64,000 bases of DNA, from the NCBI GenBank assembly GCA_003452935.1, contig DMMY01000005.1:57858-121857 (forward strand), read 5' to 3'. The DNA comes from Elusimicrobiota bacterium (GTDB lineage: Bacteria > Elusimicrobiota > Elusimicrobia > UBA1565 > UBA9628). Of the stretch, positions 1-64,000 are shown in pieces (within the stretch, counting starts at the first letter, position 1; the number at the start of each line of letters is the position of its first letter). The notes under the pieces were generated by a model. It did not search any database. It saw nothing but the letters and a program-made list of their open reading frames with translations, and had not been told where the DNA came from. The position numbers and the translations under genes are program-made.

Positions 1-158
1 CCGAAATGTATTTGAGGAATATGAGCCCTAAAGCCACATGCTTATAATCGCCGGGGTTCATGTGCCCGCGCATCTTGTCCGCGGCCTGCCAAAGCTTTTC
101 CTCGAAACCCAGGTTGGCCCCGTTGTTCTTCTCTGCGGCGATCTTTCCTCGTGCCATA

Positions 159-368
159 TCAAGCCCTCTGGTACTTCAAGTCCTTGGCCTTCATCACTTC
201 GCTACGGATAAAAAGCCAGGACGCGCCGCCGGCCTTCATCCACGGCTTGATCCGGCCGCGTTCCATCCACGCATAAAGGGTTTGACGGGTGATCTGCAGC
301 AAGTCGCAGACCTCCGGCGTCGTCACGACCTCATCACGGGCGATCATTCGTGCGCTCATAGAGTCCAT
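159..368 (-). CDS. Small helix-turn-helix DNA-binding protein, AlpA/excisionase-like (HTH_17-type)
   Basis: 69-aa ORF whose central segment TTPEVCDLLQITRQTLYAWMERGRIKP looks like a MerR/excisionase-type HTH. It reads more naturally than the overlapping plus-strand ORF 60..371, which is Pro/Arg/Ala-rich. Confidence 0.45.
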   Translation of the reverse strand: MDSMSARMIARDEVVTTPEVCDLLQITRQTLYAWMERGRIKPWMKAGGASWLFIRSEVMKAKDLKYQRA

Positions 369-503
369 TAGGCCATAAATTTACTGCGCTGTCAAAAATT
401 GGCCAATCCCTCGTCGGAGAAATAACCATTTAAACGCTTTGTGGACTCCACGCGAAGGCCGCGGTAAACTATCAGTGACAGGATTCGAACCGGTGCCAGA
501 GGC

Positions 504-878
504 TTATGAGCCTTCAGGCCATTTCGCTCTAAGATCCCGGTCCGAAAACCCGAAGTGGTGCGCCAGTTCATGGCGCAGGGTGAGCTGAATTTGGCGCTTG
601 AGCTCCTCGCGGCCCTGGCAAAGGGATTCGATGTTGCGCTGGTAAAGCACGATGCGCGCGGGCTCGGCGGTCGGCGCCAGGGGGCCGGTCATGCCGCCGC
701 GTGACAAGCCCTGGTACAAGCCGAGCAATGACCTTGAGCCCCGCCATTTCCCGGCTTCCCGGCCCGGGACCGCGCGCACGGATATCTCCAGGTTCACGAT
801 CAAATCCCGGAATTGGCGGGGTATGGCCTTCAAGGCGGCTTCGGCCAGACGCTCGAATTCGCCCCTGGACGTTCGCAT
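504..878 (-). CDS. Zincin-like metallopeptidase family protein (HExxH-type motif HELAHHFG)
   Basis: 124-aa ORF with a C-terminal HELAHHFGFSD motif typical of small zincin-fold putative metallopeptidases. The overlapping plus-strand ORFs are low-complexity. Confidence 0.5.
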   Translation of the reverse strand: MRTSRGEFERLAEAALKAIPRQFRDLIVNLEISVRAVPGREAGKWRGSRSLLGLYQGLSRGGMTGPLAPTAEPARIVLYQRNIESLCQGREELKRQIQLTLRHELAHHFGFSDRDLRAKWPEGS

Positions 879-882
879 GGCG

Positions 883-1584
883 TTATCTTTTCAATAAGAT
901 GCGCGCCATGAGAACGGCGTGGCGCCAAAGCTCCCGCGGCGCGTTGAGCTTGGAGGCGCCTTGCCGACGACGGCCGAGTCTGGCCGGGACCTCGGCCACG
1001 GACATTCCCGCGGCCAGGAAGCGCGCCGCGATCTCGGCGTTGATCTCAAAGCCCTCGCTGCGCAGGCGAAGCTTGCGCAGGGCCGCGGCGCGATAGAGGC
1101 GGAAAATCGGGGTGTAGGCCGTGAGCTGCCGGCCGCAAAGGACGCGGTAGAGCGCGTTGATCAACGCGCTCGGCAGGCGGCGGCGCCAGGCCACCTCCGC
1201 CGAACCCTCCGGGGTCAAAAACGGCGAGCCGGCCACGAGGTCGGCTCCGGTCTCGCGCTGGCGCTCGAGCAGGGCCCGGATCTGGGAGGGATGAAAGCTC
1301 ATGTCCGCGTCCAGGGCCACGATCCAGTCTCCCTCGGCCGCGGCAAAGCCGGTGCGCAAAGCCGCGCCCAGGCCGCGGTTGCGGTCGTGGGAAACGGATT
1401 TTATCCCGGGCCGTTCGCCCGCGAGGGTGAGCAGAACGTCCGCGGTCTCGTCCTCCGAGCCGTCGTTGACGACGATCACTTCATGGCGCAGACCCAGCTC
1501 GTCGAGGGCCGGCAGCAGCTTCTCGGCGAAGAGAGACACGGAGCCGGCTTCGTTGCGGCAGGGGATTACGACCGAGAGGAGCAC
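883..1584 (-). CDS. Family 2 glycosyltransferase, polyprenol-phosphate sugar transferase-like (DPM1/ArnC-like)
   Basis: Starts VVIPCRNEAGSV, followed by VIVVNDGSEDET and DADMSFHP (the DXD region); 233 aa with no long C-terminal extension. This is the typical layout of polyprenyl-phosphate glycosyltransferases. Confidence 0.8.
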   Translation of the reverse strand: MLLSVVIPCRNEAGSVSLFAEKLLPALDELGLRHEVIVVNDGSEDETADVLLTLAGERPGIKSVSHDRNRGLGAALRTGFAAAEGDWIVALDADMSFHPSQIRALLERQRETGADLVAGSPFLTPEGSAEVAWRRRLPSALINALYRVLCGRQLTAYTPIFRLYRAAALRKLRLRSEGFEINAEIAARFLAAGMSVAEVPARLGRRRQGASKLNAPRELWRHAVLMARILLKR

Positions 1585-1589
1585 GGACT

Positions 1590-2534
1590 CTACGCCGAGC
1601 GGGCCGCCGACGGCTTGAAAAACTCGATGGTGCGGCGCAGTCCTTCCTCCAGGCTGACCTCGGGTTTCCAGCGCAGCTTGGATTGGGCCACGCGGATATC
1701 GGGCCGGCGCACCTTGGGATCGTCCTCGGGCAGGGGTTTGCGCGCGATGCGGGACTTGGAGTCCGTGAGCTTGATGATGGTGCGGGCGATTTCCAGGATG
1801 GTGAGCTCGTGGGGGTTGCCGATGTTGACCGGGGCGTTGATGTCCGAGTTGAGCAGCAGGCCGATGCCCCGCACAAGGTCAGACACGTAGCACAGGCTGC
1901 GGGTCTGCGAGCCGTTGCCGTAGACGGTCAGGGGCCGGTCCTTGAGCGCTTGGGTGATGAAGTTGGGCACGGCCCGGCCGTCGTTGAGGCGCATGCGCGG
2001 GCCATAGGTGTTGAATATGCGCACGATGCGCACCGGGATGCGGTGGAAGCGGTGGTAGGCCATGGCCATGGCCTCGGCGAAGCGCTTGGCTTCGTCATAG
2101 ACGCCGCGCGGGCCTATGGGATTGACGTTGCCCCAGTAGGTCTCGGGCTGCGGGTTGATTTTCGGGTCGCCGTAGACTTCCGACGTGGAGGCCAGCATGA
2201 AGACCGCCCCCTTGTCCTTGGCCAGGCCCAGGGCCTTATGCGTGCCCAAAGCGCCGACCTTGAGGGTGGGAATGGGGAAGTGGGCGTAATCTATGGGGCT
2301 GGCCGGGCTGGCGAAATGGAGCACCGCGTCGAGCTTGCCCGGGACATGGATGTAGTTGGTCACGTCCGCCTTGATGAAACAGAAGCCCGGATTGGAGAAG
2401 AGGTGGGAGATGTTGTCGAGAGAGCCGGTGAGGAGGTTGTCTATGACGATGACCTGGTGGCCTTGGCCCAGGAAATGGTCGGCCAAATGGCTGCCTAAAA
2501 AGCCCGCCCCCCCCGTGATCAGGATTCGCATCAC
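1590..2534 (-). CDS. UDP-glucuronate decarboxylase (UDP-xylose synthase), NAD-dependent SDR
   Basis: Begins [16 protein letters not shown] (Rossmann fold). Carries [45 protein letters not shown] and [11 protein letters not shown], which are near-identical to the conserved blocks of UXS enzymes. Its stop overlaps the ugd start (2531-2534). Confidence 0.85.
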
Positions 2535-3850
2535 GGCCGACCCACGCTGCAGTAAGTGAAGCCGGCGCCGCGCATTTGCCCGGCGTCGTAGAAGTTCCTG
2601 CCGTCCAGGATGATCGGGTTGCGCAGGACGCGGCGCAGGCGCTTAAGGTCCAGGGACCTGAACTCCTCCCATTCCGTGAGCAGCGCCAGGGCGTCGGAGC
2701 CTTTGGCGCAATCGTAGGGATCGCGGCAGAAAACCACTCCTTTCATGGCCGGCAGGGCCTTGGCGTTGGGCATGGCCACGGGGTCGTAGGCGCGCAAGCG
2801 CACGCCGCGGTCCTTGAGTTGGCGCACGATATCAACGCTGGGGGCGAAGCGCATGTCGTCCGTGTTGGGTTTAAACGCCAAGCCCAGCAAGGCCACGGTC
2901 TTGCCCTCGAGGTTCCATAGGTTTTCCTCGACCTTGCGCATGACCCAGGTCTTGGCGAACTCGTTGATGTCCTTGACGTTCTTCAAGAGCTGGAAGTCGT
3001 AGCCTTTCTGCTTGCTGATCCAATAAAACGCCTCCAGATCCTTGGGGAAGCAGAACCCGCCGAACCCCAGCCCCGGCCGCAGGAACATGTTCCCGATGCG
3101 GTGGTCGAGGCCCATGCCCTTGGCGACCAGGGCCACGTCGGCTCCCACCTTCTCGCAGACCGCGGCCACGGCATTGATATAGGATATCTTGGTGGCCAGG
3201 AAGGAGTTGGAGGCGTGCTTGATGATTTCGGCGCTCTTGACGTCGGTGACGAGGACGGGCGCCTTGATGCCGGCGTAGACCTTTCGCATCAGGGCCTCGG
3301 CTCGCGGCGAGGTCACGCCGAAGACCACGCGGTCGGGCTTGAGAAAATCGTCGACCGCCGTGCCTTCGGCGAGAAATTCGGGATTGGAGACCACGTCGAA
3401 GGGGACCGCGCCCTTGTTGAAGCGGGCTACGGTCTTGCAGACCCATTCTCCCGTCTCCACGGGTACGGTGGACTTGTCCACGAGCACCGTATACTCGCGC
3501 ATGTTCTTGGCCACGGCTTCGGCCACGGCCTCCACGGCCGAGAGGTCCGCCGATCCATCCGCCCGAGGCGGGGTTCCCACGGCGATGAAGACGACCTGGG
3601 CGCGGCGCCCCTTGTGGTTCATTCCCTCAGTGACGGAGCCCACGAAGCAGAGCCGGCCTTCCTTAATGTTGCGGTAAAAGAGCTTGTCCAGTCCGGGCTC
3701 GTAGATGGGAATTTTCTTGGCGCGCAGAGCCTTGAGCTTGCGCGGGTCGGAATCTACGCACACGACATGGTGGCCGAGCTCTGCCAGGCAGGTCCCGGTC
3801 ACTAGACCGACGTAGCCAGCGCCTACTACGCAAATATTGAACTTTTCCAT
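2531..3850 (-). CDS. ugd: UDP-glucose 6-dehydrogenase
   Basis: N-terminal [14 protein letters not shown] (NAD-binding), a catalytic-Cys motif [10 protein letters not shown], and a C-terminal UDP-binding domain; 439 aa. Confidence 0.9.
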
Positions 3851-4102
3851 TGGGAGCTATAGATTTTCTCAAAAAATGACTGGTATTTCAAGCAGAAGAA
3901 GGAGCGCGCGGCGCCTACTGGTAAGGGGCGCCGGATCCGTTGGGGCGGCCGTGTCTTGTTGTCATTGCCCGTTGTAAACCAAAGTTTTTATTGTAAAATC
4001 AAGGAACCATGGAGCTTGGCGCCAAATTCCGCGATGGTTCGGCACGCATGGGCATCCTGGGCATGGGTGATGTGGGTTTATCCCGGGTGGTTCGTCTCTG
4101 AA

Positions 4103-5974
4103 ATGACTGATCCCCAATACGCCGCTTTTGAGCGTCTGTCCATGGACGTCCTTCAATGGCTCGCCAAGACCTTAGGACAGATGAGTCTTTATAAGGTGGG
4201 GCATCCCGCCGTGGCCGCTACCCTGCAGCTGGCGGAAAAGCACCTCCGCGAAGCCCTGTCCCAGACCGATGGCGAGCTGACTTTCTCCATGGACCAGGGC
4301 AAGTGGCTGGTTAACGGCCGCATTATAGGCTCCACGAGCCAGACGCCGCGTTCGATTTCCGGTATTTTCAGCCGCTTCAAGCTGACCAGCATCACCTTCA
4401 AGGCCGGCGTCGCTAATGCGGAATTGGTGGCCTTTTGCGAACTGGCGGCCATGCGCCAGGACGCTCCCCAGGCCGGTGATCCTAAAGGGTATCTGGCCGC
4501 GCGTGGAGTCGAGAATATCTGCTTCAATGAGGCCGTTTACGCGAAGATGGACGCCGCCATGGCCAACCCGGCCGGCCAGCCTGAGGCCGCGTCAGAGGCG
4601 CCGGCCGCGGCGTCTGGCCCCGCGCCCGCGGCCGTAGAGCCTGTCGAGGCCGGGACCCTTAACCTGGAGGGCGTTTCATTGGAGGAAGCCATCCAGAGCC
4701 TGGTCACTCGAGCCGTGCCGCGGCCCGAGCACAGGGCGGATGTGATCGACCGGGTCATGCAACTGGTGTCGGAGGACATTCAGCGCCGGGTGGCTGAGGT
4801 GACAAAAACCCTGCGCCAGGAGAAAAATGTCCTCCAAAACGAGCAAACGCGGACCCAGGCCGTTCTTGAGAACATGGTCGAGGGCGTCGTGGTGGTCGAC
4901 GATCAAGGCAAGATCCTCATGATGAACCCCGCCGCCGAACAGATTTACGGCGTGACCTTGTCGCAGGCCGCGGGACAGCCCTTGGCTGAAAAGGCCGGAG
5001 AGGAGCATTTGGTCACCTTGGCGGCGGAGCTTACCACGCCGGCGGAACGGGAGATCGGCAAGGAGGTGCGGGTCAAGGCCCTTGATGAGACCCGCAGAAC
5101 CTTGATGTCCGCCGGGGCCGTGGTGCAAAACGAGGCCGGCAAGGTCGTGGGCATGGTCTCCAGCCTTCCGGACGTGGCCAAGCATAAGGCGCTGCAGAGG
5201 ATGCAGCGCGACTTCGTGGCCCACGTGACCCATGAACTGCGCGCGCCGCTCTCCTCCATCCGCGCGGCCTTGGAGATACTTGAGGGGCAATTCGCGGGCA
5301 AGCTCAAGGCGGATGAGGAGAAGATGCTCGGCACCGCGCTCAAGAACTCCGACCGCCTCGCCGACATGATCAGCAGCATCCTGGATTTCTCCAAGATCGA
5401 GTCGGGGCAGATGACGGTCGCGCCCCGGGCGGCCAACGCGGAAAAGCTGGCTCGCGAGGCGGTGGAAAGCGTGTCGCCCTGGGCTTCCCGCAAACGGCTG
5501 GGCCTTTCCCTTTCCGTGGTCCCGGGCCTGCCGCCGATCCGGGCGGATGAGAAACGAACCATCCAGGTGCTCATCAACTTGCTCTCCAACGCCATCAAAT
5601 TCACCCCGGCCGGGGGCAGCGTGACCGTGGCCCTGGCTTTCGCCCGGGAGTCGCCGGATAAGTTCGTCGAATTTTCCGTGACCGACACCGGCCCCGGCAT
5701 CGCCAAGGCCGACCAAAAAAAGATATTCGAGAAGTTCGTCCAGATCGCGGCCGGGGAGATGCAGACCGGCGGCACGGGGCTCGGGCTTTCCATCGCCAAG
5801 GCCTTGGCGCATTTGCAGGGCGGCAAGCTCTGGGTGGATAGCGACGAGGGCAAGGGCGCGCGGTTTGCCTTCACCTTGCCGGTTTATGTCGCGCCGCGGG
5901 AGGAAACGGGTCTGGCCCGGCCCGGCGCGAAGAGCGCCTTGCCTTGGTGGAAAAAGATGTTCGGCCTGAAATAG
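4103..5974 (+). CDS. PAS-domain sensor histidine kinase (HisKA + HATPase_c)
   Basis: H-box HELRAPLSSIRAALEIL, N-box LINLLSNAIKFT, G-boxes VTDTGPGI and GGTGLGLSIAK, with a central PAS-like region (VVVVDDQGKILMMNPAAEQIYG). The track ORF starts at a TTG at 3956, but codon 1-49 GC3 is low and AT-rich. The ATG at 4103 is where coding-like GC3 begins, so it is preferred as the start. Confidence 0.8.
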   Translation: MTDPQYAAFERLSMDVLQWLAKTLGQMSLYKVGHPAVAATLQLAEKHLREALSQTDGELTFSMDQGKWLVNGRIIGSTSQTPRSISGIFSRFKLTSITFKAGVANAELVAFCELAAMRQDAPQAGDPKGYLAARGVENICFNEAVYAKMDAAMANPAGQPEAASEAPAAASGPAPAAVEPVEAGTLNLEGVSLEEAIQSLVTRAVPRPEHRADVIDRVMQLVSEDIQRRVAEVTKTLRQEKNVLQNEQTRTQAVLENMVEGVVVVDDQGKILMMNPAAEQIYGVTLSQAAGQPLAEKAGEEHLVTLAAELTTPAEREIGKEVRVKALDETRRTLMSAGAVVQNEAGKVVGMVSSLPDVAKHKALQRMQRDFVAHVTHELRAPLSSIRAALEILEGQFAGKLKADEEKMLGTALKNSDRLADMISSILDFSKIESGQMTVAPRAANAEKLAREAVESVSPWASRKRLGLSLSVVPGLPPIRADEKRTIQVLINLLSNAIKFTPAGGSVTVALAFARESPDKFVEFSVTDTGPGIAKADQKKIFEKFVQIAAGEMQTGGTGLGLSIAKALAHLQGGKLWVDSDEGKGARFAFTLPVYVAPREETGLARPGAKSALPWWKKMFGLK

Positions 5975-5983
5975 TCCCCAGGG

Positions 5984-6637
5984 CTAAATTTTTACCGTCG
6001 GCCCCATCCTGAGGAATTCGGACGAGACTTTTTTCCAACGCTTGAGCACCGCGGGGTCCTGGGGCGGCAGGCGTTCCACCATGGAAATCGCGGGATTCTT
6101 GCCGGGTTTCTCGGAATTCCTTCCGGAGCGCACCCAAGAGCTGTGCTTGACCGCGAGCAGCTCGCCGTCGAGGGAAACGGTATATTCGTATTGCTCGACC
6201 GTTTCATTGCCCGAGGGCAAAGGCGCGACAGTCTCCTCAAAGCCGGTCAAGGCGATAAAAGAGCGCCGGTGCAGGGCGTATGCGGAAACGAGACCTTGTT
6301 TGGACTGGGCGGCCAGCTTTTGATCGTTGCTTTCTATCAATGTAACCCGCAGAGTTTTCGTGCTGCCGTTTTTATTTTTTTGGGTCAGTTCATGGCTGGG
6401 TCCGACCCATTTCTCAGATCCAGGTTCAACTTTTGCAAACTGAGATCCGTTCATCGCCAGATTCTCGAATAGTCGATCCACGACCTTCCGGTCCACGGCC
6501 GCGGGAGCCAGCTTGTTCTTGAAATCGTTGATGGATGACTGGGCCTGAGGGAACTGGTCGAGGCTCATTGGAAATGCCGCGGCCGATATGGGGCAGAGCG
6601 CGAGAGCGACGGCCAGATGGATTGTCTTCATGCCCAT
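5984..6637 (-). CDS. Hypothetical secreted protein (signal peptide MKTIHLAVALALCPISAAAF)
   Basis: ORF 5984..6682 with an internal MGMKTIHL start followed by a classic signal peptide. No recognisable catalytic motif. Lower GC than its neighbours. Confidence 0.4.
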   Translation of the reverse strand: MGMKTIHLAVALALCPISAAAFPMSLDQFPQAQSSINDFKNKLAPAAVDRKVVDRLFENLAMNGSQFAKVEPGSEKWVGPSHELTQKNKNGSTKTLRVTLIESNDQKLAAQSKQGLVSAYALHRRSFIALTGFEETVAPLPSGNETVEQYEYTVSLDGELLAVKHSSWVRSGRNSEKPGKNPAISMVERLPPQDPAVLKRWKKVSSEFLRMGPTVKI

Positions 6638-6702
6638 AGGGTAGCCCGAGTTCTTTCGTGTCCCCAGTGTCCTTGGGCCCATAAGCCTGCCGGCCTAAGG
6701 GC

Positions 6703-7446
6703 CTATTTGCCTGGTGGAGGCGCGCCGGCGAACAGAGTTTGGCGCGCCAGCACGAAGGCGTTGACCTCAGCCGCGCCGGCCCGGCGCAGGGCGCGGCCGC
6801 ACTCCTCAAGGGAAGTTCCGGACGTGCAGACGTCGTCTATGAGCAGCAGCCGCCGATTACGGGCCTGGGGCCGGGCCGCGAAGGCTCCGGACAGGTTGAG
6901 AAGGCGGGAATCCCGGTCCAGGTCCCATTGCGGCCGGGTGGAAACGGTCCTCTTCAGCAGGTTTAAGACCGGCAGCCCGGCCTCGGCCCCGAGAGCTTCA
7001 GCCAGAATCTCGGCCTGGTTATAGCCCCGTTGGCGCAGCTTGCGCCAGTGCAGGGGCACCGCAACCAAGGCTTCGGCGCCGGCCAGCTCCGGAAACCGGC
7101 ATAGATGCCGCGCCATCCAGCGTCCCGCCGCGCGCGCCGCGTCTTTTCGGCCGCGGTACTTAAAGCCGTGGATCAGCGCGGGCATCGGCCCGCGATAAAA
7201 GAACGCGGCTCGGATCAGCCGGCAGGCGAAGGGCCGGCCGGCGCAGGAGCGGCAAAGAAGTCGCCCCGCGGACATCGGCTCGCAGCAGCGCAGGCAGTAC
7301 GGAGGCTCGCAAGCGGCCAAGCCGCGCGAACAGTCCGGACAGAGGGACTGCGGCCAGCGGGCGGCAAGGTCTTGGCGGCAGTGCGCGCAGGTTTGAGGCA
7401 GCAGACATCGGCCGGCCAGAGCGGCAAGCGTCGCGAATATGCCCAC
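6703..7446 (-). CDS. comF: ComF family protein (double zinc-ribbon + phosphoribosyltransferase domain)
   Basis: N-terminal Cys pairs CAHC...CPDC...CLRC...CRSC and a C-terminal PRTase motif LLLIDDVCTSGTSL. Confidence 0.75.
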   Translation of the reverse strand: MGIFATLAALAGRCLLPQTCAHCRQDLAARWPQSLCPDCSRGLAACEPPYCLRCCEPMSAGRLLCRSCAGRPFACRLIRAAFFYRGPMPALIHGFKYRGRKDAARAAGRWMARHLCRFPELAGAEALVAVPLHWRKLRQRGYNQAEILAEALGAEAGLPVLNLLKRTVSTRPQWDLDRDSRLLNLSGAFAARPQARNRRLLLIDDVCTSGTSLEECGRALRRAGAAEVNAFVLARQTLFAGAPPPGK

Positions 7447-7478
7447 CTAGTCCTTACGAGCCGGACTTGAAAAAGTTC

Positions 7479-10400
7479 CTAGAACTGGAAGGTCAGGGTG
7501 GTTCCGAACTGGTAGGAGATGAAGTCCTCCTCCTTGAGGAAACGGTGCCACAGGCGCGAGGCGGCGCCGTTTAATGTCATGCGCAGGTTCTTGGCGATTT
7601 CATAGTCGCCGCTGGTGGTGAGACTGAAGAGATCCGAGTTGTCGGCCTGGGTGACGGGAGATTTGCGGTGCGCCAGGGAGAGAGTGGTCGTCCAGATGAT
7701 GCGGTTGGTGAACAAGAGGGGTTTTTTGGCTCCCGGCAGCATCAGGCCTCGGGGCAAGGCCACGTCCGTGCGGACCAGGAGGCTCGGGGTCAAAACCGTG
7801 ACATCCTGGGTCTTGATTCCGGTTCCCAACGTGGTCAGGTCGTGGGTGTAGTCGGTCTTCGGCGTCAAGTAGAACTTGCGCAGATTGAAATTGACCTGGG
7901 CCGTGGCGTCCTCGTGGGCCGTGCTCTGCGTATTGGCGTCGACGCGCAGGTCCCGGTTCTTGGACTGGCGGGTGTTGAAGCTCAGCAGGGTATCGAAGCG
8001 CTTGCGTACGATCGTGCGCAGGTCCATGCCCAAGGATTCGTCGGTGGCGATGGAGGAGTTGACGTTTTCCGTCTTGTGCGCCGAGAAACGTACGTTCATC
8101 TGGGTGTTGTTCATCCAGCGCTGAGTGAACCACAGCTGCTCCAGCTGGCTGATGCTGGCGACCAGGTCCGGGAAAGTCGTGGAGAGGGTCTTGGAGAGGG
8201 TCCCGGTCGTGTCCGAGCGCTGGATGCTGCGGACGTAGTTGTTGGAAATGGAGAAGGTCTTGAGCGCCGCGAGGCGGCCCCGGATATCGTAGGCGTCCAG
8301 CGGCGACCAGCGCTGCGTGGAATTGAACGTGTCGCGCACGGTCTGGCTCATGCGTTGGGCCGCTGGATTTTTCGGGCGCAGGGGCGAGCGCACCCAAAGG
8401 CCGGCGTTGGTCTGGTAGCCCCTTTCTATGTTGTTCCAGACGTCGCCGTCCTGGAGTTGATAGCCGGAAACGATGTTGAGGGAACGAAACAGCTTGGCGC
8501 GGGAATATATATCGGAGATGGTCAGGGGCAGGCTGATGGAGCCGTTGGCGGAGCGGTTGACGGTCTTGATGTCTCCGACGCCGAAGACGTAGGTCGAGTT
8601 CTGGACCACGAAGGTGGAGACGTTGAGGATGGAGTTTTCCAGGATGTCGATCTGGTAGTTGACCTGGGGATTGAGCCAGCGCAAGAGCTTGAAATTGGAG
8701 GAGAACCCGGCGGTCTGGCTCATGGACTTCGGATAAGAGAAGTTTTGCTCCACGTCGCCGGTGAAGTCGGAGCGGCGCTCCGTCACCTTGGTGAGGCTGT
8801 AGTTGGGGTTCAAGGAGGAGCCCTCCCAGGGATTGAGGGTCAGGCGCAGGCCCGCGGTCTGGCTGAGCTCCTCGGTGTTGACATTGCCCGGGAGTTTGCG
8901 CGCCGCGGGGGAATCAAACGCCACGATGGTGCGCTGATGGCTGTAGTTGGCGTCGATCGTGCGCGGCAGGACGCGCCAGCTCAGGGGAACGCCGTACTGC
9001 ATGGAACCGGCGTAGGCGATGCGGTCGTCGAGCCTCGTGAGCTGCTCGTATTCGACGCGGTTGCGCGTGTGGGACAGGGTCAGGCGCGGCCAGCTGCCCA
9101 GGGTGAAGTTGCCCTGGGCCGAGCCGTTCCAGGTGGTGACTTTCCCGCCTTGGAGCTGGTTGACCAGGTTGGAGAGGCTTCCGGTCAGGGCCGTGTTCGG
9201 GGTGTCCGTCATGGTGCGGGAGAGGTTGAAGCTCATGGGGAAGAATGCGAGACGCTGGAAGTTGAGGTAGGCGGAGTCGAGCCGGTTGTCCTGATTGGAG
9301 ACGACCGACGTGGGAGTCTGGAAGTTGCGGTCCACGAGCCGGTGCTTGGCTCCGAAGGTGCCCCAGCCCGCGAGCTCGAAGTCCGCGCTGAAGGTCTGGG
9401 CTTGTCCGACGCGCACCACCGGGTCGGCCAGGAAAAGTTCGTCGAGCCATACCCGTCCCTTGCTGACGGCCGCGGCGTTGTCGATTTTCCTGACACCGGC
9501 GACCAGTTGGGCGATCTGCTGCAGGCTGGGAGTTCCGGAGGTGACGATGGCGGCGAAGGCTTGGTCCGTGGACCAGGCTTCCATGACCGAATCCTTGTTG
9601 GTGTCGACTTGGTTGACCACGATCTTGCGCCAGCCCTGGAAATTGAGGGGCACGCGGACCTCGAAGAAATTCAAGTCGTTGCCGGCCCGCAGGAAAAACT
9701 CGTGGTCCGTCAGGTTGCATAGGGACTGGTCGGATTCGCAGCCGGCGTTGCCGTACAACAGGAAATTGAAATGGCGGTGCTGGCTGATGTCGATGGCGCG
9801 GGTGAAGATGCGCTTGGAATAGACCGTGGCCGAGGAGGTCCCCACGTTGGTCATGCTCGAGAAGTCCAGCTGCAGGGATTGCTCGGACAGGTTCTTGGTT
9901 CCGGACTGCCTCTGGAGATTGGAAAGGCTTCCATAAAGGTCGTTGAAAACCTGCGTGGCGTCCCCCCCGGCGTTGTAGATGGGCGCGTAAGTGGGATTGT
10001 CCACGGAGTTGACCGGCACGGCCACGAGGCTTTCCGCCTGTATCTGGCCCTGCGCCAGGGCAGGGTCTCCGGCGGCGCCGCGCAGCCAGGTCGTGCCCAC
10101 GGTGCCGACGCGGGCGATCTTGATGCCTCCCGAGGCCAGCCCGCCCGCGGCGCGGCGTATGGAGAGGCGCAAGTGCTTGATGGTGGTCCAACGGCTCATG
10201 GTGGCGGAGGATATGTTGAGCGGGATCTGGAAGGCCTGCCAGCCGGCGCTGCTGCCCGTCGCCCCCTGGCCGAAATCGAGCCTGGTATGAGTGCCGGAAT
10301 CGAGGCTGTAGAGCTGGTCGGCGGATGAGGACGTGCAGTGCCCGCCCAGGCTGCCCGCGGCGCACATGTAGCCGAAATCCCCGCCGTTGCCGTCGTCCGG

Positions 10401-13064
10401 GTCCAGGCGGCCGTTCTTGTTTAGGTCCACCGAGTCCAGGACTCCGTTGTTGGCGCCGTAGCGCGTGCTGTTGGCCGCGCCCGGCGGAGCGTAGGCGAAA
10501 CCGATGTCCTCGCCCGGCTGGAGGATGGCGTCATTGTTGGCGTCCTCGGTGCGCAGCAGGCCGGAGCCGTCCGCGTTCTCGTCGATGCCGCCCAGACGGA
10601 AGTTGATGAGGTTGTTGGAGTTGTCGCCCAGCATGACCACTTCCAGGACCGTCTTCTGCGAGAAGTCCAGGCCCGAGATGGAGAAGGGGAACGCGATGGA
10701 AACCTCTTGCGTGGAATTGGCGACGGAGGCGAAATCGTAGTTGATGTCGAGGACCTTCTGGGTCTCGTTGGAGCCGGCTTGGGCGCGCGGATTGATATCC
10801 AATACGCGGACATCCTCGTTGAACCAGTTGACGCTCGGGCTGCCGGAAGGGCCGGGGTCCGCGGGGGGCCGGCTGGGGTTGGAGGCGATCTGCCATTGCT
10901 GGTACATGATGCCCGCCGCGTCGTCTTGCCGGATGCCCTCCATGTTGTCGACGATGGCGAAATCGTTGAGGTTGAGGTTTTGCCGGCTCTGGGCGAACTC
11001 CCCGGCGAAGCTGGCCTTGAGCCGGGGCAGGAGGCGGATGTCCTTGAGCTTGAGGTCGAAGTCGTAGACCATGAGGCTGCGGGCCAGTTCGGTGATGTTG
11101 GGGACGGTCTGGGACTTGGCTCCGGCCTGGTAGAGCAGGGTCGAGCCCACGGAAACGTGCTTGTTTAGGTCGTAGGAGACCCGCGAGCCCAGCAGGGACT
11201 CATTCGAGATGCCGCCGAACGGGGAGACCTCGTAGCTGATGTCGATCTGGGATTGGGGATGGACCCGGTCGGGGTTGAAGAAGGTGATGAAGCCCGACTC
11301 GTAGTCTATGAAGTAATCCACGTTGCGGTTGAGCTTGACGTTATCGAGCAGGACCACCTCGCTTTGGACCACGATGGAGGGTTCCAGGAAGAAGGTCCGC
11401 AGACGGAAGCTGTATTCCACGTGGATGAGGCGTTTGGAGATGGGGGTGGGGGAGTAGAGGTCCGGATCCGGCGTGGCGGAGTCTCCTACGACGGCGAACG
11501 GCCTCTCCAGCCGGAAAGTCCCGTTTTCGAAGTCCACGGTGATGTTGTCCGGATATTTTTGAGCCGGGTTTAAGCTGGAGCCGGTCTCCCGGCGCTGCTG
11601 ATCGAGCACCTGGAGGATGAAGTTTCCGTGGCCGTCGTCGCGCACGATCTGGGGCTGGCCGATGTTGTAGACGGTCTTGAGCTCGCGGCTGAAGCCCAAT
11701 TCCTGGCTGCAGGTCGTGCAGGAGGTCAGATCGGACCGGATAGGGACGTCCGAGGGGGTCTTGATGAGCTTGAGGCGGCCCGTCCCGCCCGCCGCGTTCG
11801 TGCTGGTCTGGACCGACAGGCTGCGGCCGAGAGCGTCGGCGTACTCGATGGCCACCGCCCATTGCGGCTGCAGGGCGTTGCGGAACGAGATGATGCCCTT
11901 GACGTAGTCGATGGTGTAGTCCGTGCCGGCCGAGAGCTGGAAGAATTTCCCGGTGAAGGTGGCCGTGGCCAGGGCGATGTCGTCGACCGTCATCTCTATC
12001 TCGTTGACGTTGGCCTGGCCGAGATTTTGCTGGGCCAGGAATATCCTCTCGGTTCCGGACTGGATGGGCAGGCGCGCGACGTCGGACCCGAAGCTGATGT
12101 CATAGTGCTGCCGGCGGACATAGGATGTGTCGAGGATGTCGACGGCCTGGAACTGGGTGTTGCCCACGAACTGCTTGTACTTCGTGGTGCCCTTGGTGCG
12201 GCTGCCGATGAACGAGGCCTTGAGGCCGTTCCACTTGACGTCGGCGCGGATGCCGAAGAGCTGCTTGTTGTACGAGACGAACTCCGTGGGCGGCAGCGAG
12301 AGGTCTATGTCGCCGAAGGACACGTTCTGGACCACCTCGTTGGCGTAGCCTTGGTAGACGATGGAGATGTCCTGCTGGTTGGTCTTGGTGTCGTCGTAGT
12401 CCACGTTGACGGTGATCTTGGGCCCCACCTTGCCCTGCATGCGCAGCTGAAGCTCCTGCTGGATGTCGAAGAGGTTGGTCGAGGCCGGGCGGCCGGTCTT
12501 GGCCTGGTCGTTAAGAAAGCGCTTCTCCGAGAACTGGAATCCGATGATCTTGCGGCCCGTGATCGAGAGGCTCATTTGCTGGCCGGGCAGTTCCAGCTCC
12601 GGAGGCGGCGGCCTGAGGACGGGCGCCTCCGAGGCGGCGAGCTCCTCGATCTCGAGCTCCTCGCGGGGCGAGCGCTCGCGCGGGGCGCGGCCTTGCTCGA
12701 TGTTGCGGCGGGCGCGCAGGAAGCGCTCCGGGGAATAGGACATGGGCTTGAGGCCGCGCACGAAGTCCAAAAAATCGCCCGGGGTCTGGCCCGCGGGCTC
12801 CGGCTCCTCGACGGGTTCGAGGATATGGGCCGGATCCGGGCGGTCGATGAGCAAAAACGGGCCGGCGGCGGGGATGACGGCGGCGGGCGGGCCGCCGGCT
12901 TCGGGGGCGGGAGCCTCGGCCTGGGGCTTGGACGCTTGCGGCTGCTGGGCGAAATCCGGGTCGTAAGGCGTGGAGAATTGGGCTTGCGCCGCTTCACGCG
13001 CTGGCGCAAGCGACGATAACAAGGCGACCAAGCCCCATAGGCGCAGAAATCGAAGTCGCTGCAA
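7479..13064 (-). CDS. Giant (1861 aa) outer-membrane beta-barrel protein, SprA-like (type IX secretion translocon) candidate
   Basis: Single uninterrupted 5.6 kb ORF with a TTG start. It has an N-terminal signal peptide (MQRLRFLRLWGLVALLSSLAPAREAAQA). Composition is Asn/Gln/Ser/Thr/Gly/Tyr-rich with alternating hydrophobic patterning throughout. The C-terminus ends ...GTTLTFQF, an aromatic terminal residue typical of outer-membrane barrels. The size class and the T9SS context at the window end suggest SprA; this is not proven. Confidence 0.6.
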   Translation of the reverse strand: MQRLRFLRLWGLVALLSSLAPAREAAQAQFSTPYDPDFAQQPQASKPQAEAPAPEAGGPPAAVIPAAGPFLLIDRPDPAHILEPVEEPEPAGQTPGDFLDFVRGLKPMSYSPERFLRARRNIEQGRAPRERSPREELEIEELAASEAPVLRPPPPELELPGQQMSLSITGRKIIGFQFSEKRFLNDQAKTGRPASTNLFDIQQELQLRMQGKVGPKITVNVDYDDTKTNQQDISIVYQGYANEVVQNVSFGDIDLSLPPTEFVSYNKQLFGIRADVKWNGLKASFIGSRTKGTTKYKQFVGNTQFQAVDILDTSYVRRQHYDISFGSDVARLPIQSGTERIFLAQQNLGQANVNEIEMTVDDIALATATFTGKFFQLSAGTDYTIDYVKGIISFRNALQPQWAVAIEYADALGRSLSVQTSTNAAGGTGRLKLIKTPSDVPIRSDLTSCTTCSQELGFSRELKTVYNIGQPQIVRDDGHGNFILQVLDQQRRETGSSLNPAQKYPDNITVDFENGTFRLERPFAVVGDSATPDPDLYSPTPISKRLIHVEYSFRLRTFFLEPSIVVQSEVVLLDNVKLNRNVDYFIDYESGFITFFNPDRVHPQSQIDISYEVSPFGGISNESLLGSRVSYDLNKHVSVGSTLLYQAGAKSQTVPNITELARSLMVYDFDLKLKDIRLLPRLKASFAGEFAQSRQNLNLNDFAIVDNMEGIRQDDAAGIMYQQWQIASNPSRPPADPGPSGSPSVNWFNEDVRVLDINPRAQAGSNETQKVLDINYDFASVANSTQEVSIAFPFSISGLDFSQKTVLEVVMLGDNSNNLINFRLGGIDENADGSGLLRTEDANNDAILQPGEDIGFAYAPPGAANSTRYGANNGVLDSVDLNKNGRLDPDDGNGGDFGYMCAAGSLGGHCTSSSADQLYSLDSGTHTRLDFGQGATGSSAGWQAFQIPLNISSATMSRWTTIKHLRLSIRRAAGGLASGGIKIARVGTVGTTWLRGAAGDPALAQGQIQAESLVAVPVNSVDNPTYAPIYNAGGDATQVFNDLYGSLSNLQRQSGTKNLSEQSLQLDFSSMTNVGTSSATVYSKRIFTRAIDISQHRHFNFLLYGNAGCESDQSLCNLTDHEFFLRAGNDLNFFEVRVPLNFQGWRKIVVNQVDTNKDSVMEAWSTDQAFAAIVTSGTPSLQQIAQLVAGVRKIDNAAAVSKGRVWLDELFLADPVVRVGQAQTFSADFELAGWGTFGAKHRLVDRNFQTPTSVVSNQDNRLDSAYLNFQRLAFFPMSFNLSRTMTDTPNTALTGSLSNLVNQLQGGKVTTWNGSAQGNFTLGSWPRLTLSHTRNRVEYEQLTRLDDRIAYAGSMQYGVPLSWRVLPRTIDANYSHQRTIVAFDSPAARKLPGNVNTEELSQTAGLRLTLNPWEGSSLNPNYSLTKVTERRSDFTGDVEQNFSYPKSMSQTAGFSSNFKLLRWLNPQVNYQIDILENSILNVSTFVVQNSTYVFGVGDIKTVNRSANGSISLPLTISDIYSRAKLFRSLNIVSGYQLQDGDVWNNIERGYQTNAGLWVRSPLRPKNPAAQRMSQTVRDTFNSTQRWSPLDAYDIRGRLAALKTFSISNNYVRSIQRSDTTGTLSKTLSTTFPDLVASISQLEQLWFTQRWMNNTQMNVRFSAHKTENVNSSIATDESLGMDLRTIVRKRFDTLLSFNTRQSKNRDLRVDANTQSTAHEDATAQVNFNLRKFYLTPKTDYTHDLTTLGTGIKTQDVTVLTPSLLVRTDVALPRGLMLPGAKKPLLFTNRIIWTTTLSLAHRKSPVTQADNSDLFSLTTSGDYEIAKNLRMTLNGAASRLWHRFLKEEDFISYQFGTTLTFQF

Positions 13065-13158
13065 GATGTCGTCCAGATCCCCACGCCCTCGGCTCGCGCG
13101 TGGATAACGTTTGCGCGCGAATGTCTATATATAAACGTCCCAGCGCGCAAGCGTTGAG

Positions 13159-13187
13159 AGTATAACAGGGGGCCATGAGGCTGTCAA
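13159..13187 (-). promoter_or_regulatory. Sigma70-type promoter for the giant OMP gene: -35 TTGACA, 17-nt spacer, -10 TATACT (minus strand)
   Basis: On the minus strand the sequence reads cTTGACAgcctcatggccccctgtTATACTctcaa. That is a perfect -35 hexamer and a 5/6 -10 hexamer with a 17-nt spacer, about 90 nt upstream of the TTG start at 13064. It sits in the only sizeable non-coding gap there (13065-13229). Confidence 0.45.
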
Positions 13188-13229
13188 GGACAGGGCTATT
13201 TTTCGTAAAAATTTGTTAAAAACGGGAAA

Positions 13230-14354
13230 TTAGGGGGAGGGAGGCCCGCCGATGATTTCCCGGTAAACGGCTTCATACCTGGAGATCATGCCCGCGATGT
13301 CGAAGCGTTCATTGATGCGGGCCCGGGCGGCGTCCGTCAGGCGCCGGCGCAGGCCTGGGTCGGCGATAAGCCCGGCGACGGCTTGGCTCAGCGCCGCGCG
13401 ATCGCCCGGCGGGACCAGGAGGCACTCTTGCCCGGCCCGGGCGATCTCCAGCACTCCGTCTACGGCGGAGGCGACGGAGGGCAGGCCTGCGGCCATGGCC
13501 TCGAGGAGGGCGTTGGGCAGGCCTTCCCAGAGCGAGGGCAGAACGAAGATGTCGAAAGCCGAGAGCCAGGAAAAGAGGTCGTCGCGTTCCCCCAGCAGCC
13601 AGACGGATTGCTCGAGATGCAGGCGCCGGATCTGGTCCTCGAGCCGGCCGCGCAACGGTCCCTCCCCGATGATGGCGCAGCGCACCGGATGAAGGTCGAC
13701 CAGCCTGGCCATGGCGTCGATGAGAACGGAGTGTCCCTTCTGCTCGTCCAGGCGGCCCACGGCGCCGATCAAAACGTCGTCGAGGCCCAGGCGCATTTCC
13801 AAGCGCCTCTGCTGGCGGTCGAGCTTGGCGCAGGCCCAGCGCGAGATGTCCACCCCGTTGTGGATGGTCCTGACCTTGCGCTCATCGTAGCCCAGGCGGC
13901 GCACGAGAAATTCGCGGGAGGCTTCGGATTCCGAGATCAGAAGATCATCGTGCTTCTTGAGCAGCCGGTCCGCCAGCAAGGTCCAGAAAGGGCGGGTGCG
14001 GTAGTTCACGCGCGGGGAAGTGACGAGCTTGAAGGATGCCGTGCCGCGTCCCTTGACGAATCGACAAAGCTGGATGGCCTGATACATGATGGCGTGGACG
14101 ATGTCTGGGCGATGCTGCTGGATGATCAGCTCCAGGGCGTCGACCGCGGCCGGCAGGGGCCAGCGCCGGATGCCCAAGGATTGGGTTCTGTGGCCCTGTT
14201 CGGCAAGGCGCCGGCCGTAGTGGCCCAGGGGCTTGAGGCTGACTATCGTCCCGATCTCGAATTGGGCCGGGTCGAGCGAGGTCGCCAGGCAGAACAGGGT
14301 CTTTTCGGCTCCGCCCAACGTGGTCGACGTGGAGACGAAAACGATCTTGACCAC
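13230..14354 (-). CDS. Family 4 (GT-B) glycosyltransferase
   Basis: N-terminal KIVFVSTSTTLGGAEK and a C-terminal EGLPNALLEAMAAGLPSVAS (E-x7-E type GT4 motif). Confidence 0.85.
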   Translation of the reverse strand: MVKIVFVSTSTTLGGAEKTLFCLATSLDPAQFEIGTIVSLKPLGHYGRRLAEQGHRTQSLGIRRWPLPAAVDALELIIQQHRPDIVHAIMYQAIQLCRFVKGRGTASFKLVTSPRVNYRTRPFWTLLADRLLKKHDDLLISESEASREFLVRRLGYDERKVRTIHNGVDISRWACAKLDRQQRRLEMRLGLDDVLIGAVGRLDEQKGHSVLIDAMARLVDLHPVRCAIIGEGPLRGRLEDQIRRLHLEQSVWLLGERDDLFSWLSAFDIFVLPSLWEGLPNALLEAMAAGLPSVASAVDGVLEIARAGQECLLVPPGDRAALSQAVAGLIADPGLRRRLTDAARARINERFDIAGMISRYEAVYREIIGGPPSP

Positions 14355-14385
14355 TAGCCATCCCTCGTCGGCGCTGCCGGGCTTG

Positions 14386-15513
14386 TCATTTTCCGAAAAA
14401 ATCCTTCACGGCCCGGCAGACGAGATCCACCTCGGACGGCTCCAGCTCCGGGTACATGGGCAAGGCCAGGGCGGTTCGCGCCGCTTCCTCGGTCCTCGGC
14501 AGGCCGCGGGCCGCAAGACCCTGGTAGGCGGGCTGCTGGTGGATGGGGATGGGGTAATAGACGGCGTTGCCGATCCCCCGCTCGGTGAGATGCCTGGCCA
14601 GCTCGTCTCTTCGATCGCAGCGGATGACGAAGAGATGGAAGGAGTGGCGGCTGCCGCCCTGGCCGAGGTCCGGAAGGCGCAAGGGCAGTCCCGCAAGGCC
14701 CTCGATGTAGCGCGCCGCGGCCTGCCTGCGTCCCTCGGTCCATTTGGTCAAGTGCTTGAGCTTCACCCGGAGGACGGCGGCCTGGAGTTCGTCGAGGCGG
14801 CAGTTCTGCCCCACCCGGGCGTGGCGATAGGCGGGTCCGCCGGTGACCCGGCCGCAGTTGCGCAGCTGCCGGCAGGATTCCGCCAGAGCGTCGTCCTGGG
14901 CCGTGACCGCGCCGGCGTCGCCGACCGCGCCCAGGTTCTTGGAGGGATAGAAGCTGAAGGCGCCCGCGTCCGCGATGGCGCCGACCGTGCGGCCCTTGTA
15001 GGAGGTCAGGTGGGCCTGGGCGCAGTCCTCAACCACCTTCAGGCCTTTCTCGCGGGCCAGGGCGAGCAGGCCGTCCATATCCGCCGGCTGTCCGAAAAGA
15101 TGGACGGGCAAGATGGCCTTGGCGCGAGGGGTGACGGCTTGGGCCGCGTCCGCGGCGGCCATGGTCATGGTGTCCGGGTCGATGTCGACGAACACGGGCT
15201 TGGCGCCCAAGGCCGAGACCGCGGTGGCCGTGGCGATGAAGGTGAAGGAGGGCACGAGCACCTCGTCTTGCGGGCCCACGCCCACGGCTTCCAGGGCGAT
15301 GCGCAGGGCGTCCGTGCCGTTGGAAACCCCCACGGCGTGGCGCGAACCCAAGGCCGCGGCGAACTCGGTTTCGAACTGCCTGACCTCGGGGCCCAGGATA
15401 AAGGCGCCCGAGTCCAGGGCCCGCACCAAGGCTTGGCGCATATCGGCGCCGATGCGTTCATGCTGTTTCTTGAGGCTCAACAAGGGAATCTGAGTCTGCG
15501 TGGTCGGTTTCAA
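14386..15513 (-). CDS. DegT/DnrJ/EryC1/StrS-family PLP-dependent sugar aminotransferase
   Basis: Conserved blocks LLSLKKQHERIGADMRQALVRALDSGAFILGPEV, GVSNGTDALRIALEAVGVG and a PLP-lysine region FSFYPSKNLGA. The track ORF extends to 15585, but a TTG at about 15513 preceded by AAGGGGG is the likelier start and removes the overlap with the upstream gene. Confidence 0.85.
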   Translation of the reverse strand: MKPTTQTQIPLLSLKKQHERIGADMRQALVRALDSGAFILGPEVRQFETEFAAALGSRHAVGVSNGTDALRIALEAVGVGPQDEVLVPSFTFIATATAVSALGAKPVFVDIDPDTMTMAAADAAQAVTPRAKAILPVHLFGQPADMDGLLALAREKGLKVVEDCAQAHLTSYKGRTVGAIADAGAFSFYPSKNLGAVGDAGAVTAQDDALAESCRQLRNCGRVTGGPAYRHARVGQNCRLDELQAAVLRVKLKHLTKWTEGRRQAAARYIEGLAGLPLRLPDLGQGGSRHSFHLFVIRCDRRDELARHLTERGIGNAVYYPIPIHQQPAYQGLAARGLPRTEEAARTALALPMYPELEPSEVDLVCRAVKDFFGK

Positions 15514-16976
15514 TAAGCCCCCTTGGCCATGAGCATGGCCGGGACGGTCTTTAGGATTATTTCCAGGTCCAGGCCCAGGGACCAATGCTCGATGTAGAAC
15601 ATGTCCAGAGCGAAGCGCTGCTCGCTGGACACGTCCGAGCGTCCCGAGACCTGCCAGAGCCCGGTGATGCCGGGCAGGATGTTCATGCGCTTCTTTGCGG
15701 TTTCCCCGAATTCCCTGAGCAATTCCTCCATTTCTCCCGTGGTCACGGCCAAGGGCCGCGGGCCGACCACGCTCATCTCGCCCCTGAAAACGTTGATGAA
15801 CTGCGGAAACTCATCGAGGGAGAAGCGCCGCAGCCAGCGGCCGACCCGGGTGACGCGCGGGTCGTCCTTGGCCTTGAAGAACGCGCCTTGGTGGTTGTTG
15901 AGGGTTTTGACCGCTTTTATCCGGGATTCGGCGTCTACCACCATGGTCCTGAATTTGTAGGCATGGAATATCCGGCCCTTATAGCCGAACCTCTTTTGCT
16001 TGTAGAGGGCGGGTCCCTTGGAGTCCAGACGGATGAGCAGCGCGGCGAGCAGCCAGGGCAGGCCGGCGGCCAGGAAGACGAGAAGACAGAACGAAATATC
16101 AAAGGCCCGCTTGGCCATGAAATTGACCCTGGTCATGGAGCCGTGCTGGATGCGGTAGGCGGGCAGGCCCAGGCTGTGATCCATCTGGATCTCTCCCAGG
16201 CGCAGCTCCAGAAGATCCGGCAGCATCTTGAACGATATGCCCTGGGAATCGCAGATCTCGGCCGCGGCCAGGATGCGCTCATGCGCGAGCGCGGATTTAA
16301 AAAGGATCATCTCGTAGAAGGGTTGCCCGGCCAGCAGGCGCTTGAGGTCTTGGTCCGGGGGCAGATCGCGCAGCTCATGGATAACCGCCTCGGGGTGGCG
16401 CAGCCGGATCCGGTCCTTGACCACCTGGGCCACGGCGCCGCCGCCGATAAGCAGGACCGGGCGCGCGTTCTCATGCCGGGAGACCCAATCATCCACCCAC
16501 AAGACCACGGCCTGGCTCAAGGAGACCAGGATCACGGATATGGGCAGGACCAAGATCAGCATCATGCGGGAATACTCGAGCCGGGAATAAATATAAGTCG
16601 TCGCCATGGTGGCGACGGTGGCCAGAAGGCAGCCTTTGACGATCTTGAGGAAGCGGTCCGCGCCGCTTATCCAGGGGTTGCTGTAAAGCCGGGAGGAATA
16701 CCAGAAAATCATCAGCCACAAAGGCACCGCGACATAGAGCATGTTGCGGTACAGGTCCCAGTCCGGGGTGAGGCCAGGGATGGGAAAAGCCGAGACCCAT
16801 CTTTCCGAGCGGAAGCGCCACAGGTAGGCTAAGGCGTAAGAGGAACTCACGGCCGAGGCGTCGAAGGCGAGGTGCAGGAACGTGCGCAGGCCGTGGCGCA
16901 GCCAAAGAGGGAAAGCCGGCTTAAATGGTTTGTGGCTCGACTGGATGCGCTCGGTACCCGGCGCGAGAGTGGCCAT
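15510..16976 (-). CDS. Polyprenyl-phosphate sugar phosphotransferase (WbaP/bacterial sugar transferase family), the pathway-initiating enzyme
   Basis: N-terminal multi-TM region plus the C-terminal catalytic domain KRAFDISFCLLVFLAAGLPWLL...SLDEFPQFINVFRGEMSVVGPRP...PGITGLWQVSGRSD, which is diagnostic of the PF02397 family. Confidence 0.9.
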   Translation of the reverse strand: MATLAPGTERIQSSHKPFKPAFPLWLRHGLRTFLHLAFDASAVSSSYALAYLWRFRSERWVSAFPIPGLTPDWDLYRNMLYVAVPLWLMIFWYSSRLYSNPWISGADRFLKIVKGCLLATVATMATTYIYSRLEYSRMMLILVLPISVILVSLSQAVVLWVDDWVSRHENARPVLLIGGGAVAQVVKDRIRLRHPEAVIHELRDLPPDQDLKRLLAGQPFYEMILFKSALAHERILAAAEICDSQGISFKMLPDLLELRLGEIQMDHSLGLPAYRIQHGSMTRVNFMAKRAFDISFCLLVFLAAGLPWLLAALLIRLDSKGPALYKQKRFGYKGRIFHAYKFRTMVVDAESRIKAVKTLNNHQGAFFKAKDDPRVTRVGRWLRRFSLDEFPQFINVFRGEMSVVGPRPLAVTTGEMEELLREFGETAKKRMNILPGITGLWQVSGRSDVSSEQRFALDMFYIEHWSLGLDLEIILKTVPAMLMAKGAY

Positions 16977-16990
16977 CAGCAGCGATTATA

Positions 16991-19366
16991 TCAATTTTGC
17001 GCATACAGCTTTTCCAGGGCGCCGAGGGCCTGGGCCGGGGTGAATTCCAGGAGGATACGTTCCCGGCCCGCTTGCCCGAGCTTTCGGCGCAGGGAGGCGT
17101 CGTGGGCCAGGCGCAGGGCGGCCCGCAAAAGAGAAGCTTCATCGCGAGCCAGCAGCCCCGTGACATCCGGGATGACGGCGTCCTGGTTGCCCGGCGCGTC
17201 CGAGGCCACGACCGGCAGTCCCAGGGCCATGGCCTCCAGGACCGCGTTGGGCAAACCCTCCCAGCGGGAGTAATGGACCAGGATGTCGAGCTCGCGCATC
17301 TTCTCCAAGGCCTGTTCTGGCTTGAGCCAGCCGGTGATTTCCAGATTTCCTTGGAGGCCGCGCTCATGCGCGAGGCGCCGGATGTCTTCTTCCTGCTCGC
17401 CGCCGCCGATCCAGATAAAGCGCGCATCCGGCCGCGCCCGGCGCAGCCCGGCCGCCAGCCTGACGAAAGCCTCGGGATTTCGGGCCGCGGTCAGGCGGCC
17501 GCACGCGCCGAGCGCGAGGCCCTCATGGGGCAGCGGAGGCGGCGGCTCGGCGGGGCCGAGGTAGGGATCGCAGACCGTGTGTACGGGGTTTCCCCAGTTC
17601 AGGGAGCGGGCGAGTCTCGCCTCGCTCGGCGAGACCGCGACGATCTCTCCTATCCAGGACACGGACCATTCCGCGGCGCGGTAGAGCAGGCGGGAGGCCG
17701 GGCTCCGGTCCGTCTGGAGAAATGAATAGCCGTGGGGAGAGTAGAACACCCGCGGCGCCCCTGTAAGCCAAGCGGCCAGCCGGGCCAGGACTCCGGCCTT
17801 GGATGAGTGCGCGTGGACCGCGTCCGGGGCTTCCCGGCGCATGATGGAGCATAGCCGGACGAATGCTTTTAGGTCTCGCCCAAGGGAAATCTCCCGGACC
17901 ATGTCGGGCACGTGATAAGCGGTCTTGGCGCCGGGAACTTGGCCGCGGTATTGCTCCGGGTCTTCGCCGGGCCGGACCGCGTAGACCAGGACCGCGTCGA
18001 AGCGCCGGGGGTCGAGGCCGTTGCAGATGGCGGCCACCTGGTTGCCCGTGCCTCCGGGACCGCCGCACTCCAAGACTTCCAAGACCTTGGTTCGGCCTCC
18101 TTTTAAATTCGGACGCCGCGGCCCCAGGCTGGCGGCGAAAGGAAATAGGAGCGGGAGGTAGAGGATTTTATGCCGCGTGGCGCTGCCCAGGTCGAATTCC
18201 AGCAGCGCCGAACCCGCGGCCATGACCGCGAAAAGGCTCAAGAGAAGCCATCGCGCTATTGTTTTTGGCCCGCGCCAAGCCCCGAGCAAGCCGGCCAAGG
18301 CGAGGATCAGGAGCACGGAGTTCTCCAGGGCCGCCAACACGCGTCCGAGGTTTCCGTCCATGGCATAGAGGCCGGGCAGGGGCATGAAGAGGACGTAGAA
18401 AACCCCTTTGGGCAGAAACGCGAGAACATCCCACCAATTGTTGAATTCCAAATCAACGAAGAGCTGCGTGCCGATCTCGCGGCCGGCGTTGTCCTTGGCC
18501 CATATCCGGTCCGAAAGCTGGCGGACGCGCCGCGTTTCCGAGAGATTGCGCGGGCTGTAGGGCGCGACATACCGGTCGAGACTGGGACTGTAGGTGGGGG
18601 GCATGATGGCATGGATCACGGCCGGGTCCGGCACATCCGAGGGGGGCGGCTTGAGGCAATCAGTGAAGATCACGCGGCTTAGGTGCAGGTAAAGCACGGG
18701 GGCGCCTGCCACGAGCGCGGCCGTTGCCAGAACCTTTCCCCAGGGCAGGCCCCGGCGCAAGCGTCTGGCTGTTTCAGCGCATAAGCCGGCGGCCAGGACG
18801 CAGGCCGTGGTCGCGGCCAAATAGCTGCGCAGAAACCCGACTCCCACCAGGGCTCCTACAGCGGCCAGACCATCAGCCGGCCGGATGGGATTGTCGCGAA
18901 AAATCCTCAGGACGAAGGCCAGCGCCGCATAGGCCAGGAGCAGTATCCAGGAGTCCTTGAAGTTCTGGGACGTAAAGAAGATGTGCGAAGGCCATAAGGA
19001 GAGGCATAGGGCGCTTATGGCGGCGGGCCCCGCTCCAAATAAAGGAGCGCTGAATTTAAAGAAAACGACGATGACCAGGGCGCCGAAAAAGGAGTTGAGG
19101 ATCTTGGTCAGGAGCGGGTGGAAGCCGAAGGCTCTGTAGCAGCAGGCCAGCAGGAAGGCATGAGTGCGCTGTGACGGGTGGCGCGCCGAGAGATATTCCT
19201 CGCCCCGTTGCCAGGAGGAAACCATGTCCCGGGCCGTTTCCTCCATGAGCCGGGCATCGGTGTAGTAGTGGGCGGGGAAAACAGGCTTGACCTCGCTGAC
19301 CAATGCAAAGCCGACGCGCAGGCTCAGGGCCAGCAGGAACAGGAGGCGCGCCGGGGACTTGGTCAT
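16991..19366 (-). CDS. Fusion protein: N-terminal ~420-aa polytopic membrane domain (paralog of 28064..29404) plus a C-terminal GT4 glycosyltransferase
   Basis: The N-terminal half is hydrophobic multi-TM, ends in the motif FDLGSATRH and aligns with the standalone protein at 28064..29404 (VDLGSATRH). The C-terminal half has GT4 hallmarks: KVLEVLECGGPGGTGNQ, HAHSSKAG and EGLPNAVLEAMALGLPVVASD. Confidence 0.7.
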   Translation of the reverse strand: MTKSPARLLFLLALSLRVGFALVSEVKPVFPAHYYTDARLMEETARDMVSSWQRGEEYLSARHPSQRTHAFLLACCYRAFGFHPLLTKILNSFFGALVIVVFFKFSAPLFGAGPAAISALCLSLWPSHIFFTSQNFKDSWILLLAYAALAFVLRIFRDNPIRPADGLAAVGALVGVGFLRSYLAATTACVLAAGLCAETARRLRRGLPWGKVLATAALVAGAPVLYLHLSRVIFTDCLKPPPSDVPDPAVIHAIMPPTYSPSLDRYVAPYSPRNLSETRRVRQLSDRIWAKDNAGREIGTQLFVDLEFNNWWDVLAFLPKGVFYVLFMPLPGLYAMDGNLGRVLAALENSVLLILALAGLLGAWRGPKTIARWLLLSLFAVMAAGSALLEFDLGSATRHKILYLPLLFPFAASLGPRRPNLKGGRTKVLEVLECGGPGGTGNQVAAICNGLDPRRFDAVLVYAVRPGEDPEQYRGQVPGAKTAYHVPDMVREISLGRDLKAFVRLCSIMRREAPDAVHAHSSKAGVLARLAAWLTGAPRVFYSPHGYSFLQTDRSPASRLLYRAAEWSVSWIGEIVAVSPSEARLARSLNWGNPVHTVCDPYLGPAEPPPPLPHEGLALGACGRLTAARNPEAFVRLAAGLRRARPDARFIWIGGGEQEEDIRRLAHERGLQGNLEITGWLKPEQALEKMRELDILVHYSRWEGLPNAVLEAMALGLPVVASDAPGNQDAVIPDVTGLLARDEASLLRAALRLAHDASLRRKLGQAGRERILLEFTPAQALGALEKLYAQN

Positions 19367-20556
19367 GTCTGCGCCTCTGCCTTGACCCAGATGATGATAA
19401 GGAAGGTGGCGACCAGTTCATTCTGGAAGGATATTTCCGTCAGGTTCATGACCAGGAACGCGGCCATGGTCCCCAAAGCCCATAGATTCCAAGCGTTGGG
19501 CAGAGCCCTGACCCTTTGCCAGGCCCTTGCCAGCATGGCCGCGAACAAAGCCAGAAGCGCGGCCAGACCCAGCAGGCCTCTTTCCGCCAACTGGTGCAGA
19601 TACAGACTATGGGCCGAGCCCCACACGCGTTGGGTGGCGATCTCTCCGGAAAAATAGCGCGGAAACACCGTGCGGTAATTTCCCGGCCCCACGCCCAAGA
19701 CCGGGTGGTCGCGAAACGCGCGCCACGCCACGTCCCAGAGCGCAAGCCGGTCGAGTTGGGGGTTGGAGCCGGGTTTGGCTACGGTGGCGCCGAAATCGCG
19801 CAGGGAGCCCAGCAAGGATCTGTGTGTGGGCAGAAGCTCCAAGGCGACTGCGCCCAGCATGGCGGCCAAGAGGGCCCATTTGATCCAGCGGCGCAGTTCG
19901 CGGTCCGCGGCGCAGAGCGTCAGAAACCCGATGAACAAGGCCAGGAAAGCGGCCCGGGTTTGGTTGAGGATGAAGGCCAAAGTCCCGATCCCCAAAAAAA
20001 CGAGCAATTCCCTTTGCCGAGGCTGATTCTGGCCGGGACGCAGGAGAAAGCAGAGCGCCCCCAACAAGGCCAGGGCCAGCATGTCGCCGTAGGTCACCGG
20101 GTGCATGAACCCGGAGGCGCGGATCCAGAACCAGCCGTTGGCCGCGCTTTTCACCACGGACTGCGCGGCGCCGTAGCCCGCGACGGCGGTAAAGCCCAGG
20201 ACCAGGGCCGCGGCCGCCGGGGCTTCGGGCGCGCAGACGCAGGCGAGCAAAAGAGCGTAGAAGACGCCGATCTTGTGCAGTTCCTTGGGCAGGATGCGCA
20301 GGCTTTCCGCGGGCGCGACCCCGAGCGCGCCGGTCAAGGCGCACACGGCGACGTATATCCAAAGGCAGAGGGCGGCGGCTCCCCATGTCCTGCGCCAGGG
20401 CAGGCGGCCCGCGCTTAGGGCATGCCACATCAGCCCCGCGCACACCAGCCCCAGGGCTATATTGGTCCCGGCGATGGAAAAGGGCAGGGCCAGGCAGAGC
20501 GCCGTTACGGAGGCGGCCATGAGGCCCTTAGGGGACAACGGGATCTTATGCATCCC
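19363..20556 (-). CDS. O-antigen ligase/polymerase-like (Wzy_C-type) polytopic membrane protein
   Basis: ~10-12 predicted TM segments with a central loop region (LNQTRAAFLALFIGFL...) typical of Wzy/WaaL family proteins. The track ORF starts at 20634; an internal MHKIPL start at about 20556 is preferred because it only marginally overlaps the upstream gene. Confidence 0.65.
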   Translation of the reverse strand, partial: GMHKIPLSPKGLMAASVTALCLALPFSIAGTNIALGLVCAGLMWHALSAGRLPWRRTWGAAALCLWIYVAVCALTGALGVAPAESLRILPKELHKIGVFYALLLACVCAPEAPAAAALVLGFTAVAGYGAAQSVVKSAANGWFWIRASGFMHPVTYGDMLALALLGALCFLLRPGQNQPRQRELLVFLGIGTLAFILNQTRAAFLALFIGFLTLCAADRELRRWIKWALLAAMLGAVALELLPTHRSLLGSLRDFGATVAKPGSNPQLDRLALWDVAWRAFRDHPVLGVGPGNYRTVFPRYFSGEIATQRVWGSAHSLYLHQLAERGLLGLAALLALFAAMLARAWQRVRALPNAWNLWALGTMAAFLVMNLTEISFQNELVATFLIIIWVKAEAQT

Positions 20557-22630
20557 CGTCCCTGATTTCAGAGGATACGGTGGTTTCTCCGATCTTGCGG
20601 GAGTTCCGGCCGATCCCGATGCTGTAAATCTCAAGCCTGACCCGGCAAGGGCCTATGGGCAAAGTCCCTTTTGTGCGCAGGACATAGGATTCGCGCATCG
20701 CCCGGCCCGCGCGCCATGACGACGGCGGCTTTTGATCGTTGAAAAGAGGCCAGAGCACCGGGGTTTTTCGGCCCAACGTCGGCGAGGGATAGACCGGCTC
20801 GTAAAGGACGCGGCTGCGGTTGTCGTACACGGTGAGCAGCACGACGAAATCATCGGTTTGGCTGCGGCGCGCGATCCAGCCGAGGTCCAGGCGCAGGAGC
20901 TCCGGCTTGGCCTGCAGGGCAACCTCGGCGAGCTCCAAGCCCGGCATTCCGGGCACCGCGGAGCCTGACCGCGCGGAAGCGGGTTTTTCCTCGACTTTGT
21001 CCAGGGCCGCGGCCATGTCCAGCCGGACCAGGCTCTGACAGCCGGGCACTGGCCGCGTCTCGCGTTCAAAAGCCCGGCCTTGTGGGTCCCGCATGCGCAC
21101 TTCACGGATGCAGCGGAACTCCGTTCCGGAGATATAGGCGACGGCGTTGATGCGGGAATACGGCAGCCAGCGAAACGTGGAGCGGTTCCATATGGAAAGA
21201 TCGTTCAAATAGAACGCCCCTTCCCGCGTCGGCGTGAGCTGGTAATCGCCGTCTACGAGGTTCTTCCGGCCCGCGGCGCGGATAGCGGCCATGGGGGCGT
21301 CATGGTAGAGGTGGAAGGCCGGGGCTTTCTTGACGTAACGGGGCGCGCCTATGACGAAAATGTTTTCGAAATCCGGGAAGAATCGGGCGGCCTCCTTGAG
21401 ATATGCCTGGTGCAAGCGGTGCGTGTAGGCCCATTCGCTGCCTTCGTGAACATTGGCGACCACGGCGTTGGCGAAGAGAAGAACCGACAAGACCGTCAGC
21501 GTCCGGCCCGCGAGCGGACGGCTCTTTATCAGCCAGACGGCCGTCCCCACGCACAGGAAGGCCCAGCCCAGGGAAGGGAGATAATTGTGGCGGGGGTTCA
21601 TGTACCAGAAATAATTGGGCAGGTAGGCGAGAAAGAACCAGGCGCAGCCGAAAAACATAAGGCGCAGCGGAGCCGGGGAAACGCGCCAGGCATCCCATGA
21701 GGGCCGATCAGCCTCGGCCCAGCGGCGCACGAGGCGCGCGATCAGCCAGCCTGTGAGCAAGGCGGCCGCGGTCAGGGCCGCGGTCCAGCCCCAATGCGAA
21801 AGCCGTCCCGGGCTGGGCAGGGAAAACATCCCTTTGATTGGTTCAAGAATGCTCTGGGGCAGGCGTAATAGGATATTTTTCCACTGGATCACCGGCCTGC
21901 CGCCGAATGATTTTTCCGAGAAATGCCGCATGAGGACATGGGTCAGGTTGAGGCTCAAGACCAATGCCGCGGCCATCAGGAAAACACGAGGCCGGCGCTC
22001 CTGCGGAGAGCTTCGAAACCACAGCAGCATGAGAAGCAGCGGCCAAAGGAAAAACACTTGATCGTAGGTGAACAGTGCCGCGATATAAAGCCCGAGGCAT
22101 GCGAACAGCCTCCGCGGAAGGCTGGTCTTGCGCCGGGCGGCGAGCCAGAAAGCCAGGAGGCAAAGCAGCGTGGGGATCTCGCATTGAACGAATTGCGTGA
22201 ACCAGAAATGAGTTTCCCCGTGGTTGGGCAGGAGGGCGAAGATCAGGGCGATGGGCAGGGCCACGCAAGGCAAGGCCGTGAGCTCCCAGGCCAGAAGATA
22301 TGCCAGAATGGCGCTTAAAGCGTCGCCAAGGAGGATAATGCGGTGGAGCCAAAGCGCGGATTGGTTGGTGATTCCCGCCAAGATCCAGAAAAAAAATATT
22401 TGGAGGTTTCGCCCGGGAACATAATGAAGGAAATAGTCCCATACCTCGGCCGCGGGCTGGCGAACCGTCATCAAGAAGGAATGATCGTCCATGTAGAAAC
22501 CGGACCATAGGCCAGGGGCGAACGTGGCCAGGACTATGGCCACGACGATGAGCAGGGGCAGCCAGGATTTTTTATAGAGAGAATCAGACACTTGCAGGCG
22601 CCGGGAGGGATCGTGTCGTCCCTGAGGCAT
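20546..22630 (-). CDS. GT-C-fold-like polytopic membrane protein with a C-terminal soluble domain (ArnT/PMT-like glycosyltransferase candidate)
   Basis: 694 aa. The N-terminal ~400 aa has many TM helices and an early FYMDDHSFLM motif in the first loop (acidic DD resembles the GT-C catalytic loop). The C-terminal ~290 aa is soluble. It is a paralog of the divergently transcribed 22679..24265 (FYQDDWFTME). Confidence 0.5.
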   Translation of the reverse strand: MPQGRHDPSRRLQVSDSLYKKSWLPLLIVVAIVLATFAPGLWSGFYMDDHSFLMTVRQPAAEVWDYFLHYVPGRNLQIFFFWILAGITNQSALWLHRIILLGDALSAILAYLLAWELTALPCVALPIALIFALLPNHGETHFWFTQFVQCEIPTLLCLLAFWLAARRKTSLPRRLFACLGLYIAALFTYDQVFFLWPLLLMLLWFRSSPQERRPRVFLMAAALVLSLNLTHVLMRHFSEKSFGGRPVIQWKNILLRLPQSILEPIKGMFSLPSPGRLSHWGWTAALTAAALLTGWLIARLVRRWAEADRPSWDAWRVSPAPLRLMFFGCAWFFLAYLPNYFWYMNPRHNYLPSLGWAFLCVGTAVWLIKSRPLAGRTLTVLSVLLFANAVVANVHEGSEWAYTHRLHQAYLKEAARFFPDFENIFVIGAPRYVKKAPAFHLYHDAPMAAIRAAGRKNLVDGDYQLTPTREGAFYLNDLSIWNRSTFRWLPYSRINAVAYISGTEFRCIREVRMRDPQGRAFERETRPVPGCQSLVRLDMAAALDKVEEKPASARSGSAVPGMPGLELAEVALQAKPELLRLDLGWIARRSQTDDFVVLLTVYDNRSRVLYEPVYPSPTLGRKTPVLWPLFNDQKPPSSWRAGRAMRESYVLRTKGTLPIGPCRVRLEIYSIGIGRNSRKIGETTVSSEIRDGDA

Positions 22631-22678
22631 CCGGAATTATAACAAAAGCAGCCGAGCGTATTTTTTCCGTTTGGTATA

Positions 22679-24265
22679 ATGGTCGTCTCGAAATCCTTTA
22701 TGCTTATTGACTCGCGGCCTTGCCGGGCATGGCTCTTGGCCGCGGCCTTGATCGCGGCCGTGCTCGGGGCTTGGCTTGCCTTTCCTCCGACGGGTTTTTA
22801 CCAGGACGATTGGTTCACCATGGAGGACTCCGCGCGCGGCCGCACTCTGCTCGACGCCGTGCATGCCTTCGCCGCCCGCGGCTGGAACTGGCGGCGGCCC
22901 GCGCAGATCGTGCTCATGCCTCTGGCTCATAGAGCGGCTCTTAATCGGCCGGCCGTAGCCGCCGGCATCCTCGCGTTTCTCGTGGCCCTCGAGGCGTTGC
23001 TCCTTTATGGACTGGTGCGTCGCATGACCGGAAGAGCCGCAACGGCGTTGGCGGTTACGGGGTTCGTGCTTCTTTATCCGGGTAGGCCGTCTTTTCAGAT
23101 GTGGTTCGCCGACATACTGCAGACCACGGCTCAGCCTCTCGTGCTCGGGGGGCTCTGGCTTTATAGGGATTGGGTCGAGTCACGCCGGCCCGCCAGGCTG
23201 TTCCTGGCCCTGGGCCTTTATCTTGCCGGAGCATCATGTTATGAGGCCGCTTTTTTTCTGCCCCTGATACTTTTGGCTGATCCGGCCATTCTTCCAGGCG
23301 CTGGGCCCTGGCGGATGCGGCTGCGCCGCGTGGCCGCCCGGACCTGGCCTCTGGCCTTGGCCATGGCAGCGGCCGTTCTCTGGAATCAGGTGATTCTCGC
23401 GTGGATTACTTCAACGGCGCTGAGGCCCCCGAGTTGGTCCCTGGGTCTGGCGTTGAAAGGCTTGGGGGCCGGTTTTGAATGCGTCAGTTCGCGCGTCCTG
23501 CATGAGTGCCTGCGGTCCGTGGGCCCGGCCTTGCGGGGATTCTCGGCCGGGCATTGGCTCTTGGCCGCGGCCTTGGCGATTTTTTTCGCCTGGGCGCTGG
23601 AGTCCGCTTTGCGCCGCGAAGCCGAGGCTCTTCCCACGACCTGGTGGGTCGGCACGGCCGCCGCCTTCTTAGGGGCTTACCTGCCCTACGCTTTCTCAGG
23701 AGGCTACCAGCCGACCATGCACGGCATCATGAGCCGGACCAACGGCGCGGGCGCCTGGGTTTTCGGCATGCTGGCCGCGGGCATCCTGGCTTCCTGGCCC
23801 GCGTCATGGTCCCGGTTTCGGCCTTGGTGCTTGGGTCTGGCGGCCATGCTGCTTCTGCCGGCCAATTGGACGCAGCGGCAGGATTGGGCGAGAGCCTGGA
23901 GGGAACAGCAAAGGATACTCGACGATATCCGGATTCAAGCCAAGGATATTCCCGGCCCGGCCACGATCGTCCTTTCCTCATCGCTCTATGTCGGCGATGT
24001 GGTCGTGTTTGACGCTCCCTATGATTTCGATTCAGCCCTGCATTTGGCCATCAACCGCAAGGATTTGACCGGAGCCATCGATTCGTGGCGGTTTCGATTT
24101 CGCCCGGATCGAGCCTTGGAGGCGCCAGGGGGACAGTTCGTCAGAGAATATAGTTACGATCGGATGTTCCTTTATGATCCTCAAACGCGCGAGCTGCTCA
24201 GGGTCTCTGGGCCGCCGGATGCCCGTTGGGCCAAAGAACATCCGGCGCGCCTGATCCAGCTCTGA
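22679..24265 (+). CDS. GT-C-fold-like polytopic membrane protein (paralog of 20546..22630)
   Basis: 528 aa, multi-TM, with an early loop motif FYQDDWFTMED. The likely start is the internal M at about 22700, because an extended -10-like TGGTATAAT overlaps the 22679 ATG. First gene of a 4-gene plus-strand operon. Confidence 0.5.
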   Translation: MVVSKSFMLIDSRPCRAWLLAAALIAAVLGAWLAFPPTGFYQDDWFTMEDSARGRTLLDAVHAFAARGWNWRRPAQIVLMPLAHRAALNRPAVAAGILAFLVALEALLLYGLVRRMTGRAATALAVTGFVLLYPGRPSFQMWFADILQTTAQPLVLGGLWLYRDWVESRRPARLFLALGLYLAGASCYEAAFFLPLILLADPAILPGAGPWRMRLRRVAARTWPLALAMAAAVLWNQVILAWITSTALRPPSWSLGLALKGLGAGFECVSSRVLHECLRSVGPALRGFSAGHWLLAAALAIFFAWALESALRREAEALPTTWWVGTAAAFLGAYLPYAFSGGYQPTMHGIMSRTNGAGAWVFGMLAAGILASWPASWSRFRPWCLGLAAMLLLPANWTQRQDWARAWREQQRILDDIRIQAKDIPGPATIVLSSSLYVGDVVVFDAPYDFDSALHLAINRKDLTGAIDSWRFRFRPDRALEAPGGQFVREYSYDRMFLYDPQTRELLRVSGPPDARWAKEHPARLIQL

Positions 24266-24315
24266 TTTTTCCAGGTGCGGCCGTCAAGTCTCCAGAGTTG
24301 GTATGATATCGCAGG

Positions 24316-26502
24316 TTGGAAGGAACTAAGACGGCAGTAAATCCCCCTGATATGGGCCGGCGGATATGGGACCGCCAGCCGCTTTTGGCGGCGTGCGTTG
24401 TTTTGGGCTTGTTTCTGTTGTGGCAGGGATTTTCCCTTCATTCTTTCCTAAGAACGGAAACGAGGCCTCCGGCCTGGGACCAGGCCAATCATCTGGACGT
24501 CGCTTGGGAGTATAGGGACGCCCTGCTCCAGGGAGACTGGGGGCGCGTCTGGAACTTCGTCCCAAAGAGCGATATCCCGCCTTTCCCGCCGCTCTATCAC
24601 CTCGCCCTGGCCTCGGCGCTGAGTTCTGGGAACCAGACTTGGATTGTGCTCTGGGTCAATTGGGTCTATCTGGTCCTGTTGAGCTTTTCCCTGCTGGGCA
24701 TTGCCTGGGAAATGCGTCGGGAAGTCTCGGCCGCGGCCGCGCCGCTCATCTTGGCCGGGACTCCCATCGTGCTATGGCTTTTTTATAACCAGCTTCCGGA
24801 TCTGGCGTTGACCGCCTGCGCCGCCCTGGCCTACTGGATGCTGCTGCGCTGCGCGGGTTTTTCGCGCTGGCCCTGGGCTTTGGGATTCGGCGGAGCATTC
24901 GCCTTCGGCATGCTTCATAAATGGAGTTTTTTCAGCTATCTGTGGCCCGCCTATTGGCTGGCTTTTCAGGCCTGGCGGAGGCGTGAAAACCGGGCCCAGG
25001 TCTTGGCGGCTGCTGCCTTGGCGCTGGCCTTGGCCTTGCCGTGGTATGCTGTCCGTTTCCCCCTGGTTCTGACTCGTCTGGTCGCGGCTTCCTCTGATTT
25101 TGCCGTGCCGTTTTGGCGGCAGGGGGCTTTCTTCCAGTATTTCCGGGACATGATTCCAAACCTGGGGATATTCTTCTTCGCCCTGGCTTGGGCGGGAGCC
25201 TTTCGTCCCAAGGTCTTGCGGGAGTCCGCTCAGGCGCGAGTGCTGCTGGCCTGGGTCCTGTCTTCGTATCTGTTTTGGGCCATTGTCCCGAACCGACAGA
25301 TGCGCTACCTCCTGCCCGGGCTGCCCGGCTTGGCGGTTTTATGTTGGCTGGCCTGGCCCAAGAGGATCATATGGGGCTTGGCGGCTTTGCAGGTGTTGAC
25401 CGCGGCCAATTTCACGCGAGGTTGGATCAAGCCCGTGTCATTGCCTGCGCCGCTGGGCTTGGTTCAATTTTTTCCGCAAGGAATGCCGCGCCGGGAAGAC
25501 TGGCGCATCGAGGAGATACTGCGCGAAGCGTCCGGCAGGTCCCGCACGGATTTGGTCCTTGCGGCCAACCATCCGTTCTTCAATGAACTTAATTTTATTT
25601 GGACCGCGCGCCGGCTGGGCCTGGATTCGGTCCGATTGTCAGGCCCCGGCGCGTCCTTGTGGGAACTTTCCGATTTGGTCCTGCTCAAGGAAGGGGACCT
25701 TGGCCCGGCCGCAGTGACGGCCGGACTGCCTGAAATATCGGCCGAGATGAACCGGCCGGGCGGCTGGTTCGAGGCCGCGTACGGCGAAGCCAAGCGTTGG
25801 CCCCTGCCTGACGGGTCCGCGGCCGTGCTCTTCGAGAAGAAAAAATATTTGCAGAGACCTTTCCCGGCCAGGGCGTTGAATATGGACCGCCTCGATGCGG
25901 GGGCTCTGGCCATGTCCGGACTGCGCGTTATGTTTGGCGATTGGGACCCAAAGGCTTCGGTCTTTCGCCGCGTCTCCCTTTCCGCCAAGGAAGCGCTCTG
26001 GCGGGGTCTGCGGGTCCGTGACCTTAGACTGGACTTGGAAGATGCCCTGCCCTGGCCTGAAAGCCGGGATCTGGAGCGCGGCCGCTGGCGCTTGCTCAAG
26101 CTGGGACGGGTACGGATTGCCGCGGCCTCTGTTTCAGCCGGGGATTTGGAGCTCTTGCTGTTGAATCGCGGAGTGCGCGCGCGGCGGCTGGAACTCGAGG
26201 GAGGATTGCGCCTGGACGCTTCCTATCGCGGGTTGCCGGTTTCCATAAAGGCCGGGCTTGAGCAGGCTGATTCCGGAGAGTTCCTCCGCCTTGGCGTGAG
26301 CGAGTTCCGGTTGGGAGGCGTTTCCTTGCCGGCTGAGAGGATGGTCCGGTTTTTCCTGGGCGCGCCCCTGCTGGCGGCGCGCCGGCTTGGCCGCTCTACG
26401 GCGATCGAGACCGCGCTGCATCCCGGCGAGCCGAAGATCCTTCCCTTTGCCGTGGATTTGGCCGGATTTTCTTTTCATTCCGGGAGGATGACGGTCCCAT
26501 GA
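24316..26502 (+). CDS. ArnT/PMT-like (GT39/GT83-type) GT-C membrane glycosyltransferase with a C-terminal periplasmic domain
   Basis: 728 aa. The N-terminal ~400 aa resemble ArnT-type polyprenyl-phosphate-sugar-dependent transferases: early periplasmic loop PPAWDQANHLDVAWEY, 10+ TM helices and KWSFFSYLWPAYWLAF. A ~300-aa soluble C-terminal domain follows. Confidence 0.65.
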   Translation: MEGTKTAVNPPDMGRRIWDRQPLLAACVVLGLFLLWQGFSLHSFLRTETRPPAWDQANHLDVAWEYRDALLQGDWGRVWNFVPKSDIPPFPPLYHLALASALSSGNQTWIVLWVNWVYLVLLSFSLLGIAWEMRREVSAAAAPLILAGTPIVLWLFYNQLPDLALTACAALAYWMLLRCAGFSRWPWALGFGGAFAFGMLHKWSFFSYLWPAYWLAFQAWRRRENRAQVLAAAALALALALPWYAVRFPLVLTRLVAASSDFAVPFWRQGAFFQYFRDMIPNLGIFFFALAWAGAFRPKVLRESAQARVLLAWVLSSYLFWAIVPNRQMRYLLPGLPGLAVLCWLAWPKRIIWGLAALQVLTAANFTRGWIKPVSLPAPLGLVQFFPQGMPRREDWRIEEILREASGRSRTDLVLAANHPFFNELNFIWTARRLGLDSVRLSGPGASLWELSDLVLLKEGDLGPAAVTAGLPEISAEMNRPGGWFEAAYGEAKRWPLPDGSAAVLFEKKKYLQRPFPARALNMDRLDAGALAMSGLRVMFGDWDPKASVFRRVSLSAKEALWRGLRVRDLRLDLEDALPWPESRDLERGRWRLLKLGRVRIAAASVSAGDLELLLLNRGVRARRLELEGGLRLDASYRGLPVSIKAGLEQADSGEFLRLGVSEFRLGGVSLPAERMVRFFLGAPLLAARRLGRSTAIETALHPGEPKILPFAVDLAGFSFHSGRMTVP

Positions 26503-28067
26503 GCGGCGAACCTCTTTCCGCGTCCAACCTTGGCGCGTGGCGTTGCGCGGCCATGGCTTTGTGCGCGGCCGTGCTGGCGGCCAATGTTTGGCATTTGCTG
26601 GTCCAGACCGCGCCTCCGGCATGGGACGACGCCTGGTATCTTGAGGTAAGCTTCCGTCTTTATCAGGCTCTCAAAGCCGGCTTGATGAATTTTCTGCAAT
26701 CTTATGCGCATGCCTTCCGCATCAAGGCTCCTCTGATCGCGGTGCTGCCTCTGCCGCTCTACGCGGTTTTCGGGACCGGGGAGCGCATTGCCCTGTGGGT
26801 CAACATGCTGGCCCTGCCCCTGACGTGGTTGTTCGCCTTCCGGATCGGCCGGCTGTTTTACGGGGAGAGAGCAGGACTGGCCGCGGCCATGGCTTGCGCC
26901 TTGCTGCCCTTAAGCTACGGCCTTTCGCGGTTTTTTTATGTCGAGTGCGTTTTGACGGCGTTCGTGACTTGGTCGGTATGGGAAATCCTGCGGGTTCGCG
27001 CCGATGACCGCTGGGCCGGCGCCAGGCTGGGAGCGCTTCTGGGCTTGGGGCTTCTGGCCAAGTCCTCATTTTTGCTCTATGTCATAGGCCCTATCTGGCT
27101 GCGCCGCGAAGCATTGCGTCCTCACGCCAAGACCGCCTTGGTTTGCGGGGGGCTCCTGGCCTCCACTTGGTATGCCTGGAATCTTCCCTTTGTCGCGGGA
27201 TTCGGACTGAGCGCGGGTTTTGGGAGCATCTCCCATAGCTACGGCAGTCATGCTCTATCTTACGCGGCCTTGCGCGGCTTCGCCGTCCAAGTTGTTTTTC
27301 AAGCATTGTCCTGGCCATACGCTCTCGTGGCGGTCGTCTTGCTCGCGGCCGCCTGGCAGAGCCGGCCGCGCCCTTGGAACTGGGGTGATCGCGAATGGTT
27401 CTTGCTTTTCTGGCTGGGGCTTCCGTTTCTGTGCGTGGCCTTGGCGGTCAATAAACAAGTGCGCTATCTTGCGCCCATCCTTCCAGCCCTGGCCGTGGCC
27501 GTAGGCGCGGCCGCGGCCGCAGTGGCTTCGGGAACGCTGCGCACCGCCATGGCGGCCCTGCTGACGCTGGCTCCGGCAGCGGTTTTTTGCGGCCAGACTT
27601 TCGGAATTCCAGAATCCAGGCCGATGTTTTTCAATGGGCCGCCTTCGCGCGATCCGGGCTGGGACCGGCGAGCCGTGGTGGAAACTTTAGTAGCAAAGGC
27701 TCCTGAGGGAGCGGTCGTGGCCATAGGTTTTGAGCATGCGCTTTTCAACGCGAACAATTTGGCTTCCTTGTCCTTTGCTTTGGGGCATCGTTATGAATTC
27801 GTCAACCTGGTCCAAGGGAACAATACGGTTGAGGACGCGCTGATCCGGCTCAAGGATAAATCAGCGGCCTACCTTATCATGGTCCAGGGGGAGCTTCCCG
27901 CAGAGGTCGGGACGCCCCATGATTTCCTCAACCGGGCCAATGCCGGGATTCAAGCCCGCCTCGGTGACGGAAGGCTGAAGGCGACGCGCTTGGACGCGAT
28001 CCCGGTCAGCCACAAGGTTTCGGCGGTTCTTTATAAGCTCGGCGTTGGCCGCGGGGACGAGGAATGA
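26499..28067 (+). CDS. ArnT/PMT-like (GT39/GT83-type) GT-C membrane glycosyltransferase
   Basis: 522 aa. PPAWDDAWYLEVSFRLYQ occupies the same first-loop position as the preceding paralog. It has 11-13 TM helices, and its start overlaps the upstream stop (ATGA coupling). Confidence 0.65.
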   Translation: MSGEPLSASNLGAWRCAAMALCAAVLAANVWHLLVQTAPPAWDDAWYLEVSFRLYQALKAGLMNFLQSYAHAFRIKAPLIAVLPLPLYAVFGTGERIALWVNMLALPLTWLFAFRIGRLFYGERAGLAAAMACALLPLSYGLSRFFYVECVLTAFVTWSVWEILRVRADDRWAGARLGALLGLGLLAKSSFLLYVIGPIWLRREALRPHAKTALVCGGLLASTWYAWNLPFVAGFGLSAGFGSISHSYGSHALSYAALRGFAVQVVFQALSWPYALVAVVLLAAAWQSRPRPWNWGDREWFLLFWLGLPFLCVALAVNKQVRYLAPILPALAVAVGAAAAAVASGTLRTAMAALLTLAPAAVFCGQTFGIPESRPMFFNGPPSRDPGWDRRAVVETLVAKAPEGAVVAIGFEHALFNANNLASLSFALGHRYEFVNLVQGNNTVEDALIRLKDKSAAYLIMVQGELPAEVGTPHDFLNRANAGIQARLGDGRLKATRLDAIPVSHKVSAVLYKLGVGRGDEE

Positions 28068-29404
28068 ACTGTTCCAGGGCAAGGGTTTTGTCCGGGAAAT
28101 TCGGTGCATCAGCGCTTTGGGTTTTGTTGCTTTCGGCAATCGGGGTTCGGTGGATTTCGGCCGTGGTCATGGATCGGCATCCGATTTTCCCGGAATATTA
28201 CTATGCGGATGCCCATCTTTATGATGCTCAAGCTCGCGTTCACGCTGCGACCATGAGGGGGGGAGTCTTTCAGCCGTCGAATCTGACCCCGGGTCGGGAA
28301 CTCTATACCCGCTGGGTGGCTTGTCTTTACTATCTTGCGGGGCCGTGTCCTCTTTTGCCGATGCTTATCAATGGTGTCTTGGCGGGAGCGGCCATCCTGC
28401 TTTGGCACCGGATCGTCTTGTCCGCCAGCAGGGATAACGGACCGCCTGGACGGCGCGTTGCTTTTTGGGCGGTTTTATTCCTCGCTTTTTGGCCGACGCA
28501 TGTTTTTTATACGTCCCAGAATCTTAAGGAAGCCATGATGCTTTCGGCCTTGGCTGCCGCGTTTTTGTCCATTGCCGGCCGCCGGGATTCCAACGAGAAG
28601 AGTTGGATCGTGTTTTCGCGGATTGCCGCGGGAGGAGCGGCTCTTTTCTTTTGCGGCCTGCTGCGGGCTCATATCCTGCCTTTGGCAGCCGCGGCCTTGC
28701 TGGGGGGGGAGGTCTGGAGATTCCTTACGGTCCGCCGTCCGGAAGCGCGCAGAGTCGGGGCGCTGGTCTTTCTGGGTGTGATCGGGGTTGTTGTCTTGTT
28801 TCAAGTTGTCTCGCCTTTGATTTTCAACCGGCTTAAGTCCTATGGGCCGGATGCGTCGGTGCCTTTTGTCAGAGATTTGACGCAGTCCTCGGGCAATGTG
28901 AGGCCGTATAGCCAATGGAGCGCGGCGTGGTTGACGGATTTTCGCAAGATCCGGCAGCAGCGCGACCAGCAATGGGCCTTGCGCAAGGAAGCGCGGCAAA
29001 TTCAAACCCAGATTTTTCCCGACGCGGAATTCCGGGATTGGCAGGATATCTGTTTCTTTCTTCCTAAGGCCGCGTTCTACGTCCTTTTCATGCCTCTGCC
29101 CGGCCTCTACGACATGAGCGAAAATCTCGGCCGCTGGTTGGCCTCGTTGGAGAACTTGGCTCTGCTGACAATGTTCATCGCGGCGTTGTCCGGCCTGCGC
29201 CGGCGCTGGAATTGGGCCATGGCCGGGCCCTGCGCCTTGTTTTTCGCGTTAATGTGGCTGGCGAGTGCCTTGACCGAGGTTGACCTTGGCAGCGCTACCC
29301 GGCATCGTTTGATCTACTTTCCTTTTCTTTTGCCCTTTACCGCTGTACAGGCTTCAGCCTTCTGGGATTGGCTGCGCGAGCATATAAGGGAGAGGGTGGG
29401 CTAA
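28064..29404 (+). CDS. Polytopic membrane protein, paralog of the N-terminal domain of 16991..19366 (GT-C-like candidate)
   Basis: 446 aa, multi-TM. Shares with 16991..19366 the N-terminal motif HPIFPEYYYADAHLYD (vs KPVFPAHYYTDARLME) and the C-terminal motif VDLGSATRHRLIYFPFLLPF (vs FDLGSATRHKILYLPLLFPF). Start overlaps the upstream stop. Confidence 0.5.
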   Translation: MNCSRARVLSGKFGASALWVLLLSAIGVRWISAVVMDRHPIFPEYYYADAHLYDAQARVHAATMRGGVFQPSNLTPGRELYTRWVACLYYLAGPCPLLPMLINGVLAGAAILLWHRIVLSASRDNGPPGRRVAFWAVLFLAFWPTHVFYTSQNLKEAMMLSALAAAFLSIAGRRDSNEKSWIVFSRIAAGGAALFFCGLLRAHILPLAAAALLGGEVWRFLTVRRPEARRVGALVFLGVIGVVVLFQVVSPLIFNRLKSYGPDASVPFVRDLTQSSGNVRPYSQWSAAWLTDFRKIRQQRDQQWALRKEARQIQTQIFPDAEFRDWQDICFFLPKAAFYVLFMPLPGLYDMSENLGRWLASLENLALLTMFIAALSGLRRRWNWAMAGPCALFFALMWLASALTEVDLGSATRHRLIYFPFLLPFTAVQASAFWDWLREHIRERVG

Positions 29405-30396
29405 AGTCCGCGGCCGCGCAGGTCGTGGATCTGCACCAGGCCCACGGCCCGGCCGCGGCCGTCCACCACGGGCAGGACGTTGAAAGGCCTGCGCCGCAGC
29501 TCCATGATCTCGATGGCGCGCGAGGCCAGGGCTTCGGGCCGGATCGTGGTGGGGCGCGGGTTCATGATCCGCGGGATGGAAAGCTCCTGGAGGTTGCGGC
29601 CCTGCTCCAGCGGCTTGCGGATGTCGCAGTCCGTGACCAGGCCCTTGAGCCGGCCCTGCCGGTCCACCACGCACACGGCGCCCGCGTGCTGCCGGGTGAT
29701 CTCCACGAGCATGTGGGAGACCGCGTCGTCCTCGCGCACCAGCGGCAGGCGCTTGCCCGCGCGCATGACGTCGGCCACGGTCAGGGTCAGGCGCCGGCCC
29801 AGCTGTCCGGCCGGGTGGTTGCGCGCGAACTCGTCGCTTTTAAAATTCCTGAGCCTCATAAGGGCCACGGCCAGGGCGTCGCCCACGGCCAAAGCCGCGG
29901 TGGTGCTGCAAGTCGGGGTGAGGTTGAGCGGGCAGGCTTCCTGGGTGGCGGGCGTGACCAGGACCACGCAGGCGTGCCGGGCCAAGGTCGAGTGCGGGTC
30001 GGACGTGACGGCGATTACCTTGGCGCCGATGGCGCGCAGCCGGGGCAGTAGTTCATTGAGCTCGGCCGATTCGCCGGACTTGCCGATGGCCACGACCAGG
30101 TCCTGGCGCTGGACCACGCCGAGGCCGCCGTGCATGGCTTCGGCCGGGTCAAGGTGCAGGGCGGGAGTCCCGGTCGAGGCCAATGTGGCGGCTATTTTCT
30201 GGGCGATGAGCCCGGACTTGCCCACGCCGGTCATGATGACCTTGCCGCGGCAGCGGGCCATGAGGCGCGCCGCGGCCGCGTAGTCGCCGTTGACCGAGTC
30301 CCGCAGCCGGGCAAGGGTCCTGGCCTCGAGGCCGATGACCCGCCGCATCTCGGCGGCGATGTCCAAGGGCGCGGCGCGGCGTTTCTTGGCTTTCAT
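29401..30396 (-). CDS. kpsF: KpsF/GutQ-family arabinose-5-phosphate isomerase (SIS domain + tandem CBS domains)
   Basis: SIS motif VIMTGVGKSGLIAQKIAATL, the acidic sugar-isomerase core, and two C-terminal CBS repeats. 331 aa, the right size for KdsD/KpsF. Confidence 0.85.
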   Translation of the reverse strand: MKAKKRRAAPLDIAAEMRRVIGLEARTLARLRDSVNGDYAAAARLMARCRGKVIMTGVGKSGLIAQKIAATLASTGTPALHLDPAEAMHGGLGVVQRQDLVVAIGKSGESAELNELLPRLRAIGAKVIAVTSDPHSTLARHACVVLVTPATQEACPLNLTPTCSTTAALAVGDALAVALMRLRNFKSDEFARNHPAGQLGRRLTLTVADVMRAGKRLPLVREDDAVSHMLVEITRQHAGAVCVVDRQGRLKGLVTDCDIRKPLEQGRNLQELSIPRIMNPRPTTIRPEALASRAIEIMELRRRPFNVLPVVDGRGRAVGLVQIHDLRGRGL

Positions 30397-30953
30397 GAGA
30401 GGCGGAAATCTATGTCCTCGAAGTCCACGAGGCTCAGGTAGCGGCGGCCGTTGGCGGTCTTGGGCGGGGCTTCCAAGGTCGCGCAGAGCGCCAGATCCAC
30501 GCCTGGCGGGATCTCTTGGAACCGCGGCACGAAGGTGAAGGCGGCGTTAGGCAGGGGCAGGTCGGAGACGGTATCCCGCAGAAGCTCCAGTATCTCATCC
30601 TGGGCTACCAGCACGAACTCGCGCCTTCCCTGCCGGTACTCCTGGGTCAGGGCCGTGGTGATGTTCTCCTGGATCTGGCGGAAAATGCGCACGGTGTAGC
30701 GGGTATAAAAGTAGGCTTTGCGGGTCTTCTCCACCGCGCCTTTCAAGGTCAGCAAATACTGGGTTCGCTTCCAATCAAGCTGGGTGATCTTGATAAGGCC
30801 CTTGCGCGCCAGCCTGCGGATGAGCAGGTTGGTCATGCCCAGGGAGAGCCCTAGGCTTTCGGAGAGGTCGCGCTGCGTGCGGGTGGGCTTGCGGGATATC
30901 TCCTGGATGAGGAGGAATTCGTTTTCCTCTAAAGTCTCGGTGGAAGTAGGCAT
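30393..30953 (-). CDS. Winged helix-turn-helix transcriptional regulator (MarR/PadR-like N-terminus)
   Basis: LIQEISRKPTRTQRDLSESLGLSLGMTNLLIRRLARKGLI matches an HTH-plus-wing. The track ORF starts at a TTG at 30989, but that lies upstream of the predicted TSS, so the ATG at 30953 (MPTSTETLEENEF) is preferred. Co-directional and overlapping with kpsF. Confidence 0.55.
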   Translation of the reverse strand: MPTSTETLEENEFLLIQEISRKPTRTQRDLSESLGLSLGMTNLLIRRLARKGLIKITQLDWKRTQYLLTLKGAVEKTRKAYFYTRYTVRIFRQIQENITTALTQEYRQGRREFVLVAQDEILELLRDTVSDLPLPNAAFTFVPRFQEIPPGVDLALCATLEAPPKTANGRRYLSLVDFEDIDFRLS

Positions 30954-30979
30954 GGTCGGACTTTGTTCGAAGATTGAAC

Positions 30980-31008
30980 ATTGTACCAATTGGCCGTCGT
31001 CAGGTCAA
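30980..31008 (-). promoter_or_regulatory. Promoter/operator B: -35 TTGACC, 17 nt, -10 TACAAT, with an overlapping TGTTCgAAgaTTgAACA imperfect inverted repeat (30964-30980) just downstream
   Basis: The minus strand reads ctTTGACCtgacgacggccaattggTACAATgttcaatcttcgaacaaagtccgaccATG. It has the same architecture and about 30 nt of near-identity with the element upstream of pseB (57568..57596). Confidence 0.5.
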
Positions 31009-33429
31009 AGCCGCGTCCGGATTTCGGGGAACGTGCAGCAGGTAGTAAGAGAGACCCAGCAGATAGGCGCCGACAAGCGCCATGCCCGCTCCCCACACTC
31101 CCCAGCGGGGGATGAGCCAGAGTCCCAGTCCGACGTTTCCCAGCCCGGCCAGCAGGTTGCCGACGACCGAGACGCGCAGGCCTGAGAAGTCGCGGGCCAT
31201 GAACAGGGCGGCGCAGATTCCGTGGAGCAGGATAAGGGCCGCGGCCAGGGCAAAAGTCGCGATCCAGGCCCAGTGGAACGGATATTGCCGGCCGAATATG
31301 GACAGGGCCGCCACGGCGCTCAAGGAGAAAAGCAGGAGGGAGGCCGCGGCCAGGGCCGGGCGCAGGCGGCGCAGGCTGCGCCAGGCCTCGTTCTGGCCCT
31401 CGGGGTTGCTGGCCACCGGCACCAGGACAGAGGTGATGATGTAGAGAAACGCGAGGCTGATCTGCGCGGTGGACGTGAAATAGGCGCTGAATATGCCTAC
31501 CTGGTGCGCGTCGAAGAACCGGTTCAGGAAGAGCCGGCCCGGGCCCACGATGCAGGCCGCGGTCAGGAGGTTGAGCGCGGCCATCAAGGTGTAGCTGAAG
31601 ACGATTCGGATGGCGGCCGGATCAAAGATAGGCTTGAGGTAGGTCCTGAGGTTCCAGCCCGAATATACCGCGGCCAGGGCCAGGCTCAGGCACAAGGTCA
31701 GGATGATGGCGTGGTAGGTTCGGGTGCCGTGCAGCACGAAGACCAGGAAGAACAGGGGAGCGGAGAAGCCGTAAACGGCCTCGGACAAGCCGCGCTCCGC
31801 GAAGCGCTGCAGCCCCAGAAGGGGGCTGGAGATGACCACATAGAGGGCCGTGCAGAAGGAGAAAATAATGGAGTCCGTGATGATTTCCGCTGGCACATTG
31901 AGGGAGCCGGCGATGGCGCCTCGCAAAAATGTCAAGGCCGCCAAACAGAGGACGGCCCAAAGCCCGAACATGCTCAGGGTCGTGGAGACGAGTTTTTCCC
32001 GCGCCGGCCGGGAGGGTTCGCTGGAGGGGAACTTGCTCAAGGCCCATTGAAAACCCATCATGGGCAGGATCTGGATGAATGAGGCGATGGCGATGACGAG
32101 GTTGGCCTTCCCGAAATGTTGGGGTCCCAGCACCCGTCCGGCCAGTATCTGGGTCGCCAAGGTGGAGATTTTGGCCATGCCGTAAAGCAGTCCGATCCAG
32201 GTGAATCCCCGCAGAAACGAGCGGGCGTGCTTGCGCTCCCACCAGGGCCCGTCCGCGCACGCGGCGGCCTGACCGGACGCGGCGGGCCGCCGAACCTCTT
32301 GCCAGGCCTTGCGCATCGCCGCCCGGAAGCGGCCGAACTCGGCCGGGTAGGTGTGCTCCAGAGCCAGGCTTCGGCGCTCTTCGCGCAGTCCGGCGGTCTC
32401 GGTGGCGGGCAGGTTACGGGCGATGCGCACCCAGTCCTCGGGAGAGTCCGCCACGTAGACGAGGCGGCGCAGGGGAGCGAAGGCCGGCAGGGGGGTGGCG
32501 AGGATGGGCCGGCCCATGGCCAGGCATTCGTATATCTTGGCCGGGATCACGCCCAGCAGGAACGGGTTGATGCGGTAGGGCAGGATGAAGACGTCGAAAT
32601 TTTCGAGGCGCTGAACCAATTGCTCGCGCGGGACCGGCGGCAGTCGCCGTATGGCGGGGGGCAGGGGCGAAGCCGAGCCCTTGGAGAAGCCGCTTACCGT
32701 CACGCTGAAACCCGCCTCGGCAAGCGCGACGGGAAACCGTGGATCGAGGTCCTGGCCCCAGGTTCCGTAATAGCAGAACCTGAGAAACCTCTGCTCGGCG
32801 GGGCGGGCCGCGAAGAAAGACTCCGGCACCCCTTGATGGATCTGAACCACGTTGCCGTGCTCCGCCCTTTTCTGCTCATAGAGGAAGTCCGAATCGCAGA
32901 TTACGAGATCCGCGCGTCCGAGCAGTTCGGCTTCCTGCCGGGCGAAGTCCTTTGGGGCTCGGGGATGGGCGCGGAAATTGGAAGCGCAGTCGTAAATGAC
33001 CGCGGCGGGCTGCAGCTGGCGCACAAGCTCCAGCGTCGTGGCCGTTGGAAAATACGTTATGACCAGGGGATGGCGGCGCAGGCCCCGGCTGCGCAGGGAG
33101 GCGATGAGCTGCGGGATCAGAATGCCCGCGTTGAAACGCCGGAAGGGAGGGTAGGTCGGCGGCAAGAGCTGGGGCGGCATGACGCGCAGAGCATGCGGCA
33201 GGGACTCCTGGGACGACGGGTCGGGAGCGTCGGCCAATCTGCGCAGTTTGCGCCAGAGGCGCGGAAGGTCTTTGAGTCCCGGGTTTCTAAATCCGGAGTT
33301 TTCCACGAAAAAGACTTCATGCCCGGCTTGGGCCAGCTGCCAGGCGAATATCTGGTGGCGCTGCCAGGCCGCGTCCCAGTCGATGCTGCTCAGGACCACG
33401 ACTTGGGACTTTTCGAACTCTTCCATCAA
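31000..33429 (-). CDS. Bifunctional fusion: N-terminal TuaH-like GT4 glycosyltransferase plus a C-terminal Wzx-type (MOP superfamily) polysaccharide flippase
   Basis: Residues 1-~400 match the TuaH/WcaL-like GT4 pattern: VVVLSSIDWDAAWQRHQIFAWQLAQAGHEVFFVEN...IYECLAMGRPILATP. Residues ~410-809 are a 12-TM polysaccharide-biosynthesis (Wzx) type transporter: MAKISTLATQILAGRVLGPQHFGKANLVIAIASFIQILP... Last gene of the long operon. Confidence 0.7.
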   Translation of the reverse strand: MMEEFEKSQVVVLSSIDWDAAWQRHQIFAWQLAQAGHEVFFVENSGFRNPGLKDLPRLWRKLRRLADAPDPSSQESLPHALRVMPPQLLPPTYPPFRRFNAGILIPQLIASLRSRGLRRHPLVITYFPTATTLELVRQLQPAAVIYDCASNFRAHPRAPKDFARQEAELLGRADLVICDSDFLYEQKRAEHGNVVQIHQGVPESFFAARPAEQRFLRFCYYGTWGQDLDPRFPVALAEAGFSVTVSGFSKGSASPLPPAIRRLPPVPREQLVQRLENFDVFILPYRINPFLLGVIPAKIYECLAMGRPILATPLPAFAPLRRLVYVADSPEDWVRIARNLPATETAGLREERRSLALEHTYPAEFGRFRAAMRKAWQEVRRPAASGQAAACADGPWWERKHARSFLRGFTWIGLLYGMAKISTLATQILAGRVLGPQHFGKANLVIAIASFIQILPMMGFQWALSKFPSSEPSRPAREKLVSTTLSMFGLWAVLCLAALTFLRGAIAGSLNVPAEIITDSIIFSFCTALYVVISSPLLGLQRFAERGLSEAVYGFSAPLFFLVFVLHGTRTYHAIILTLCLSLALAAVYSGWNLRTYLKPIFDPAAIRIVFSYTLMAALNLLTAACIVGPGRLFLNRFFDAHQVGIFSAYFTSTAQISLAFLYIITSVLVPVASNPEGQNEAWRSLRRLRPALAAASLLLFSLSAVAALSIFGRQYPFHWAWIATFALAAALILLHGICAALFMARDFSGLRVSVVGNLLAGLGNVGLGLWLIPRWGVWGAGMALVGAYLLGLSYYLLHVPRNPDAALT

Positions 33430-34352
33430 TCGCCTGCCGGCTGCGCGGCCCGGGCCAGGGCCCAGTCATAGGTGTCGCGCAGGGTGCGCTCCAGGCTCAG
33501 GCGGGGCCGCCAGCCGGTGAGCCGGCGCAGCTTGCGGTAGGAGCAGGCCACGTGCAGGGCTTCGCCGCGGCGGCGCCTTGAGGCTTCGCCGCGCGCCTGG
33601 GCGCGAATCCCGGCGACGGTCATGAGCCGCCGCAGCATGGCTCCGGTTGAAACCGCCGCGCCGGAGGAGACGTTATAGATTTCTCCCGAAACGCCGCGCT
33701 CGGCCAGCATGGCCAGGGCGCGGGCCGCGTCTCGGACGTCGATGAGATCCCGGCTGGAACGGAGATTGCCGACTTTGATGAGCGGGGGCTGCGATCCCCG
33801 CTTGATGCGGGCCAGCTGCCGGGCGAACGTCCCGAGCGCCAGGTTTTCCGGCATGCCGGGACCTACGAGATTGGCGATGCGGGCCACGACTACGTCGAGG
33901 CCCGCGTGGCGGTAGGAAAGGGCGGTCAAGGATTGGCTGAGTTTCATGGCGCCATAAAGCGTCAGTGGCCGAGGGGGAAAATCCTCGGTCAGGAGGCCGC
34001 CGGCAGCGGCGCCGTACTCGGCCGACGAGCCTGCCGTCACGACCCTCACGCGCTCGGGCCGGGGCAGGCTCCTGACGGCTTCCAGAAGGTTCACGGTCGA
34101 GTTGGCAAAGGTTGCCCAAAGTTCGTCCCAGGGCCGGGCCAGCGTCGTTCCCGCCAGGTGAAAGATGACCGCGGGGGATACGCGGCGCACGGCCCGCCCC
34201 GCGGCCGCGGGATCGCGCAGGTCGCAGGTGATGATCCCCGGGCCCGGCACATGGTCGAGGCGGGCCACTCGGGCGCCGGGGCGACGGCGGCGCAGTTCCG
34301 CCGCAAGATGGCCGGCCAAGAAACCCCGGCCCCCGGTGATGAGGAAGGTCAT
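33426..34352 (-). CDS. NAD-dependent epimerase/dehydratase family protein (SDR)
   Basis: The real start is MTFLITGGRGFLAGHL (Rossmann). The 107 upstream codons of the track ORF are Arg/Pro-rich non-coding. Active-site YGAMK (YxxxK) is present. The ATG overlaps the upstream stop (ATGA). Confidence 0.75.
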   Translation of the reverse strand: MTFLITGGRGFLAGHLAAELRRRRPGARVARLDHVPGPGIITCDLRDPAAAGRAVRRVSPAVIFHLAGTTLARPWDELWATFANSTVNLLEAVRSLPRPERVRVVTAGSSAEYGAAAGGLLTEDFPPRPLTLYGAMKLSQSLTALSYRHAGLDVVVARIANLVGPGMPENLALGTFARQLARIKRGSQPPLIKVGNLRSSRDLIDVRDAARALAMLAERGVSGEIYNVSSGAAVSTGAMLRRLMTVAGIRAQARGEASRRRRGEALHVACSYRKLRRLTGWRPRLSLERTLRDTYDWALARAAQPAGD

Positions 34353-35062
34353 CGCCGCAGATACTTGGCGCGGCCTTGGGGCGACGAGAACAGGTCTTGG
34401 GCGGCTTGATAGTCCTCGGGCCGGCCGATGTCCAGCCACTCGGCGCCGTTGCGAAAGCCGATGACGGGCTCTCCGGCTTCGCGCAAGCGGGAGATGAGCT
34501 CTGGGATGCCGATGGCCTCCCCCGGCCGGATGAGGCCCAGGACCTTCCGGTCGAAGACGTTGACGCCCATGCTGACCAGGTAGCGGTAGGCGGGCTTTTC
34601 CACATAGGCCTGGAGCCGGTTCTCGGCGTCGAGGCGGATGGTTCCGAAATCCACGAGAGTCTGGCGCTGGCACACCGCGATCGTGGCCGCGGCCCGGGAG
34701 CGTCGATGGCCGGCGAAGAGCGCGCGAAAATCCAGGGTGGTGAGGATGTCTCCGTTGATGGTGAGAAAATCCTCGCGCAGGCCGCGGATAAGCTTGAGCG
34801 CGCCGGCCGTGGAGAGCGGCTTGTCCTCGCGCACGTAGCGGATGCGCAGCCGCCAGCGGCGGCCGTCGCCGCAGTAGGCCTCGATGAGCTCGGCCAGATG
34901 GCCGGTGGACACGATGACCTCGTTGAAGCCGAAGTGCTTGAGCTGGCGCAGCACGATCTCGATGATGGGATAGTCGCCCACCGGGACCAGGGGCTTGGGC
35001 AGGGAGGTGGTAAAAGGCCTCAACCGCGTGCCCTTGCCGCCCGCCAGGATGACCGCTTGCAT
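34349..35062 (-). CDS. Sugar-phosphate nucleotidyltransferase (NTP_transferase; glucose-1-P cytidylyl/thymidylyltransferase-like)
   Basis: N-terminal MQAVILAGGKGTRLRPFTTSLPKPLVPV signature of nucleotidyl transferases; 237 aa. Confidence 0.85.
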   Translation of the reverse strand: MQAVILAGGKGTRLRPFTTSLPKPLVPVGDYPIIEIVLRQLKHFGFNEVIVSTGHLAELIEAYCGDGRRWRLRIRYVREDKPLSTAGALKLIRGLREDFLTINGDILTTLDFRALFAGHRRSRAAATIAVCQRQTLVDFGTIRLDAENRLQAYVEKPAYRYLVSMGVNVFDRKVLGLIRPGEAIGIPELISRLREAGEPVIGFRNGAEWLDIGRPEDYQAAQDLFSSPQGRAKYLRR

Positions 35063-35063
35063 A

Positions 35064-36056
35064 TCAGACGTTGTAGAGGCCGGCCTTGAAGTCGGCGCGA
35101 TGTCTCGTCATGTAATCGATGGTCCGGGCCAGGCCTTCGTCGAAAGACCAGCTTGGTTTCCAGCCCAGCAAACGCCGTGCCTTGCGGTTGTCGCAGACCA
35201 GGCGCATGACCTCGCTGCGCTCCGGCCGCGTGCGCGCCGCGGACTTGGCGACGCGGGCTTGGCGGCCCATAAGGCGCATGATGGTTTGCGCGGTCTGGGC
35301 GATGCTCACGCCCCGGCCCGAGCCGATGTTGATGACCTCGCCCACGGACTTGGGCGAGGCGGCCACGGCCAAAAATCCCTCGACCGTGTCCGCCACGTAG
35401 TTGAAGTCCCGGATCGTCGAGGTCGAGCCCAGCTCCAGCGTGGGCCGGCCTTCCAGAAGCTGGGAGATGATGGTGGGGATCACGGCGCGGGCCGATTGTC
35501 TCGGCCCGAAGGTGTTGAAGGGCCGGATCACGGCCACGGGCAGGCCGAAGCAGCGGAAATAGCTTTCCGCCAGATGGTCGGCTCCGATCTTGGTCGCGGA
35601 ATAAGGGGATTGGCCCTGCAAGGGATGGGCTTCGTCGATGGGCACGTAGCGCGCCGTGCCGTAGACCTCGGAAGTCGAGGTCACCACGAGCTTGCGGGTC
35701 TTGCGGCCGCGGCAGGCTTCGAGCACGTTCAAGGTGCCGGCGAGGTTGGCCGCGACGTAGCTGGCCGGCGCCGCGTATGAGTAGGGGATGGCGATCAAGG
35801 CGGCCAAGTGGAAGACGATGTCCTGGCCCTCGACGAGCCGGGCCACGCACTGGGGATCCGTGACGTCGCCGGGGAGCACCTCGATGCGGCGCAGGGATTG
35901 GGCGTCGAGCTTTTCCAGGAGGCCCCAATGGCTGCGGGAATTGTAGCGGACCATGGCCCGGACCTTGGCTCCGCGCCGGGAAAGCTCCTCGGCCAGATGG
36001 CTGCCGATGAAGCCGCCGGCTCCGGTCACGAGCACGCGCGCGTCTTTCCAATTCAT
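35064..36056 (-). CDS. NAD-dependent sugar 4,6-dehydratase/epimerase (SDR; CDP/dTDP-glucose 4,6-dehydratase-like)
   Basis: The start MNWKDARVLVTGAGGFIGSHL is internal to the track ORF. TSTSEVYG and YSATKIGADHL (YxxxK) are present. Paired with the adjacent nucleotidyltransferase. Confidence 0.8.
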   Translation of the reverse strand: MNWKDARVLVTGAGGFIGSHLAEELSRRGAKVRAMVRYNSRSHWGLLEKLDAQSLRRIEVLPGDVTDPQCVARLVEGQDIVFHLAALIAIPYSYAAPASYVAANLAGTLNVLEACRGRKTRKLVVTSTSEVYGTARYVPIDEAHPLQGQSPYSATKIGADHLAESYFRCFGLPVAVIRPFNTFGPRQSARAVIPTIISQLLEGRPTLELGSTSTIRDFNYVADTVEGFLAVAASPKSVGEVINIGSGRGVSIAQTAQTIMRLMGRQARVAKSAARTRPERSEVMRLVCDNRKARRLLGWKPSWSFDEGLARTIDYMTRHRADFKAGLYNV

Positions 36057-37576
36057 TTTTTCGGCACCTCCGAGATGGCCGGGGGCAGGTCGAATCCCAT
36101 GTATTTTTCCCGGCACTCATCGCGCAGCTCCTGCCAGGCGCGGTCGCCCTCCGGGGTGAGCTTCTCGGCTTGGGCGATGCGGCTCCATCGCTCCTTGGGC
36201 ATCTTCACGTACAGCACAAAGCAGCGCCGCAGACCCTCGATGGCGTCCCGGGAGAACTGGGGCATGTCCAGGATCGTGGGCTTGGTGATGCAGCTGGCCA
36301 GGCTGTCGGGCTTGATGAAGCCCAGTGCTTCGGCTTGCGCGCGCAAGGGCGTTCCGTGAAACGGGGTGTAGGAGTAGGCGTTGTAGCCGTCGGCCAAAAC
36401 CTGGCGGTTGAGCTCTATGGTGTCGAAAGCGAGCTGCCGGGTCTCATGGGGAAAACCCAGGATGTTGTTGGTGCTGAAGGGAATGCCCAAGCGATTGAGT
36501 ATGGCCAGGCGCTCGACGATCGTGCGGTTGCTCACTCGGCGGGCCAGGTGCTTTTCCCGGAAAGCCTCGTTGCCGTGCTCGATGCCGAAGGACACGCGCA
36601 AAAGCCCGATCTCCTTCAAGCGGCGGAAGCGCTCCTCAATGACGGTCTCGGGCCGGGTCTGTATCCAGAAGGGAAGCTTGAACTCGGAGTACATGTCGCA
36701 GAAAGCCGCGAAATCCCGGTCATTGTAGGCCAGGAAGCTGTCGGCCCAGAAATAGAATGAATCCGCGCCATAGGCTCCGGCCAGATGCCTGAGCTCGGCG
36801 CGGACCTTGTCCGCGCTGCGCATGCGAAAGAAGCGATGCCCTGCCTGGCGATAGGCCTCGGTCTGGGCCGGGGAATTGCAGTAGGCGCAGGTGTAGGGGC
36901 AGCCGCGGATGGTCTCGACCGGAAGCATGCGCCAGAGCTTGCCCTGCATGGGCCGCAGGAACCTGCTTTCCTCGAAAAGACCGTAGTCGGGCAGGGGCAG
37001 GGTCTCCGTGTTGACGGGCCTGGGCAGGGGACTCGAGATTTTCGGGTTCAAGGACCAAAGCCCAGGGGTGCCGGCCGGGTCCTGGCCTTTTTCCAGGCGC
37101 CGGCAAAACTCGGGCAGGGAATCCTCGCCTTCGCCGATGAGGACATGGTCGATCAATCCTTGGGAAAGGCGCAGGGCGAGCTCAGGCGCGAATGTGGCGA
37201 AGACTCCTCCCAAGACCACGCGGGGCCGGTCCTTGGGAAGGGCGCAGAGCAGGCGCAGGGCAATGGGGTACATGTCCTCGGTGGCTGATATGGCGATGAG
37301 GCCGGGCTTCCAGGAGGCGACTTTTTGCGCGAAGTCCTGGGGCGCCGGGCTGTGCCGGTCATGTTGGCGCAAAAGGCTGTCGTCGAAAGGCCGGGCATTG
37401 AGATGCTCGGCCTTGGATTTGTCGCTGTCAAAGCCGTTGTCTAGGTCCGGGTAGTTGGTGGTGTCGAAGAGCGCGACTTCGTGGCCCGCGGATTTGAGGA
37501 TGGAGGTGAACAGTCCCAAGGCCGGGGGCAGCATGTTCATGCCCGCCATGTTTGGGTAGACGAGCAGGATTCTCAT
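36053..37576 (-). CDS. Cobalamin (B12)-binding-domain radical SAM enzyme (class B)
   Basis: N-terminal B12-binding-like Rossmann region (MRILLVYPNMAGMN...GHEVALFDTT). The radical-SAM cluster motif is GCPYTCAYCNS (CxxxCxxC). The track ORF continues to a TTG at 37675 across a 38-bp palindrome; the internal ATG (MRILLV) is preferred. Confidence 0.75.
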   Translation of the reverse strand: MRILLVYPNMAGMNMLPPALGLFTSILKSAGHEVALFDTTNYPDLDNGFDSDKSKAEHLNARPFDDSLLRQHDRHSPAPQDFAQKVASWKPGLIAISATEDMYPIALRLLCALPKDRPRVVLGGVFATFAPELALRLSQGLIDHVLIGEGEDSLPEFCRRLEKGQDPAGTPGLWSLNPKISSPLPRPVNTETLPLPDYGLFEESRFLRPMQGKLWRMLPVETIRGCPYTCAYCNSPAQTEAYRQAGHRFFRMRSADKVRAELRHLAGAYGADSFYFWADSFLAYNDRDFAAFCDMYSEFKLPFWIQTRPETVIEERFRRLKEIGLLRVSFGIEHGNEAFREKHLARRVSNRTIVERLAILNRLGIPFSTNNILGFPHETRQLAFDTIELNRQVLADGYNAYSYTPFHGTPLRAQAEALGFIKPDSLASCITKPTILDMPQFSRDAIEGLRRCFVLYVKMPKERWSRIAQAEKLTPEGDRAWQELRDECREKYMGFDLPPAISEVPKK

Positions 37577-37625
37577 GCTCGGCGCCAAGCCGCATGCTCG
37601 AAGATCAGGATTGCGCAGGGTCGAG

Positions 37626-37663
37626 TTATCCCCAAACATATCCCGGGATATGTTTGGGGATAA
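37626..37663. repeat. 38-bp perfect palindrome (19-bp inverted repeat, no spacer): TTATCCCCAAACATATCCC|GGGATATGTTTGGGGATAA
   Basis: Read directly from the sequence; the right arm is the exact reverse complement of the left arm. It lies just upstream of the preferred start of the rSAM gene, at the edge of a ~400-bp low-GC spacer (37676-38074). Confidence 0.8.
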
Positions 37664-38074
37664 GCGCCAAGGCAAAGAGGGCTAGAGCAAAGGTTGCGGA
37701 TATCTCGCATAAGACAAAGAAATTATACCAATTTGAGGCTATGACTCTTTGGCTAAAGGGAGGCGCGCCGGGCCTCCAGTCAAAGCTGAACTCCTGAAAT
37801 TCGATTATGAGCCGTTCGGGGCACTCCCAACGGAAAATATAATTTCCTTGACAACTACATATATCTATTCAGGCCGGGAGATCAACAGTTCGATGCGTGC
37901 CGAGTCCCTTTATCCCGCCCGCAACCCAGGCAGACCCGGATGCGCCAAAATCCAAAACCATGCTTCCCATATCCGGAATATCTTTGAGTCAATTCGAGAG
38001 CTTATGGCTCCCACTGAAAATTCAGAACGCGTGATCGGATTTTGAACTCCCGCCCTGTCGCCGCAGGCGCTTAT

Positions 38075-38986
38075 TTATCTGGCCGCGGCCAGGCGGAAAA
38101 GGCGCCGTTTGAGATCGCGCAGGGTGTCTGCCAGGCCGGGAAAGCAAGCCAGGGCGCAGAGCCCGAGAGCCTTGAGGCGCAGGGATGCCGGGCCTTTGCC
38201 GCAAAAGGCTTGGGCGAGTTCCGGACCGACCCATAACCCCGCTTCCTTGACCGCTACAAGGCGCGGCCCGATAGAGGCAACCAGGTCCGGGTTGCGGCGC
38301 AGGCATTCCGAATAGATAAGCTTGAGCTCGAGGCGTTCTTTCCTGAAATCCCAGCCCGCGCTGGCGGCATGGACTCGGATGCGCACGAGGGGTTCCGGGA
38401 TAAAATCGAACTCGCCTTTTTCAGCCAAGCGCAGGAAGAGCTCGTATTCCTCGGCAATGTGGAAATCCGGCCGGAAGAAGCCTCCGGCCTGCGCGATGGC
38501 TGATCTGCGCATGACCGCGGCCGCGCAAGGCACGAAGTTCTGCAAAAAAAGGTCCTTGAGTATCCTGCCGCGGCTCAGGACGATGCCGTCCGAATAGCGG
38601 CTTAAGCGGCGGCCTTGGGAATCGATGAAAACCGCGTCGCTGCCCGCGAAAGCGACTTGGGGGCGGTCAAAGAGGGGGATGATCTTGGCGAGCTTGTCAT
38701 GTTCCCAGACGTCGTCGTGATCGATGATGGCGATGAGCTCGCCGCTGGAGAGCTCCAGGGCCTTGTTGCGCGCGGCTCCGAGGCCGGCGTTGGCTTGGGC
38801 GTGGTAGATGACGGGCCGGCCCGCGTCCATGTGGCGGCGGATGATGGCGTCGGTCTGGTCCTTGGAGCCGTCATTGACGATGACGAGCTCGAAGTCCTGG
38901 AAGCTTTGGCCGAAGACCGACGCCAGGGTTTCCTCCAGGTAGGGCTCGGAGTTGTAGCAGCAGAGGTTGACGCTGACCTTGGGCAT
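38075..38986 (-). CDS. Family 2 glycosyltransferase
   Basis: The preferred start is MPKVSVNLCCYNSEPYLEETLASVFGQS. Also VIVNDGSKDQT and DHDDVW (DXD), the canonical GT2-A N-terminal domain. Confidence 0.85.
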   Translation of the reverse strand: MPKVSVNLCCYNSEPYLEETLASVFGQSFQDFELVIVNDGSKDQTDAIIRRHMDAGRPVIYHAQANAGLGAARNKALELSSGELIAIIDHDDVWEHDKLAKIIPLFDRPQVAFAGSDAVFIDSQGRRLSRYSDGIVLSRGRILKDLFLQNFVPCAAAVMRRSAIAQAGGFFRPDFHIAEEYELFLRLAEKGEFDFIPEPLVRIRVHAASAGWDFRKERLELKLIYSECLRRNPDLVASIGPRLVAVKEAGLWVGPELAQAFCGKGPASLRLKALGLCALACFPGLADTLRDLKRRLFRLAAAR

Positions 38987-38993
38987 TCTATTT

Positions 38994-40130
38994 TTAGATT
39001 TTGGCGGATTGCGCAGGCGTCTTGTCAAACGCCTGTACCGCCGAGATCACGGTCTCCACGTCCGCGTCGCTCATGGCGCAGTGCAGGGGGATGGTCACGA
39101 TCTCCTGCCAGAGCTTCTCCGAGCGCGGCAAGGGCCGGCCGCAGTGCTTCTTGAAATAGGGCTGCAAGTGGTTGGCGATGTAGTGCAGGCCCGTTCCCAC
39201 TCCCTTTGTCTTCAAAAACTCCATGAACTCGTCGCGGCGCTCGAGCGGCACGCGCACGATATAGATGTGCGGGGCCACATGGCTGTAGTCGATCTTAAGC
39301 GGCTGGACGCTTTTGAGGCCCTTGAAAGCCTCGTCATATTTTCGCGCGACGGCGCGGCGGCGCTCGATAAAGCCCGGCAATTTCTTGAGCTGCTCCAGGC
39401 CCACGGCCGCGCAGAAATTAGGCATGTGGTAGCGGAAACCGGGCGAGACCACTTCATAAAAATACGTCCGGGTGTTCTTGTAGCGGTGCCAGGTGTCCTT
39501 GTCTATGCCCAGGATGCGCTGGCGCCGGATTTCCTCGGCCACCTTGTCGTCCGAGAGCGCCACGGCTCCGCCTTCCCCGGTCGTGATGTTCTTGATCGGG
39601 TCGAATGAGAAGCAGGTCGCGTGGCCGTGCGTGCCCACCCGGCGGCCGCGGTATTCGGAGCCCAGGGCATGGGCCGCGTCCTCGATCACCAAGAATCCGC
39701 GTTTCTTGGCCAGGGCCATGAGCCGGTCCATGTCGCAGGGATTGCCGCAATAGTGCACGGGCATGACGACCTTGGTCTTAGGCGTGAGGCGGCGCTCAAC
39801 GTCGTCGATGTCCAGGAGCAAGGTGTCCTCGTGAGACTCGGCGAAGACCGGCTTGGCGCCCAGGGCCAGGACCGACTGCACGCAGGCCGCGAAGGTGATC
39901 GAGGGCAGGATGACCTCGTCTCCGGGCCCCACGCCGAAGCCGGAAAGCGCGATGTGCAAGGCCGAGGTGCCGGTGTTGACCGCGATCACGTGCTTGGCGC
40001 CCAGATATTCCTTGAGCTTCTCCTCGAACTCGAAGACCGTCGCGCCCAGGCCCAGCCAGGCGCTGGCAAAGACCTTTTCCATGGCGCGCATCTCTTCCGG
40101 GCCGGTCACGGGACGGGATATGGCTATCAT
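38994..40130 (-). CDS. DegT/DnrJ/EryC1/StrS-family PLP-dependent sugar aminotransferase (PseC-like candidate)
   Basis: NTGTSALHIALSGFGVGPGDEVILPSITFAA, FSFDPIKNITTGEGG (PLP-Lys region) and GTGLHYIANHLQPYF. 378 aa. Confidence 0.9.
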   Translation of the reverse strand: MIAISRPVTGPEEMRAMEKVFASAWLGLGATVFEFEEKLKEYLGAKHVIAVNTGTSALHIALSGFGVGPGDEVILPSITFAACVQSVLALGAKPVFAESHEDTLLLDIDDVERRLTPKTKVVMPVHYCGNPCDMDRLMALAKKRGFLVIEDAAHALGSEYRGRRVGTHGHATCFSFDPIKNITTGEGGAVALSDDKVAEEIRRQRILGIDKDTWHRYKNTRTYFYEVVSPGFRYHMPNFCAAVGLEQLKKLPGFIERRRAVARKYDEAFKGLKSVQPLKIDYSHVAPHIYIVRVPLERRDEFMEFLKTKGVGTGLHYIANHLQPYFKKHCGRPLPRSEKLWQEIVTIPLHCAMSDADVETVISAVQAFDKTPAQSAKI

Positions 40131-40142
40131 GTGATTTTCTCC

Positions 40143-41690
40143 TTAGCCGCCTTTGTTCACAAGGCGCAAATAAGCCAGCAGTCCGGAAGGGTCCTTGAGC
40201 TTGCGCAGGGCCCACTTGAAGGATTCCAGGGGATCGTGCAGGAGCCGCTGGAATTTTAGGTAGAGATGGCCCTTGAGCAACGTGCGCCGCAGAATTTCTC
40301 CGTCCCAGTCCGGGGTGCGAATGATGAAGCTGCGGATGAAAAGGTCGTCCAGGGAAAACTCCGTGGCGAAGAACCCCTTGTCGCGGCAGAGCTCGAAGAG
40401 CTCGGTGCCCGGGTAGGGCGTGGCCACGGATATGTGCGGGTTGAAGCAGCGGCACTGCGCGGCGAAGCGCAGCGAGGTCCGGATGTCGGTCAGGGTCTCT
40501 CCGGGCATGCCGATGACCAGGAACATGTCGCGCTCCAGGCTGATCTTGTCGCAGTGCGCGATCAAGGACTTGACCTTGCCCAGGTCCAGGGGCTTGCGGA
40601 TGACCGAGTCCAGGACCCTTTGGCTTCCGCTTTCCACCGGGAAATTGAGTTTGTAGCAGCCGGACTGCTTCATGAGGTCAACGAGTTCGTTGGTCAAGGA
40701 CCAGACGCCCACGCCGTTGGGCGTGTCCCATTGGAAGTTGAAGCCGGCCTCGATCATGCCGCGGAAAAGCTTCTCGGCGCGGCGCGCGTCGGCGGTCACG
40801 TTGTCGTCCTCGAACATGAGCTCGGTGACGCCGTAGCGCTCGTGCAGGAGCTTCATCTCGGCGAGCACGTTTTCCACGGAGCGGACGCGGTATTTGCGGC
40901 CCCACACGCGAAAAGCGCTGCAGAAGGTGCAGCGGGCCGGGCAGCCGCGGGAGGTGATGATGGGACAGAAGCGCGGGCTGCGCCGCGCGCCGTGCGACGA
41001 GGGCAGGCCGAAGTAGCGTTCCAGCTCCATGACGTGGTAGGCTGGAAAGGGGATGGAGTCCAGATCTCGGATCCATTCTTTTTTTTCGTTGATGATGACA
41101 CGGCCGTCTTCTTTTCGGCCTAAACCGTCTATTTTGCCGAGGTCCCCGCCGCTTTGCAGGGCCTCGAGGAGCTGTTTGAAGCCGGCCTCGGCCTCGCCTA
41201 TGAGCAGATAGTCGCAGTTCGGGTTCTGGAGGACCTCCTCCGGGACCACGGTGGCGTGGGCGCCGCCGGCTACGGTGATGCTTTCGGGCCGGGCCTGCTT
41301 GGCCAGGGCAAAGAGGCGATGGTATATTTTGTATTGTCGGCTGAACTGGCAGTTGATGCCGATCACGTCTGGCGCGAACTCGGCGATGCGTTTCGCGATT
41401 TCGTCGTCCGGCAGGCCCACGCGGATGAGGAGTCCGTCGACCGCCTCCTCGTGATTCCAGCCCTGGACCAAGCAGTCCAGGATGCGGACTTCCATGCCCA
41501 TGGACTCGGCCACCGCGGCCAGATAGCCCAGGCCCATGGGCGGCAAGGGGTTGATGTCCCGGAAGGACTTGAATGTGTAGGCCGGAGGCACGAGCAGCAG
41601 GATTTTCTTTATCTGCCGCAAGGAACCTCCCTTTGGCGGCTTTCGGTCCAGTATGAGGCCAGGGTTTGTTCGTTCTCCCGGGCGAAGCAT
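40143..41690 (-). CDS. Cobalamin (B12)-binding-domain radical SAM enzyme (class B)
   Basis: N-terminal B12-binding-like region (KKILLLVPPAYTFKS...GMEVRILD...VIGINCQFSR). The radical SAM motif is TSRGCPARCTFCSA. The start is uncertain; the first ~27 codons overlap the upstream gene end at 41609. Confidence 0.8.
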   Translation of the reverse strand: MLRPGERTNPGLILDRKPPKGGSLRQIKKILLLVPPAYTFKSFRDINPLPPMGLGYLAAVAESMGMEVRILDCLVQGWNHEEAVDGLLIRVGLPDDEIAKRIAEFAPDVIGINCQFSRQYKIYHRLFALAKQARPESITVAGGAHATVVPEEVLQNPNCDYLLIGEAEAGFKQLLEALQSGGDLGKIDGLGRKEDGRVIINEKKEWIRDLDSIPFPAYHVMELERYFGLPSSHGARRSPRFCPIITSRGCPARCTFCSAFRVWGRKYRVRSVENVLAEMKLLHERYGVTELMFEDDNVTADARRAEKLFRGMIEAGFNFQWDTPNGVGVWSLTNELVDLMKQSGCYKLNFPVESGSQRVLDSVIRKPLDLGKVKSLIAHCDKISLERDMFLVIGMPGETLTDIRTSLRFAAQCRCFNPHISVATPYPGTELFELCRDKGFFATEFSLDDLFIRSFIIRTPDWDGEILRRTLLKGHLYLKFQRLLHDPLESFKWALRKLKDPSGLLAYLRLVNKGG

Positions 41691-43414
41691 CGGCCGCGCA
41701 ATTGAGCGCCCTTTTCTTTTAGGAGCTGGCGCTCTGAATCGGACAAATTGAGAATCCGGCGAAGCTCTTGGGATATTTCTTCAGGGCCGCGGCAGACGCG
41801 GCAGATGTCCGGAAAATAGGCCATGGGATCGAAATCCAGATCCGCCAAGCGGCCCACGGCCATGACCGGAAGTCCCATGCAGGCCGCCTCGGCCAAGGCG
41901 CCTGAGCCCGCGGAAAGGACCACGCTGCTTTGACGCAGGGATTCCTGAAGAGGATGCGGGGAGACCTCCAACTGTGCGGGCCAGGGCCTTTTGCCCAAGG
42001 CTGAGCGCAGATCAGCCATGCCGTAATCCGGGTGGGGCCTGATCCACCAGCGCTCGATTCCTGTTTGTCCTGACAGCACGGGCCTGAGGCTTTCTATGAG
42101 CTCAACTGCTTCGCCCAATCTGCTGGGCAGGGGGATGAAAGCGGTCCTTGGCCCGGAGCTGATCGCGCCGGCGTTATCTTCCCAGAGGTATTGATAGCGC
42201 AGGGCCGCGCCCACGCTGATCGCAACGTTGGAGCCGAAAAGGTCAAGGACCTCGGCTTGATGGCTGCCGCAGCACACCACCCGGCCGGGCAGCGCGCCGC
42301 AGCGCGCCTCCGCGAGCGTCGGGAACATGGTCATGTAATTGGGATTGGGCAGGGCGCAGAGCACGCCCACATGGTCAGCCTTTGGAAACGCCTGGCGCGC
42401 GGCCAAGGCCAGGGCCTTGTCCTGTCTCTGGTTTTCAAACCAGGAGAGGACGAGGTCCGGGCAGAATCCCGCTTCCTTGAGCCGGGGCAGGAGGCGCAGG
42501 AGCAGCCGCGACTCGAAAGCCTCGGGAGAGCGCGCTTGGCGCAGGCGCATCTCCCGGGCCAGGGGCTTGATATCGAGCCCCTGGAAAGGGGGAGTTTGCC
42601 GCGGCAGAAACAGGCTGCGCGCGCCGCCCAGCAAGGCTCCGGCCACGTCCGTCCAAGTGATCCAATCTTCCTTGATGATTAACCGGGAGGGACTTTGCCT
42701 CAGCCAGCGCAAGAGCTCTGTTCTCGGCCGGCTGATCTCGCAGATGTAGGGAAGAATCCAGACCTCCAGGCCTTTTTCCTCAAGCCGCTTCGCCAGGTCC
42801 CGGAAGTAGCGGTCGCGGAATTTCCCGTCCTCTGCCAAGCATGAGTCATGGGCGAAGGTGGAGATAAGGGCTCGGGGTTTCTGGGTTTTGGGAAAAGCAG
42901 TGGGCGTCTGGCGCGTGGAGCGGGCCGCGTGAAAAGCGACCGCTGATGAGAGCAGTATCTGGGCCATGCGTATGATGAGCTTGGCCATGTCCATTAAGGG
43001 CTGCAGTCCGGGTCCGGGAGTCTGGCCCAGCATGGCCGCAAGGCTCCGGAGTTGCCCCCAACTCTCGCAGACGGCCAAGTCCGGCAAACGCTTTTCAGAG
43101 GCCAGCCGGCGCAGAAGGACCAGCTGGCAGAGGTGCAGGAAAAAAGGGCTGGAGAAGGAGTTGCGCTCGGCGAATTCCGTGGTCCACCAAGCCGGGTCAG
43201 CGCCATGAGCCGCGCTGAGGCTCTCCACCCACTCCGTGTAAGGCCGGCGCAGCGAGTCTGCCGTCTGGGCGAGCTCGCGGGACAGATCCAGCCGGTTCCA
43301 GCCCGAGCCGAGCTTGTCCTGCCAGGAAAACAGGCTTAGGCTGTCGCGGCCCAAAAACGCCCAGGTCCCTGCGGCCCCGGCGGTCCGGCCGGAGCGCGCG
43401 TGCAGGAGGATCAT
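41609..43414 (-). CDS. Hypothetical protein (~600 aa), possibly GT-B-like surface carbohydrate biosynthesis protein
   Basis: Coding-like composition. A C-terminal GxG-rich Rossmann-like segment (VVCCGSHQAEVLDLFG...VVLSAGSGALAEAACMGLPVMAVG) resembles GT-B or epimerase folds. No decisive motif. Start overlaps the HAD gene stop. Confidence 0.35.
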   Translation of the reverse strand: MILLHARSGRTAGAAGTWAFLGRDSLSLFSWQDKLGSGWNRLDLSRELAQTADSLRRPYTEWVESLSAAHGADPAWWTTEFAERNSFSSPFFLHLCQLVLLRRLASEKRLPDLAVCESWGQLRSLAAMLGQTPGPGLQPLMDMAKLIIRMAQILLSSAVAFHAARSTRQTPTAFPKTQKPRALISTFAHDSCLAEDGKFRDRYFRDLAKRLEEKGLEVWILPYICEISRPRTELLRWLRQSPSRLIIKEDWITWTDVAGALLGGARSLFLPRQTPPFQGLDIKPLAREMRLRQARSPEAFESRLLLRLLPRLKEAGFCPDLVLSWFENQRQDKALALAARQAFPKADHVGVLCALPNPNYMTMFPTLAEARCGALPGRVVCCGSHQAEVLDLFGSNVAISVGAALRYQYLWEDNAGAISSGPRTAFIPLPSRLGEAVELIESLRPVLSGQTGIERWWIRPHPDYGMADLRSALGKRPWPAQLEVSPHPLQESLRQSSVVLSAGSGALAEAACMGLPVMAVGRLADLDFDPMAYFPDICRVCRGPEEISQELRRILNLSDSERQLLKEKGAQLRGRCFARENEQTLASYWTESRQREVPCGR

Positions 43415-44061
43415 GAGAGCCGGCTGAGCGCCTCGGCCAGGGTGACGAGGTTCGGGACTTGCGCGACTCCGGCTTGTTGCCAGAACTCCTCTTTGCCGGG
43501 CGTCAGGCGCGCGATGAAGGGGATGCCGGTCTCTTTGGCCGCCTTCCAGTCCGCCTCGGCGTCGCCCACGAAGGCGCAGCGCTCGGGGTCGAGCTTGCGG
43601 CTGCCGACCGCGTCGCGCACGTTCTGGGTCTTGCTCTTTGGGGAGCCGAACACCCCGGCAAAATGCCGGGAAAGGCCGCGGGCCTCGATGATGCGGCGCA
43701 GTTCGGGCTCCGGGCTGGCCGAGACGATGAACATGGGGCAGCGTCGGGAGTGGGTTTCGAAGAATTCCTCGGCACCCTCCACCATGGGGCAGCTCAATAT
43801 CCTTTCAAAGACCAGCCGGGAGAACTCCTTGTCCAGGCGCTCCATCTCGCCTTCGGGCATGGGCCGTCGCAGGACCTCGTCGTAATAATAGCGGAACTTG
43901 TCGTAGCGCGACACTCCCAGGTTGGCGAGGTGGAAGCGCGTCATGCGCTCCCCGTGCTCCGGGGTGTCGGAGAAAAGATCGCGAAAAGCCTCGGTCTTGA
44001 TGTTGACCGACTCCAGGATCACGCCGTCGCAGTCGAAGAAAACGGATTGGGGGAACTTCAT
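43411..44061 (-). CDS. HAD-superfamily hydrolase (phosphatase)
   Basis: The real start is MKFPQSVFFDCDGVILES (the DxDG nucleophile motif I). It also has SASPEPEL and FVGDAEADWKAAKETGIPF (motif III/IV). The ~220 upstream codons of the track ORF are Arg/Pro/Gly-rich artefact. The ATG overlaps the upstream stop. Confidence 0.8.
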   Translation of the reverse strand: MKFPQSVFFDCDGVILESVNIKTEAFRDLFSDTPEHGERMTRFHLANLGVSRYDKFRYYYDEVLRRPMPEGEMERLDKEFSRLVFERILSCPMVEGAEEFFETHSRRCPMFIVSASPEPELRRIIEARGLSRHFAGVFGSPKSKTQNVRDAVGSRKLDPERCAFVGDAEADWKAAKETGIPFIARLTPGKEEFWQQAGVAQVPNLVTLAEALSRLS

Positions 44062-44954
44062 CGCGTCTTCTCCCCGACCTGGCGGTGGATATCCTCGATG
44101 CAGCGCAGCAGGCCCTGGCCCAGGTCGATGTACTGCCGGCCGATGAGCTTGCGTCCCAGTTTCGGGGTGAAAGCGTAGGGAGTGCGGTGGTAGCGGGTGT
44201 TGACCGGGGCCCAGCGGCTTGAGGCCTTGAATTCCAGCCGGATCTTTCCGCCCAGCATCTCGCGGAGCATCTCCATGAGCTCGCGCACCCGGATGGCCTG
44301 GTGGCCGGTGATGGTGACGTTCTGGTTGGCGAACTCGGGCGCGAGGATCTCCACGCTGTAGCGCGCCGCGTCGTCTACGTGGATGTACTCGCGCGTCTCC
44401 TCGCCGTCGCCGAAATAGGACATCTTGCCTTCTGAAAGGGCCTGCGTGATGAAGCGGTGCACGATGTTGCCGTCGGTCGCGCGGCTGCCGTAAAGCGAAC
44501 CGTAGCGCAGGATGGTGTAGTCCAGGCCGCGATAGCGCTGGTAGTTCTCGATGTAGTTCTCGCAGGCCTGCTTGGAGGCGCTGTAGAACGAGCCGGAGCG
44601 GCCGTAGACGTAGACCGTGCTGGCGAAGACATAGCGCTTGACCCGGGCCTTGGCGCAGGCCTCGAGTATGATGCTGTTGCCCAGGATGTTGACCCGGACC
44701 GTGTCCAAGGGCCGTTCGTGGCACTCGGCCAAATCCGCCAGGCCCGCGAAATTATATACGGCCTGGGAGCCGCGCACGGTCTTGGCCACGGCGGCCTGGT
44801 CCTGGATGTCGCCGACCACCATGCGCTGGCCGGGCTTGAGCGCGGTCGACGGCGCCAGGTCATAGATGGTCACGGACCAGCCCGCCTGGCTCAAGGCGTC
44901 GGCCACGTGGCTGCCCAAAAAGCCCGAGCCTCCGAAGACCACGGCCTTTTTCAT
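44058..44954 (-). CDS. NAD-dependent epimerase/dehydratase family protein (SDR)
   Basis: The real start is MKKAVVFGGSGFLGSHVADAL, with YSASKQACE (YxxxK). The ~175 upstream codons of the track ORF are low-complexity artefact. ATGA overlap with the upstream gene. Confidence 0.8.
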   Translation of the reverse strand: MKKAVVFGGSGFLGSHVADALSQAGWSVTIYDLAPSTALKPGQRMVVGDIQDQAAVAKTVRGSQAVYNFAGLADLAECHERPLDTVRVNILGNSIILEACAKARVKRYVFASTVYVYGRSGSFYSASKQACENYIENYQRYRGLDYTILRYGSLYGSRATDGNIVHRFITQALSEGKMSYFGDGEETREYIHVDDAARYSVEILAPEFANQNVTITGHQAIRVRELMEMLREMLGGKIRLEFKASSRWAPVNTRYHRTPYAFTPKLGRKLIGRQYIDLGQGLLRCIEDIHRQVGEKTR

Positions 44955-45883
44955 GAGAGCACTCCGGCCTGGCGCAGGCCCGCGAGCAGGTTGGCCGCGG
45001 CCTCGCGCTCCATGCGGCCGCGGCATTCCTTGGCCGCGGAGCCCATGTGAGCGGTCAAGACCGTGCTGGGAAGCTCCTTCAGCGGCCCGCCGTAGGGCTC
45101 CTGGTGGAAGGTGTCGATTCCGGCCCCGGAAAGCCGGCCCTGGCGCAGGGCCTCGGCCAAAGCGTCCTCGTCGACCAGGCCGCCGCGCGATGTGTTGATG
45201 AGCACGGCGCCGGGCCGCATCTGCGCCAGGGCCGCGGCGTCGATAAGGTGGCGGGTTTTCTCGCTTAAAGGCACGTGCAATGTGACGATGTGGCTGCTCT
45301 TGAGCAGTTCCGCGAAGGCCACCCGCCGCACGCCTTCGGCCTTGAATTCGCAGTCGTCGCAGGCCAGAACCGTGCAGCCGAAGCCGCGCAGGATGCGCGC
45401 CACGCGGCCGCCGATGCGTCCGTGGCCGACCACGCCCACGGTCTTGTCTCCCAAAAGCGCGCCCATGCAGGCTTCCCACTTGCCGCCCCGCACCCCGCGA
45501 TCCGACTCGGCGATGCGGCGCAGGACCGAGAGCATCAGGCCCACGGCCAGCTCGGCTACGGCCTGGCTGGGCGCCTCGGGCGTGTTGAAGACCAGGATGC
45601 CGCGCTGCTGCGCGGCCTTGAGGTCCACGTTGTTGAGTCCCGTGCCCACGCGGGAGATGACCTTGAGCCCCGGGACGCGGGAGAAGACTTCCTCGTTGAG
45701 GGGCTCGGTTCCGGCGATGAGCCCGCAGGCGCCTTGCAGCAGATCGATGCTTTCCGGTATCTGCAGGGTGCGGCCATGGGGGTTAAGGGTCCATTGGACC
45801 CCTGCGGCCTTGAGCTCTTCCAGGGGCGCGGGGTCGGCTTTCCCGAAGCTGCGCGTGGAGATGAGGACCTTTGGAGAAGACAT
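44951..45883 (-). CDS. D-isomer-specific 2-hydroxyacid dehydrogenase family protein (NAD-binding)
   Basis: KTVGVVGHGRIGGRVARIL (GxGxxG) and the catalytic region LINTSRGGLVDEDAL...GAGIDTFHQEP typical of PGDH/GHPR-type dehydrogenases. Confidence 0.85.
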   Translation of the reverse strand: MSSPKVLISTRSFGKADPAPLEELKAAGVQWTLNPHGRTLQIPESIDLLQGACGLIAGTEPLNEEVFSRVPGLKVISRVGTGLNNVDLKAAQQRGILVFNTPEAPSQAVAELAVGLMLSVLRRIAESDRGVRGGKWEACMGALLGDKTVGVVGHGRIGGRVARILRGFGCTVLACDDCEFKAEGVRRVAFAELLKSSHIVTLHVPLSEKTRHLIDAAALAQMRPGAVLINTSRGGLVDEDALAEALRQGRLSGAGIDTFHQEPYGGPLKELPSTVLTAHMGSAAKECRGRMEREAAANLLAGLRQAGVLS

Positions 45884-46626
45884 TATTCGCCTCCGGTGAC
45901 GGGCAGGATTTGGCCGGTGATGAAGCTGCCGGCTTGCGAGGCCAGATACAATGCGGCGCGGGCCACGTCCAGGGGCTCTCCGGCGCGGACCAGGGGAATG
46001 AGCGCGATGCGCTTGGCCATGTCCTTGGGAGCCTTGTCGTGGAAAGGGGTGAGGATTACGCCGGGGCGGATGGCGTTGACGAGAATGTTGTGCGCGGCCC
46101 CGGCCCGGGCAAAGGACAGGGTGAGGCTTTCCAGCGCGGCCTTGGCCGCGGCGTAGTGCGCGGAATTTGGAAAGCCCGCGAACTTGACGCCGATGGAGCT
46201 GATGTTGATGATGCGTCCGCCGCCGCGGCGCTTCATTATGGAGAAAGCGGCCTGGGAAAGGAGAAATGGAGCCTTGGCATGGAGCGCGAACGCCTCGTCA
46301 AAGGAACGCTCCGAGACCGCGTCCACCGGGGCTTGGCCAATGAGGGCTCCGGCGTTGTTGATCAGGATGTCGATATGGCCCAGGCGCCGGACGCAGTCAA
46401 CGATGAGCCGGCGGCAATCGGCGTTGCGGCGCAGATCAGCGCGCAGGGCCGCGTGCGGACCCGGAGCCGGGAGTTTTTTGAGCAAGGCGCGGGCCGCGGC
46501 CGCGCCCGCGTGATAGTGGAGCCCGATCTTGCAGCCGCGGGCCGCGAACTCCTGGGCCATGGCCGAGCCCAGGCCGCCCGAGGCGCCGGTGATGAGAACG
46601 ACCTTGCCCTTGAGGCCCTGGAACAT
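45883..46626 (-). CDS. Short-chain dehydrogenase/reductase (classical SDR; 3-oxoacyl reductase-like)
   Basis: GKVVLITGASGGLGSAMA (TGxxxGxG), NNAG, and YAAAKAALESL (YxxxK). Confidence 0.9.
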   Translation of the reverse strand: MFQGLKGKVVLITGASGGLGSAMAQEFAARGCKIGLHYHAGAAAARALLKKLPAPGPHAALRADLRRNADCRRLIVDCVRRLGHIDILINNAGALIGQAPVDAVSERSFDEAFALHAKAPFLLSQAAFSIMKRRGGGRIINISSIGVKFAGFPNSAHYAAAKAALESLTLSFARAGAAHNILVNAIRPGVILTPFHDKAPKDMAKRIALIPLVRAGEPLDVARAALYLASQAGSFITGQILPVTGGE

Positions 46627-47388
46627 TCAGCTTCCCTTTTCCGCGCCGGCCTCGACGTAGCCGTGCCGGCGCAGCCACAGCTCGACACCGGGCATCTGCC
46701 AGTCGTAGTCCACGTCGCAGCCGCCCCATTGCTTGAGCGGGAATATCCGGCGGCCCATCCATTTCTGCGGCAGGAGCCCGTTCTTGAGGTTTTCCAGGCA
46801 CTGCGGCCGCACGATGGAAACGCCCATGTCCGCGAACCAGACGTCGCCCTGGGAGTCTCGGTCGCAGTTGAGCGTGTTGGGATCGCCGAAGGTCCGAAAA
46901 GGCACGAAGGGTTCGAGCAGTCCCTCGGAGGTCTCGCGCCGCGCGCGCAAGGGGCTCCACATGTTGTAGCGCGACACGCTCACGGCCGAGTCTATATTGG
47001 GATTGGCGCGCAGGGCCGCGATGCCCTGGTCGATGAGTTCCCCGGTGACCGTGGGCGCGTTGCAGAACAGCAGGACCAGGAGCTCGAGCTCCTGGTTTTC
47101 CCGGCGCAGCTCGTCGCGGATGACGCGGTAGCCGTGGGCGAAAGCGTCCTCGCCCAAGGCCTGCGGGGTGCAGAGCTCGGCCGGGCGTTCGATGATCCGG
47201 GCTCCGTATTGCGCGGCCACGGCCTTGATGCCCGGAGAATCGGTGGAGACGTAGGACCTCGCCACGTGCCGGGACGCCTTGGCCGCGAGCAGGGGGTAGG
47301 CCATCATGGGACGGCCCAGGACCAGCGTGGTGTTCTTGCCGGGAAAGCCCCGGCTGCCGTCCCGGCCCAGCAATAAGGCGCAGATCAT
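46627..47388 (-). CDS. Acylneuraminate (CMP-nonulosonic/ulosonic acid) cytidylyltransferase-family protein (CTP_transf_3)
   Basis: N-terminal ICALLLGRDGSRGFPGKNTTLVLGRPMMAYPLLAA, the conserved start of NeuA/KdsB-like cytidylyltransferases; 253 aa. Confidence 0.75.
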   Translation of the reverse strand: MICALLLGRDGSRGFPGKNTTLVLGRPMMAYPLLAAKASRHVARSYVSTDSPGIKAVAAQYGARIIERPAELCTPQALGEDAFAHGYRVIRDELRRENQELELLVLLFCNAPTVTGELIDQGIAALRANPNIDSAVSVSRYNMWSPLRARRETSEGLLEPFVPFRTFGDPNTLNCDRDSQGDVWFADMGVSIVRPQCLENLKNGLLPQKWMGRRIFPLKQWGGCDVDYDWQMPGVELWLRRHGYVEAGAEKGS

Positions 47389-48404
47389 GGCGTATGGCCT
47401 CCGTTTTTGGCGCGTTTTTCGAGTTCCATGGCCCGATAGGAGCAGCGATCGCAGGCCGGCAGCTCGTGCGCCCGCCCGTCCCTGTGCAAATTACGGATCT
47501 CTTGGGCCCGGCCGCCGGTCCAGGCCTCGCTGATGGTCATTTGGGCCGCGTTGCCCAGGGCCATGAGGCTGAAATCGGAAACCCCGTGCATGAGGCAGGG
47601 CAGGATGGTTCCGTCCCAAAGGATGGTCATGCGCTGCCAGGGAAAAGGGCAGGCCCACTGCGCGCGACGGCCCCGGTGGTCGTCCTGGGGGCCTTCTCGC
47701 CGCGCGTCGAGATAAGCGACCTCGTCGGCATGGGCCTGCCACATGGCCATGAAGTCCTGGAATCGGGGCTTGAGCTCGGGCAAAAGCACGGTCTGTATCC
47801 GGATCTGGGGGTGGCTGGCCTGGCGCCTGGCCCGGATTCCCTTGAGCGCGCGGATGTTGGCGCAGACCTTGTCGAAGTCCGCGCCTACGCGCTGGCGCTC
47901 ATAGACTTCTTTGGTCGTGCCTTCGAAGGAAATCGATATTCGGTCCAGGCCCGCGTCGATGAGGCGGTTGAACTTGTCCGCGTCAAGCAGGGTCGCGTTG
48001 GTGTTGAAATACACGTCGAGTATTCCCCGCTTCTTGGCGTAGGCCACCATCTCGTCGAGCTTGGGGTGCAGGAGCGGCTCGCCGCGCAAGCTCAGCTTGA
48101 TCGCGGGCAGGCCGTGCTCCGCGCCCTCGTCGATGATGCGCTTGAAGAGTTCCAAGCGCATGTAGCCCGCGGCCTTGGGGCCCCAGTTGGCCTGGGTCGT
48201 GGCGCAGAAAGGGCAGCGCAGATTGCAGGCGCAGGTGGACTCCAGGTCGAGGTTCAGCGGAAAGTCCGCGACGTGGAATTTGCCGGGATTTTCCATCCAC
48301 TGGCGACGATACTCCTGGAAACGGTCCTCGGCCCGGCGGCGGTCGAAGACCGAGGTCTTGGTCAGGGAATGGAAGTTGCTGTTGGCTGATGTGGAGGCTT
48401 TCAT
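47385..48404 (-). CDS. Radical SAM/SPASM-domain protein
   Basis: Radical SAM cluster CACNLRCPFCAT, plus a C-terminal Cys-rich auxiliary-cluster region (ACPFPWQRM...CLMHG...CDRCSY) consistent with a SPASM/twitch domain. Confidence 0.8.
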   Translation of the reverse strand: MKASTSANSNFHSLTKTSVFDRRRAEDRFQEYRRQWMENPGKFHVADFPLNLDLESTCACNLRCPFCATTQANWGPKAAGYMRLELFKRIIDEGAEHGLPAIKLSLRGEPLLHPKLDEMVAYAKKRGILDVYFNTNATLLDADKFNRLIDAGLDRISISFEGTTKEVYERQRVGADFDKVCANIRALKGIRARRQASHPQIRIQTVLLPELKPRFQDFMAMWQAHADEVAYLDARREGPQDDHRGRRAQWACPFPWQRMTILWDGTILPCLMHGVSDFSLMALGNAAQMTISEAWTGGRAQEIRNLHRDGRAHELPACDRCSYRAMELEKRAKNGGHTP

Positions 48405-48444
48405 GGCATTGCCGGCGGCGCAGGGTTGACTACGATAATCGTCA

Positions 48445-48453
48445 TTATAGCAA
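48445..48453 (-). promoter_or_regulatory. Candidate internal extended -10 promoter (TGcTATAAT on the minus strand) upstream of the SPASM rSAM gene
   Basis: In the 63-bp gap 48405-48467 the minus strand reads ggttTTGcTATAATgacgattatcgtag, a perfect TGnTATAAT. A small inverted repeat ATAATcgtcATTAT overlaps it. Confidence 0.3.
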
Positions 48454-48467
48454 AACCTTTTTTGGGC

Positions 48468-49976
48468 TCACACGATCCTCTTGATCAGGCGCTTGACCGG
48501 GGCCGGAACCAGGCGGCGCAGATTCCCGGGCACCAAGCCCGACGCCTTGTAGGCCAGCATTGCCAGCACATAGCGCGGCAGGCCGGCCTTGCGCCGGCTG
48601 CGCAAGTCCACTTCCCGCTGGATGAGGAAGCACCAATTTGCCCATTCCCGATCCGGAGCCGCGGTGAGGTTGAGCAATGGGCCGCCTCCGCAGTCGGCGA
48701 CCTCATCGAGATAGGATTCCACGTCCTTGACCAGCCCCCGTTCCTCGATGGTTTTCCAGACCGGGGTCTCGGGCAAGGCTATGAGGTAATTGACCGAGAC
48801 TTGCGGGGCGCTGATTTCTTCCAAGAAACGGATAGTCTCGGAGATTGTTTCCCGGGTCTCGGCCGGAGCGCCTATGACAATTTGAATCGGCGCGTGGAGG
48901 CCGATTCTGCGGGCCAGCAGGGTCATATCTCGGTTTTGGGCGGCCGTGGCGCCCTTGCAGAATTGGCGTAAGACTTGGTCGGAGCCGGATTCGTGGCCGA
49001 ATCCTATTTCCAGGCAGCCGGTGTCGCGCAAACGGGACAATAGAGCCTCGTCGACCTTGTCCACGCGGGCTCCGGCCACGATGTAGAAAAGGCCGGGCAT
49101 TTCGCGCTCCAGGGCGGAGCAGAAATCCCGCACCCATTGCGTGTCCGAGTTGAAGAGTTCGTCGCTGACCAGGAAGCCCTGGAAGCCGTAGCGTTCCTTG
49201 AGCAGGCGCATGTGCGCCAGGACGTAGCCCACGCTGTGCCGGCGCACGCCCTTGACGTGGCGGTAGCAGAACAGGCAGCGGTGCGTGCAGCCCCGGGACG
49301 TGATGATGGGAATGTAGCGGTCCCCGTGCCGGGTCAGTTTCGCGGCGCGTTCGGCCAGGCCGGGAATCTCTTTAATAGCCTGGCCGTAGGAACCAGACCA
49401 GTCCGCAAGGCTGCGTCCGTAGGCCGCGACGTCGATGAGATGGTAGGCTGGCAAGGGGATGGAGTCGAGGTTTTCGATCTGGGGCGGCGGCGCATTGCGC
49501 TGCGCCTTGCCGTCCTTAAGCCAGGATATTCCCGGCACCTCGGTCCAGCTTTGTCCTTGGCTGACGCGCTCAAGGAATAAGGGCAGGCTTGTCTCGGTCT
49601 CGCCGTGAAAGACCGCGTCCAAGCCGGCTTGCTCCAGAAGCCAGGGAGCGGTCGAGGCCAAAGGGCCTCCGGCCACGTGGATGATCCCCGGGAACTTCTC
49701 GCGCAAATGGCGGCTCAAGCGCTTGGCCCGGCCGTAGGACGTGGCGATGCCGCCATAGCCTATGACCCGGGGACGCAGTTCCTCGACGGCCCGGTCGATT
49801 TCTTTGAAGTCGCCCCCATCGAAGCGCTCCAGCTCGCGGTCGTTGAGATAGGGGTCGATGATGCGCGCCTGATGGCCGCAGCGCTCCATGATGGCGCCGG
49901 CGTAGAGCAGTCCCATGGGCACCGAGAATCCGCCCGAGCCGCGGCGCGAGGGCGCGTTGACGAGGAGAATGTTCAC
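48468..49976 (-). CDS. Cobalamin (B12)-binding-domain radical SAM enzyme (class B)
   Basis: N-terminal MNILLVNAPS...GHQARIIDPY...VIGYGGIATS (B12-binding-like). The radical SAM motif is TSRGCTHRCLFCYR. 502 aa. Confidence 0.8.
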   Translation of the reverse strand: MNILLVNAPSRRGSGGFSVPMGLLYAGAIMERCGHQARIIDPYLNDRELERFDGGDFKEIDRAVEELRPRVIGYGGIATSYGRAKRLSRHLREKFPGIIHVAGGPLASTAPWLLEQAGLDAVFHGETETSLPLFLERVSQGQSWTEVPGISWLKDGKAQRNAPPPQIENLDSIPLPAYHLIDVAAYGRSLADWSGSYGQAIKEIPGLAERAAKLTRHGDRYIPIITSRGCTHRCLFCYRHVKGVRRHSVGYVLAHMRLLKERYGFQGFLVSDELFNSDTQWVRDFCSALEREMPGLFYIVAGARVDKVDEALLSRLRDTGCLEIGFGHESGSDQVLRQFCKGATAAQNRDMTLLARRIGLHAPIQIVIGAPAETRETISETIRFLEEISAPQVSVNYLIALPETPVWKTIEERGLVKDVESYLDEVADCGGGPLLNLTAAPDREWANWCFLIQREVDLRSRRKAGLPRYVLAMLAYKASGLVPGNLRRLVPAPVKRLIKRIV

Positions 49977-51484
49977 GCGCGCCGCTCCAGGCCCAGGAGC
50001 TTGTGGACTTCGGCGCGCTCTTCAGGGGAAAGCATGAGGAAGTAGTAGGCTGAGAGAGCCAGGCCGTAGGCCGCGGCCATCTCAGCCAAGGTCGCGATCA
50101 GGTTCGCGGGATAAGCGAAACGAAAAGCCAGGCCGCAAAACCCGGCCGCCAACGCGTAGAGCGGCAAATTGGGCCGCACCGAGCGGTTGAAGAACTCGGA
50201 GAACGGAACGGCCAGGCTGCGCAAGGACAGGCGCATGACCAGCGGGAAGCCGACGAGCACCATGGAGGCGCTCAGGCCCACGGCCATGGCCGTGACCCCA
50301 AGGGGACGGATCAGGGATACGCCGATGACCATGTTGGCCGCGGCCACGGCCGCGCTGATGAACATGGGCTCGCGCACGATTCCCTTGGCCGAGAGCATGG
50401 ACCCCGCCAACTCGCTGGTGCCGTTGAATAGCCAGAAGAAGATGATGATGCGCGCGGGCAGAACGCTCTCCTCGAATCCGGGTCCCATCCAGGTCAGGAT
50501 GAAGGGCTTGACGAAGAAGAGCATGATGACCACCACGGGCACGAACATGGCGCTCATGAGCTTGGTCCCGGTGAAGAGCAGGCGGCGCTGGCCCGCGAAG
50601 TCGCCCTGGCCTTCCATCTGGGAGGCGATGGTCCAGGGCGGGCCGCCGAGCGAGCCGTTGATGGTGCGGAATATGCTCTGCACGTTGAAGGCGATGGCGT
50701 AGACCGTGACCGCGGAGAGGGAAAGGAAGTGGCCGATGATCAGATTGTGGACCTGGAAGAGGAAGATGTTGATCAGCGCGCTTATGAATATGTACATGCT
50801 GAAGCTGAAGATGAGCCGGTAGGTGTCCATGTCGAGGCACGGAAAACGGAGCCGGAACCGAGCCCGGCCGCGGGAGACCAGGAAGAGCGCGAGGTTGCCC
50901 AGAATGGTCAGGGATTGCGACAAAAGCAGCAGTTCCACGATGCCGCGGCCGCTCTTGAGCAGCATGACCGCGCCCAGGGCGTTGGCGAGCTGGGCGATGA
51001 TGTTGACGAGGGAATCCGCGCCCCAGAGCTGCAGGCCTTGGGCCACGCCGCGGAAAGTGCTCGAAGGCCACATGAGCACGGCCGTGGCCGCGGCTACGAG
51101 GAAGAGCCGGCGCACGATCTCGCGGTTCTCCGCCCCGACCTGGAAGAAGTCCGTGAACCAATGGCCGCAGGCGAGCATCATCAGGGAGATGGCGATTCCC
51201 ACCAGGACGTAGAAAGAAAACGACGCGCTGATGATTCGGTCGACCCGGTCCTGGTCCCCCTTGCCCGTGTATTCGGCCACGTACTTGGTCAGGGCCGACA
51301 TGATCTTGAAGTCGAGCAGGCCCAGGTAGCCGGTCACGGTCAGGACGATGGTGTAGACTCCGTAGACGTCCTTGCCCACGTGGCGGACGATGAAGGGCAG
51401 GATGGCCAAATTGACCAGGACGGTCACGGCCCGGTTCATGGCCGTCAGGCGCATGTTGGCTCCGATGAGGCGTATCCGGGACAT
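49973..51484 (-). CDS. Wzx-type polysaccharide biosynthesis/export flippase (MOP superfamily, ~12-14 TM)
   Basis: The real start is MSRIRLIGANMRLTAMNRAVTVLVNLAILPFIVRHVGKDVYGVYTIVLT, the characteristic Polysacc_synt N-terminus. The ~227 upstream codons of the track ORF overlap the next gene in another frame and are artefact. Confidence 0.8.
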   Translation of the reverse strand: MSRIRLIGANMRLTAMNRAVTVLVNLAILPFIVRHVGKDVYGVYTIVLTVTGYLGLLDFKIMSALTKYVAEYTGKGDQDRVDRIISASFSFYVLVGIAISLMMLACGHWFTDFFQVGAENREIVRRLFLVAAATAVLMWPSSTFRGVAQGLQLWGADSLVNIIAQLANALGAVMLLKSGRGIVELLLLSQSLTILGNLALFLVSRGRARFRLRFPCLDMDTYRLIFSFSMYIFISALINIFLFQVHNLIIGHFLSLSAVTVYAIAFNVQSIFRTINGSLGGPPWTIASQMEGQGDFAGQRRLLFTGTKLMSAMFVPVVVIMLFFVKPFILTWMGPGFEESVLPARIIIFFWLFNGTSELAGSMLSAKGIVREPMFISAAVAAANMVIGVSLIRPLGVTAMAVGLSASMVLVGFPLVMRLSLRSLAVPFSEFFNRSVRPNLPLYALAAGFCGLAFRFAYPANLIATLAEMAAAYGLALSAYYFLMLSPEERAEVHKLLGLERRA

Positions 51485-51486
51485 GC

Positions 51487-53226
51487 CTAGGCTCCCAACT
51501 CCCGGCGCAAGGTCTCGGTCCAGACCCTTGGCCAGTCCGCCGAGGTGCGGGCGTAGCGCTCGACAAAGGCGGCGCGCGCGGCCCGGGTCTTGGGCTGTTG
51601 CCACCAAGCCTCGGGATCGTCCCATATCCGCAGCGCGTGGCGCGCCGCTGACTCGGGGTCCGGATGCACGACGCCCGCCTCGCGCAGAGCCTCGAAATAG
51701 GGCCGCGCTTCTTCGCGGCTTTCCCAAAGGCTGTCCTGCCAGAAGTGCACGCTGGGCTTGTCCAAGGCCAGTATCTCGGAGAAAGGCGTGCCGGGATAGT
51801 CCGTGACAGCCAGGCGCGTCGTTGAGAGACGTTGGCGCAGCGGAACCGAGGCTTGGTCGCGGCGCAGGTTCGGGAAGCGCCGGCTTAGACGCTGACGCAG
51901 GCCCCAGCCGTAGTCGTGAGGATAGGGCCGCAAGCAGGCCTGGCTGATCCGCGGGCCCAAGCCGGCCAGGAACCGCTCCAGCCACGAGAAATATTCTTCC
52001 CATTGCCAGCCCAGTGGGTGGGGAAAAAGGTGGTGCGCGTTGCGCACGTTCTCGACGGAGAAAATCAGGACGTCCTCGCCGCTGGACCGGGCCGGACTGG
52101 CGCCGGAGGATAATCGCGGGACCGGCAAGTCTTGGGCCCGGTTGTCTTGCGCCGAGGCGGACCAACCCCAGGTGAAAAACCGGTCGCAGACCTCGCGCTC
52201 GTGTCTTTCAGCCAGAGAATATTTCGCCGTTCCATATTGCCCGCCATGCTGAAGTCCCCAGAGCCGCGCGCCCCGTTCCACCCATTCCGCGGCCGCCAGC
52301 TTGAAGGTCTCATTGTAATAGAGCCCGGTGCTGGCCATGACGGCGCGCGGTACGTGGGAACTTTGACCCAAAGATGACTGCCGCGCCGCGGCAAAGCCTT
52401 CCAGCAAGATCGTCGGCAGAGCCCAAGGCAGGGAGCTGACGAGCAGCCGCTCGAACTCGTCTCGGGTCTTAAGTCCGCCCAGGCCCTGGTGGCGGGAGTC
52501 GTCGACAGGCGCCGCGCGCTGGGGGAAGCTGCCGGAAACCAGCAAAGGCAGGGCCTGGCCGCGCATCTTTTGGACCAATCGCCAAAGCAGGCGGCGGCCC
52601 GCGGGGTAGAGGTCGTCGGAAACTATTTTAGGCCTCAAAAGCGAGATCGCGCATCGGCTGGCAAATCCCAAAATGCGGTCGCTGGGATTGCGGGGCGGGA
52701 GCTTAGGCGTCGGAGGGGGCGCGTGCCTGCGAGCCGGGAAGTCCCGGCCCAGGAATCGGAATATGTGGGAGTAGAGCTGGAGATTGCAATGGTCCGTGTG
52801 GTAGAAGCGGTGGAAATCAGCCGCGTCGCGCGGGATGTAGAAGTCCTCAACGGCCAGGACCAAAGATCTTGCGTCCGGGTATTCCTTTAGAGCTTCCACG
52901 ATCTGGGTGTAGCGGTCAAAGAGCTGGTGCGTGTAATAGAGCAGCCAAGGGCCGGCGAGTATGCGCCAGTAGCGCGGGCTTAGCGCAACGCCATGAACCG
53001 CGTTGAGATAGTCGGCGAGCTTGGCCAAAAGTTCAGGCTGAAGATCGCCGCAATAGGCCGCGGCGCGCTCCAGGCGGGCTCTGTCGTCCCAGACATTGCC
53101 CAGCCGGCGGGAGCGGACGTCGGCGAGCCAGTCCGGATCATCGTAGCGGACGCACCAAGGGCCCAAGAGAAGCACCTCGTCTTGGGTGTCCCAGAACTCC
53201 TTGAGCGCCGTGGTGGCCAGGAACAA
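51487..53226 (-). CDS. Hypothetical protein (~580 aa) of a family seen in nonulosonic-acid/O-antigen loci; putative transferase
   Basis: Coding-like from LFLATTALKEFWDTQDEVLLLGPWC onward. A TTG about 10 nt downstream of an AGAAGGAGA Shine-Dalgarno is the likely start. The first ~84 track codons are Arg/Ser-rich and overlap the upstream gene. No catalytic motif is recognised. Confidence 0.4.
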   Translation of the reverse strand: MFLATTALKEFWDTQDEVLLLGPWCVRYDDPDWLADVRSRRLGNVWDDRARLERAAAYCGDLQPELLAKLADYLNAVHGVALSPRYWRILAGPWLLYYTHQLFDRYTQIVEALKEYPDARSLVLAVEDFYIPRDAADFHRFYHTDHCNLQLYSHIFRFLGRDFPARRHAPPPTPKLPPRNPSDRILGFASRCAISLLRPKIVSDDLYPAGRRLLWRLVQKMRGQALPLLVSGSFPQRAAPVDDSRHQGLGGLKTRDEFERLLVSSLPWALPTILLEGFAAARQSSLGQSSHVPRAVMASTGLYYNETFKLAAAEWVERGARLWGLQHGGQYGTAKYSLAERHEREVCDRFFTWGWSASAQDNRAQDLPVPRLSSGASPARSSGEDVLIFSVENVRNAHHLFPHPLGWQWEEYFSWLERFLAGLGPRISQACLRPYPHDYGWGLRQRLSRRFPNLRRDQASVPLRQRLSTTRLAVTDYPGTPFSEILALDKPSVHFWQDSLWESREEARPYFEALREAGVVHPDPESAARHALRIWDDPEAWWQQPKTRAARAAFVERYARTSADWPRVWTETLRRELGA

Positions 53227-53230
53227 AGAG

Positions 53231-53965
53231 CTATTTCTCCTTCTGGGGGACTCCGGCGTTGAGCGCGGAGAGTTCTGGATGCGCGCGCGCGTAAGCCAGG
53301 ACTTCCCGATAGGGCAGTATTTTGCGGTCCAGGCCCAGCTCAAGGTAGATCCGGCGGACCATGGCGAGGTCTTCCGGGGTGTCCACGGTCCAGCGCAAAT
53401 CCGAGTTGTCCTGCGCGTCGACGACGGAACAGGTCTTGAACAGCTCGGGCCTCTCCTTGAGCAGGAAATAGGTGACATGCTCGCGCGCCGGGGCGGAAGA
53501 GGCGAGAGAGTTCATGCGCTCGAGGGCCTCGCGGGTGAAGGCCTCGGCGTCAAGGCCGCGCGGAAACGTCCTGGGCAGGATATTGGAGGCGTAGTCGCAA
53601 GTTCCAGCGCTGTCTTCCAGAGCCTGGATGACGCGGTCGGTTTGCTCCGAGTCGATGAGGGGGCAGTCCGAGGTCACGCGGACCACGATGTCGGCGCAGG
53701 CTTCCCGCGCAGCCAAGGCGTAGCGGCTCAGGACGTCCGTTTCGCTGCCGCGAAAGGCCTGAGCGCCTTCGGCGCGGGCGATATCCGCGACCGGATCGTC
53801 GCTGGAATTGGTGGTGGTGGCCACCACGAGAGCGTCGGCCCGGCGGCAGTCGCGTAATCGGCGCAGCTGCTGGGCCAGCATGGGGCGGCCGGCCAAATCC
53901 ATGAGGACCTTGCCGGGCAGGCGCGTGGACGTCATGCGGGCCTGGACGATGATGACGCGCTTCAT
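53231..53965 (-). CDS. Cytidylyltransferase-family protein (SpsF/PseF-like, CTP_transf_3)
   Basis: N-terminal MKRVIIVQARMTSTRLPGKVLMDLAGRPML is the SpsF/FlmC-type signature; 244 aa. Confidence 0.75.
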   Translation of the reverse strand: MKRVIIVQARMTSTRLPGKVLMDLAGRPMLAQQLRRLRDCRRADALVVATTTNSSDDPVADIARAEGAQAFRGSETDVLSRYALAAREACADIVVRVTSDCPLIDSEQTDRVIQALEDSAGTCDYASNILPRTFPRGLDAEAFTREALERMNSLASSAPAREHVTYFLLKERPELFKTCSVVDAQDNSDLRWTVDTPEDLAMVRRIYLELGLDRKILPYREVLAYARAHPELSALNAGVPQKEK

Positions 53966-54462
53966 GAGGGCCGTTCTGGAGCCAGCTTAAGTTCGAGCCG
54001 GTACGCGACCGTTCCTTTGATTCGAACCAGCTTTTGAAATTGGAAGCCGGCCTTTATGAAAACAACGACAGAGGCGATATTCTCCGGCTTGATATGGGCG
54101 ACAAGGCGGCGCAGGCGTCTTCCTTTGATGAGGGAGGGAATGCGCTTGAGCATGGCGCCTGCAACGCCTTGGCCTCTGCAGGATGGCGCCACCGTGATGC
54201 TGACCTCGGCGACGCCGGCCGCGGCATGATCCAGGCGCAATTGGCCCAGGCTGTCGCCTTCAGGGCCGCAGGCCATGAGGATCAGGCTGCGCGGATCATC
54301 AAGTTTGGCCGCGAACCAGCGTTGATGGACCGGCCAGGAAATCCGCCCCGGGGTCAAGGAGTGGCGGCGGCTCAACGCGTCATTGCGCCAGGCCCAAATC
54401 GAGCGGCTGTCGCTTTCCTCGGCCGGACGCCAGTTGCGAAAAATATTGGGCTTAGCGCACAT
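53962..54462 (-). CDS. GNAT-family N-acetyltransferase (PseH-like candidate)
   Basis: 166 aa with an acetyl-CoA binding motif RGQGVAGAMLKRIPSLIKG (R/Q-x-x-G-x-G/A). Sits between the NeuB-like synthase and the cytidylyltransferase, as in Pse loci. Confidence 0.65.
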   Translation of the reverse strand: MCAKPNIFRNWRPAEESDSRSIWAWRNDALSRRHSLTPGRISWPVHQRWFAAKLDDPRSLILMACGPEGDSLGQLRLDHAAAGVAEVSITVAPSCRGQGVAGAMLKRIPSLIKGRRLRRLVAHIKPENIASVVVFIKAGFQFQKLVRIKGTVAYRLELKLAPERPS

Positions 54463-55501
54463 CGATTTTCTCCAGGAGATGGTGGGCGGGCAGGCTTTGC
54501 CGGGCGCGGCGTCCCAGAAGTTTTGGAAAGAGCCCGCAGTCCAGGCCCGTGTCGCGCCTGCCGCCCCGGCGCAGAACCGCGAGGTTGTCCCGCGTCAAGC
54601 GCGCGCCCTCGGGAATGGGAAGCAGGGTGAATATGCCGCGCCGGTACTCCCGCAGCTCGAGCTCGACGCTATGCGGGACCTTGACTCCGCTGCCCAGCAT
54701 GGACTCGGCTTGCCGGACGGACGCGACCATTCGGCCCAATTCGTCAGGCTCCAGTGCGTAGGAATGGTCCGGACCCCGCAGCCGGCGCGAAAGCGTGAAG
54801 TGCTTTTCCAGGAGATTGGCTCCCAAGGCCGCGGCCGCGACCGGGGCCACGGCGCAGTCCGCGCTGTGATCGGAGAGGCCCACCGGCACTTTGTAGCGGG
54901 CTTTGAGCCAAGGGATGACATTGAGGTTGAGCGATTTCGGCGGAGCCGGGTATTTGGCCGTGCACTGCATGAGGCAAACGCGGCTTCTGGGCAGGCCTTT
55001 CAGGGCGCGGTCGATCTCCCCGGCGTCCGCGGCTCCGGTCGAGAGAATCAGAGGCTTTCCCAGGCGCGCCACGTGGCGCAGCAAAGGGGCATGAGTCATC
55101 TCATAGGAAGCGATCTTGAAGGCCGGGACAAGCGCCCGGAGCCGGTCCGCGCAGTCCTCGTCAAAGGGCGTGGCCATGAACAGGATGCCGCGCCGTTGGC
55201 AGCGCTTGTAAAGCCTGGGCAGCCAGGACCAGGGCATCTCCATATCCTCGATGACGCGGTAGATGCTCTTCTGGACGCCTAGGCTCTTGAGATAGCGGGG
55301 CCGGACCTCGAGTTTTGGGTAGAGGGTTTGGGCGCGAAAGAGTTGGAATTTGACCGCGTCGGCCCCGGCCGAGGCCGCCACGTCGATGAGGCGCAAGGCT
55401 TGGCTGAGGTTGCCGTCGTGATTGGAGCCGGCCTCGGCGATGATGAAGCAGGGGTGGCCGTCGCCTACGCATCGCCCGCCGATGCGCACCGAGCGCGCCA
55501 T
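54452..55501 (-). CDS. pseI: NeuB-family nonulosonic acid synthase (pseudaminic/legionaminic/N-acetylneuraminic acid synthase) with a C-terminal SAF domain
   Basis: The internal start MARSVRIGGRCVGDGHPCFIIAEAGSNHDGNL is the canonical NeuB N-terminus. Also PFDEDCADRL and KIASYEMTH. The ATG at about 55501 overlaps the upstream stop. The symbol is assigned from Pse-pathway neighbours, not from intrinsic specificity. Confidence 0.85.
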   Translation of the reverse strand: MARSVRIGGRCVGDGHPCFIIAEAGSNHDGNLSQALRLIDVAASAGADAVKFQLFRAQTLYPKLEVRPRYLKSLGVQKSIYRVIEDMEMPWSWLPRLYKRCQRRGILFMATPFDEDCADRLRALVPAFKIASYEMTHAPLLRHVARLGKPLILSTGAADAGEIDRALKGLPRSRVCLMQCTAKYPAPPKSLNLNVIPWLKARYKVPVGLSDHSADCAVAPVAAAALGANLLEKHFTLSRRLRGPDHSYALEPDELGRMVASVRQAESMLGSGVKVPHSVELELREYRRGIFTLLPIPEGARLTRDNLAVLRRGGRRDTGLDCGLFPKLLGRRARQSLPAHHLLEKIDVR

Positions 55502-55502
55502 G

Positions 55503-56468
55503 TTATGGCCGCCTCGGCGATTGGCCAAGCACAAGGCGCGCCACGCGCAAAGCTCCATGGCCGTCGATGAGGCCCCGGCCGCTTTCGGACATGCGCGCGC
55601 GCAGGGCAGGGTCCCGGTCGATCCGGCGCAGGGCCGCGCGCAAATGGACGGCCAGTCCCGGGGCCGCGGCTTTTCCGGCCAACAGCACGGTCCCGGCCTC
55701 TGCCATGCCTAGGACGTTGCCCTTCTGGTCCGGGCCCCGCTCCACCACAGCCGCCGGCGTGCCGGTGAAAGCCAGTTCATAAATCGTCTGACCGCCGGCC
55801 GTCACGGCCGCGTCGCAAGACTCAAGCAGAGGGCGCAGGCTCATAAGCCCGCGATGCCAAACCACGGCCGTCGCGGCAACGGAAGCGGGTTTCGGTGCCA
55901 GCATCCCGATGGCAACATGTATTTCGGCCTGGGGTAAGGCTTGTTGCGCGGCTTTGATGACCGTCTCGGTCAGTGCCTCGCAAATGCCGCCTCCCAAGGT
56001 AATGAGCAGCCGTCGTATTCTGGGACTGATGCGGCGGCGAAGGCTCGGGCTCCAATACTCCTGGCGCAAGGGAAGAAATTTGGGCCCCAGGAGCAGGCCT
56101 GCGGCCGGGCCGGCTGAGAAGCGCAACCCGCGCGCGTAGACATGGCCGTTGAGAATCCAGTCCGCCGGGGCGCGGCATGTGCCGAGGTCATCGAAAGCGA
56201 GCAGGTTGCGGCTCTGGCGCCGCAAACGTTGCCAATCCTGGGGCGAGAAGCGATATGAGTCAGCCGCCAGGATGTCCCAGCGACGGCTGCTTAAGGCGGC
56301 CAGGTCAAAGCCTAAAGACCGCACCCAGAAGCGGCAGGAGGCGGGCACGTCCACGAAAACCGGGCGCGCGCCGAGCTCGCGAAAGGCCTGGGCCAGGGCG
56401 GCGCTGCGGCCCAGGTGCCCCAAGCCCACGTTCGGACCGCCGTCAGCGGCTAGGGCAACTGATCTCAT
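55503..56468 (-). CDS. pseG: PseG-like UDP-sugar hydrolase (UDP-2,4-diacetamido-2,4,6-trideoxy-beta-L-altropyranose hydrolase family, GT-B fold)
   Basis: N-terminal MRSVALAADGGPNVGLGHLGRSAALAQAF matches the PseG signature (R-x-D-x-x-x-x-x-G-x-GH-x-x-R). The C-terminal Gly-rich GT-B region is present. Confidence 0.65.
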   Translation of the reverse strand: MRSVALAADGGPNVGLGHLGRSAALAQAFRELGARPVFVDVPASCRFWVRSLGFDLAALSSRRWDILAADSYRFSPQDWQRLRRQSRNLLAFDDLGTCRAPADWILNGHVYARGLRFSAGPAAGLLLGPKFLPLRQEYWSPSLRRRISPRIRRLLITLGGGICEALTETVIKAAQQALPQAEIHVAIGMLAPKPASVAATAVVWHRGLMSLRPLLESCDAAVTAGGQTIYELAFTGTPAAVVERGPDQKGNVLGMAEAGTVLLAGKAAAPGLAVHLRAALRRIDRDPALRARMSESGRGLIDGHGALRVARLVLGQSPRRP

Positions 56469-57535
56469 GCGCGGGCGATTTGGGGCTGGGCTTCCTGAAT
56501 CAGCGGGCTGATCATTTGCCGCAGGTCGTCAGCCGTAAGCCAGGAGTCGTTGGCGTCGCTGGTATAGCGGAAACCCTCCGGCGGAGCCGAGCCGTTGTGC
56601 CGGCGGGCCTCTCCCCACCAGGGAAAGCTCGGCTTGACGAGGTACATGGGGCCCAGGTCCAGGGTCCGGGCCGCTTCTTCCTCGGTGAGCAGGGCCTCAT
56701 GAAGTTTTTCCCCGGGCCGGATGCCGATGACCTTGGTGCTGCATTCCGGGGCCATGGCCTTGATCAGGTCGAGTATGCGCATGCTCGGGATCTTGGGCAC
56801 GAAGACCTCCCCGCCCTGCATGAGCTCCAGGGCCCGCAGGACCAGGCGCACCCCGCCGTCCAGTGTGATCCAGAAGCGGGTCATGCGCTCGTCGGTCACC
56901 GGCAGAACGCCTTGGGAGCGCTGGCGCAGGTAAAGCGGGATGACGCTGCCCCGGCTGCCCACCACGTTGCCGTAGCGCACCACGCTCAGCCGGGTCTGCG
57001 TGGCCGCGGCATAGGAGTTGCCGGCGATGAAGAGCTTCTCGGCGCAGAGCTTGGTCGCGCCGTAGAGGTTGATGGGATTGACCGCCTTGTCCGTGGAAAG
57101 GGCCACGACTTTGGAGACCTTCTCGTCGATGGCGGCGTTGATGATGTTCTCGCTGCCCATGACGTTGGTGAGTACCGCCTCGAAGGGATTGTACTCCAGG
57201 GTAGGCACCTGCTTGAGGGCCGCGGCGTGCACCACGAAGTCCACCCCGTGAAAAGCGCGCCGCAGGCGCGGCAGGTCGCGCACATCGCCGATGAAAAAGC
57301 GCAGGCGGGAGTCCTTGAAGGCCGCGGCCATCTCGGACTGCTTGAGCTCGTCGCGGCTGAAGACTATGAGCTTGCGCGCCTTGGAGAGCTCAAGAGCCGC
57401 GCCTATGAAGCGTTTGCCGAAGGAGCCGGTGCCGCCCGTGACCAGAACGGTGCGGCCGTCCAGTATTTTGAAATCCGCGCGCGTGAGGGAGCGGATAAAG
57501 TCCGGGGAATCGGCGCGGCGGGCGGGTTTCGTCAT
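56465..57535 (-). CDS. pseB: UDP-N-acetylglucosamine 4,6-dehydratase (inverting), PseB/FlaA1/CapD-type
   Basis: FKILDGRTVLVTGGTGSFGKRFI and later YGATKLCAEKL (YxxxK) are both characteristic. First gene of the long operon, with a GAGAGG Shine-Dalgarno 6 nt upstream. Confidence 0.9.
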   Translation of the reverse strand: MTKPARRADSPDFIRSLTRADFKILDGRTVLVTGGTGSFGKRFIGAALELSKARKLIVFSRDELKQSEMAAAFKDSRLRFFIGDVRDLPRLRRAFHGVDFVVHAAALKQVPTLEYNPFEAVLTNVMGSENIINAAIDEKVSKVVALSTDKAVNPINLYGATKLCAEKLFIAGNSYAAATQTRLSVVRYGNVVGSRGSVIPLYLRQRSQGVLPVTDERMTRFWITLDGGVRLVLRALELMQGGEVFVPKIPSMRILDLIKAMAPECSTKVIGIRPGEKLHEALLTEEEAARTLDLGPMYLVKPSFPWWGEARRHNGSAPPEGFRYTSDANDSWLTADDLRQMISPLIQEAQPQIARA

Positions 57536-57567
57536 GTCTAGCCTCTCTTATAAGGAAAGCATGTTCA

Positions 57568-57596
57568 AACTTTGAACATTGTACGAATTAGCCGCT
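57568..57596 (-). promoter_or_regulatory. Promoter/operator A for the pse/radical-SAM operon: -35 TTGACC, 17 nt, -10 TACAAT, overlapped by a perfect 9-bp inverted repeat ATGTTCAAAcTTTGAACAT (57551-57569) at the TSS
   Basis: The minus strand reads ccTTGACCccaaagcggctaattcgTACAATGTTCAAAGTTTGAACATgctttccttataagaGAGAGGctagacATG. It is near-identical in layout to the element upstream of the wHTH regulator gene (30980..31008). Confidence 0.5.
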
Positions 57597-57608
57597 TTGG
57601 GGTCAAGG

Positions 57609-59105
57609 CTAAGGACGGGAACGGTTTTTGAGGCCGGGTTGAAACCCCGCCCTCCGCAATTCCCGGCTGATGACCTTTGCAGCGACCGCAGTGCCGGCCG
57701 CGGACCAGTGGACCGGGTCGGACTTGCCGTAAAGCCAGACCGGCTGAGGCCCTGCTACGACTTTCCGTAGTGCCGGAAGAAGGTCAATAAAAAAAAAGCC
57801 GTTTTTTGAAGCGAAGTCCTGGAGCCCGTTGCGCTGCGCTTCGGCGCGCCGATCCTGCGCGGCGTCGGCCGGGACAAGCAAGTCCCGGTATATCTCGTAT
57901 GACGAGGGGTTGTACATGATGGCGAGCCGGGGCGGCTTCGGCAGACCGCGGACCCGGTCCGCCAAAACGCGATACTGAGCCAAGGTCTCATCCAAACCCG
58001 CGGAAATCCATTTATCGTAAAGTTCGGGCCTTAGAGCGAAATGGGAATAGGCCGGATAAGCGAATAAATGGTCGATTTTTCCAGCAGTTGCTGATCCGCC
58101 CAGGGGCGCCTCGGAACTTGAATGGCGGCCTATCATCCGGGCTAAGCGGTCCTTGAGCTGGCGCACTATGTAATAGGAAAGGGCCAAGGTTAAATCGCGG
58201 CTGCGCAGGCGCAGGAGGATATCCGGTCCTTGCGGGATGATCAGGGAGCGAAAGCGCGGATCGCGCAGGAGCCGGAGGTTCAAATCCGCAAAAGCAAATC
58301 GATCGGTGAAGCTTCCTTGGCCGGCCAATGCCGCATCCTCGTTGATTTCGCTGGCGTCGTTGCCCGAATAGAACTCGACGATCAAGAGACGCGGTTTTTT
58401 GACGAGCGCATAAGCGAGCAAGGCTTGAACTTTTTGGCGGGGACTGTAGCTGCTGGAGGAGAGGTTCCAGAGGGATGGATAGTCCTTCTTGACCGTCTCC
58501 AAGCAAGAGGGCATGCCTGTTCCTTGCAGGACCGAGTCCCCGCTGAAGAAGATGTCGACGTTCGGGGCGCCATTATAGAAGCCTCGATTGAGATTGAGAT
58601 AGCCGGTCTCGTCGACTGTCGTCTCGTAGAGGGGGTTTCGGGGGTCGTGATCGTAGCGGTAACGGTGCAGGGACCCAGGCGTACGTCTGAAGAATAGGGG
58701 ATCGTCCGTGGCGTTTTCGAAGAAGTCGTAACGAGCCTCTTGAAGCACGGACATGACCCGCTTCTGAAGAGACTTTCCGAGTTCCAGGCTGGGGGAAATC
58801 CGCAGATGCAGGGCTTTTTCCCAATAAGGAAGAGTTTCCGCCGCTAGGACGTAGAAGACCAGGGTCTGGGCCAGGATGATGCCGGCCTGCAGAAACCAGG
58901 GCCGGCGCCCTAAGCGCAGCCATGCAATTATGCTTGCGCCCATGCCTGTCAGAATGAATATGGAATCCCGCCAGGGATGAACAATGAAGCTGACGCCGAA
59001 GATCAGCCAGGAGGCGAGGATGGCGGTCAGGGTCGCGAATGCGGCCGCCCTGCCGGGCTGCGGCGGAGGGGAAGTCATAGGCGTTTGTTTAGACGACAGG
59101 TCCAT
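57609..59105 (-). CDS. Membrane-anchored SGNH/GDSL-like hydrolase family protein (possible glycan O-acyl esterase/transferase)
   Basis: 3 N-terminal TM helices, then block I FFSGDSVLQGTG (GDS) and a C-terminal DPVHWSAAG (the DxxH-like block), characteristic of the SGNH fold. Confidence 0.45.
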   Translation of the reverse strand: MDLSSKQTPMTSPPPQPGRAAAFATLTAILASWLIFGVSFIVHPWRDSIFILTGMGASIIAWLRLGRRPWFLQAGIILAQTLVFYVLAAETLPYWEKALHLRISPSLELGKSLQKRVMSVLQEARYDFFENATDDPLFFRRTPGSLHRYRYDHDPRNPLYETTVDETGYLNLNRGFYNGAPNVDIFFSGDSVLQGTGMPSCLETVKKDYPSLWNLSSSSYSPRQKVQALLAYALVKKPRLLIVEFYSGNDASEINEDAALAGQGSFTDRFAFADLNLRLLRDPRFRSLIIPQGPDILLRLRSRDLTLALSYYIVRQLKDRLARMIGRHSSSEAPLGGSATAGKIDHLFAYPAYSHFALRPELYDKWISAGLDETLAQYRVLADRVRGLPKPPRLAIMYNPSSYEIYRDLLVPADAAQDRRAEAQRNGLQDFASKNGFFFIDLLPALRKVVAGPQPVWLYGKSDPVHWSAAGTAVAAKVISRELRRAGFQPGLKNRSRP

Positions 59106-59249
59106 TATACTTGATCAAAAGCGAAATTTTTTGTGGCTTGAGTTTTAGCATTGTCCGCGACAAATATCAGGCGTAGATGGTGGTTCGGATATCGTCCGCG
59201 AGATATCCTTGATATTTTTAGCAGAGTTGCGTCTTGGATTTTGCGGCTA

Positions 59250-59277
59250 TTGACAATAATTGTCCGATTGGTATAGA
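59250..59277 (+). promoter_or_regulatory. Candidate sigma70 promoter for the response-regulator gene: TTGACA, 16 nt, TATAGA
   Basis: ctaTTGACAataattgtccgattggTATAGAttgcaataattatatttcATG. Perfect -35, 4/6 -10, in an AT-rich ~190 bp gap. Confidence 0.35.
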
Positions 59278-59295
59278 TTGCAATAATTATATTTC

Positions 59296-59997
59296 ATGTT
59301 TAAAATTAAACGCATCCTCATCATTGATGATGACGCCGACTATGGGCCTATGCTTTGCCGCAGGTTCCAGACCATTGGTTTTAAAACCATGCTGGCGGCC
59401 GAGGGGCAGGAGGGTCTAGACAAGGCCGAGTCTTTTCGACCGAGCGTTATCCTCTTAGATATCCATATGCCGGAGATGGATGGCTTGAAGGTTTTGCAAC
59501 AATTGAAGCGAGATTGGTGCTTGTCTGCAATTCCCGTCATCCTGATCACCGGCCAGGAAATCATAGATAGCGTTCTGGATGCCGTTGCTGAACGCTTTCA
59601 AACCGGGCCAATATACCGTAAGAGCGAACCTCTCGCTGCTCTGACGCAGAGGGTGGAAAAGATTATCTCATTGTTGTCTTGCGAGCGACAGGCTTTGCCA
59701 AATGGGCTTCGGCGCCGGGATGTCGTTCAGATTGACACGCGCCGCAAAGCGGTGAAATTGGGAAGCCAGCCATTGCTTCGTTTGGCAGGAAAACGCTTCG
59801 ATTTGTTCTGCGCCTTGTTGTGCAAGGAGAGGCGCGTGAGTCGGCAGGAACTTTTGATGGAAGTCTGGGATGAGAACACGGATATCAATACGGTCGGCGT
59901 CACCATGCAGCGGCTGCGCGAGGATTTAAGGGGGTTTCCCTGCTTTTGCATCAAGTCATATCGAGATGGTTATGAGTTGGTCCTGCGCTTTGGGTAG
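59296..59997 (+). CDS. OmpR/PhoB-type response regulator (receiver + winged-helix DNA-binding domain)
   Basis: Receiver with ILIIDDDADYG, the phospho-acceptor LLDIHMPEMDGLKV and IPVILITG. C-terminal trans_reg_C-like winged helix (RQELLMEVWDENTDINTVGVTMQRLREDL). AT-rich codon usage, unlike the rest of the window. Confidence 0.8.
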   Translation: MFKIKRILIIDDDADYGPMLCRRFQTIGFKTMLAAEGQEGLDKAESFRPSVILLDIHMPEMDGLKVLQQLKRDWCLSAIPVILITGQEIIDSVLDAVAERFQTGPIYRKSEPLAALTQRVEKIISLLSCERQALPNGLRRRDVVQIDTRRKAVKLGSQPLLRLAGKRFDLFCALLCKERRVSRQELLMEVWDENTDINTVGVTMQRLREDLRGFPCFCIKSYRDGYELVLRFG

Positions 59998-60032
59998 TCT
60001 CCCGACGTGAGCCTGCCGAAATCCGGCGATAC

Positions 60033-60047
60033 ATAACAAGTTGTTAT
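60033..60047. promoter_or_regulatory. Perfect palindrome ATAACAAgTTGTTAT between the response-regulator and NHL genes (operator or weak hairpin candidate)
   Basis: 7-bp arms with a 1-nt spacer, read directly from the sequence. 36 nt after the response-regulator stop and about 40 nt before the GTG start of the NHL gene. Confidence 0.4.
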
Positions 60048-60083
60048 CGACCGGGCAGAGCTTTTCCTTTTAGAATTTGCGCA

Positions 60084-63000
60084 GTGGAAAAAGATGAGCG
60101 CGGTTGGGCGTCGAATTCGGGCCGTGGCGCAAAGGTTGATTTAAGTTTTTGGTCTTCCTTAATAATGGGCGCGGTTCTTGCCGTGCTTTTTCCTCAATCG
60201 TTGGCCGCTCAGACATTGGAAGCCCATGTCATTGATGAGTCCGGGGCTCGGATTTCCGCGGGAACGACCGAGCTTGTCTTCTCGCAAGGACAGGCTCTTG
60301 TAGGGACGAGCCAGTCTGGATCAACAAGTATTGATTTTGGGTTCCTTAATGGGCTGCCCGTAGAAGCTATTTCCCCTATGGCGGGCAATCCTCCTTTCAG
60401 CATGGTGGGAGTAAGTTCTGTTGCGGTCAATTGGCTTGCCAACGGAAACCCAGCAGGGACCTTGTATTATGCCCAAATATCCCCATCGGCTGATTTCTCA
60501 TCCGTAACGGCCTCCTCGCAGACCTATAATGAAAGCGCGGCCTTTATTGGCCTGAACGCGAATACCCTATACTATGTTCATGCTGCGGCTTATTCCATCT
60601 TAACGTCCACGTGGTGCATGTTTTCGCCAATCGGTTCGACATACACCTTAGCCGTGGCCCCCGGTTCGCCGCCAGATGGAATTTCGACTTTTACGGCGGT
60701 CTATACGAGCAGCTTCACGTTGAATTGGTCCTCTGGGACCCAGTCAACCGGCTATAACTCTGATGATACCCTCTATCTTGCCCAAATTTCTACCAAGGCG
60801 AGTTTTGTGCCGCTTTGGGCATCGAGCCAGACCCTCAATTTGAATGCAATTTTTACCAATCTTAATGAGAGTAAGAAATATTATGCCCAGGTGCAGGCAG
60901 TAAACGCCAATAATATACCGAGTAGCTTTACGATTCTTGGGTCAGCGTTCACCCAATCTTTTCCCATGCCGCTTGGAATTATCAATACCGTTGCTGGTAA
61001 TGGAGACTATAGTGATAGTGGCGACGGTGGCCCTGCTACTAGTGGTGCAATGTATGACCCTCAGGGTGTGGCTGTGGATTCAACTGGAAATGTTTATATT
61101 GCGGATTCGCTTGGCCAACGTGTCCGCAAGGTTGACACAAGCGGAATCATCACGACCGTTGCCGGCAATGGACAATCGGGTTCTTGGGGTGACGGCGGTT
61201 TAGCTACCAGCGCTACATTAAATGGTCCTCGTGGCGTAACCGTGGATTCCATTGGGAACTTCTATATCGCCGATGAGTGGAATCACCGTATCCGCAAGGT
61301 GGATGCATCCGGAATCATTACGACAGTTGCAGGTAATGGAAGTCAAGGTTTTAGCGGTGATGGCGATCAAGCTACTAGCGCCAGCCTTCATAACCCATTT
61401 AGTGTTGCCGTGGATGAGATTGGAAATATCTATATTGGAGATTTAAGTTTTCACGTACGTAAAGTGGGCACCGACGGCGTCATTCATACAGTTGCCGGTA
61501 ATGGCAGTCGTGGGTATAGCGGTGACGGGGGACCGGCTACCAGCGCAGCGATGGGCCCTCCCCATATCGCGGTAGATGAATATGGGAATATTTATATAGC
61601 GGATGGAGACAATAACCGTATCCGTAAAGTGGACACTAATGGAATCATTGAAACTATTGCCGGCACTGGAAATTGGGGCTATAGCGGAGACGGCGGGCAG
61701 GCGACTAGCGCCGAACTATACAACCCCGTAGCTGTGGCCGTGGATTCACACGGGGATGTCTATATGTCGGATAATGCGAACGTGATCCGCAAAGTGGATG
61801 CCAATGGAATCATTAATACTATTGCCGGTACTTTCCCATATCCAGGTTATAGCGGAGATGGCGGCTTAGCTACCAGCGCTAAATTTAGTTTCGCATATGG
61901 TGTGGCCATAGATGCGTTCCGGAATATCTATGTCTCGGACCGGTACAATCGCCGTATTCGGCAGGTGGCTGTTTCCTCTTCCACACTCTCTCTGCCAGTT
62001 CTTAGTGCCTCGGCACAAAGCCCAACCTCAATACAGTGGTCTTGGAGCGGCTTGAACTATGCTGCGGCTTACAGGATGGTAAGCTCAACAGGTGGTGCCA
62101 TCTCAAGCGTCTTAAGCAATCGGACCACTTACTTTATTGAGACTAACATTTCGACCAACACGCTTTATGCCCGCGAATTGGTGGCTATCAATTCAATGGG
62201 TTCATCCACATCTGCCGTGGTTTCCACATACACACTCTCCGCCGCCCCCATTGATTTGGCCATGGTCAGCGTGGCCTCATCTGCGGTTCACCTGACTTGG
62301 AACGCCAACGGCAATCCAAACACGACCAACTTCGAGGTGTCCTATACGACTTCGACTGGCTTTGCTGTAGACTCGGATATCTCTACTGCACCTTTAGTCA
62401 CGTCGACCTTTACCACGGTGGATAGCTTGGCCAGCGGAACTTCTTATTATTTTCGTGTGCGCGCCTACAATGGCGGCGGCTTTGCCACGGCTTTCTCCTT
62501 AATCGTTTCGACCTACATGCCGGTCCTGCAATCTTCAGTGACGGCAATGACGCCGTCTTCCGGCACCATAGGAGCCACCCTCGCAATTTTCGGCTCAGGG
62601 TTCGGGACTGGCGACGGCGACAATACGCGGGTGCGTTTCGGCATAAATGGTTCGACGGCCCCGATCTCTTTGTGGACCGATACCCAAATATCAGCGATAG
62701 TTCCGTTGCTCTCTTCAGGGGCCTATGCCGTGGCTATCGAGCGTCAGACCGGCTCTACTGTGACCATAACCAGCGCCGGAACTTTTACGGTGGCGACTCC
62801 GCATATTTCCACCATAACGCCGTCTTTTGGCAATGCGAGTTTCGATATCGAAGGCTCCGGCTTCGGCGAATATGTGGATACAGGCACTACAAAGGTGACT
62901 TTCAACGGTACGCCCGTGGATTTATCTGCCTGGCACGATGCCATGATCCGGGTGGTGCCGGACGATATCTCGGTGGGAACCTATACCGTTGTCGTGGTTC

Positions 63001-63890
63001 TGTCGCCTTCAGTCGGGACCGTGCAAAGCAACGAATTTTTGTTCGAAGTCACGGAAGGGATGAAGAGCCTCGGGTTGCTGGCGGGGGGATCGAGTGGTGT
63101 GGTCGCTAGGCCGCCCGCGTTCTATCAGGCCAACTTGCGCTTGAGGGTCTTGCACGGCGGCAAAGTGACGGCGCCTAGCCGTGCCTCCGTGACCGTGCCG
63201 CCATGGGCCCTGGACGCCGACACGAGCGTGACCATTGATCGCGGCGCGGCGTCGGGAGCGGCTCATGACGCGCGCGAGCAGGCCCGGATATCCGGCGCTT
63301 TGGGCGGCGTGGGCGTCCCGGTAGAGTTCGGGCCCCGGGGCGCGCGCTTCTCGGTTCCCGTGATCATCGAATTGCCCTACGACCCGGCGGATATCCCGCT
63401 GGGGCAGGAATATAAGATCGCGGTGCACTATTGGGACCAAGCGGCCGGCGTGTGGCTGGCCCTGCAAAGCGATGTGGACACGGCGCGCCACCGCGTGCGC
63501 GCCAGGACGGATCATTTCTCGGTGTATCAGCCGCTTTTGCCGGGCGTCTATTCCGCGGCCAACGCGTCGGCGGCGTTCGGTCTTCGCGATGTGTACGCAT
63601 TCCCGAATCCGGCGCGGAACAACCGTTCCGTGACGATCCGCAGCCAAGTGGGCTTGGCCGATCAGGTGGACGTCAATATCTACGATATCGCAGGGCGCGT
63701 CATGCGTTCAGGAAACATCAGTTCGTGGCAGATTCTCGATGACGGCAACGGCAAAGGCCCTCAATTTACCTATGACTATGTTTGGGACACAGGAGGCATC
63801 GGCTCTGGTGTCTACATCTACTCTATTACCGCCAGGAAGGCCGGGTCTTCACCCATTCGTAAAACCGGCAAGGTGGGGGTGATCAAGTGA
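60084..63890 (+). CDS. Secreted NHL-repeat / fibronectin-III-like multidomain protein with a type IX secretion (Por_Secre_tail/FlgD-Ig-like) C-terminal sorting domain
   Basis: Signal peptide (…LIMGAVLAVLFPQSLAAQ). Two Fn3-like modules (…NWSSGTQSTGYNSD…). Six tandem NHL repeats (I-TVAGNG…SGDGG-ATSA-L-P-GVAVD--GN-YIAD--N-RIRKVD). More Fn3/IPT-like modules follow (GSGFG…RVRFG). A C-terminal ~90-aa CTD YAFPNPARNNRSVTIRSQ…VDVNIYDIAGRVMRS…GVYIYSITARKAGSSPIRKTGKVGVIK matches the T9SS sorting domain consensus. The start is a GTG at 60084 or the ATG at 60165. Confidence 0.8.
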   Translation: MEKDERGWASNSGRGAKVDLSFWSSLIMGAVLAVLFPQSLAAQTLEAHVIDESGARISAGTTELVFSQGQALVGTSQSGSTSIDFGFLNGLPVEAISPMAGNPPFSMVGVSSVAVNWLANGNPAGTLYYAQISPSADFSSVTASSQTYNESAAFIGLNANTLYYVHAAAYSILTSTWCMFSPIGSTYTLAVAPGSPPDGISTFTAVYTSSFTLNWSSGTQSTGYNSDDTLYLAQISTKASFVPLWASSQTLNLNAIFTNLNESKKYYAQVQAVNANNIPSSFTILGSAFTQSFPMPLGIINTVAGNGDYSDSGDGGPATSGAMYDPQGVAVDSTGNVYIADSLGQRVRKVDTSGIITTVAGNGQSGSWGDGGLATSATLNGPRGVTVDSIGNFYIADEWNHRIRKVDASGIITTVAGNGSQGFSGDGDQATSASLHNPFSVAVDEIGNIYIGDLSFHVRKVGTDGVIHTVAGNGSRGYSGDGGPATSAAMGPPHIAVDEYGNIYIADGDNNRIRKVDTNGIIETIAGTGNWGYSGDGGQATSAELYNPVAVAVDSHGDVYMSDNANVIRKVDANGIINTIAGTFPYPGYSGDGGLATSAKFSFAYGVAIDAFRNIYVSDRYNRRIRQVAVSSSTLSLPVLSASAQSPTSIQWSWSGLNYAAAYRMVSSTGGAISSVLSNRTTYFIETNISTNTLYARELVAINSMGSSTSAVVSTYTLSAAPIDLAMVSVASSAVHLTWNANGNPNTTNFEVSYTTSTGFAVDSDISTAPLVTSTFTTVDSLASGTSYYFRVRAYNGGGFATAFSLIVSTYMPVLQSSVTAMTPSSGTIGATLAIFGSGFGTGDGDNTRVRFGINGSTAPISLWTDTQISAIVPLLSSGAYAVAIERQTGSTVTITSAGTFTVATPHISTITPSFGNASFDIEGSGFGEYVDTGTTKVTFNGTPVDLSAWHDAMIRVVPDDISVGTYTVVVVLSPSVGTVQSNEFLFEVTEGMKSLGLLAGGSSGVVARPPAFYQANLRLRVLHGGKVTAPSRASVTVPPWALDADTSVTIDRGAASGAAHDAREQARISGALGGVGVPVEFGPRGARFSVPVIIELPYDPADIPLGQEYKIAVHYWDQAAGVWLALQSDVDTARHRVRARTDHFSVYQPLLPGVYSAANASAAFGLRDVYAFPNPARNNRSVTIRSQVGLADQVDVNIYDIAGRVMRSGNISSWQILDDGNGKGPQFTYDYVWDTGGIGSGVYIYSITARKAGSSPIRKTGKVGVIK
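60979..61965 (+). repeat. Six tandem ~174-nt coding repeats (NHL repeats) inside the 60084..63890 gene
   Basis: Repeated peptide units IINTVAGNG.../IITTVAGNG.../VIHTVAGNG.../IIETIAGTG.../IINTIAGTF... with a period of about 58 aa. The nucleotide units are imperfect copies (gttgc[ct]ggtaatgg…cgtatccg[ct]aa[ag]gtgga). Confidence 0.7.
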
Positions 63891-64000
63891 AGAGGATCAT
63901 CCTGTTGGGCTGGCTCGTGATTCTGCCCAAACTGGCCTGGGCTGGCGAAACGGCCGCTTTCCTCAAGATAGGCGTGGGCGCCCGTCCCCTGGGCTTGGGC
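63887..64000 (+). CDS. Partial (5' end only) PorV/PorQ-family outer-membrane protein candidate (T9SS-associated), truncated by the window end
   Basis: GTG start overlapping the upstream stop (GTGA). Signal peptide MKRIILLGWLVILPKLAWA, then ETAAFLKIGVGARPLGLG, which matches the conserved N-terminal FLKIGVGARA-GMGGA block of PorV/PorQ/UPF0164-type barrels. Only 38 codons are visible. Confidence 0.4.
   Translation, partial: MKRIILLGWLVILPKLAWAGETAAFLKIGVGARPLGLG

Follow-up and report, generated by a model that had tools for sequence, protein, structure and literature searches.

Lipid-linked monosaccharide donors set which sugars bacteria add outside the cytoplasm, be it to LPS, wall polymers or proteins, and the known donors carry Glc, GlcNAc, Man, GalA, GalN, Ara4N or the PRPP-derived Ribf, Araf and Xylf. 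In the Arn (Pmr) pathway, Ugd, ArnA, ArnB, ArnC, ArnD, ArnE/F and ArnT act towards undecaprenyl-P-L-Ara4N for lipid A. Three-component glycosylation systems, such as GtrA/GtrB/GtrC and CsbB/GtcA/YfhO, comprise a polyprenyl-phosphate glycosyltransferase (PPGT) that makes an undecaprenyl-phosphate-sugar from an NDP-sugar, a flippase and an extracytoplasmic GT-C. Lipid-linked pentoses and GT-C enzymes of family GT136 are also known from Citrobacter youngae O1/O2 (undP-Ribf/undP-Xylf), where the O2 donor carries xylofuranose made from PRPP via undP-ribofuranose and a 3-epimerase (Kelly et al. 2024, PMC11127046). A first-pass annotation of the DNA studied here had remarked that lipid-linked xylose donors are rarely described; this needs qualifying, since undecaprenyl-P-xylofuranose is known, though PRPP-made (PMC11127046); we found no paper in the literature describing a lipid-linked xylose donor derived from UDP-xylose.

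We analysed a 64-kb window (the whole stretch of DNA under study) from a groundwater Elusimicrobia genome, in which a Ugd-UXS-GT2 operon suggests that UDP-xylose is the source of a lipid-linked xylose donor. In the proposed mechanism, Ugd would convert UDP-glucose to UDP-glucuronate, a UDP-xylose synthase (UXS)-type decarboxylase would convert UDP-glucuronate to UDP-xylose, and the GT2, acting at the membrane surface without a transmembrane (TM) anchor, would move the xylose of UDP-xylose onto undecaprenyl phosphate, yielding polyprenyl-phosphate-xylopyranose. On the model of the Arn and Gtr systems, a flippase would then bring this product to the periplasmic side of the inner membrane, where a GT-C would use it. 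We put the probability of this whole four-gene proposal, in which the GT2 loads xylose from UDP-xylose onto undecaprenyl phosphate, at about 0.45. Somewhat more tentative is the fuller claim that the GT2 may be the first gene-assigned polyprenyl-phosphate D-xylopyranose synthase, serving a UDP-xylose-fed pentopyranose donor route for periplasmic GT-C xylosylation in Elusimicrobia, with a convergent counterpart in Binatia, possibly for L-arabinopyranose, built on an ArnC-like enzyme. The proposed module would have in common with the Arn pathway a Ugd step, an oxidative C-6 decarboxylation by an SDR and an ArnC-type GT2 that loads undecaprenyl phosphate with the resulting pentose. It resembles the Citrobacter system in proposing a lipid-linked xylose donor for an extracytoplasmic GT-C, and differs in that the Citrobacter route uses neither UDP-xylose nor a GT2 PPGT (PMC11127046).

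The operon and its UDP-xylose branch

The genes run in the order Ugd, UXS, GT2, Zincin_1 on the minus strand. The gene for Ugd, a UDP-glucose 6-dehydrogenase of 439 residues that would make UDP-glucuronate (2531..3850), is followed by that for a 314-residue UXS-type UDP-glucuronate decarboxylase, or UDP-xylose synthase (1590..2534), and by that for the 233-residue GT2, a PPGT-family protein and proposed polyprenyl-phosphate xylosyltransferase (883..1584). The first-pass annotation had placed these three minus-strand ORFs exactly; the motifs it quoted occur in the translations (one of 10 residues in the 439-residue Ugd, and two of 26 and 11 residues in the 314-residue SDR), and its domain assignments for Ugd, the SDR and the GT2 hold. 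Its description of the three genes as overlapping is correct for Ugd and UXS, where the UXS start overlaps the Ugd stop by 4 nt (GTGATG), and incorrect for UXS and GT2, which are separated by a 5-nt gap. The same operon has a fourth gene, missing from that three-gene list: a 124-residue Zincin_1 (PF06262) HExxH protein is encoded on the minus strand (504..878; Pfam E = 2e-19) after a gap of 4 nt from the GT2 gene, and its gene is the fourth of the operon in this sub-lineage, also following GT2 at loci L001, L002, L095 and L096. In other Elusimicrobia, a gene for a 466-residue GltD-like flavoprotein takes its place. The gene spacing suggests translational coupling. A TG-extended promoter-like site, TTGAAA-17-GAAAAT (3863..3891, minus strand), precedes the start codon of Ugd by 12 nt, a position that fits the start of the operon, and a histidine kinase gene (at 3956) points away from it. 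The site is a consensus match alone, and the region holds two such sites versus 1.1 expected from shuffles.

Ugd contains all three UDPG_MGDP_dh domains (Pfam) and has both the three-domain architecture and the catalytic cysteine motif GFGGxCxPKD of its family. It scores 515 bits against TuaD and passes the cut-off of the NDP-sugar dehydrogenase subfamily model, and its top 20 PDB matches were all deposited as UDP-glucose dehydrogenases or members of that family, with scores of 406-245 bits for UDP-glucose dehydrogenases versus 177 for GDP-mannose dehydrogenase.

The 314-residue SDR had been called UXS-type rather than ArnA-type, and its scores agree: alignment to human UXS1 gives 354 bits (E = 4e-105, 54% identity over 306 residues), versus 125 bits for the next family, the epimerases, and 81 bits for ArnA. 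The U4kpxs and ArnA models score 78 and 84 bits, against cut-offs of 294 and 777, respectively. The catalytic motifs are present (the N-terminal GxxGxxG, T-S-E, YxxxK and the RIFNT(Y/F)GPRM loop), and segments of 21 and 10 residues match the 31 residues of the corresponding UXS1 motifs column for column. Characterised UXS enzymes are thus nearer to the protein in sequence than ArnA, U4kpxs or any other SDR sugar enzymes, and xylose should be what it forms by reducing the 4-keto intermediate. Plasmid-borne homologues, 54-58% identical to it, carry the PGAP name 'UDP-glucuronic acid decarboxylase family protein'. Judged by this strong homology, Ugd and UXS together provide the route from UDP-glucose through UDP-glucuronate to UDP-xylose. 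Unlike in the Arn pathway, the decarboxylase lacks a formyltransferase domain.

Family, fold and active site of the 233-residue GT2

The GT2 matches PF00535 (E = 2e-31), and its best PDB sequence matches are ArnC (3e-18), the Pyrococcus dolichol-phosphate mannose synthase DPMS (3e-16) and GtrB (1e-13). Foldseek searches with its AF2 model (pLDDT 94.3) returned ArnC, DPMS or GtrB for all of the top 25 PDB matches (TMq 0.66-0.83), with DPMS (5mlz) superposing best (TMq 0.83, rmsd 2.4 Å); ordinary GT2s reached a TMq of at most 0.67 with an rmsd mostly of 4.5-7 Å. The alignments to PPGTs cover about 230 of the 233 residues, including two helices in the C-terminal half. Sequence and predicted fold thus place the protein in the polyprenyl-phosphate glycosyltransferase family, bearing out its earlier description as a DPM1/ArnC-like GT2, and its likeness to ArnC is at family level only (77 bits on the ArnC model, cut-off 529).

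The UDP-binding residues D48, N77, R205, S210 and K211 of ArnC align with D41, N69, R206, S211 and K212, of which D41, R206, S211 and K212 are conserved in a 72-sequence family alignment and N69 is invariant among 12 sequences and less than 90% conserved among the 72. The R-x-x-G-x-S-K motif is likewise conserved, as is R135 (90% or more), the counterpart of ArnC R137 and DPMS R131, and S139, which aligns with the mutation-sensitive DPMS S135, is invariant. The DXD motif (D92-A-D94) is also invariant.

The GT2 departs from the solved PPGTs in three respects. In the DADLQ(D/N/H) motif, the first Asp is the proposed base, and the second Asp and the Gln bind metal (bioRxiv 2025.01.29.634835). The position of this Gln is occupied by Ser in the GT2 of the window and by Thr in most orthologues (DADMSF and DADLTF). 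The arginine of the G-S/T-R motif (DPMS R117, ArnC R128) is replaced by a proline (GSP) that is invariant in the 72-sequence alignment; the acceptor phosphate is bound by R128 and R137 in ArnC and by R131 and S135, as well as R117, in DPMS, and two of the three acceptor-phosphate ligands are kept. DPMS differs from the GT2 at R117 and in its motif, DADLQH versus DADM(L)S(T)F, as well as in its donor, GDP-mannose. Finally, no hydrophobic or TM segment was found in the 233 residues, so that the C-terminal TM helices of ArnC (two in number), GtrB and PfDPMS have no counterpart. Two cationic helices, at 133-150 (net +4) and 215-232 (net +3, with a hydrophobic moment of 0.60, which is strongly amphipathic), are, to judge from the model, probably the amphipathic juxtamembrane helices of PPGTs.

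These departures could also mean that the GT2 is a soluble xylosyltransferase whose acceptor, instead of a lipid phosphate, is a small molecule, a protein or an elongating glycan, as the missing TM helices, the invariant proline and the Ser/Thr in place of the metal-binding Gln would allow. Against this, the entire chain superposes on ArnC, DPMS and GtrB with the next-best folds clearly worse, R135, S139 and R-x-x-G-x-S-K are conserved, and the PPGT family has members without TM helices, such as human DPM1 and mycobacterial Ppm1; we regard a soluble enzyme as distinctly improbable.

Conservation of the UXS-GT2 pairing and the donor sugar

In 13 of the 15 orthologue contexts whose upstream sequence could be read, the gene immediately before GT2 is UXS; these 13 include three contigs of the window's own organism as well as diverged MAGs with a GT2 identity of 54-64%. 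The gene downstream of GT2 varies between contexts. Of 80 distant GT2 loci, just one has UXS as a neighbour, which makes the pairing specific to this clade, and in three sampled contexts plasmid-borne UXS genes had no adjacent PPGT-type GT2.

The one distant locus led to an independent arrangement. In Binatia and Acidoferrales MAGs, an operon kept in four contigs encodes an ArnC-like GT2, Ugd, UXS and a GalE-family epimerase. As in the window, a PPGT is co-operonic with Ugd and UXS, and the UXS is 64% identical to ours; the operon differs in gene order, in the extra 4-epimerase and in its PPGT, which belongs to another subfamily (317-342 residues, 36% identity to the GT2 of the window) and matches the ArnC model over its full length, including the region of the TM helices (217 bits). 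The functional link between UXS and GT2 drawn by the first-pass annotation is strengthened by this operon, together with the tight packing of the genes and the 13 conserved contexts.

Common descent alone might account for some of this synteny, since conservation extends to the unrelated histidine kinase and ComF genes next to the triad. This observation is in keeping with another reading, in which the GT2 loads a hexose or HexNAc onto polyprenyl phosphate (mannose, glucose or GlcNAc, like DPM1, GtrB and CsbB) and the three genes stand in one operon simply because each serves envelope sugars, UDP-xylose instead feeding cytoplasmic glycosyltransferases. Homologues of the GT2 are named dolichol-phosphate mannosyltransferase by JGI, the best superposition is on DPMS, and relatives sharing the family motifs (DxDLT, GSP and GFEINAE) occur without UXS at L007, from a CPR bacterium, and at L093. 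A hexose donor nonetheless sits poorly with the coupling suggested by the gene spacing, with the constancy of UXS as the gene just upstream (13 of 15 contexts) beside a changing downstream partner, and with the independent PPGT-Ugd-UXS operon of Binatia, which sits among housekeeping genes; we consider it unlikely. Were the donor a common hexose, the finding would shrink to an ordinary sugar-nucleotide operon.

At locus L094 the GT2 gene directly follows Ugd, and no UXS is present in the 10 kb upstream, although this GT2 is nested in the clade and shares 70% identity with an orthologue that is paired with UXS. Together with the presence of Ugd in every triad-bearing context, this could indicate that the GT2 makes polyprenyl-phosphate-glucuronate from the product of Ugd, with UXS a side branch for other glycans. 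Such a UXS, though, would draw on the very UDP-GlcA that the GT2 needs, and it lies between Ugd and GT2 in 13 of the 15 contexts; moreover, the nucleotide-sugar 4-epimerase that follows UXS in Binatia points to a pentose as the end product, and we judge glucuronate improbable as the donor sugar. What remains of the polyprenyl-P-xylose module originally proposed is the enzyme identities and the UXS-GT2 link; its UDP-xylose donor is plausible and, in view of L094, not established.

The epimerase of the Binatia operon scores 452 bits on the GalE model (cut-off 262), and the final sugar there may be L-arabinose. The Sinorhizobium UDP-xylose 4-epimerase is of the GalE family, and ArnC handles an arabinose-configured pentose, so that the Elusimicrobia GT2 might in turn use UDP-L-arabinose supplied by a 4-epimerase encoded elsewhere, giving polyprenyl-P-L-arabinopyranose by the logic of Ara4N minus the amine. 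For the Elusimicrobia enzyme we find this very improbable: no GalE-level epimerase is encoded in the 64-kb window, where two SDRs (at 33426 and 44058) fall short of the same cut-off with 63 and 83 bits, or beside the triad at the other Elusimicrobia loci.

If xylose loading from UDP-xylose is true, polyprenyl-P-xylopyranose would be a new donor and its synthase a new enzyme specificity, and three-component glycosylation would extend to neutral pentopyranoses. The EC 2.4.2.32 activity, which to our knowledge has no assigned gene, would gain a sequence. The operon would also offer a genetic entry point to envelope glycosylation in two uncultured phyla, Elusimicrobia and Binatia, and the GT2 would be a compact PPGT without TM helices, possibly useful for glycoengineering.

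GT-C proteins and other candidate partners in the window

The GtrB fold of the GT2 and the presence of GT-C genes in the same window recall three-component systems, from which the locus differs in that its components are unclustered, no small flippase gene was found in the window, and the predicted sugar is a pentopyranose from a dedicated two-enzyme branch in the same operon. The GT-C array noted by the first-pass annotation does exist (16991-29404), at a distance of 13-25.5 kb rather than 15-25 kb, with unrelated genes in the 13 kb between it and the PPGT gene. Three of its proteins pass the Pfam PMT_2 threshold. A 791-residue protein (16991..19366, minus strand; about 10 hydrophobic segments) combines a GT-C N-terminal half (PMT_2, 31.9 bits, cut-off 26.1) with a C-terminal half of GT4 domains, and is a candidate user of a lipid-linked sugar, a link that we infer. 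The other two are plus-strand proteins of 728 residues (24316..26502; 37.8 bits, cut-off 26.1; no NCBIfam match) and 522 residues (26499..28067; 44.9 bits), 27% identical to each other and both without a PDB sequence match. Three further polytopic proteins accompany them. The first two are possible GT-Cs: a 694-residue protein (20546..22630, minus strand; about 10 hydrophobic segments), without a Pfam or NCBIfam match and 28% identical over 200 residues to the second, its 528-residue neighbour (22679..24265, plus strand), which has no family match. The third, of 446 residues (28064..29404, plus strand), has about 12 hydrophobic segments and is a paralogue of the GT-C half of the 791-residue protein (36% over 423 residues, E = 7e-52).

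These GT-C enzymes are possible users of the product, with nothing tying them specifically to the module. The earlier suggestion that they use it was not established, as in all the other genomes examined the 8-10 kb around the triad are free of GT-C genes. The NCBIfam library includes an ArnT model, and none of the GT-C proteins matched an NCBIfam model at E ≤ 1e-5 or a solved structure by sequence. In further contrast to the Arn pathway, we found in the window no ArnB or ArnT equivalog, no deformylase and no ArnE/F-like small membrane protein or other small flippase candidate, there being no ORF of 60-260 residues with at least two hydrophobic segments. Two DegT aminotransferases are encoded elsewhere in the window (14386-15585 and 38994-40130), so that the statement that transamination is absent is true of the module and not of the window. 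On the ArnB model one scores 336 and the other 232 bits (cut-off 631), about equal to their respective scores for PseC.

Operon layout and enzyme identities

The three minus-strand genes that the first-pass annotation had placed at 883-3850 lie at exactly these coordinates, and the motifs quoted for them are found in the translations. The order of transcription is UDP-glucose 6-dehydrogenase (Ugd; 2531-3850), UDP-glucuronate decarboxylase/UDP-xylose synthase (UXS; 1590-2534), and a 233-aa GT2 glycosyltransferase (883-1584). All three genes had been described as overlapping, which is the case for Ugd and UXS, whose stop and start codons share 4 nt (GTGATG), while 5 nt lie between UXS and the GT2. 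The same strand carries, 4 nt beyond the GT2, a fourth gene encoding a 124-aa Zincin_1 HExxH protein (504-878), and given this gene, the overlap and the 5-nt and 4-nt gaps, the unit is therefore a four-gene operon rather than one of three genes. A promoter-like hexamer pair, which matches the consensus at a level that is not statistically significant, is located 12 nt upstream of Ugd, and a histidine kinase gene diverges from this site.

Ugd (439 aa) contains all three UDP-glucose/GDP-mannose dehydrogenase domains and scores 515 bits against the TuaD UDP-glucose dehydrogenase model. Its best 20 PDB matches are UDP-glucose dehydrogenases throughout (406-236 bits), with GDP-mannose dehydrogenase at 177 bits. 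The second protein, a 314-aa SDR, aligns with human UXS1 at 354 bits (E 4e-105; 54% identity over 306 aligned residues), and the two match column for column in the GxxGxxG, ASTSEVYG, YDExKR, and RIFNTxGPRM motifs. Scores against the next SDR families were at most 125 bits, with 81 bits for ArnA and 78 bits for the Ralstonia-type UDP-4-keto-pentose/UDP-xylose synthase model, whose cut-off is 294. For plasmid-borne homologues of this SDR (54-58% identity), PGAP gives the product name 'UDP-glucuronic acid decarboxylase family protein'.

The 233-aa protein belongs to GT2 (PF00535, E 2e-31), and its closest sequence relatives in the PDB are the three structurally known polyprenyl-phosphate glycosyltransferases (PPGTs): ArnC (E 3e-18), Pyrococcus dolichyl-phosphate mannose synthase (DPMS; 3e-16), and GtrB (1e-13). 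When an AlphaFold model built from 72 homologues (pLDDT 94.3, pTM 0.92) was compared with the PDB using Foldseek, the best 25 matches were exclusively ArnC, DPMS, or GtrB chains (TMq 0.66-0.83), headed by 5mlz with an rmsd of 2.4 Å. Ordinary GT2s ranked after these PPGTs, with TMq values of at most 0.67 and rmsd values mostly of 4.5-7 Å. Residues described for ArnC, GtrB, and DPMS (bioRxiv 10.1101/2025.01.29.634835; PMC12698845) were mapped onto the GT2 through HMMER alignments. This revealed that the DXD aspartates, D92 and D94, are invariant across the family and that the UDP contacts of ArnC (D48, N77, R205, S210, and K211) are conserved as D41, N69, R206, S211, and K212, with N69 invariant in 12 sequences and below 90% in 72. 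The acceptor-phosphate-binding arginine (ArnC R137, DPMS R131) corresponds to R135, which is conserved at 90% or more, and DPMS S135, mutation of which lowers activity in the same sources, corresponds to the invariant S139. Two positions depart from the solved enzymes. Where DADLQ has the Gln that binds the metal, the window protein has Ser and its orthologues have Thr, and the Arg of the G-S/T-R motif (DPMS R117, ArnC R128) is an invariant Pro in this family.

A third difference is that the 233-aa protein has no transmembrane helix. Its two cationic helices, 133-150 and 215-232 (hydrophobic moment of the latter 0.60), probably correspond to juxtamembrane helices and could hold the enzyme at the membrane surface. 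Sequence and predicted fold place the GT2 within the PPGT family, in an unassigned subfamily, as the ArnC, AglJ, and PpgS models all score far under their cut-offs. We consider this membership and the identities proposed for the three enzymes (Ugd, a UXS-type decarboxylase, and a DPM1/ArnC-like GT2) to be solid.

Linkage of UXS to PPGT genes

In Elusimicrobia, the class of the groundwater-metagenome bacterium from which the window derives, UXS is the immediate upstream gene of the GT2 in 13 of the 15 orthologue contexts with readable upstream sequence. These 13 comprise the window and contigs L001-L006 and L087-L092; L172-L174, being contigs of the window's own organism, were not counted separately. 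Across the diverged MAGs, GT2 identity is 54-64%. The downstream partner of the GT2 varies: the window's group has Zincin_1 at this place and the other sub-lineage has a 466-aa GltD-like flavoprotein. The constant core is therefore Ugd-UXS-GT2. As two unrelated genes, those of the histidine kinase and ComF, are likewise kept beside these three, part of the synteny reflects shared ancestry.

The two exceptions differ in weight. The GT2 of contig L093 is 44-54% identical to all others, has altered motifs, lies among chemotaxis genes, and is probably a paralogue. The more serious case is contig L094, a real counter-example to the UXS link: its GT2, which shares 70% identity with the UXS-linked protein of L091, directly follows Ugd, with no UXS within 10 kb upstream of the GT2 on a contig that stops 470 nt past this gene.

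A profile search of genome contigs with the GT2 alignment provided a background set, the matches listed being distant PPGTs with at most 45% identity and including no Elusimicrobia GT2 orthologues. UXS was a neighbour at 1 of 80 of these distant PPGT loci, all from other phyla and among the matches listed. A metagenome scan contained seven close GT2 orthologues among the 80 loci listed. In three sampled contexts from cultured bacteria, on Streptomyces, Deinococcus, and Azospirillum plasmids, UXS resides in ordinary polysaccharide or natural-product clusters, and no annotated PPGT-type GT2 adjoins it. Taken together, comparative genomics provides good support for a functional coupling of UXS and PPGT.

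The single UXS-linked distant locus led to a further operon in Binatia and Acidoferrales MAGs (L017 8001-12166; L170 8001-12172; L171 8001-12191), in which an ArnC-like GT2 of 317-342 aa is followed by Ugd, UXS, and a GalE-family 4-epimerase (452 bits, cut-off 262). This GT2 matches the ArnC model at 217 bits over model positions 7-314 of 316, including the region of the ArnC TM helices, and shares just 36% identity with the GT2 of the window, while its UXS shares 64% with the window's. TCA-cycle genes and lepA surround the block, which is conserved across four contigs (GT2 identity 66-100%). It may represent an Und-P-L-arabinose or Und-P-xylose pathway that originated independently of the Elusimicrobia one.

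Several relatives carry additional genes around the core. The 466-aa GltD-like NAD(P)/FAD oxidoreductase takes the place of the zincin after the GT2 (L003 8721-10118; L005 8738-10138; L087 7767-9167; L089 10803-12212) and is followed by a conserved 106-aa single-TM protein. It has no homologue within the window, and its substrate could be either the nucleotide sugar or the sugar once linked to the lipid. Between the histidine kinase and Ugd lies another nucleotide-sugar dehydrogenase, a divergent protein of 431-442 aa that is 26-30% identical to Ugd and absent from the window (L003 4333-5628; L005 4363-5658; L088 6277-7572; L094 7269-8597). The L089 contig alone has a further gene (8815-10014) that separates UXS from the GT2; it runs into the start of the GT2 and encodes a 399-aa soluble protein without Pfam or NCBIfam matches.

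Donor sugar and the GT-C array

The first-pass annotation had proposed an Arn-like route to an undecaprenyl-phosphate-linked xylose, or other pentose, that feeds an array of GT-C enzymes. Its enzyme identities, PPGT membership, and UXS-PPGT coupling are upheld, whereas the donor identity and the GT-C connection are still matters that we infer, with L094 standing against the former. The Binatia and Elusimicrobia cases show two different PPGT subfamilies to be co-operonic with Ugd and UXS, which is the best available argument for a UDP-xylose-derived pentose as the donor. Xylose itself we place at slightly below even odds as the donor sugar of the GT2 (a probability of about 0.45). A UDP-xylose 4-epimerase at the level of GalE was not found in the 64-kb window.

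In its mode of working the module resembles the first half of the Arn pathway without being a member of it: no window protein was recognized as ArnA, ArnB, ArnC (at equivalog level), ArnT, or ArnE/F. Three-component Gtr-type glycosylation is closest in logic, to which the module adds a dedicated two-enzyme nucleotide-sugar branch. A lipid-linked xylose donor as such is already known: Citrobacter youngae O2 makes undecaprenyl-P-xylofuranose from PRPP via undP-ribofuranose and a 3-epimerase, and a GT136 GT-C uses this donor (PMC11127046), which also mentions a methylthioxylose donor in M. tuberculosis. Unlike the route proposed here, neither of these involves UDP-xylose or a GT2 PPGT. Full-text literature on Und-P-Xyl, polyprenyl- or dolichyl-phosphate xylose, UXS with ArnT, and periplasmic xylosyltransferases yielded no UDP-xylose-derived lipid donor. 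A dolichyl-phosphate xylosyltransferase activity (EC 2.4.2.32) was reportedly described from hen oviduct in the 1970s, and we know of no gene assigned to it. We regard the module as reasonable to take to experiment, though not as surprising.

The array itself is present as an unusually dense run, with seven polytopic membrane proteins encoded one after another on two strands (16991-29404), but no specific tie to the module was found. Three of the seven pass the PMT_2 (Pfam) threshold, one of them fused to a GT4; a 446-aa protein is a 36%-identical paralogue of the GT-C half of this fusion, another is a Wzy_C/O-antigen ligase, and two (694 and 528 aa; 28% identical to each other) have no family assignment. 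A phmmer search of the PDB with two PMT_2 GT-C proteins gave no match, nor did NCBIfam, which presumably includes an ArnT model, for any GT-C protein or for the 694-, 528-, and 446-aa proteins. The array lies inside a large glycan island with a phosphoglycosyl transferase, GT4s, two MOP flippases, DegT aminotransferases, NeuB, CMP-transferase genes, and four radical-SAM enzymes, and is separated from the module by the histidine kinase, ComF, and a 1861-aa protein. In the other genomes examined, the 8-10 kb around the three core genes contain no GT-C, and the window contains no small multi-span ORF of the GtrA or ArnE/F flippase type.

Other features of the window

The 1861-aa protein (7479-13064, minus strand) has no Pfam match and ends in Phe like an outer-membrane beta-barrel protein; related MAGs keep it at the same position, with 1942 aa in L001 and 1847 aa in L172. 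The radical-SAM enzymes, three B12-binding and one SPASM (36053-37675, 40143-41690, 47385-48404, and 48468-49976 (-)), belong to a sugar cluster that also holds NeuB (54452-55558), two CMP-sugar cytidylyltransferases, a PseB-like dehydratase, and DegT. This gene content suggests that the product is a nonulosonic acid, or a sugar like it, with heavy modification that possibly includes C-methylation.

At ~470-500 on the minus strand of the window (L172 11088-11113) lies a sequence that resembles a tRNA T-arm, GGCACCGGTTCGAATCCTGTCACTGA, starting 7 nt past the zincin stop in L172 coordinates. ARAGORN and Rfam find no tRNA here, and we rejected a tRNA gene. As the parent contig continues beyond it with an HTH_17 excisionase-like gene and a type I restriction-modification system, the sequence may be the remnant attachment site of an integrated island. 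At the other end of the window (58001-62000), GC content falls from ~0.64 to 0.50-0.53, coinciding with the response regulator gene at 59296-59997 and the beginning of the gene (60084-63890) for a 1268-aa protein that has NHL, fn3, and TIG domains and a C-terminal, T9SS-type Por_Secre_tail.

Follow-up and report, generated by a model that had tools for sequence, protein, structure and literature searches.

Two long open reading frames in the window (the whole stretch of 64,000 nucleotides that we analysed, from an uncultured Elusimicrobia bacterium, with a GC content of 63%) each appear to join a glycosyltransferase to a polytopic membrane protein in a single chain. They raise the question of whether such proteins are genuine and, if they are, what they tell about the organization of the glycan pathway to which they belong. 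Whether Wzx/Wzy pathways run on one physical complex, in which the flippase is associated with the transferases of the cytoplasm and the enzymes of the periplasm, is still argued, mostly on weak two-hybrid data; contacts of glycosyltransferases with Wzx and Wzy have been proposed, also on ambiguous two-hybrid data (PMC7589315, PMC9961541). A search of the open-access literature for GT-Wzx or GT-C/GT-B fusions and for Elusimicrobia glycan clusters turned up no account of these architectures, and public annotations name only one half of such proteins ('oligosaccharide flippase family protein', 'glycosyltransferase family 4 protein').

The features discussed below are listed in Table 1. Besides GT2 and GT4 genes, the cluster, which would make a cell-surface sugar polymer, encodes an initiating phosphoglycosyltransferase, DegT aminotransferases and sugar-nucleotide enzymes, a gene content that fits a Wzx/Wzy pathway. 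The gene for protein A lies between that of a Wzy_C membrane protein, whose stop codon overlaps the start of A, and that of the glycosylphosphotransferase, directly downstream. The genes for A, B and D show the third-position GC (GC3) pattern of real genes; C failed the GC3 filter, as did its neighbours on the plus strand except 24316..26502.

Table 1. Features of the window considered in this study, with the evidence for each.
Feature	Position	Strand	Evidence or remark
Small GT2, 233 aa, polyprenyl-phosphate sugar synthase-like (AglJ, ArnC, PpgS)	883..1584	-	
Initiating polyprenyl-phosphate glycosylphosphotransferase (Bac_transf, WcaJ/WbaP type)	15510..16976	-	TIGR03025, 349 bits, above cut-off
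Protein A, entire reading frame	16991..19366	-	Uninterrupted; ATG start; 791 aa
A, C-terminal GT4 domain, predicted cytoplasmic, residues 427-791	16991..18088	-	Pfam, Foldseek, EX7E motif
A, basic linker, residues 413-426, SLGPRRPNLKGGRT	18089..18130	-	
A, N-terminal membrane domain, GT-C-like (PMT_2), residues 1-412	18131..19366	-	Pfam, AF2, motifs, charge profile
Wzy_C membrane protein, O-antigen ligase/polymerase-type	19363..20634	-	Pfam Wzy_C, E 7e-20
Two PMT_2-type (GT-C) membrane proteins (24316-26502 and 26499-28067)	24316..28067	+	Directly upstream of C
Protein C, free-standing paralogue of the A membrane domain	28064..29404	+	446 aa; 36% identity, E 7e-56
Protein B, entire reading frame	31000..33429	-	809 codons; likely ATG start at 33426, giving 808 aa
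B, C-terminal Wzx-type (MOP superfamily) domain, putative lipid-linked oligosaccharide flippase	31000..32232	-	Polysacc_synt, Foldseek
B, linker, about residues 379-398, low-confidence	32233..32292	-	pLDDT <50 at 381-392
B, N-terminal GT-B glycosyltransferase-like domain, predicted cytoplasmic, residues 1-378	32293..33426	-	AF2, Foldseek, weak TuaH/Glyco_trans_1_4
Protein D, second free-standing MOP/Wzx-like transporter	49973..51484	-	503 aa; MatE and Polysacc_synt matches

The AlphaFold model of protein A is confident (pLDDT 88.9), with a helical membrane domain. By its family scores and predicted structure, the C-terminal half is a canonical GT4 of GT-B fold. Residues 437-790 match the Pfam families Glycos_transf_1 (E 6e-29) and Glyco_transf_4 (E 5e-17), with scores of 101 and 63 bits where the cut-offs are 26-28, and the EX7E motif is intact (WEGLPNAVLEAMA). 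Foldseek retrieved BshA, PimB', PglA and MshA with TM scores of about 0.8. The linker in front of this domain contains a Shine-Dalgarno-like string, AAAGGAGG, at the place where split homologues carry a ribosome-binding site and an ATGA stop/start overlap. Because no ATG or GTG start lies at the right spacing from this string, separate expression of the GT4 half is unsupported.

The membrane half of A had been called GT-C-like, with a free-standing paralogue, in a first-pass annotation made from the letters of the DNA. Both statements are supported: Pfam PMT_2 matches residues 69-226 (31.9-33.6 bits, cut-off 26.1), and the domain is paralogous to C over its full length (Table 1). PMT_2 was matched by 10 of the 28 members of the family, and a few members gave weak matches to the DUF2142, STT3, PMT or Alg9-like models. 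C itself had no match to GT-C clan models; the members of its family are Elusimicrobia proteins of about 430 aa that stand alone. When the membrane-domain alignment was used as a profile to search every PDB sequence, nothing was returned, even at E 10. We do not claim paralogy of the domain with the neighbouring PMT_2 proteins or with a 694-aa membrane protein, for which hhalign gave only insignificant alignments.

The domain is predicted to have 10 transmembrane helices and two interfacial helices, with both ends in the cytoplasm. The charge profile across the family supports this topology, and it is consistent with the fusion, as a cytoplasmic GT4 requires the same orientation. The conserved polar motifs are predicted to lie on the periplasmic side. 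The following positions are invariant among the 28 members: D37 (YYTDA); W125, P126, F130 and Q134 in the motif WPSHxFxTSQNFKD; L326 and M328-P331 in FMPLPGLY; and D392-G394, A396, R398 and H399 in LEFDLGSATRH. Judging by the AlphaFold2 helices and the charge profile, the acidic residue D37 would be placed in the first extracytoplasmic loop, just after TM1. Such an early invariant aspartate in the first periplasmic loop, together with the PMT_2 match and the weak matches to other GT-C clan models, recalls the PMT_2, ArnT and GT39-GT83 enzymes. Compared with these enzymes the domain is far more compact, at about 415 aa and about 10 predicted helices; it has no C-terminal periplasmic domain, carries the distinctive motifs given above, and is found in one chain with a cytoplasmic GT4, with a TuaH-like GT-B or with Wzy_C. 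This family, now annotated as 'hypothetical protein', is probably a minimal form of GT-C enzyme.

Gene order gives circumstantial support for a polyprenyl-phosphate-linked sugar as its donor. In about 20 related loci the membrane domain is adjoined by a small GT2 whose best matches include AglJ, a dolichyl-P-hexose transferase, ArnC and PpgS, that is, proteins resembling polyprenyl-phosphate sugar synthases, an arrangement like that of three-component systems composed of a GtrB/ArnC-type GT2, a flippase and a GT-C enzyme. The small GT2 encoded in the window shares 33-34% identity with the GT2 proteins that in relatives are encoded between Wzy_C and the membrane domain.

Protein B was also modelled with confidence (pLDDT 87.9), and had been described in the first-pass annotation as a TuaH-like GT4 fused to Wzx. 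The flippase part of that description stands: residues 406-674 match Pfam Polysacc_synt (PF01943, 59.2 bits, cut-off 28.2), and the best Foldseek matches of the C-terminal half are structures of WzxE (9g9n/9g9p, E 7e-11; TM(target) 0.75-0.77, about 420 aligned columns), with MurJ and MATE after them. On this profile match and model, the half is a genuine Wzx-type MOP fold and a putative flippase. It resembles E. coli WzxE and other Wzx flippases in its signature, in its top structural match and in its setting, a cluster that also encodes an initiating phosphoglycosyltransferase and a Wzy_C protein. Unlike WzxE, with which it shares only about 20% sequence identity, it bears a covalent N-terminal GT-B domain of about 380 aa, and a half-Rossmann insert brings some of its relatives to about 950 aa.

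For the N-terminal half of B, the model gives a GT-B fold, but the assignment to GT4 or TuaH was not borne out by the Pfam and NCBIfam cut-offs. The domain has the two-Rossmann GT-B fold, with Foldseek matches to MshA, BshA, PglA and GumK (E 1e-8 to 1e-6), and carries the motifs SSIDWDAAWQRHQIFA, FFVEN and PAKIYECLAMGRP; the motifs that the earlier annotation had quoted are indeed present in the translations. TuaH, of the B. subtilis teichuronic acid pathway, weakly matches its C-terminal subdomain, and the domain shares with GT4-type enzymes a PAKxYE motif like those that bind nucleotide sugars. Unlike TuaH and these enzymes, it scores below the family cut-offs (Glyco_trans_1_4, 19.9 bits against 27; TuaH NF047676, 33.7 against 550), and its EX7E motif is incomplete, retaining only the second glutamate (E300 in YECLA), with a glycine eight residues upstream. 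Its catalytic competence is thus deduced from conservation only.

These departures might suggest that one half of a fused protein is catalytically dead, for instance that the GT-B of B only caps Wzx, to bind substrate or to regulate it. About 40 residues of this half, mostly polar or Gly/Pro, are nevertheless invariant among 33 homologues, including the K297/E300 pair in PAKxYECLA. The domain has 7704 relatives, mostly stand-alone proteins of about 380 aa, and close stand-alone homologues (58% identity, 387 aa), which points to an autonomous enzyme family and makes a dead half very improbable.

Each long frame could also be two genes that a frameshift or an overlooked stop codon ran together in the metagenome assembly. 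The window does come from a metagenome-assembled genome, and an error of one or two nucleotides could merge the frames of a membrane domain and a GT4 that in relatives are split by an ATGA overlap. Protein A was however recovered in identical form on 12 contigs and protein B on 15, from independent samples, sequencing runs and assemblies made with different assemblers. Full-length homologues occur in dozens of Elusimicrobiota genomes (47-56% identity for A, 37-62% for B), and the fused architecture is kept in 19 divergent aligned homologues of A and 32 of B, with variable in-frame linkers (differing in length and sequence in the case of B) between two conserved halves. The GC3 coding signal also runs continuously across both frames. 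The identical copies and the divergent fused homologues effectively refute an artefact, the probability of which we regard as negligible. Because the same joins recur across the phylum, both represent genuine evolutionary fusions between genes that neighbour one another in the pathway, in line with the first-pass annotation, which had taken them for fusions.

We then placed the fusions among their relatives by scanning GTDB species representatives and carrying out a domain census with our own HMMs. The genes recur in the order GT-B(-Wzx), Wzy_C, small GT2, membrane domain and GT4, forming a conserved cassette restricted to the phylum. The fusion of GT-B to Wzx had been thought uncommon; within Elusimicrobiota it is the majority state (about 35 species representatives), and the term could apply only outside the phylum. 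Split forms are found as well: in at least 12 species the membrane domain and GT4 are encoded separately, the stop codon of one overlapping the start codon of the other as ATGA or GTGA, and GT-B and the same Wzx family are separate in L048 and L051. Other arrangements occur too: GT-B is joined to the membrane domain in P0065, P0066 and L059 and to a GT2 in P0064, and stands alone beside Wzy_C in L005, L033 and L038; Wzy_C is joined to the membrane domain in P0102 and L001 and to a GT1 on the P0065 contig. This recombination of the same domains, fused in some genomes and split in others, suggests that the GT-B, Wzx, Wzy_C, membrane-domain and GT4 proteins work together at the membrane. Varied pairwise fusions within one phylum, split in sister genomes, constitute natural evidence on working partners.

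The same pattern bears on the mechanism proposed in the first-pass annotation, in which the GT-B half of B adds the final sugar and channels the completed unit to its own Wzx, while D opens another export route, gated differently, within the same operon. Such channelling would suit a fusion that is physical and conserved, and Wzx enzymes are selective for complete units. A contact between the terminal glycosyltransferase and the flippase has also been speculated upon (PMC7589315). Nothing marks the GT-B of B as the last transferase, however, and in close relatives (58-67% identity) this module has partners other than a flippase or stands alone beside Wzy_C. The partner would thus be a membrane or pathway neighbour and not specifically the flippase, and we consider this mechanism, with its coupling of the last sugar addition to flipping, unlikely.

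The reading that we favour, with a probability of roughly 0.7, is an Elusimicrobiota-specific, Wzx/Wzy-type assembly of a glycan on a lipid carrier, in which the fusions tether soluble transferases to membrane partners. Two pairs of adjacent, translationally coupled genes of the pathway would have been welded into single genes: in B, a cytoplasmic GT-B is attached to the N-terminus of Wzx, and in A a compact membrane transferase of GT-C-like type carries a cytoplasmic GT4 at its C-terminus. The soluble transferases would thereby be anchored at the membrane, each in a fixed 1:1 ratio to the membrane partner acting on the same lipid-linked intermediate, and part of a multi-enzyme complex may be hard-wired in this way. 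On the cytoplasmic face the GT-B and GT4 domains would transfer sugars from nucleotide-sugar donors, Wzx would flip the lipid-linked glycan, and the GT-C-like domain and the Wzy_C protein would act on the periplasmic face, where their donors are probably polyprenyl-phosphate sugars supplied by the small GT2 of AglJ/ArnC type. Fusion can also be neutral; many related genomes do well with split genes, so that a selective advantage through channelling is conjectural.

A different division of labour is suggested by the distribution of the membrane domain, which occurs at 22 of the 26 loci that have a GT-B-Wzx fusion and at none of the 13 that have a stand-alone GT-B (Fisher p = 3e-7, counting species representatives whose downstream sequence spans 6 kb or more; the statistic ignores phylogeny and the association may reflect a single clade). 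Wzx and the membrane domain might then be a functional pair in a Wzx-dependent, three-component periplasmic glycosylation, B making and flipping a lipid-linked donor from which the membrane domain (A, C) transfers to an acceptor. The direct fusions of GT-B to the membrane domain and the putative GT-C affiliation of the latter would agree with this. On the other side, the 8 kb downstream in L048, where Wzx is separate, contain no membrane domain (for L051 only 3 kb are available), and the AglJ/ArnC-like GT2, which is present with or without the membrane domain, is a more conventional supplier of donors to a GT-C enzyme. We judge this pairing to be quite unlikely.

The most far-reaching reading would be a hard-wired, two-sided assembly line for a conserved envelope glycan: GT-B-Wzx would make and flip a lipid-linked donor that is consumed in the periplasm by the membrane domain, itself fused to GT4, GT-B or Wzy_C. 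This would amount to three-component glycosylation that depends on Wzx, with enzymes of both faces covalently paired. We hold this reading to be improbable; if true, the fusions would be direct 'Rosetta stone' evidence for the long-postulated complex of glycosyltransferase, flippase and polymerase. A known parallel to the idea of such a complex is the Pss system of Rhizobium leguminosarum (PMC7589315, PMC9961541), where soluble transferases are proposed to work at the membrane and to contact the flippase, the polymerase and other transferases. There the contacts are non-covalent, with ambiguous two-hybrid evidence for the flippase, whereas the Elusimicrobiota link is covalent and conserved in evolution; similarly, TuaH and GT4 enzymes are peripheral and soluble, whereas the transferase domains of A and B are tethered to polytopic membrane proteins. 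As single polypeptides, A and B are suited to structural work on a transferase-GT-C and a transferase-flippase unit.

There remains D, which had been taken as a second free Wzx forming, with B, two differently gated routes in one operon. It is indeed a Wzx-like gene. The absence of significant BLAST similarity to the Wzx half of B rules out that the two are recent duplicates, and the two-route reading is not supported: D lies 16.5 kb upstream of B beyond several intergenic gaps, where it belongs to a separate sub-cluster of nonulosonic-acid genes (NeuB, CMP-transferase and PseB-like).

Two genes of the glycan-biosynthesis region, which spans about 13 kb to 59 kb of the window, encode proteins made of two joined modules: A, a compact GT-C-like membrane domain followed by a GT4, and B, a TuaH-like GT-B domain followed by a Wzx flippase. 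Most likely, these are true fusions, conserved in evolution, that joined neighbouring pathway genes within a Wzx/Wzy-type glycan assembly cassette, which appears to be specific to Elusimicrobiota. ORF check and translation recovered both, together with the two other genes named in the first-pass annotation: C, a free-standing paralogue of the A membrane domain, and D, a second, free-standing Wzx-like gene. Long spurious ORFs are frequent at high GC, and the window has a GC content of 63%. In A, B and D the codon positions follow GC3 > GC1 > GC2, as real genes do; C fails this filter, as do its plus-strand neighbours except 24316..26502, and was taken as coding because it has homologues. The start of B was set from the homologue alignment and the database copy. 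Public gene calls give C a downstream Met start (411 aa), with which TM1 would be lost; the 446-aa start forms an ATGA overlap with the upstream stop codon and agrees with the family alignment. The longest Wzy_C ORF has 423 aa, versus 385-396 aa in database calls.

Features of the window discussed in the text, with positions and strand
Feature	Position	Strand	Remarks
AglJ/ArnC-like small GT2, UDP-xylose-synthase/ArnA-like SDR, UDP-glucose dehydrogenase	883-3850	-	side by side
Homologue of the cassette's small GT2	883-1584		
1861-aa ORF	7479-13064	-	GC3 0.88, strong coding signal; just outside glycan cluster; no Pfam match at E 0.001
WcaJ/WbaP-type initiating phosphoglycosyltransferase	15510-16976	-	near A
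A	16991-19366	-	791 aa
Linker of A	18089-18130	-	
Wzy_C	19363-20634	-	stop overlaps A start
Membrane-protein region	20546-29404	both	dense in polytopic membrane proteins
C	28064-29404	+	446 aa
B	31000-33429	-	809-codon ORF; 808 aa from ATG at 33426
B12-binding (three) and SPASM (one) radical SAM genes	36053-37675, 40143-41690, 48468-49976, 47385-48404	-	among sugar-nucleotide genes
Nonulosonic-acid-type sub-cluster	44058-57535	-	NeuB, two CMP-transferase-like genes, PseB/Polysacc_synt_2 dehydratase, SDRs, 2-hydroxyacid dehydrogenase, D
D	49973-51484	-	503 aa
Large protein of the sub-cluster	51487-53478	-	663 aa; no Pfam match
Protein of the sub-cluster	55503-56468	-	321 aa; no Pfam match

Proteins 100% identical to A (DEB40_00155) and B (DEB40_00110) are found in an Elusimicrobia metagenome-assembled genome, and the exact proteins were called on 12 and 15 contigs, respectively, from different runs and assemblers (Logan SRR5855241, SRR5855239 and SRR6487967; JGI 3300009296; GCA_003509925.1). 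The fused architecture recurs in 19 A-type (47-56% identity) and 32 B-type (37-62% identity) homologues, which keep both halves and join them in frame by short, variable linkers. These identical proteins on independent contigs and the divergent fused homologues exclude, for practical purposes, an artefact through a frameshift or an overlooked stop codon, and both fusions proposed earlier are genuine.

In A, Pfam detects PMT_2 (residues 69-226, above the gathering threshold) and a complete GT4 (437-790) in which the EX7E motif is present. In B, it detects a Polysacc_synt (Wzx) domain at residues 406-674; GT matches over residues 1-380 are weak, as is an NCBIfam match to TuaH (264-360). Domain searches bear out the flippase half of the proposed TuaH-like GT4-Wzx fusion and match its transferase half weakly. 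D matches MatE and Polysacc_synt in Pfam. AlphaFold2 models built on homologue alignments were confident for both proteins (pLDDT 87.9 for A, 88.9 for B), the sole disordered stretch of B being its linker (381-392). In Foldseek searches against the PDB, the C-terminal half of B matched the lipid III flippase WzxE best (9g9n/9g9p, E 7e-11, TM 0.75-0.77), with MurJ and MATE transporters next, and its N-terminal half resembled the GT-B enzymes MshA, BshA, PglA and GumK. The latter has about 40 residues invariant in 33 homologues, and its EX7E motif is reduced to the second Glu (PAKIYECLA). The C-terminal half of A resembled the GT4 enzymes BshA, PimB', PglA, MshA and WaaG (TM about 0.8).

C has no match in a Pfam scan and aligns over its whole length with the membrane domain of A (36% identity, E 7e-56), as expected of the standalone paralogue described earlier. 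We aligned 28 members of this family: the N-terminal half of A, C, stand-alone homologues and one split homologue. Invariant residues are D37 (YYTDA), W125, P126, F130 and Q134 (WPSHxFxTSQNFKD), L326 and M328-P331 (FMPLPGLY), and D392-G394, A396, R398 and H399 (LEFDLGSATRH). PMT_2 was matched by 10 of the 28, and a few others gave weak matches to DUF2142, STT3, PMT and Alg9-like models; we take PMT_2, PMT, STT3 and Alg9-like to be GT-C families, with DUF2142 presumably in the same clan. In databases, some copies bear the name 'ArnT-like' or 'family 39', and the family profile detected no PDB sequence. The AlphaFold2 helices were combined with the family-wide charge profile, in which a strong positive charge marks the N-terminus and loops 200-210, 364-371 and 413-426, and loop 390-394 is acidic. 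The domain is predicted to have 10 TM and two interfacial helices (64-80, 311-327) with both ends cytoplasmic, since this is the sole arrangement meeting parity. The conserved polar motifs would then be periplasmic and the fused GT4 cytoplasmic, a position that would agree with the requirement of its chemistry.

A perfect Shine-Dalgarno-like string, AAAGGAGG, lies within the linker of A at the position where split homologues carry a GGAG ribosome-binding site and an ATGA stop/start overlap. We estimate a probability of roughly 0.002 that a 7-mer of this kind would occur by chance within 30 nt. No usable start codon was found at the right spacing after it. This location fits an origin of A by fusion of coupled genes.

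We scanned all loci fetched from related genomes (L numbers) with five HMMs (the GT-B and Wzx of B, the membrane domain, the GT4 of A, and Wzy_C). The recurrent order is GT-B(-Wzx), Wzy_C, small GT2, membrane domain, GT4. The best matches of the small GT2 (about 230 aa) include AglJ, always first, dolichyl-P-hexose transferase, ArnC and PpgS, all of them polyprenyl-phosphate sugar synthases. GT-B and Wzx are fused in about 35 species representatives and are separate genes, with the same Wzx family, in L048 and L051; a free GT-B also adjoins Wzy_C, for example in L005 (58% identical to the N-terminal half of B). The membrane domain and GT4 are fused in the window, L015, L016, L019 and L020, and are adjacent with an ATGA/GTGA stop/start overlap in at least 12 species. 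Other combinations are GT-B-membrane domain (proteins P0065 and P0066, and L059), Wzy_C-membrane domain (P0102, L001), Wzy_C-GT1, and the GT4 of A joined to another GT4 (P0091, P0097). This combinatorial pattern of fused and split states, classic Rosetta-stone evidence, indicates that the GT-B, Wzx, Wzy_C, GT-C-like and GT4 modules probably act together at the membrane. In a B sub-family (P0013 and P0021, about 950 aa; L040, L042-L049), an extra N-terminal half-Rossmann copy of about 150 aa lies between GT-B and Wzx; in L041 (5804-7636), half-Rossmann-Wzx is its own 610-aa gene, with the full GT-B 4.7 kb upstream.

With one genome per GTDB species, relatives spanning both halves of B came solely from records labelled Elusimicrobia/Elusimicrobiota and from two labelled just 'bacterium'; the next relatives, from Rubrobacteraceae, Chloroflexota and Planctomycetia, matched the GT-B half only. 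Among 1.84 billion cluster representatives, 7704 relatives of the GT-B family were detected, mostly stand-alone (about 380 aa), with some fused to GT2, WecG or DUF218. Only about ten of the best 150 are as long as a Wzx fusion. These all rank with the sequences closest to B, and Polysacc_synt was found in all four scanned. Across the GTDB Elusimicrobiota representatives L014-L072, 22 of 26 loci with fused GT-B-Wzx carry the membrane domain, versus 0 of 13 with free GT-B (Fisher p = 3e-7, in a test that ignores phylogeny), suggesting that the Wzx and GT-C-like modules come as a pair.

The simplest mechanism would be tethering: in each fusion, a soluble transferase that depends on nucleotide sugars would be held at the cytoplasmic side of a membrane partner working on the same lipid-linked intermediate, and the two would be present in 1:1 stoichiometry. 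A could then be a two-sided enzyme, with its GT4 on the cytoplasmic face and its GT-C-like domain on the periplasmic face, the latter probably fed polyprenyl-phosphate sugar by the small GT2. Channelling of the last sugar addition into flipping, as suggested earlier for B, is possible and not favoured, because the same GT-B occurs equally in fusions with the GT-C-like domain or with a GT2, or as a free protein. Glycan-enzyme fusions are common in general, and the domains of A and B all belong to known superfamilies. Two things appear to be undescribed: the phylum-wide cassette, and the conserved covalent attachment of cytoplasmic transferases to a Wzx flippase and to a minimal GT-C-like membrane domain. 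Searches of open-access literature found no description of these architectures, and public annotation names each fusion protein after one half only. No new biochemical principle is demonstrated by the fusions; they offer specialists natural evidence for pathway complexes and a structural target.

On the minus strand, A lies in the order Wzy_C, A, WcaJ/WbaP-type enzyme, DegT aminotransferase, GT4. Divergent from this group, the plus strand carries a 528-aa protein, two PMT_2 proteins (728 and 522 aa) and C. Like a 694-aa protein of the same region, the 528-aa protein lacks a Pfam match and combines a multi-helix membrane part, its N-terminal half, with a soluble C-terminal part of 200-300 aa; L001 and L003 carry same-position homologues of the 694-aa and 728-aa proteins (30-40% identity). 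B comes after an epimerase, a nucleotidyltransferase and a LegB-like dehydratase, and before a MarR-type regulator and a KpsF/KdsD-type isomerase. D lies 16.5 kb upstream of B, beside NeuB, two CMP-transferase-like genes, a PseB-like dehydratase and radical SAM enzymes, and BLAST found no similarity between it and the Wzx half of B. A second, free Wzx-like gene exists as the first-pass annotation had stated; its placement in one operon with B finds no support here, and intergenic gaps of 400-1000 bp lie in the interval.

The Arn-pathway-like trio at 883-3850 could supply the GT-C-type proteins, which lie 20 kb away, with a polyprenyl-phosphate pentose or uronate donor. The radical SAM genes suggest that sugars are C-methylated in an unusual way or modified by other radical chemistry. 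From 58000 to 64000, GC falls from about 0.64 to 0.50-0.58. Encoded there are a response regulator, an AlgX-like SGNH protein and a surface protein of 1268 aa. The last of these has NHL, fn3 and TIG repeats and weakly resembles the Por secretion C-terminal sorting domain (E 4e-4, under the Pfam cut-off).

Follow-up and report, generated by a model that had tools for sequence, protein, structure and literature searches.

In a 64,000-nucleotide stretch of DNA from an Elusimicrobiota bacterium (the window, as the whole of it is called here), two minus-strand promoters are nearly identical in sequence, one of them upstream of pseB at the head of a glycan gene block and the other upstream of a gene for a winged helix-turn-helix (wHTH) protein. 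The question raised by this locus is whether that protein, hereafter the regulator, controls both. The answer that we consider probable, on comparative grounds, is that it would bind a palindrome shared by the two sites and repress its own promoter together with that of pseB. The features that the argument needs are the following:

57561-57606, minus strand: promoter/operator A, upstream of pseB (sequence reading; promoter scan 10/12; weight matrix 31.8 bits)
57606-57601, minus strand: -35 of site A, TTGACC, followed by a 17-nt spacer and the -10 TACAAT at 57583-57578
57578-57562, minus strand: palindrome of site A, TGTTCAAAGTTTGAACA
57579-57561, minus strand: perfect 19-mer palindrome of site A, ATGTTCAAAGTTTGAACAT
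about 57571: predicted transcription start of site A, near the palindrome centre
57547-57542, minus strand: SD GAGAGG of site A, with the pseB ATG at 57535
38075-57535, minus strand: closely spaced, co-directional glycan genes with pseB (56465-57535) at their head, from Pfam/NCBIfam matches, with gaps of at most 63 nt or overlaps
37577-38074, minus strand: non-coding gap of about 500 nt, of lower GC
31000-37576, minus strand: second co-directional block
30964-31008, minus strand: promoter/operator B, upstream of the regulator gene (sequence; promoter scan 10/12 plus TG; weight matrix 28.9 bits)
31008-31003, minus strand: -35 of site B, TTGACC, followed by a 17-nt spacer with a TGG extended -10 and the -10 TACAAT at 30985-30980
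30980-30964, minus strand: palindrome of site B, TGTTCAATCTTCGAACA, with the regulator ATG at 30953
about 30973: predicted transcription start of site B, giving a leader of about 20 nt
30393-30953, minus strand: regulator, a 186-aa wHTH protein, long-form relative of TIGR04176 MarR_EPS
29401-30396, minus strand: kpsF, arabinose-5-phosphate isomerase (SIS+CBS)

An earlier note on this DNA had described two near-identical promoter/palindrome elements, and that description holds. From the -35 through the end of the palindrome, 35 of 45 positions are identical between A and B (the next-best 45-mer in the window reaches 26 of 45), and each site joins a sigma70-type TTGACC-17-TACAAT, near consensus and within the usual spacing of 16-18 nt, to a TGTTCAA-N3-TYGAACA palindrome whose first base is the last base of the -10. 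The half-site centres of this 17-bp palindrome lie 11 bp apart, approximately one helical turn. Both sites are the top sigma70-like matches on the minus strand of their respective regions, and GTACAATGTTCAA is found in the window at these two places only, even with two mismatches allowed. The perfection claimed for the pseB palindrome was confirmed by direct reading of the minus strand; its position, given as 57551-57569, was wrong by 10 nt, the true one being 57561-57579, and the remaining coordinates and sequences of the earlier note are all correct. The matrix that gives the scores listed above was derived from sites in other genomes, and nothing else in the whole window attains 14 bits, a level reached by 0.4 hits per 527 kb of shuffled sequence. 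Weaker GTTC-N7-GAAC cores are not in excess in the window (11 one-mismatch matches vs 22.6 expected), and further weak operators do not rise above chance there, the internal gap and the plus-strand operon of a PMT-type glycosyltransferase being two examples.

Two copies in one window might still reflect chance likeness, or one promoter that was recently duplicated in place, devoid of regulatory meaning, and the exact 13-mer statistic, taken alone, is modest. Against this, the flanks of A and B outside the functional elements are dissimilar, which argues against simple duplication, a matrix trained on other genomes finds the motif, and the motif is kept upstream of orthologues at 33-78 % identity. 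We give this reading next to no credence and regard it as effectively refuted already by the conservation and by the metagenome scan described below. A repeat or mobile element was likewise rejected, as the direct-repeat search did not list the A/B pair and the flanks differ.

The conservation was established in 30 loci/genomes fetched by the regulator protein alone (33-78 % identity, five phyla), with groups that include Elusimicrobia, Omnitrophica, Spirochaetia, Leptospirales and Planctomycetota. TGTTC-N7-GAAC[AG] lies upstream of the regulator gene in 29 of them, and in the 30th it precedes the gene immediately upstream of the regulator homologue. Most conserved sites are 20-50 nt from the regulator start and follow TGnTAnAAT; at about 35 Elusimicrobia sites the first base of the palindrome coincides with the final base of the -10, and the expected start site is covered. 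In the distant Spirochaetia and Leptospirales homologues it is found about 100-130 nt before the start codon, just ahead of a TTGAC motif. The -10 or extended -10 is kept in the relatives and the -35 is poorly conserved (at least 4 of 6 matches in 9 of 35 sites only), so that the promoter assignment rests mainly on the former. The same loci contain 10 additional strong sites, all of them fusions of -10 and palindrome and all ahead of glycan operons: one, in a complete Elusimicrobiota genome, precedes PseB (68 % identity)-DegT-PseF, and others precede operons led by DegT, NeuB-NeuC, B12-radical-SAM or ABC-exporter/glycosyltransferase genes. The motif might also be present at unrelated promoters outside the window and the compared loci.

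An element always fused to a -10 would be partly transcribed, and the palindrome could work without any dedicated factor, as an intrinsic promoter or initial-transcribed element or as a 5' RNA hairpin acting on stability or translation. Site A could indeed fold into a hairpin of 8 bp (-6.4 kcal/mol, z = -2.3). Nevertheless, with a start about 7 nt past the -10, as in sigma70 geometry, the 3' arm alone would be transcribed; site B (-3.8 kcal/mol) folds no better than shuffled sequence, and 12 of 35 sites have an A.C pair at arm position 6 with no compensating change. Moreover, dyad symmetry with half-sites 11 bp apart is characteristic of DNA recognised by a dimeric protein, and in Roseobacter, Spirochaetia and SAR11 (O1, below) the palindrome is detached from any -10. 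Arms conserved as sequence, together with a weak RNA fold, point to a protein-binding DNA site rather than to an RNA structure, and we leave the factor-free reading a very slight chance. An RNA element as such was rejected on the weak fold, the uncompensated arm changes and the lack of any Rfam match in the window at gathering thresholds.

In a reverse test, metagenomes were scanned gene-blind with the DNA motif alone, which retrieved 629 kb with 1,471 ORFs. Regulator homologues account for 67 of these ORFs (4.6 %), and the regulator is the first gene downstream at 37 of 117 usable sites; among the other first downstream genes, nucleotide-sugar and glycan enzymes predominate. At 50 of the 117 sites there is no regulator on the contig, these contigs being often short, and some such sites, in AT-rich DNA, may be chance matches. 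In all, the motif co-occurs with the regulator gene in at least six phyla and in two protein architectures. Co-occurrence is not binding, and the palindrome could be the operator of another, unlinked factor, with the wHTH gene merely among its targets. Half-sites of the GTTC/GAAC type serve other factors too, such as LexA, whose boxes read GAAC-N4-GTTC in Gram-positives and TGTTC-N4-GAACA in Verrucomicrobia. We hold this to be highly unlikely, since the factor would have to co-migrate with the regulator gene over all those phyla and both architectures, the targets are glycan and not SOS genes, the spacing is N7 and not N4, and the recognition helix of the regulator is as invariant as the half-site. 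A LexA/SOS-type box was rejected on that same spacing and those targets, the likeness of the half-sites notwithstanding.

Among the metagenome homologues are many genuine members of TIGR04176 ("MarR family EPS-associated") that belong to SAR11, and the bona fide SAR11 members (131-141 bits) come with TGTTCAA-N3-TTGAACA, an identical operator. At SAR11 loci chosen by protein only, two operators bracket the -10, with O1 over the -35 region and O2 over +1, an arrangement which, judged by its geometry, is the one expected of a repressor. On plasmids of cultured Roseobacter that have annotated TIGR04176 genes, the same half-site is found upstream of the regulator in 6 of 7 cases, in the form CGTTCA-N4-TGAACG; this spacing is 1 bp shorter, and to speak of the same operator is thus not strictly true family-wide.

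The regulator itself consists of an N-terminal winged HTH (aa ~4-68), a long helix (70-107) and a small C-terminal alpha/beta domain (112-174) for which no specific structural relative was found. Its HTH/recognition helix is nearly invariant in the family, paralleling the invariant half-site. HTH_24 (35.1 bits, cutoff 21.9) and MarR (26.0, cutoff 24.6) match above the Pfam gathering thresholds, MarR_2 remains below its cutoff, and the winged-helix fold superposes on solved MarR proteins. The first 100 residues align with the TIGR04176 profile along its full length (52.2 bits, E 5.3e-14, aa 9-100; curated cutoff 88 bits, which the regulator does not reach), and long-form homologues from other phyla score 50-59 bits against it. 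With TIGR04176 the regulator further shares the glycan-locus setting, having kpsF on one side and a glycan cluster of 26 kb on the other, with homologues in the same context, as well as the operator of SAR11 and the half-site of Roseobacter. It differs in its added long helix and alpha/beta domain, which place it outside the size range of a family of small (~100-120 aa) single-domain wHTH proteins, and in a wing 4 residues shorter. The long-form subfamily comprises 892 representative clusters (50 % identity, E up to 1e-10); a search of plasmids for the long form gave no match. In classical MarR repressors (MarR, OhrR, MepR, HucR and others) only ~95 residues superpose with the regulator, and the helices that complete their dimer and ligand pocket are replaced in its C-terminus by a separate alpha/beta domain. 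The likeness to the PadR family (wHTH plus long C-terminal helix) is at fold level only, the regulator having no Pfam or NCBIfam PadR match. The literature searched for TIGR04176 yielded a named family and no characterised operator, regulon or effector, and that on the family, the motif and pseudaminic-acid gene regulation yielded annotation-name mentions only. The regulator is predicted to be an uncharacterised member of a familiar class, that of autoregulated MarR-like repressors.

According to the mechanism that we propose, the 186-aa protein would bind the 17-bp palindrome, presumably as a dimer. At the 3' end of a sigma70-type -10, the palindrome would span roughly -7 to +10, and a protein bound to a site fused to the -10 would occlude the -10/start-site region and repress both promoters. 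Its targets would be its own promoter, driving regulator-kpsF and giving negative autoregulation, and the pseB promoter with the block of pseudaminic-acid-type and other glycan genes. A signal, possibly sensed by the extra C-terminal domain, would relieve repression. The sequence anatomy, the conservation and the co-occurrence of motif and regulator across phyla are observed; that this protein is what binds, that control is negative, where transcription starts and that there is an effector are matters that we infer. The proposal of the earlier note, in which the wHTH protein would recognise the common palindrome, control its own gene and act on the pseB promoter as well, gains independent comparative support from the 29 of 30 genomes, the glycan operons and the metagenome scan. 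Within its claim of an autoregulated repressor, the association of palindrome and regulator stands, and the word repressor is read from operator position only, the site extending from the final -10 base to around +10.

The regulator may also bind the palindrome and yet be an activator or dual regulator, acting through promoter remodelling or through silencer displacement like SlyA/RovA. Some MarR-family regulators of polysaccharide loci do activate or anti-silence, and the Spirochaetia/Leptospirales placement of the palindrome, before TTGAC, would be compatible with activation. We nonetheless find this unlikely: the palindrome covers the expected start in the window and at the Elusimicrobia sites, in SAR11 two operators flank the -10, a protein bound at such positions would normally exclude RNA polymerase, and a good -10 or extended -10 is already present, so that activation should be unneeded. 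SlyA/MprA at the Escherichia coli group-2 capsule kpsF promoter and WggR/ExpG at Sinorhizobium galactoglucan promoters, which are activators or anti-silencers, offer the closest parallel in setting, with a MarR-like protein at capsule/EPS promoters and kpsF as the first structural gene of the regulated unit. Their binding sites are unrelated, however, they have no detectable close sequence relationship to the regulator, and whereas they activate or anti-silence, the operator position in the window argues for repression. The proposed repression by the regulator, with occlusion of the -10 in an autoregulated circuit, is of a textbook kind; the protein/site pair recurs across many phyla, oceanic SAR11 among them.

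The extent of the two targets can be read from the gene order. At site B, kpsF is taken to be co-transcribed with the regulator gene because its start overlaps the regulator stop by 4 nt, and the pairing was found again in 12 Elusimicrobia loci. At site A, the pseB-led block is the probable transcription unit; it encodes PseG-like, NeuB/PseI-like, GNAT, cytidylyltransferase, LIC12162-family transferase and MatE/flippase proteins, as well as B12-radical-SAM and SPASM enzymes, an SDR, a 2-hydroxyacid dehydrogenase, a HAD, a DegT/PseC-like protein and a GT2. PseB exceeds its equivalog cutoff (TIGR03589, 485 bits vs 407.75), while the scores for PseC (334.5 vs 423.5), PseG (102.7 vs 153.55), PseI (267 vs 340.25), NeuB (303.4 vs 399.65), PseH (26.5 vs 93.1) and PseF (26 vs 205.7) all fall below theirs. 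Homologues for every step exist but diverge, and "Pse-type nonulosonic acid" is therefore the safe wording. The single 26-kb operon claimed earlier is unproven and probably incorrect in its details, given the ~500-nt gap. Within this gap lie a candidate extended -10 that lacks an operator, TGGTATAAT (37730-37722), and a perfect palindrome or hairpin of 30 nt (37659-37630, -25.1 kcal/mol); the gap has no Rfam match at E up to 1. The extended -10 and the very stable hairpin suggest that the stretch from pseB to the regulator gene comprises two or more transcription units. Beyond the gap, the second block encodes a B12-radical-SAM protein (likely ATG 37576), a 366-aa protein of unknown function, an NTP-transferase, an epimerase/dehydratase and an 809-aa fusion of glycosyltransferase and flippase, whose stop TGA (31002-31000) falls between the -35 and the -10 of promoter B. 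With that -35 located in the 3'-terminal part of the ORF before it, read-through into regulator-kpsF is also possible.

Few bacterial loci vary as much, or matter as much ecologically, as surface-glycan clusters, which have a part in phage and grazer escape and in host interaction; to our knowledge their regulation is almost unknown beyond a handful of model pathogens. Hardly any Elusimicrobia have been cultured, and SAR11 is known to possess very few transcription factors. What emerges is a concrete predicted protein/operator pair, a position-specific matrix that could serve to annotate glycan-island promoters in metagenomes, and a predicted regulon made up of the Kdo precursor gene kpsF and of Pse-type nonulosonic-acid and glycan genes, as well as a function-level hypothesis for a named, uncharacterised NCBIfam family and its long-form subfamily. 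A far wider reading, which we put forward tentatively and lean slightly against, is that TGTTCA-N5-TGAACA is the operator of the whole TIGR04176/MarR_EPS superfamily, a pan-bacterial autoregulated switch of glycan islands, with a metabolite-sensing C-domain in the long form. If so, the operator would have an N4 variant in Rhodobacterales, and a dedicated switch would head hypervariable surface-glycan islands such as the Pse/Kdo clusters of Elusimicrobia, the SAR11 glycan island and the EPS and legionaminic-acid plasmids of Roseobacter; the long-form C-terminal domain would sense a metabolite of the pathway, for instance a nucleotide-sugar or CMP-nonulosonate, providing end-product feedback. 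The Leptospira rfb locus, which a marR gene is said to delimit (two papers), would be a possible further example; when the protein of the Leptospirales MAG was used to search for homologues, none came from a cultured Leptospira. As to other modes of control, ops/JUMPStart-RfaH was rejected for the window, where GCGGTAGNNNTG has a single match, which lies on the wrong strand and is no more than chance would give; the ops/JUMPStart element is present in the Roseobacter loci.

Upstream of pseB (site A) and of the gene for the 186-aa winged-HTH regulator (site B), the minus strand carries two closely similar promoters, each with a palindrome at its -10. Site A reads ccTTGACC-17 nt-TACAATGTTCAAAGTTTGAACAT...GAGAGG-6 nt-ATG and site B reads ctTTGACC-17 nt-TACAATGTTCAATCTTCGAACAaag...ATG, and reading of the sequence places their elements as follows:

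Site A, minus strand: -35 at 57606-57601, -10 at 57583-57578, palindrome at 57579-57561, ATG at 57535.
Site B, minus strand: -35 at 31008-31003, -10 at 30985-30980, palindrome at 30980-30964, ATG at 30953.

On direct reading, the promoter anatomy and shared sequence described in the earlier note are correct, with the sole exception of its coordinates for the pseB palindrome (57551-57569), which lie 10 nt off. Over the 45 nt that run from the -35 through the palindrome, 35 positions are identical between the two sites, the next-best 45-mer of the window reaching 26/45, and in a search of the window the 13-mer GTACAATGTTCAA occurs at these two sites only, even at two mismatches. Both are the top sigma70-like matches on their strand in a promoter scan (10/12 each), and no match to a known RNA family was found anywhere in the window. 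The pseB promoter has its -35 immediately next to the TAG stop of an AlgX-like ORF (57611-57609), and the -35 of the regulator promoter (31008-31003) lies inside the 3' end of an 809-aa glycosyltransferase-flippase ORF, whose TGA stop (31002-31000) falls between this -35 and the -10; both promoters are therefore exposed to upstream read-through.

The link between palindrome and regulator was examined in 30 loci from reference genomes chosen by the regulator protein alone (about 33-75 % identity), comprising Elusimicrobia plus one locus each from Omnitrophica, Spirochaetia, Leptospirales, Planctomycetota and an unclassified bacterium. TGTTC-N7-GAAC[A/G] lies upstream of the regulator gene in 29 of them, and in the remaining one the site precedes a B12-radical-SAM gene located directly before the regulator. 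The consensus of 35 oriented Elusimicrobia sites is A.aTg.TAtAATGTTCAAt..TtGAACA, and in all 35 the palindrome starts at the last T of the -10. A TG extended -10 is present in 21 of these sites, and TTGACC/G at 16-18 nt occurs instead of or besides it in seven, both window sites included. A symmetrised 19-nt matrix built from foreign sites gave 47 matches of at least 14 bits (the threshold) in 527 kb, versus 0.4 in shuffles; in the window it matches sites A and B and nothing else. The Leptospirales and Spirochaetia homologues with this palindrome are distant ones, from MAGs (loci L028 and L029). At the protein level, the regulator of the window, which derives from an Elusimicrobia MAG, is 100 % identical to an NCBI 'Elusimicrobia bacterium' protein, and its residues 8-56 match HTH_24 and MarR (Pfam). 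In its AlphaFold model (pLDDT 87) a winged HTH is followed by a long helix at 70-107 and then by a small alpha/beta domain at 112-174. Among word-sharing candidates the family numbers over 250 clusters at 90 % identity, almost all of them 182-195 aa long and from Elusimicrobia, and a profile search gave 892 representatives at 50 % identity (E up to 1e-10); the recognition helix is nearly invariant throughout.

In the reverse direction, a gene-blind scan of metagenome contigs with TANAATGTTCAWNNNTYGAACA matched at least 120 contigs, those listed amounting to 629 kb. Among the matches listed, 67 of 1,471 ORFs of at least 60 aa match the regulator N-terminal HMM, and the regulator is the first downstream gene at 37 of the 117 sites with enough downstream sequence, lies within 2.5 kb downstream at a further 8 and is found elsewhere on the contig for 22, several divergently adjacent. 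The homologues among the matches listed fall into two length classes, one of about 180 aa that resembles the window protein and one of about 100 aa that passes TIGR04176 (131-141 bits). In the same listed matches, the first non-regulator genes at motif sites mostly encode nucleotide-sugar dehydratases/epimerases, PseB-type proteins, NeuB and Wzz, together with NTP/CMP-transferases, KpsF-type SIS+CBS proteins, DegT and NeuC. The shorter forms derive from marine contigs of very high AT content that were assigned to Pelagibacteraceae (SAR11), a group very rich in this family (at least 8,000 clusters). When SAR11 loci are selected by protein only, they read ACTGTTCAAAAGTTGAACAA-TATGAT-GTTCAATTATTGAACA-T-ATG, with a first operator over the -35 region and a second over the start site. 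These loci constitute an independent confirmation, because their -10 variants would escape the pattern used in the metagenome scan. The paired operators are 23 bp apart and bracket the -10 (L159, 5960-6802; L167, 304-1143; many of L031-L150), and the start codon lies 1-6 nt past the second one, which leaves the mRNA with next to no leader. Behind the short TIGR04176 regulator of SAR11 there is always a conserved ORF of about 165 aa (MW.[VI][IL]KF...); it has a sub-threshold match to the NusG N-terminal model (E 0.056) and may encode an antiterminator of RfaH/UpxY-like type that partners the repressor.

It is likely that the regulator binds the palindrome and represses its own promoter and that of pseB, a model in which we infer both the sign of regulation and the identity of the binder from sequence. 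The earlier note had proposed an autoregulated winged-HTH repressor that also controls a single 26-kb glycan operon; its pairing of motif and regulator is sustained by 29 of the 30 loci, the metagenome scan and SAR11, and its single operon goes beyond what the gene layout shows. The start of transcription usually lies about 7 nt from the -10, and given this distance it would fall at the palindrome centre. With a regulator dimer bound there, both the -10 and +1 would be covered and no open complex could form, so that the regulator would repress its own promoter (autoregulation) as well as that of pseB. This reading is further backed by SAR11, because the operators there lie on both sides of the -10. 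Repression would be relieved by some signal, and the extra C-terminal domain may serve as a sensor or else in oligomerisation. A role of the palindrome in RNA was considered and rejected: the 3' arm alone would be transcribed, the site B fold is no better than that of shuffled sequence, it is the sequence of the arms that is conserved, 12 of 35 sites having an A.C pair at arm position 6 that is left uncompensated, and the same palindrome occurs apart from any -10 in other lineages. Occlusion of the -10 by a locally encoded, autoregulated MarR-like repressor is an already familiar type of switch; the novelty lies in the assignment of this particular protein to this operator, in the predicted glycan regulon and in a reach that extends over phyla and takes in SAR11. 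In the literature searched, no operator, regulon or effector was described for TIGR04176 or its long-form relatives, nor a dedicated regulator of Pse-type clusters; the family name appears there as annotation only, and two papers on Leptospira mention a marR gene as a boundary of the rfb O-antigen locus.

Ten more strong sites in the 30 loci show the -10/palindrome fusion in sense orientation directly before a gene, and all of them head glycan operons. Motif-headed operons include:

PseB (68 % identical to window PseB)-DegT-PseF, in the complete genome CP096137.1.
DegT-methyltransferase-...
NeuB-NeuC-...
B12-radical-SAM-...
ABC exporter-glycosyltransferase.
Putative sugar amidotransferase-NeuB.

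The 400-aa gene heading the last of these has no Pfam match and, judged by its sequence, is a putative sugar amidotransferase. KpsF directly follows the regulator in nine Elusimicrobia loci and lies within three genes in three more. From the PseB ortholog site and this recurrent regulator-KpsF pairing it follows that both window promoters are conserved regulon members. In L025 (9948-9994), two divergent genes are separated by back-to-back operators, GCGTTCAGCGATTGAACAT-TATAGTATAAT-GTTCAATCGCTGAACA, and each operator joins a -10 of its own strand. The regulator thus shares a single control region with a divergent operon, which begins with the unannotated 400-aa gene and contains NeuB. Operator-controlled operons headed by B12-radical-SAM genes occur in L003 and L023.

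The genes after site A form a co-directional, closely spaced array starting with PseB (TIGR03589, 485 bits, above cutoff), followed by divergent PseG, NeuB/PseI and PseH homologues and a cytidylyltransferase, and further on by a LIC12162-family transferase, flippases, dehydrogenases, a DegT/PseC-like aminotransferase and glycosyltransferases, together with three B12-radical-SAM enzymes and one SPASM enzyme. The product is termed here a Pse-type nonulosonic acid, not pseudaminic acid proper, because the equivalog cutoff is passed by PseB alone, the PseC/G/H/I/F-like proteins scoring well below it (NCBIfam; 53231-56468, 38994-40130). The nonulosonate synthase scores higher with the NeuB than with the PseI model, and the sugar may be other than canonical pseudaminic acid. 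Across the 26 kb between sites A and B, junctions are overlaps or gaps of at most 63 nt (226 nt at 44.7-44.95 kb look like a gap but are probably coding sequence), with one exception of about 500 nt (38074-37577, minus strand; GC 0.53 versus a window mean of 0.63), which has no Rfam match and contains:

37730-37722, minus strand: candidate promoter with a perfect extended -10, TGGTATAAT, without palindrome.
37659-37630, minus strand: 30-nt perfect palindrome, CCCCAAACATATCCCGGGATATGTTTGGGG, in the leader of a B12-radical-SAM gene; RNA hairpin of -25.1 kcal/mol (z = -6).

Candidate functions of the latter are a second operator or an RNA stability/processing element. With this gap of lower GC, its operator-less extended -10 and its stable hairpin, the stretch is not demonstrably one operon. 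In the likeliest layout, promoter A drives pseB to a GT2 gene (about 19.5 kb), an operator-less internal promoter drives the B12-radical-SAM to glycosyltransferase-flippase genes (about 6.6 kb), and promoter B drives regulator-kpsF, whose stop and start overlap by 4 nt and which site B is predicted to transcribe together; read-through is possible at each junction between the three units. The presence of three B12-binding radical-SAM genes and one radical-SAM/SPASM gene in one cluster (36053-37675, 40143-41690, 48468-49976; 47385-48404) is an unusual density that suggests radical C-methylation or other unusual sugar tailoring, and the window radical-SAM genes have short DNA repeat segments in common (repeat families D5 and D8). 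The LIC12162-family transferase (TIGR04331, 432 bits; 51487-53478) and a weak TIGR04326 match (41609-43414) belong to families named for Leptospira O-antigen-locus proteins, here in an Elusimicrobia cluster. Unrelated to the regulator finding, a 1,268-aa ORF on the plus strand (60084-63890) contains five to six tandem repeats of about 165-168 nt (55-56 aa) at 61011-61880, with a recurring ...GDGG.A... and possibly of beta-propeller type.

Various cultured bacteria also carry regulators of the TIGR04176 family. On plasmids of the Roseobacter group, annotated TIGR04176 genes head EPS, O-antigen or legionaminic-acid clusters, and CGTTCA-N4-TGAACG lies 82-118 nt upstream of the regulator in six of seven loci, with a one-mismatch version in the seventh. 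The half-site is unchanged and the spacing one base shorter (N6, not N7, between GTTC and GAAC); therefore, the half-site is family-wide and the spacing lineage-specific. About 15-30 nt before the regulator start, all seven plasmid loci (L151, L153-L158) carry a conserved element, GTGCGGTAGCCRTGG, similar to the ops/JUMPStart site at which RfaH is loaded, and two of them have a divergent RfaH/NusG-family gene as direct neighbour; on these plasmids an RfaH-dependent EPS operon seems to open with the MarR_EPS gene. On the Aliarcobacter butzleri plasmid NZ_CP104379.1 (L152, 821-2453), an annotated MarR_EPS (TIGR04176) gene with only an imperfect palindrome upstream, AGTTCAAAGTTTAAACA, directly precedes tet(H), not glycan genes, and may be a displaced or recruited copy.
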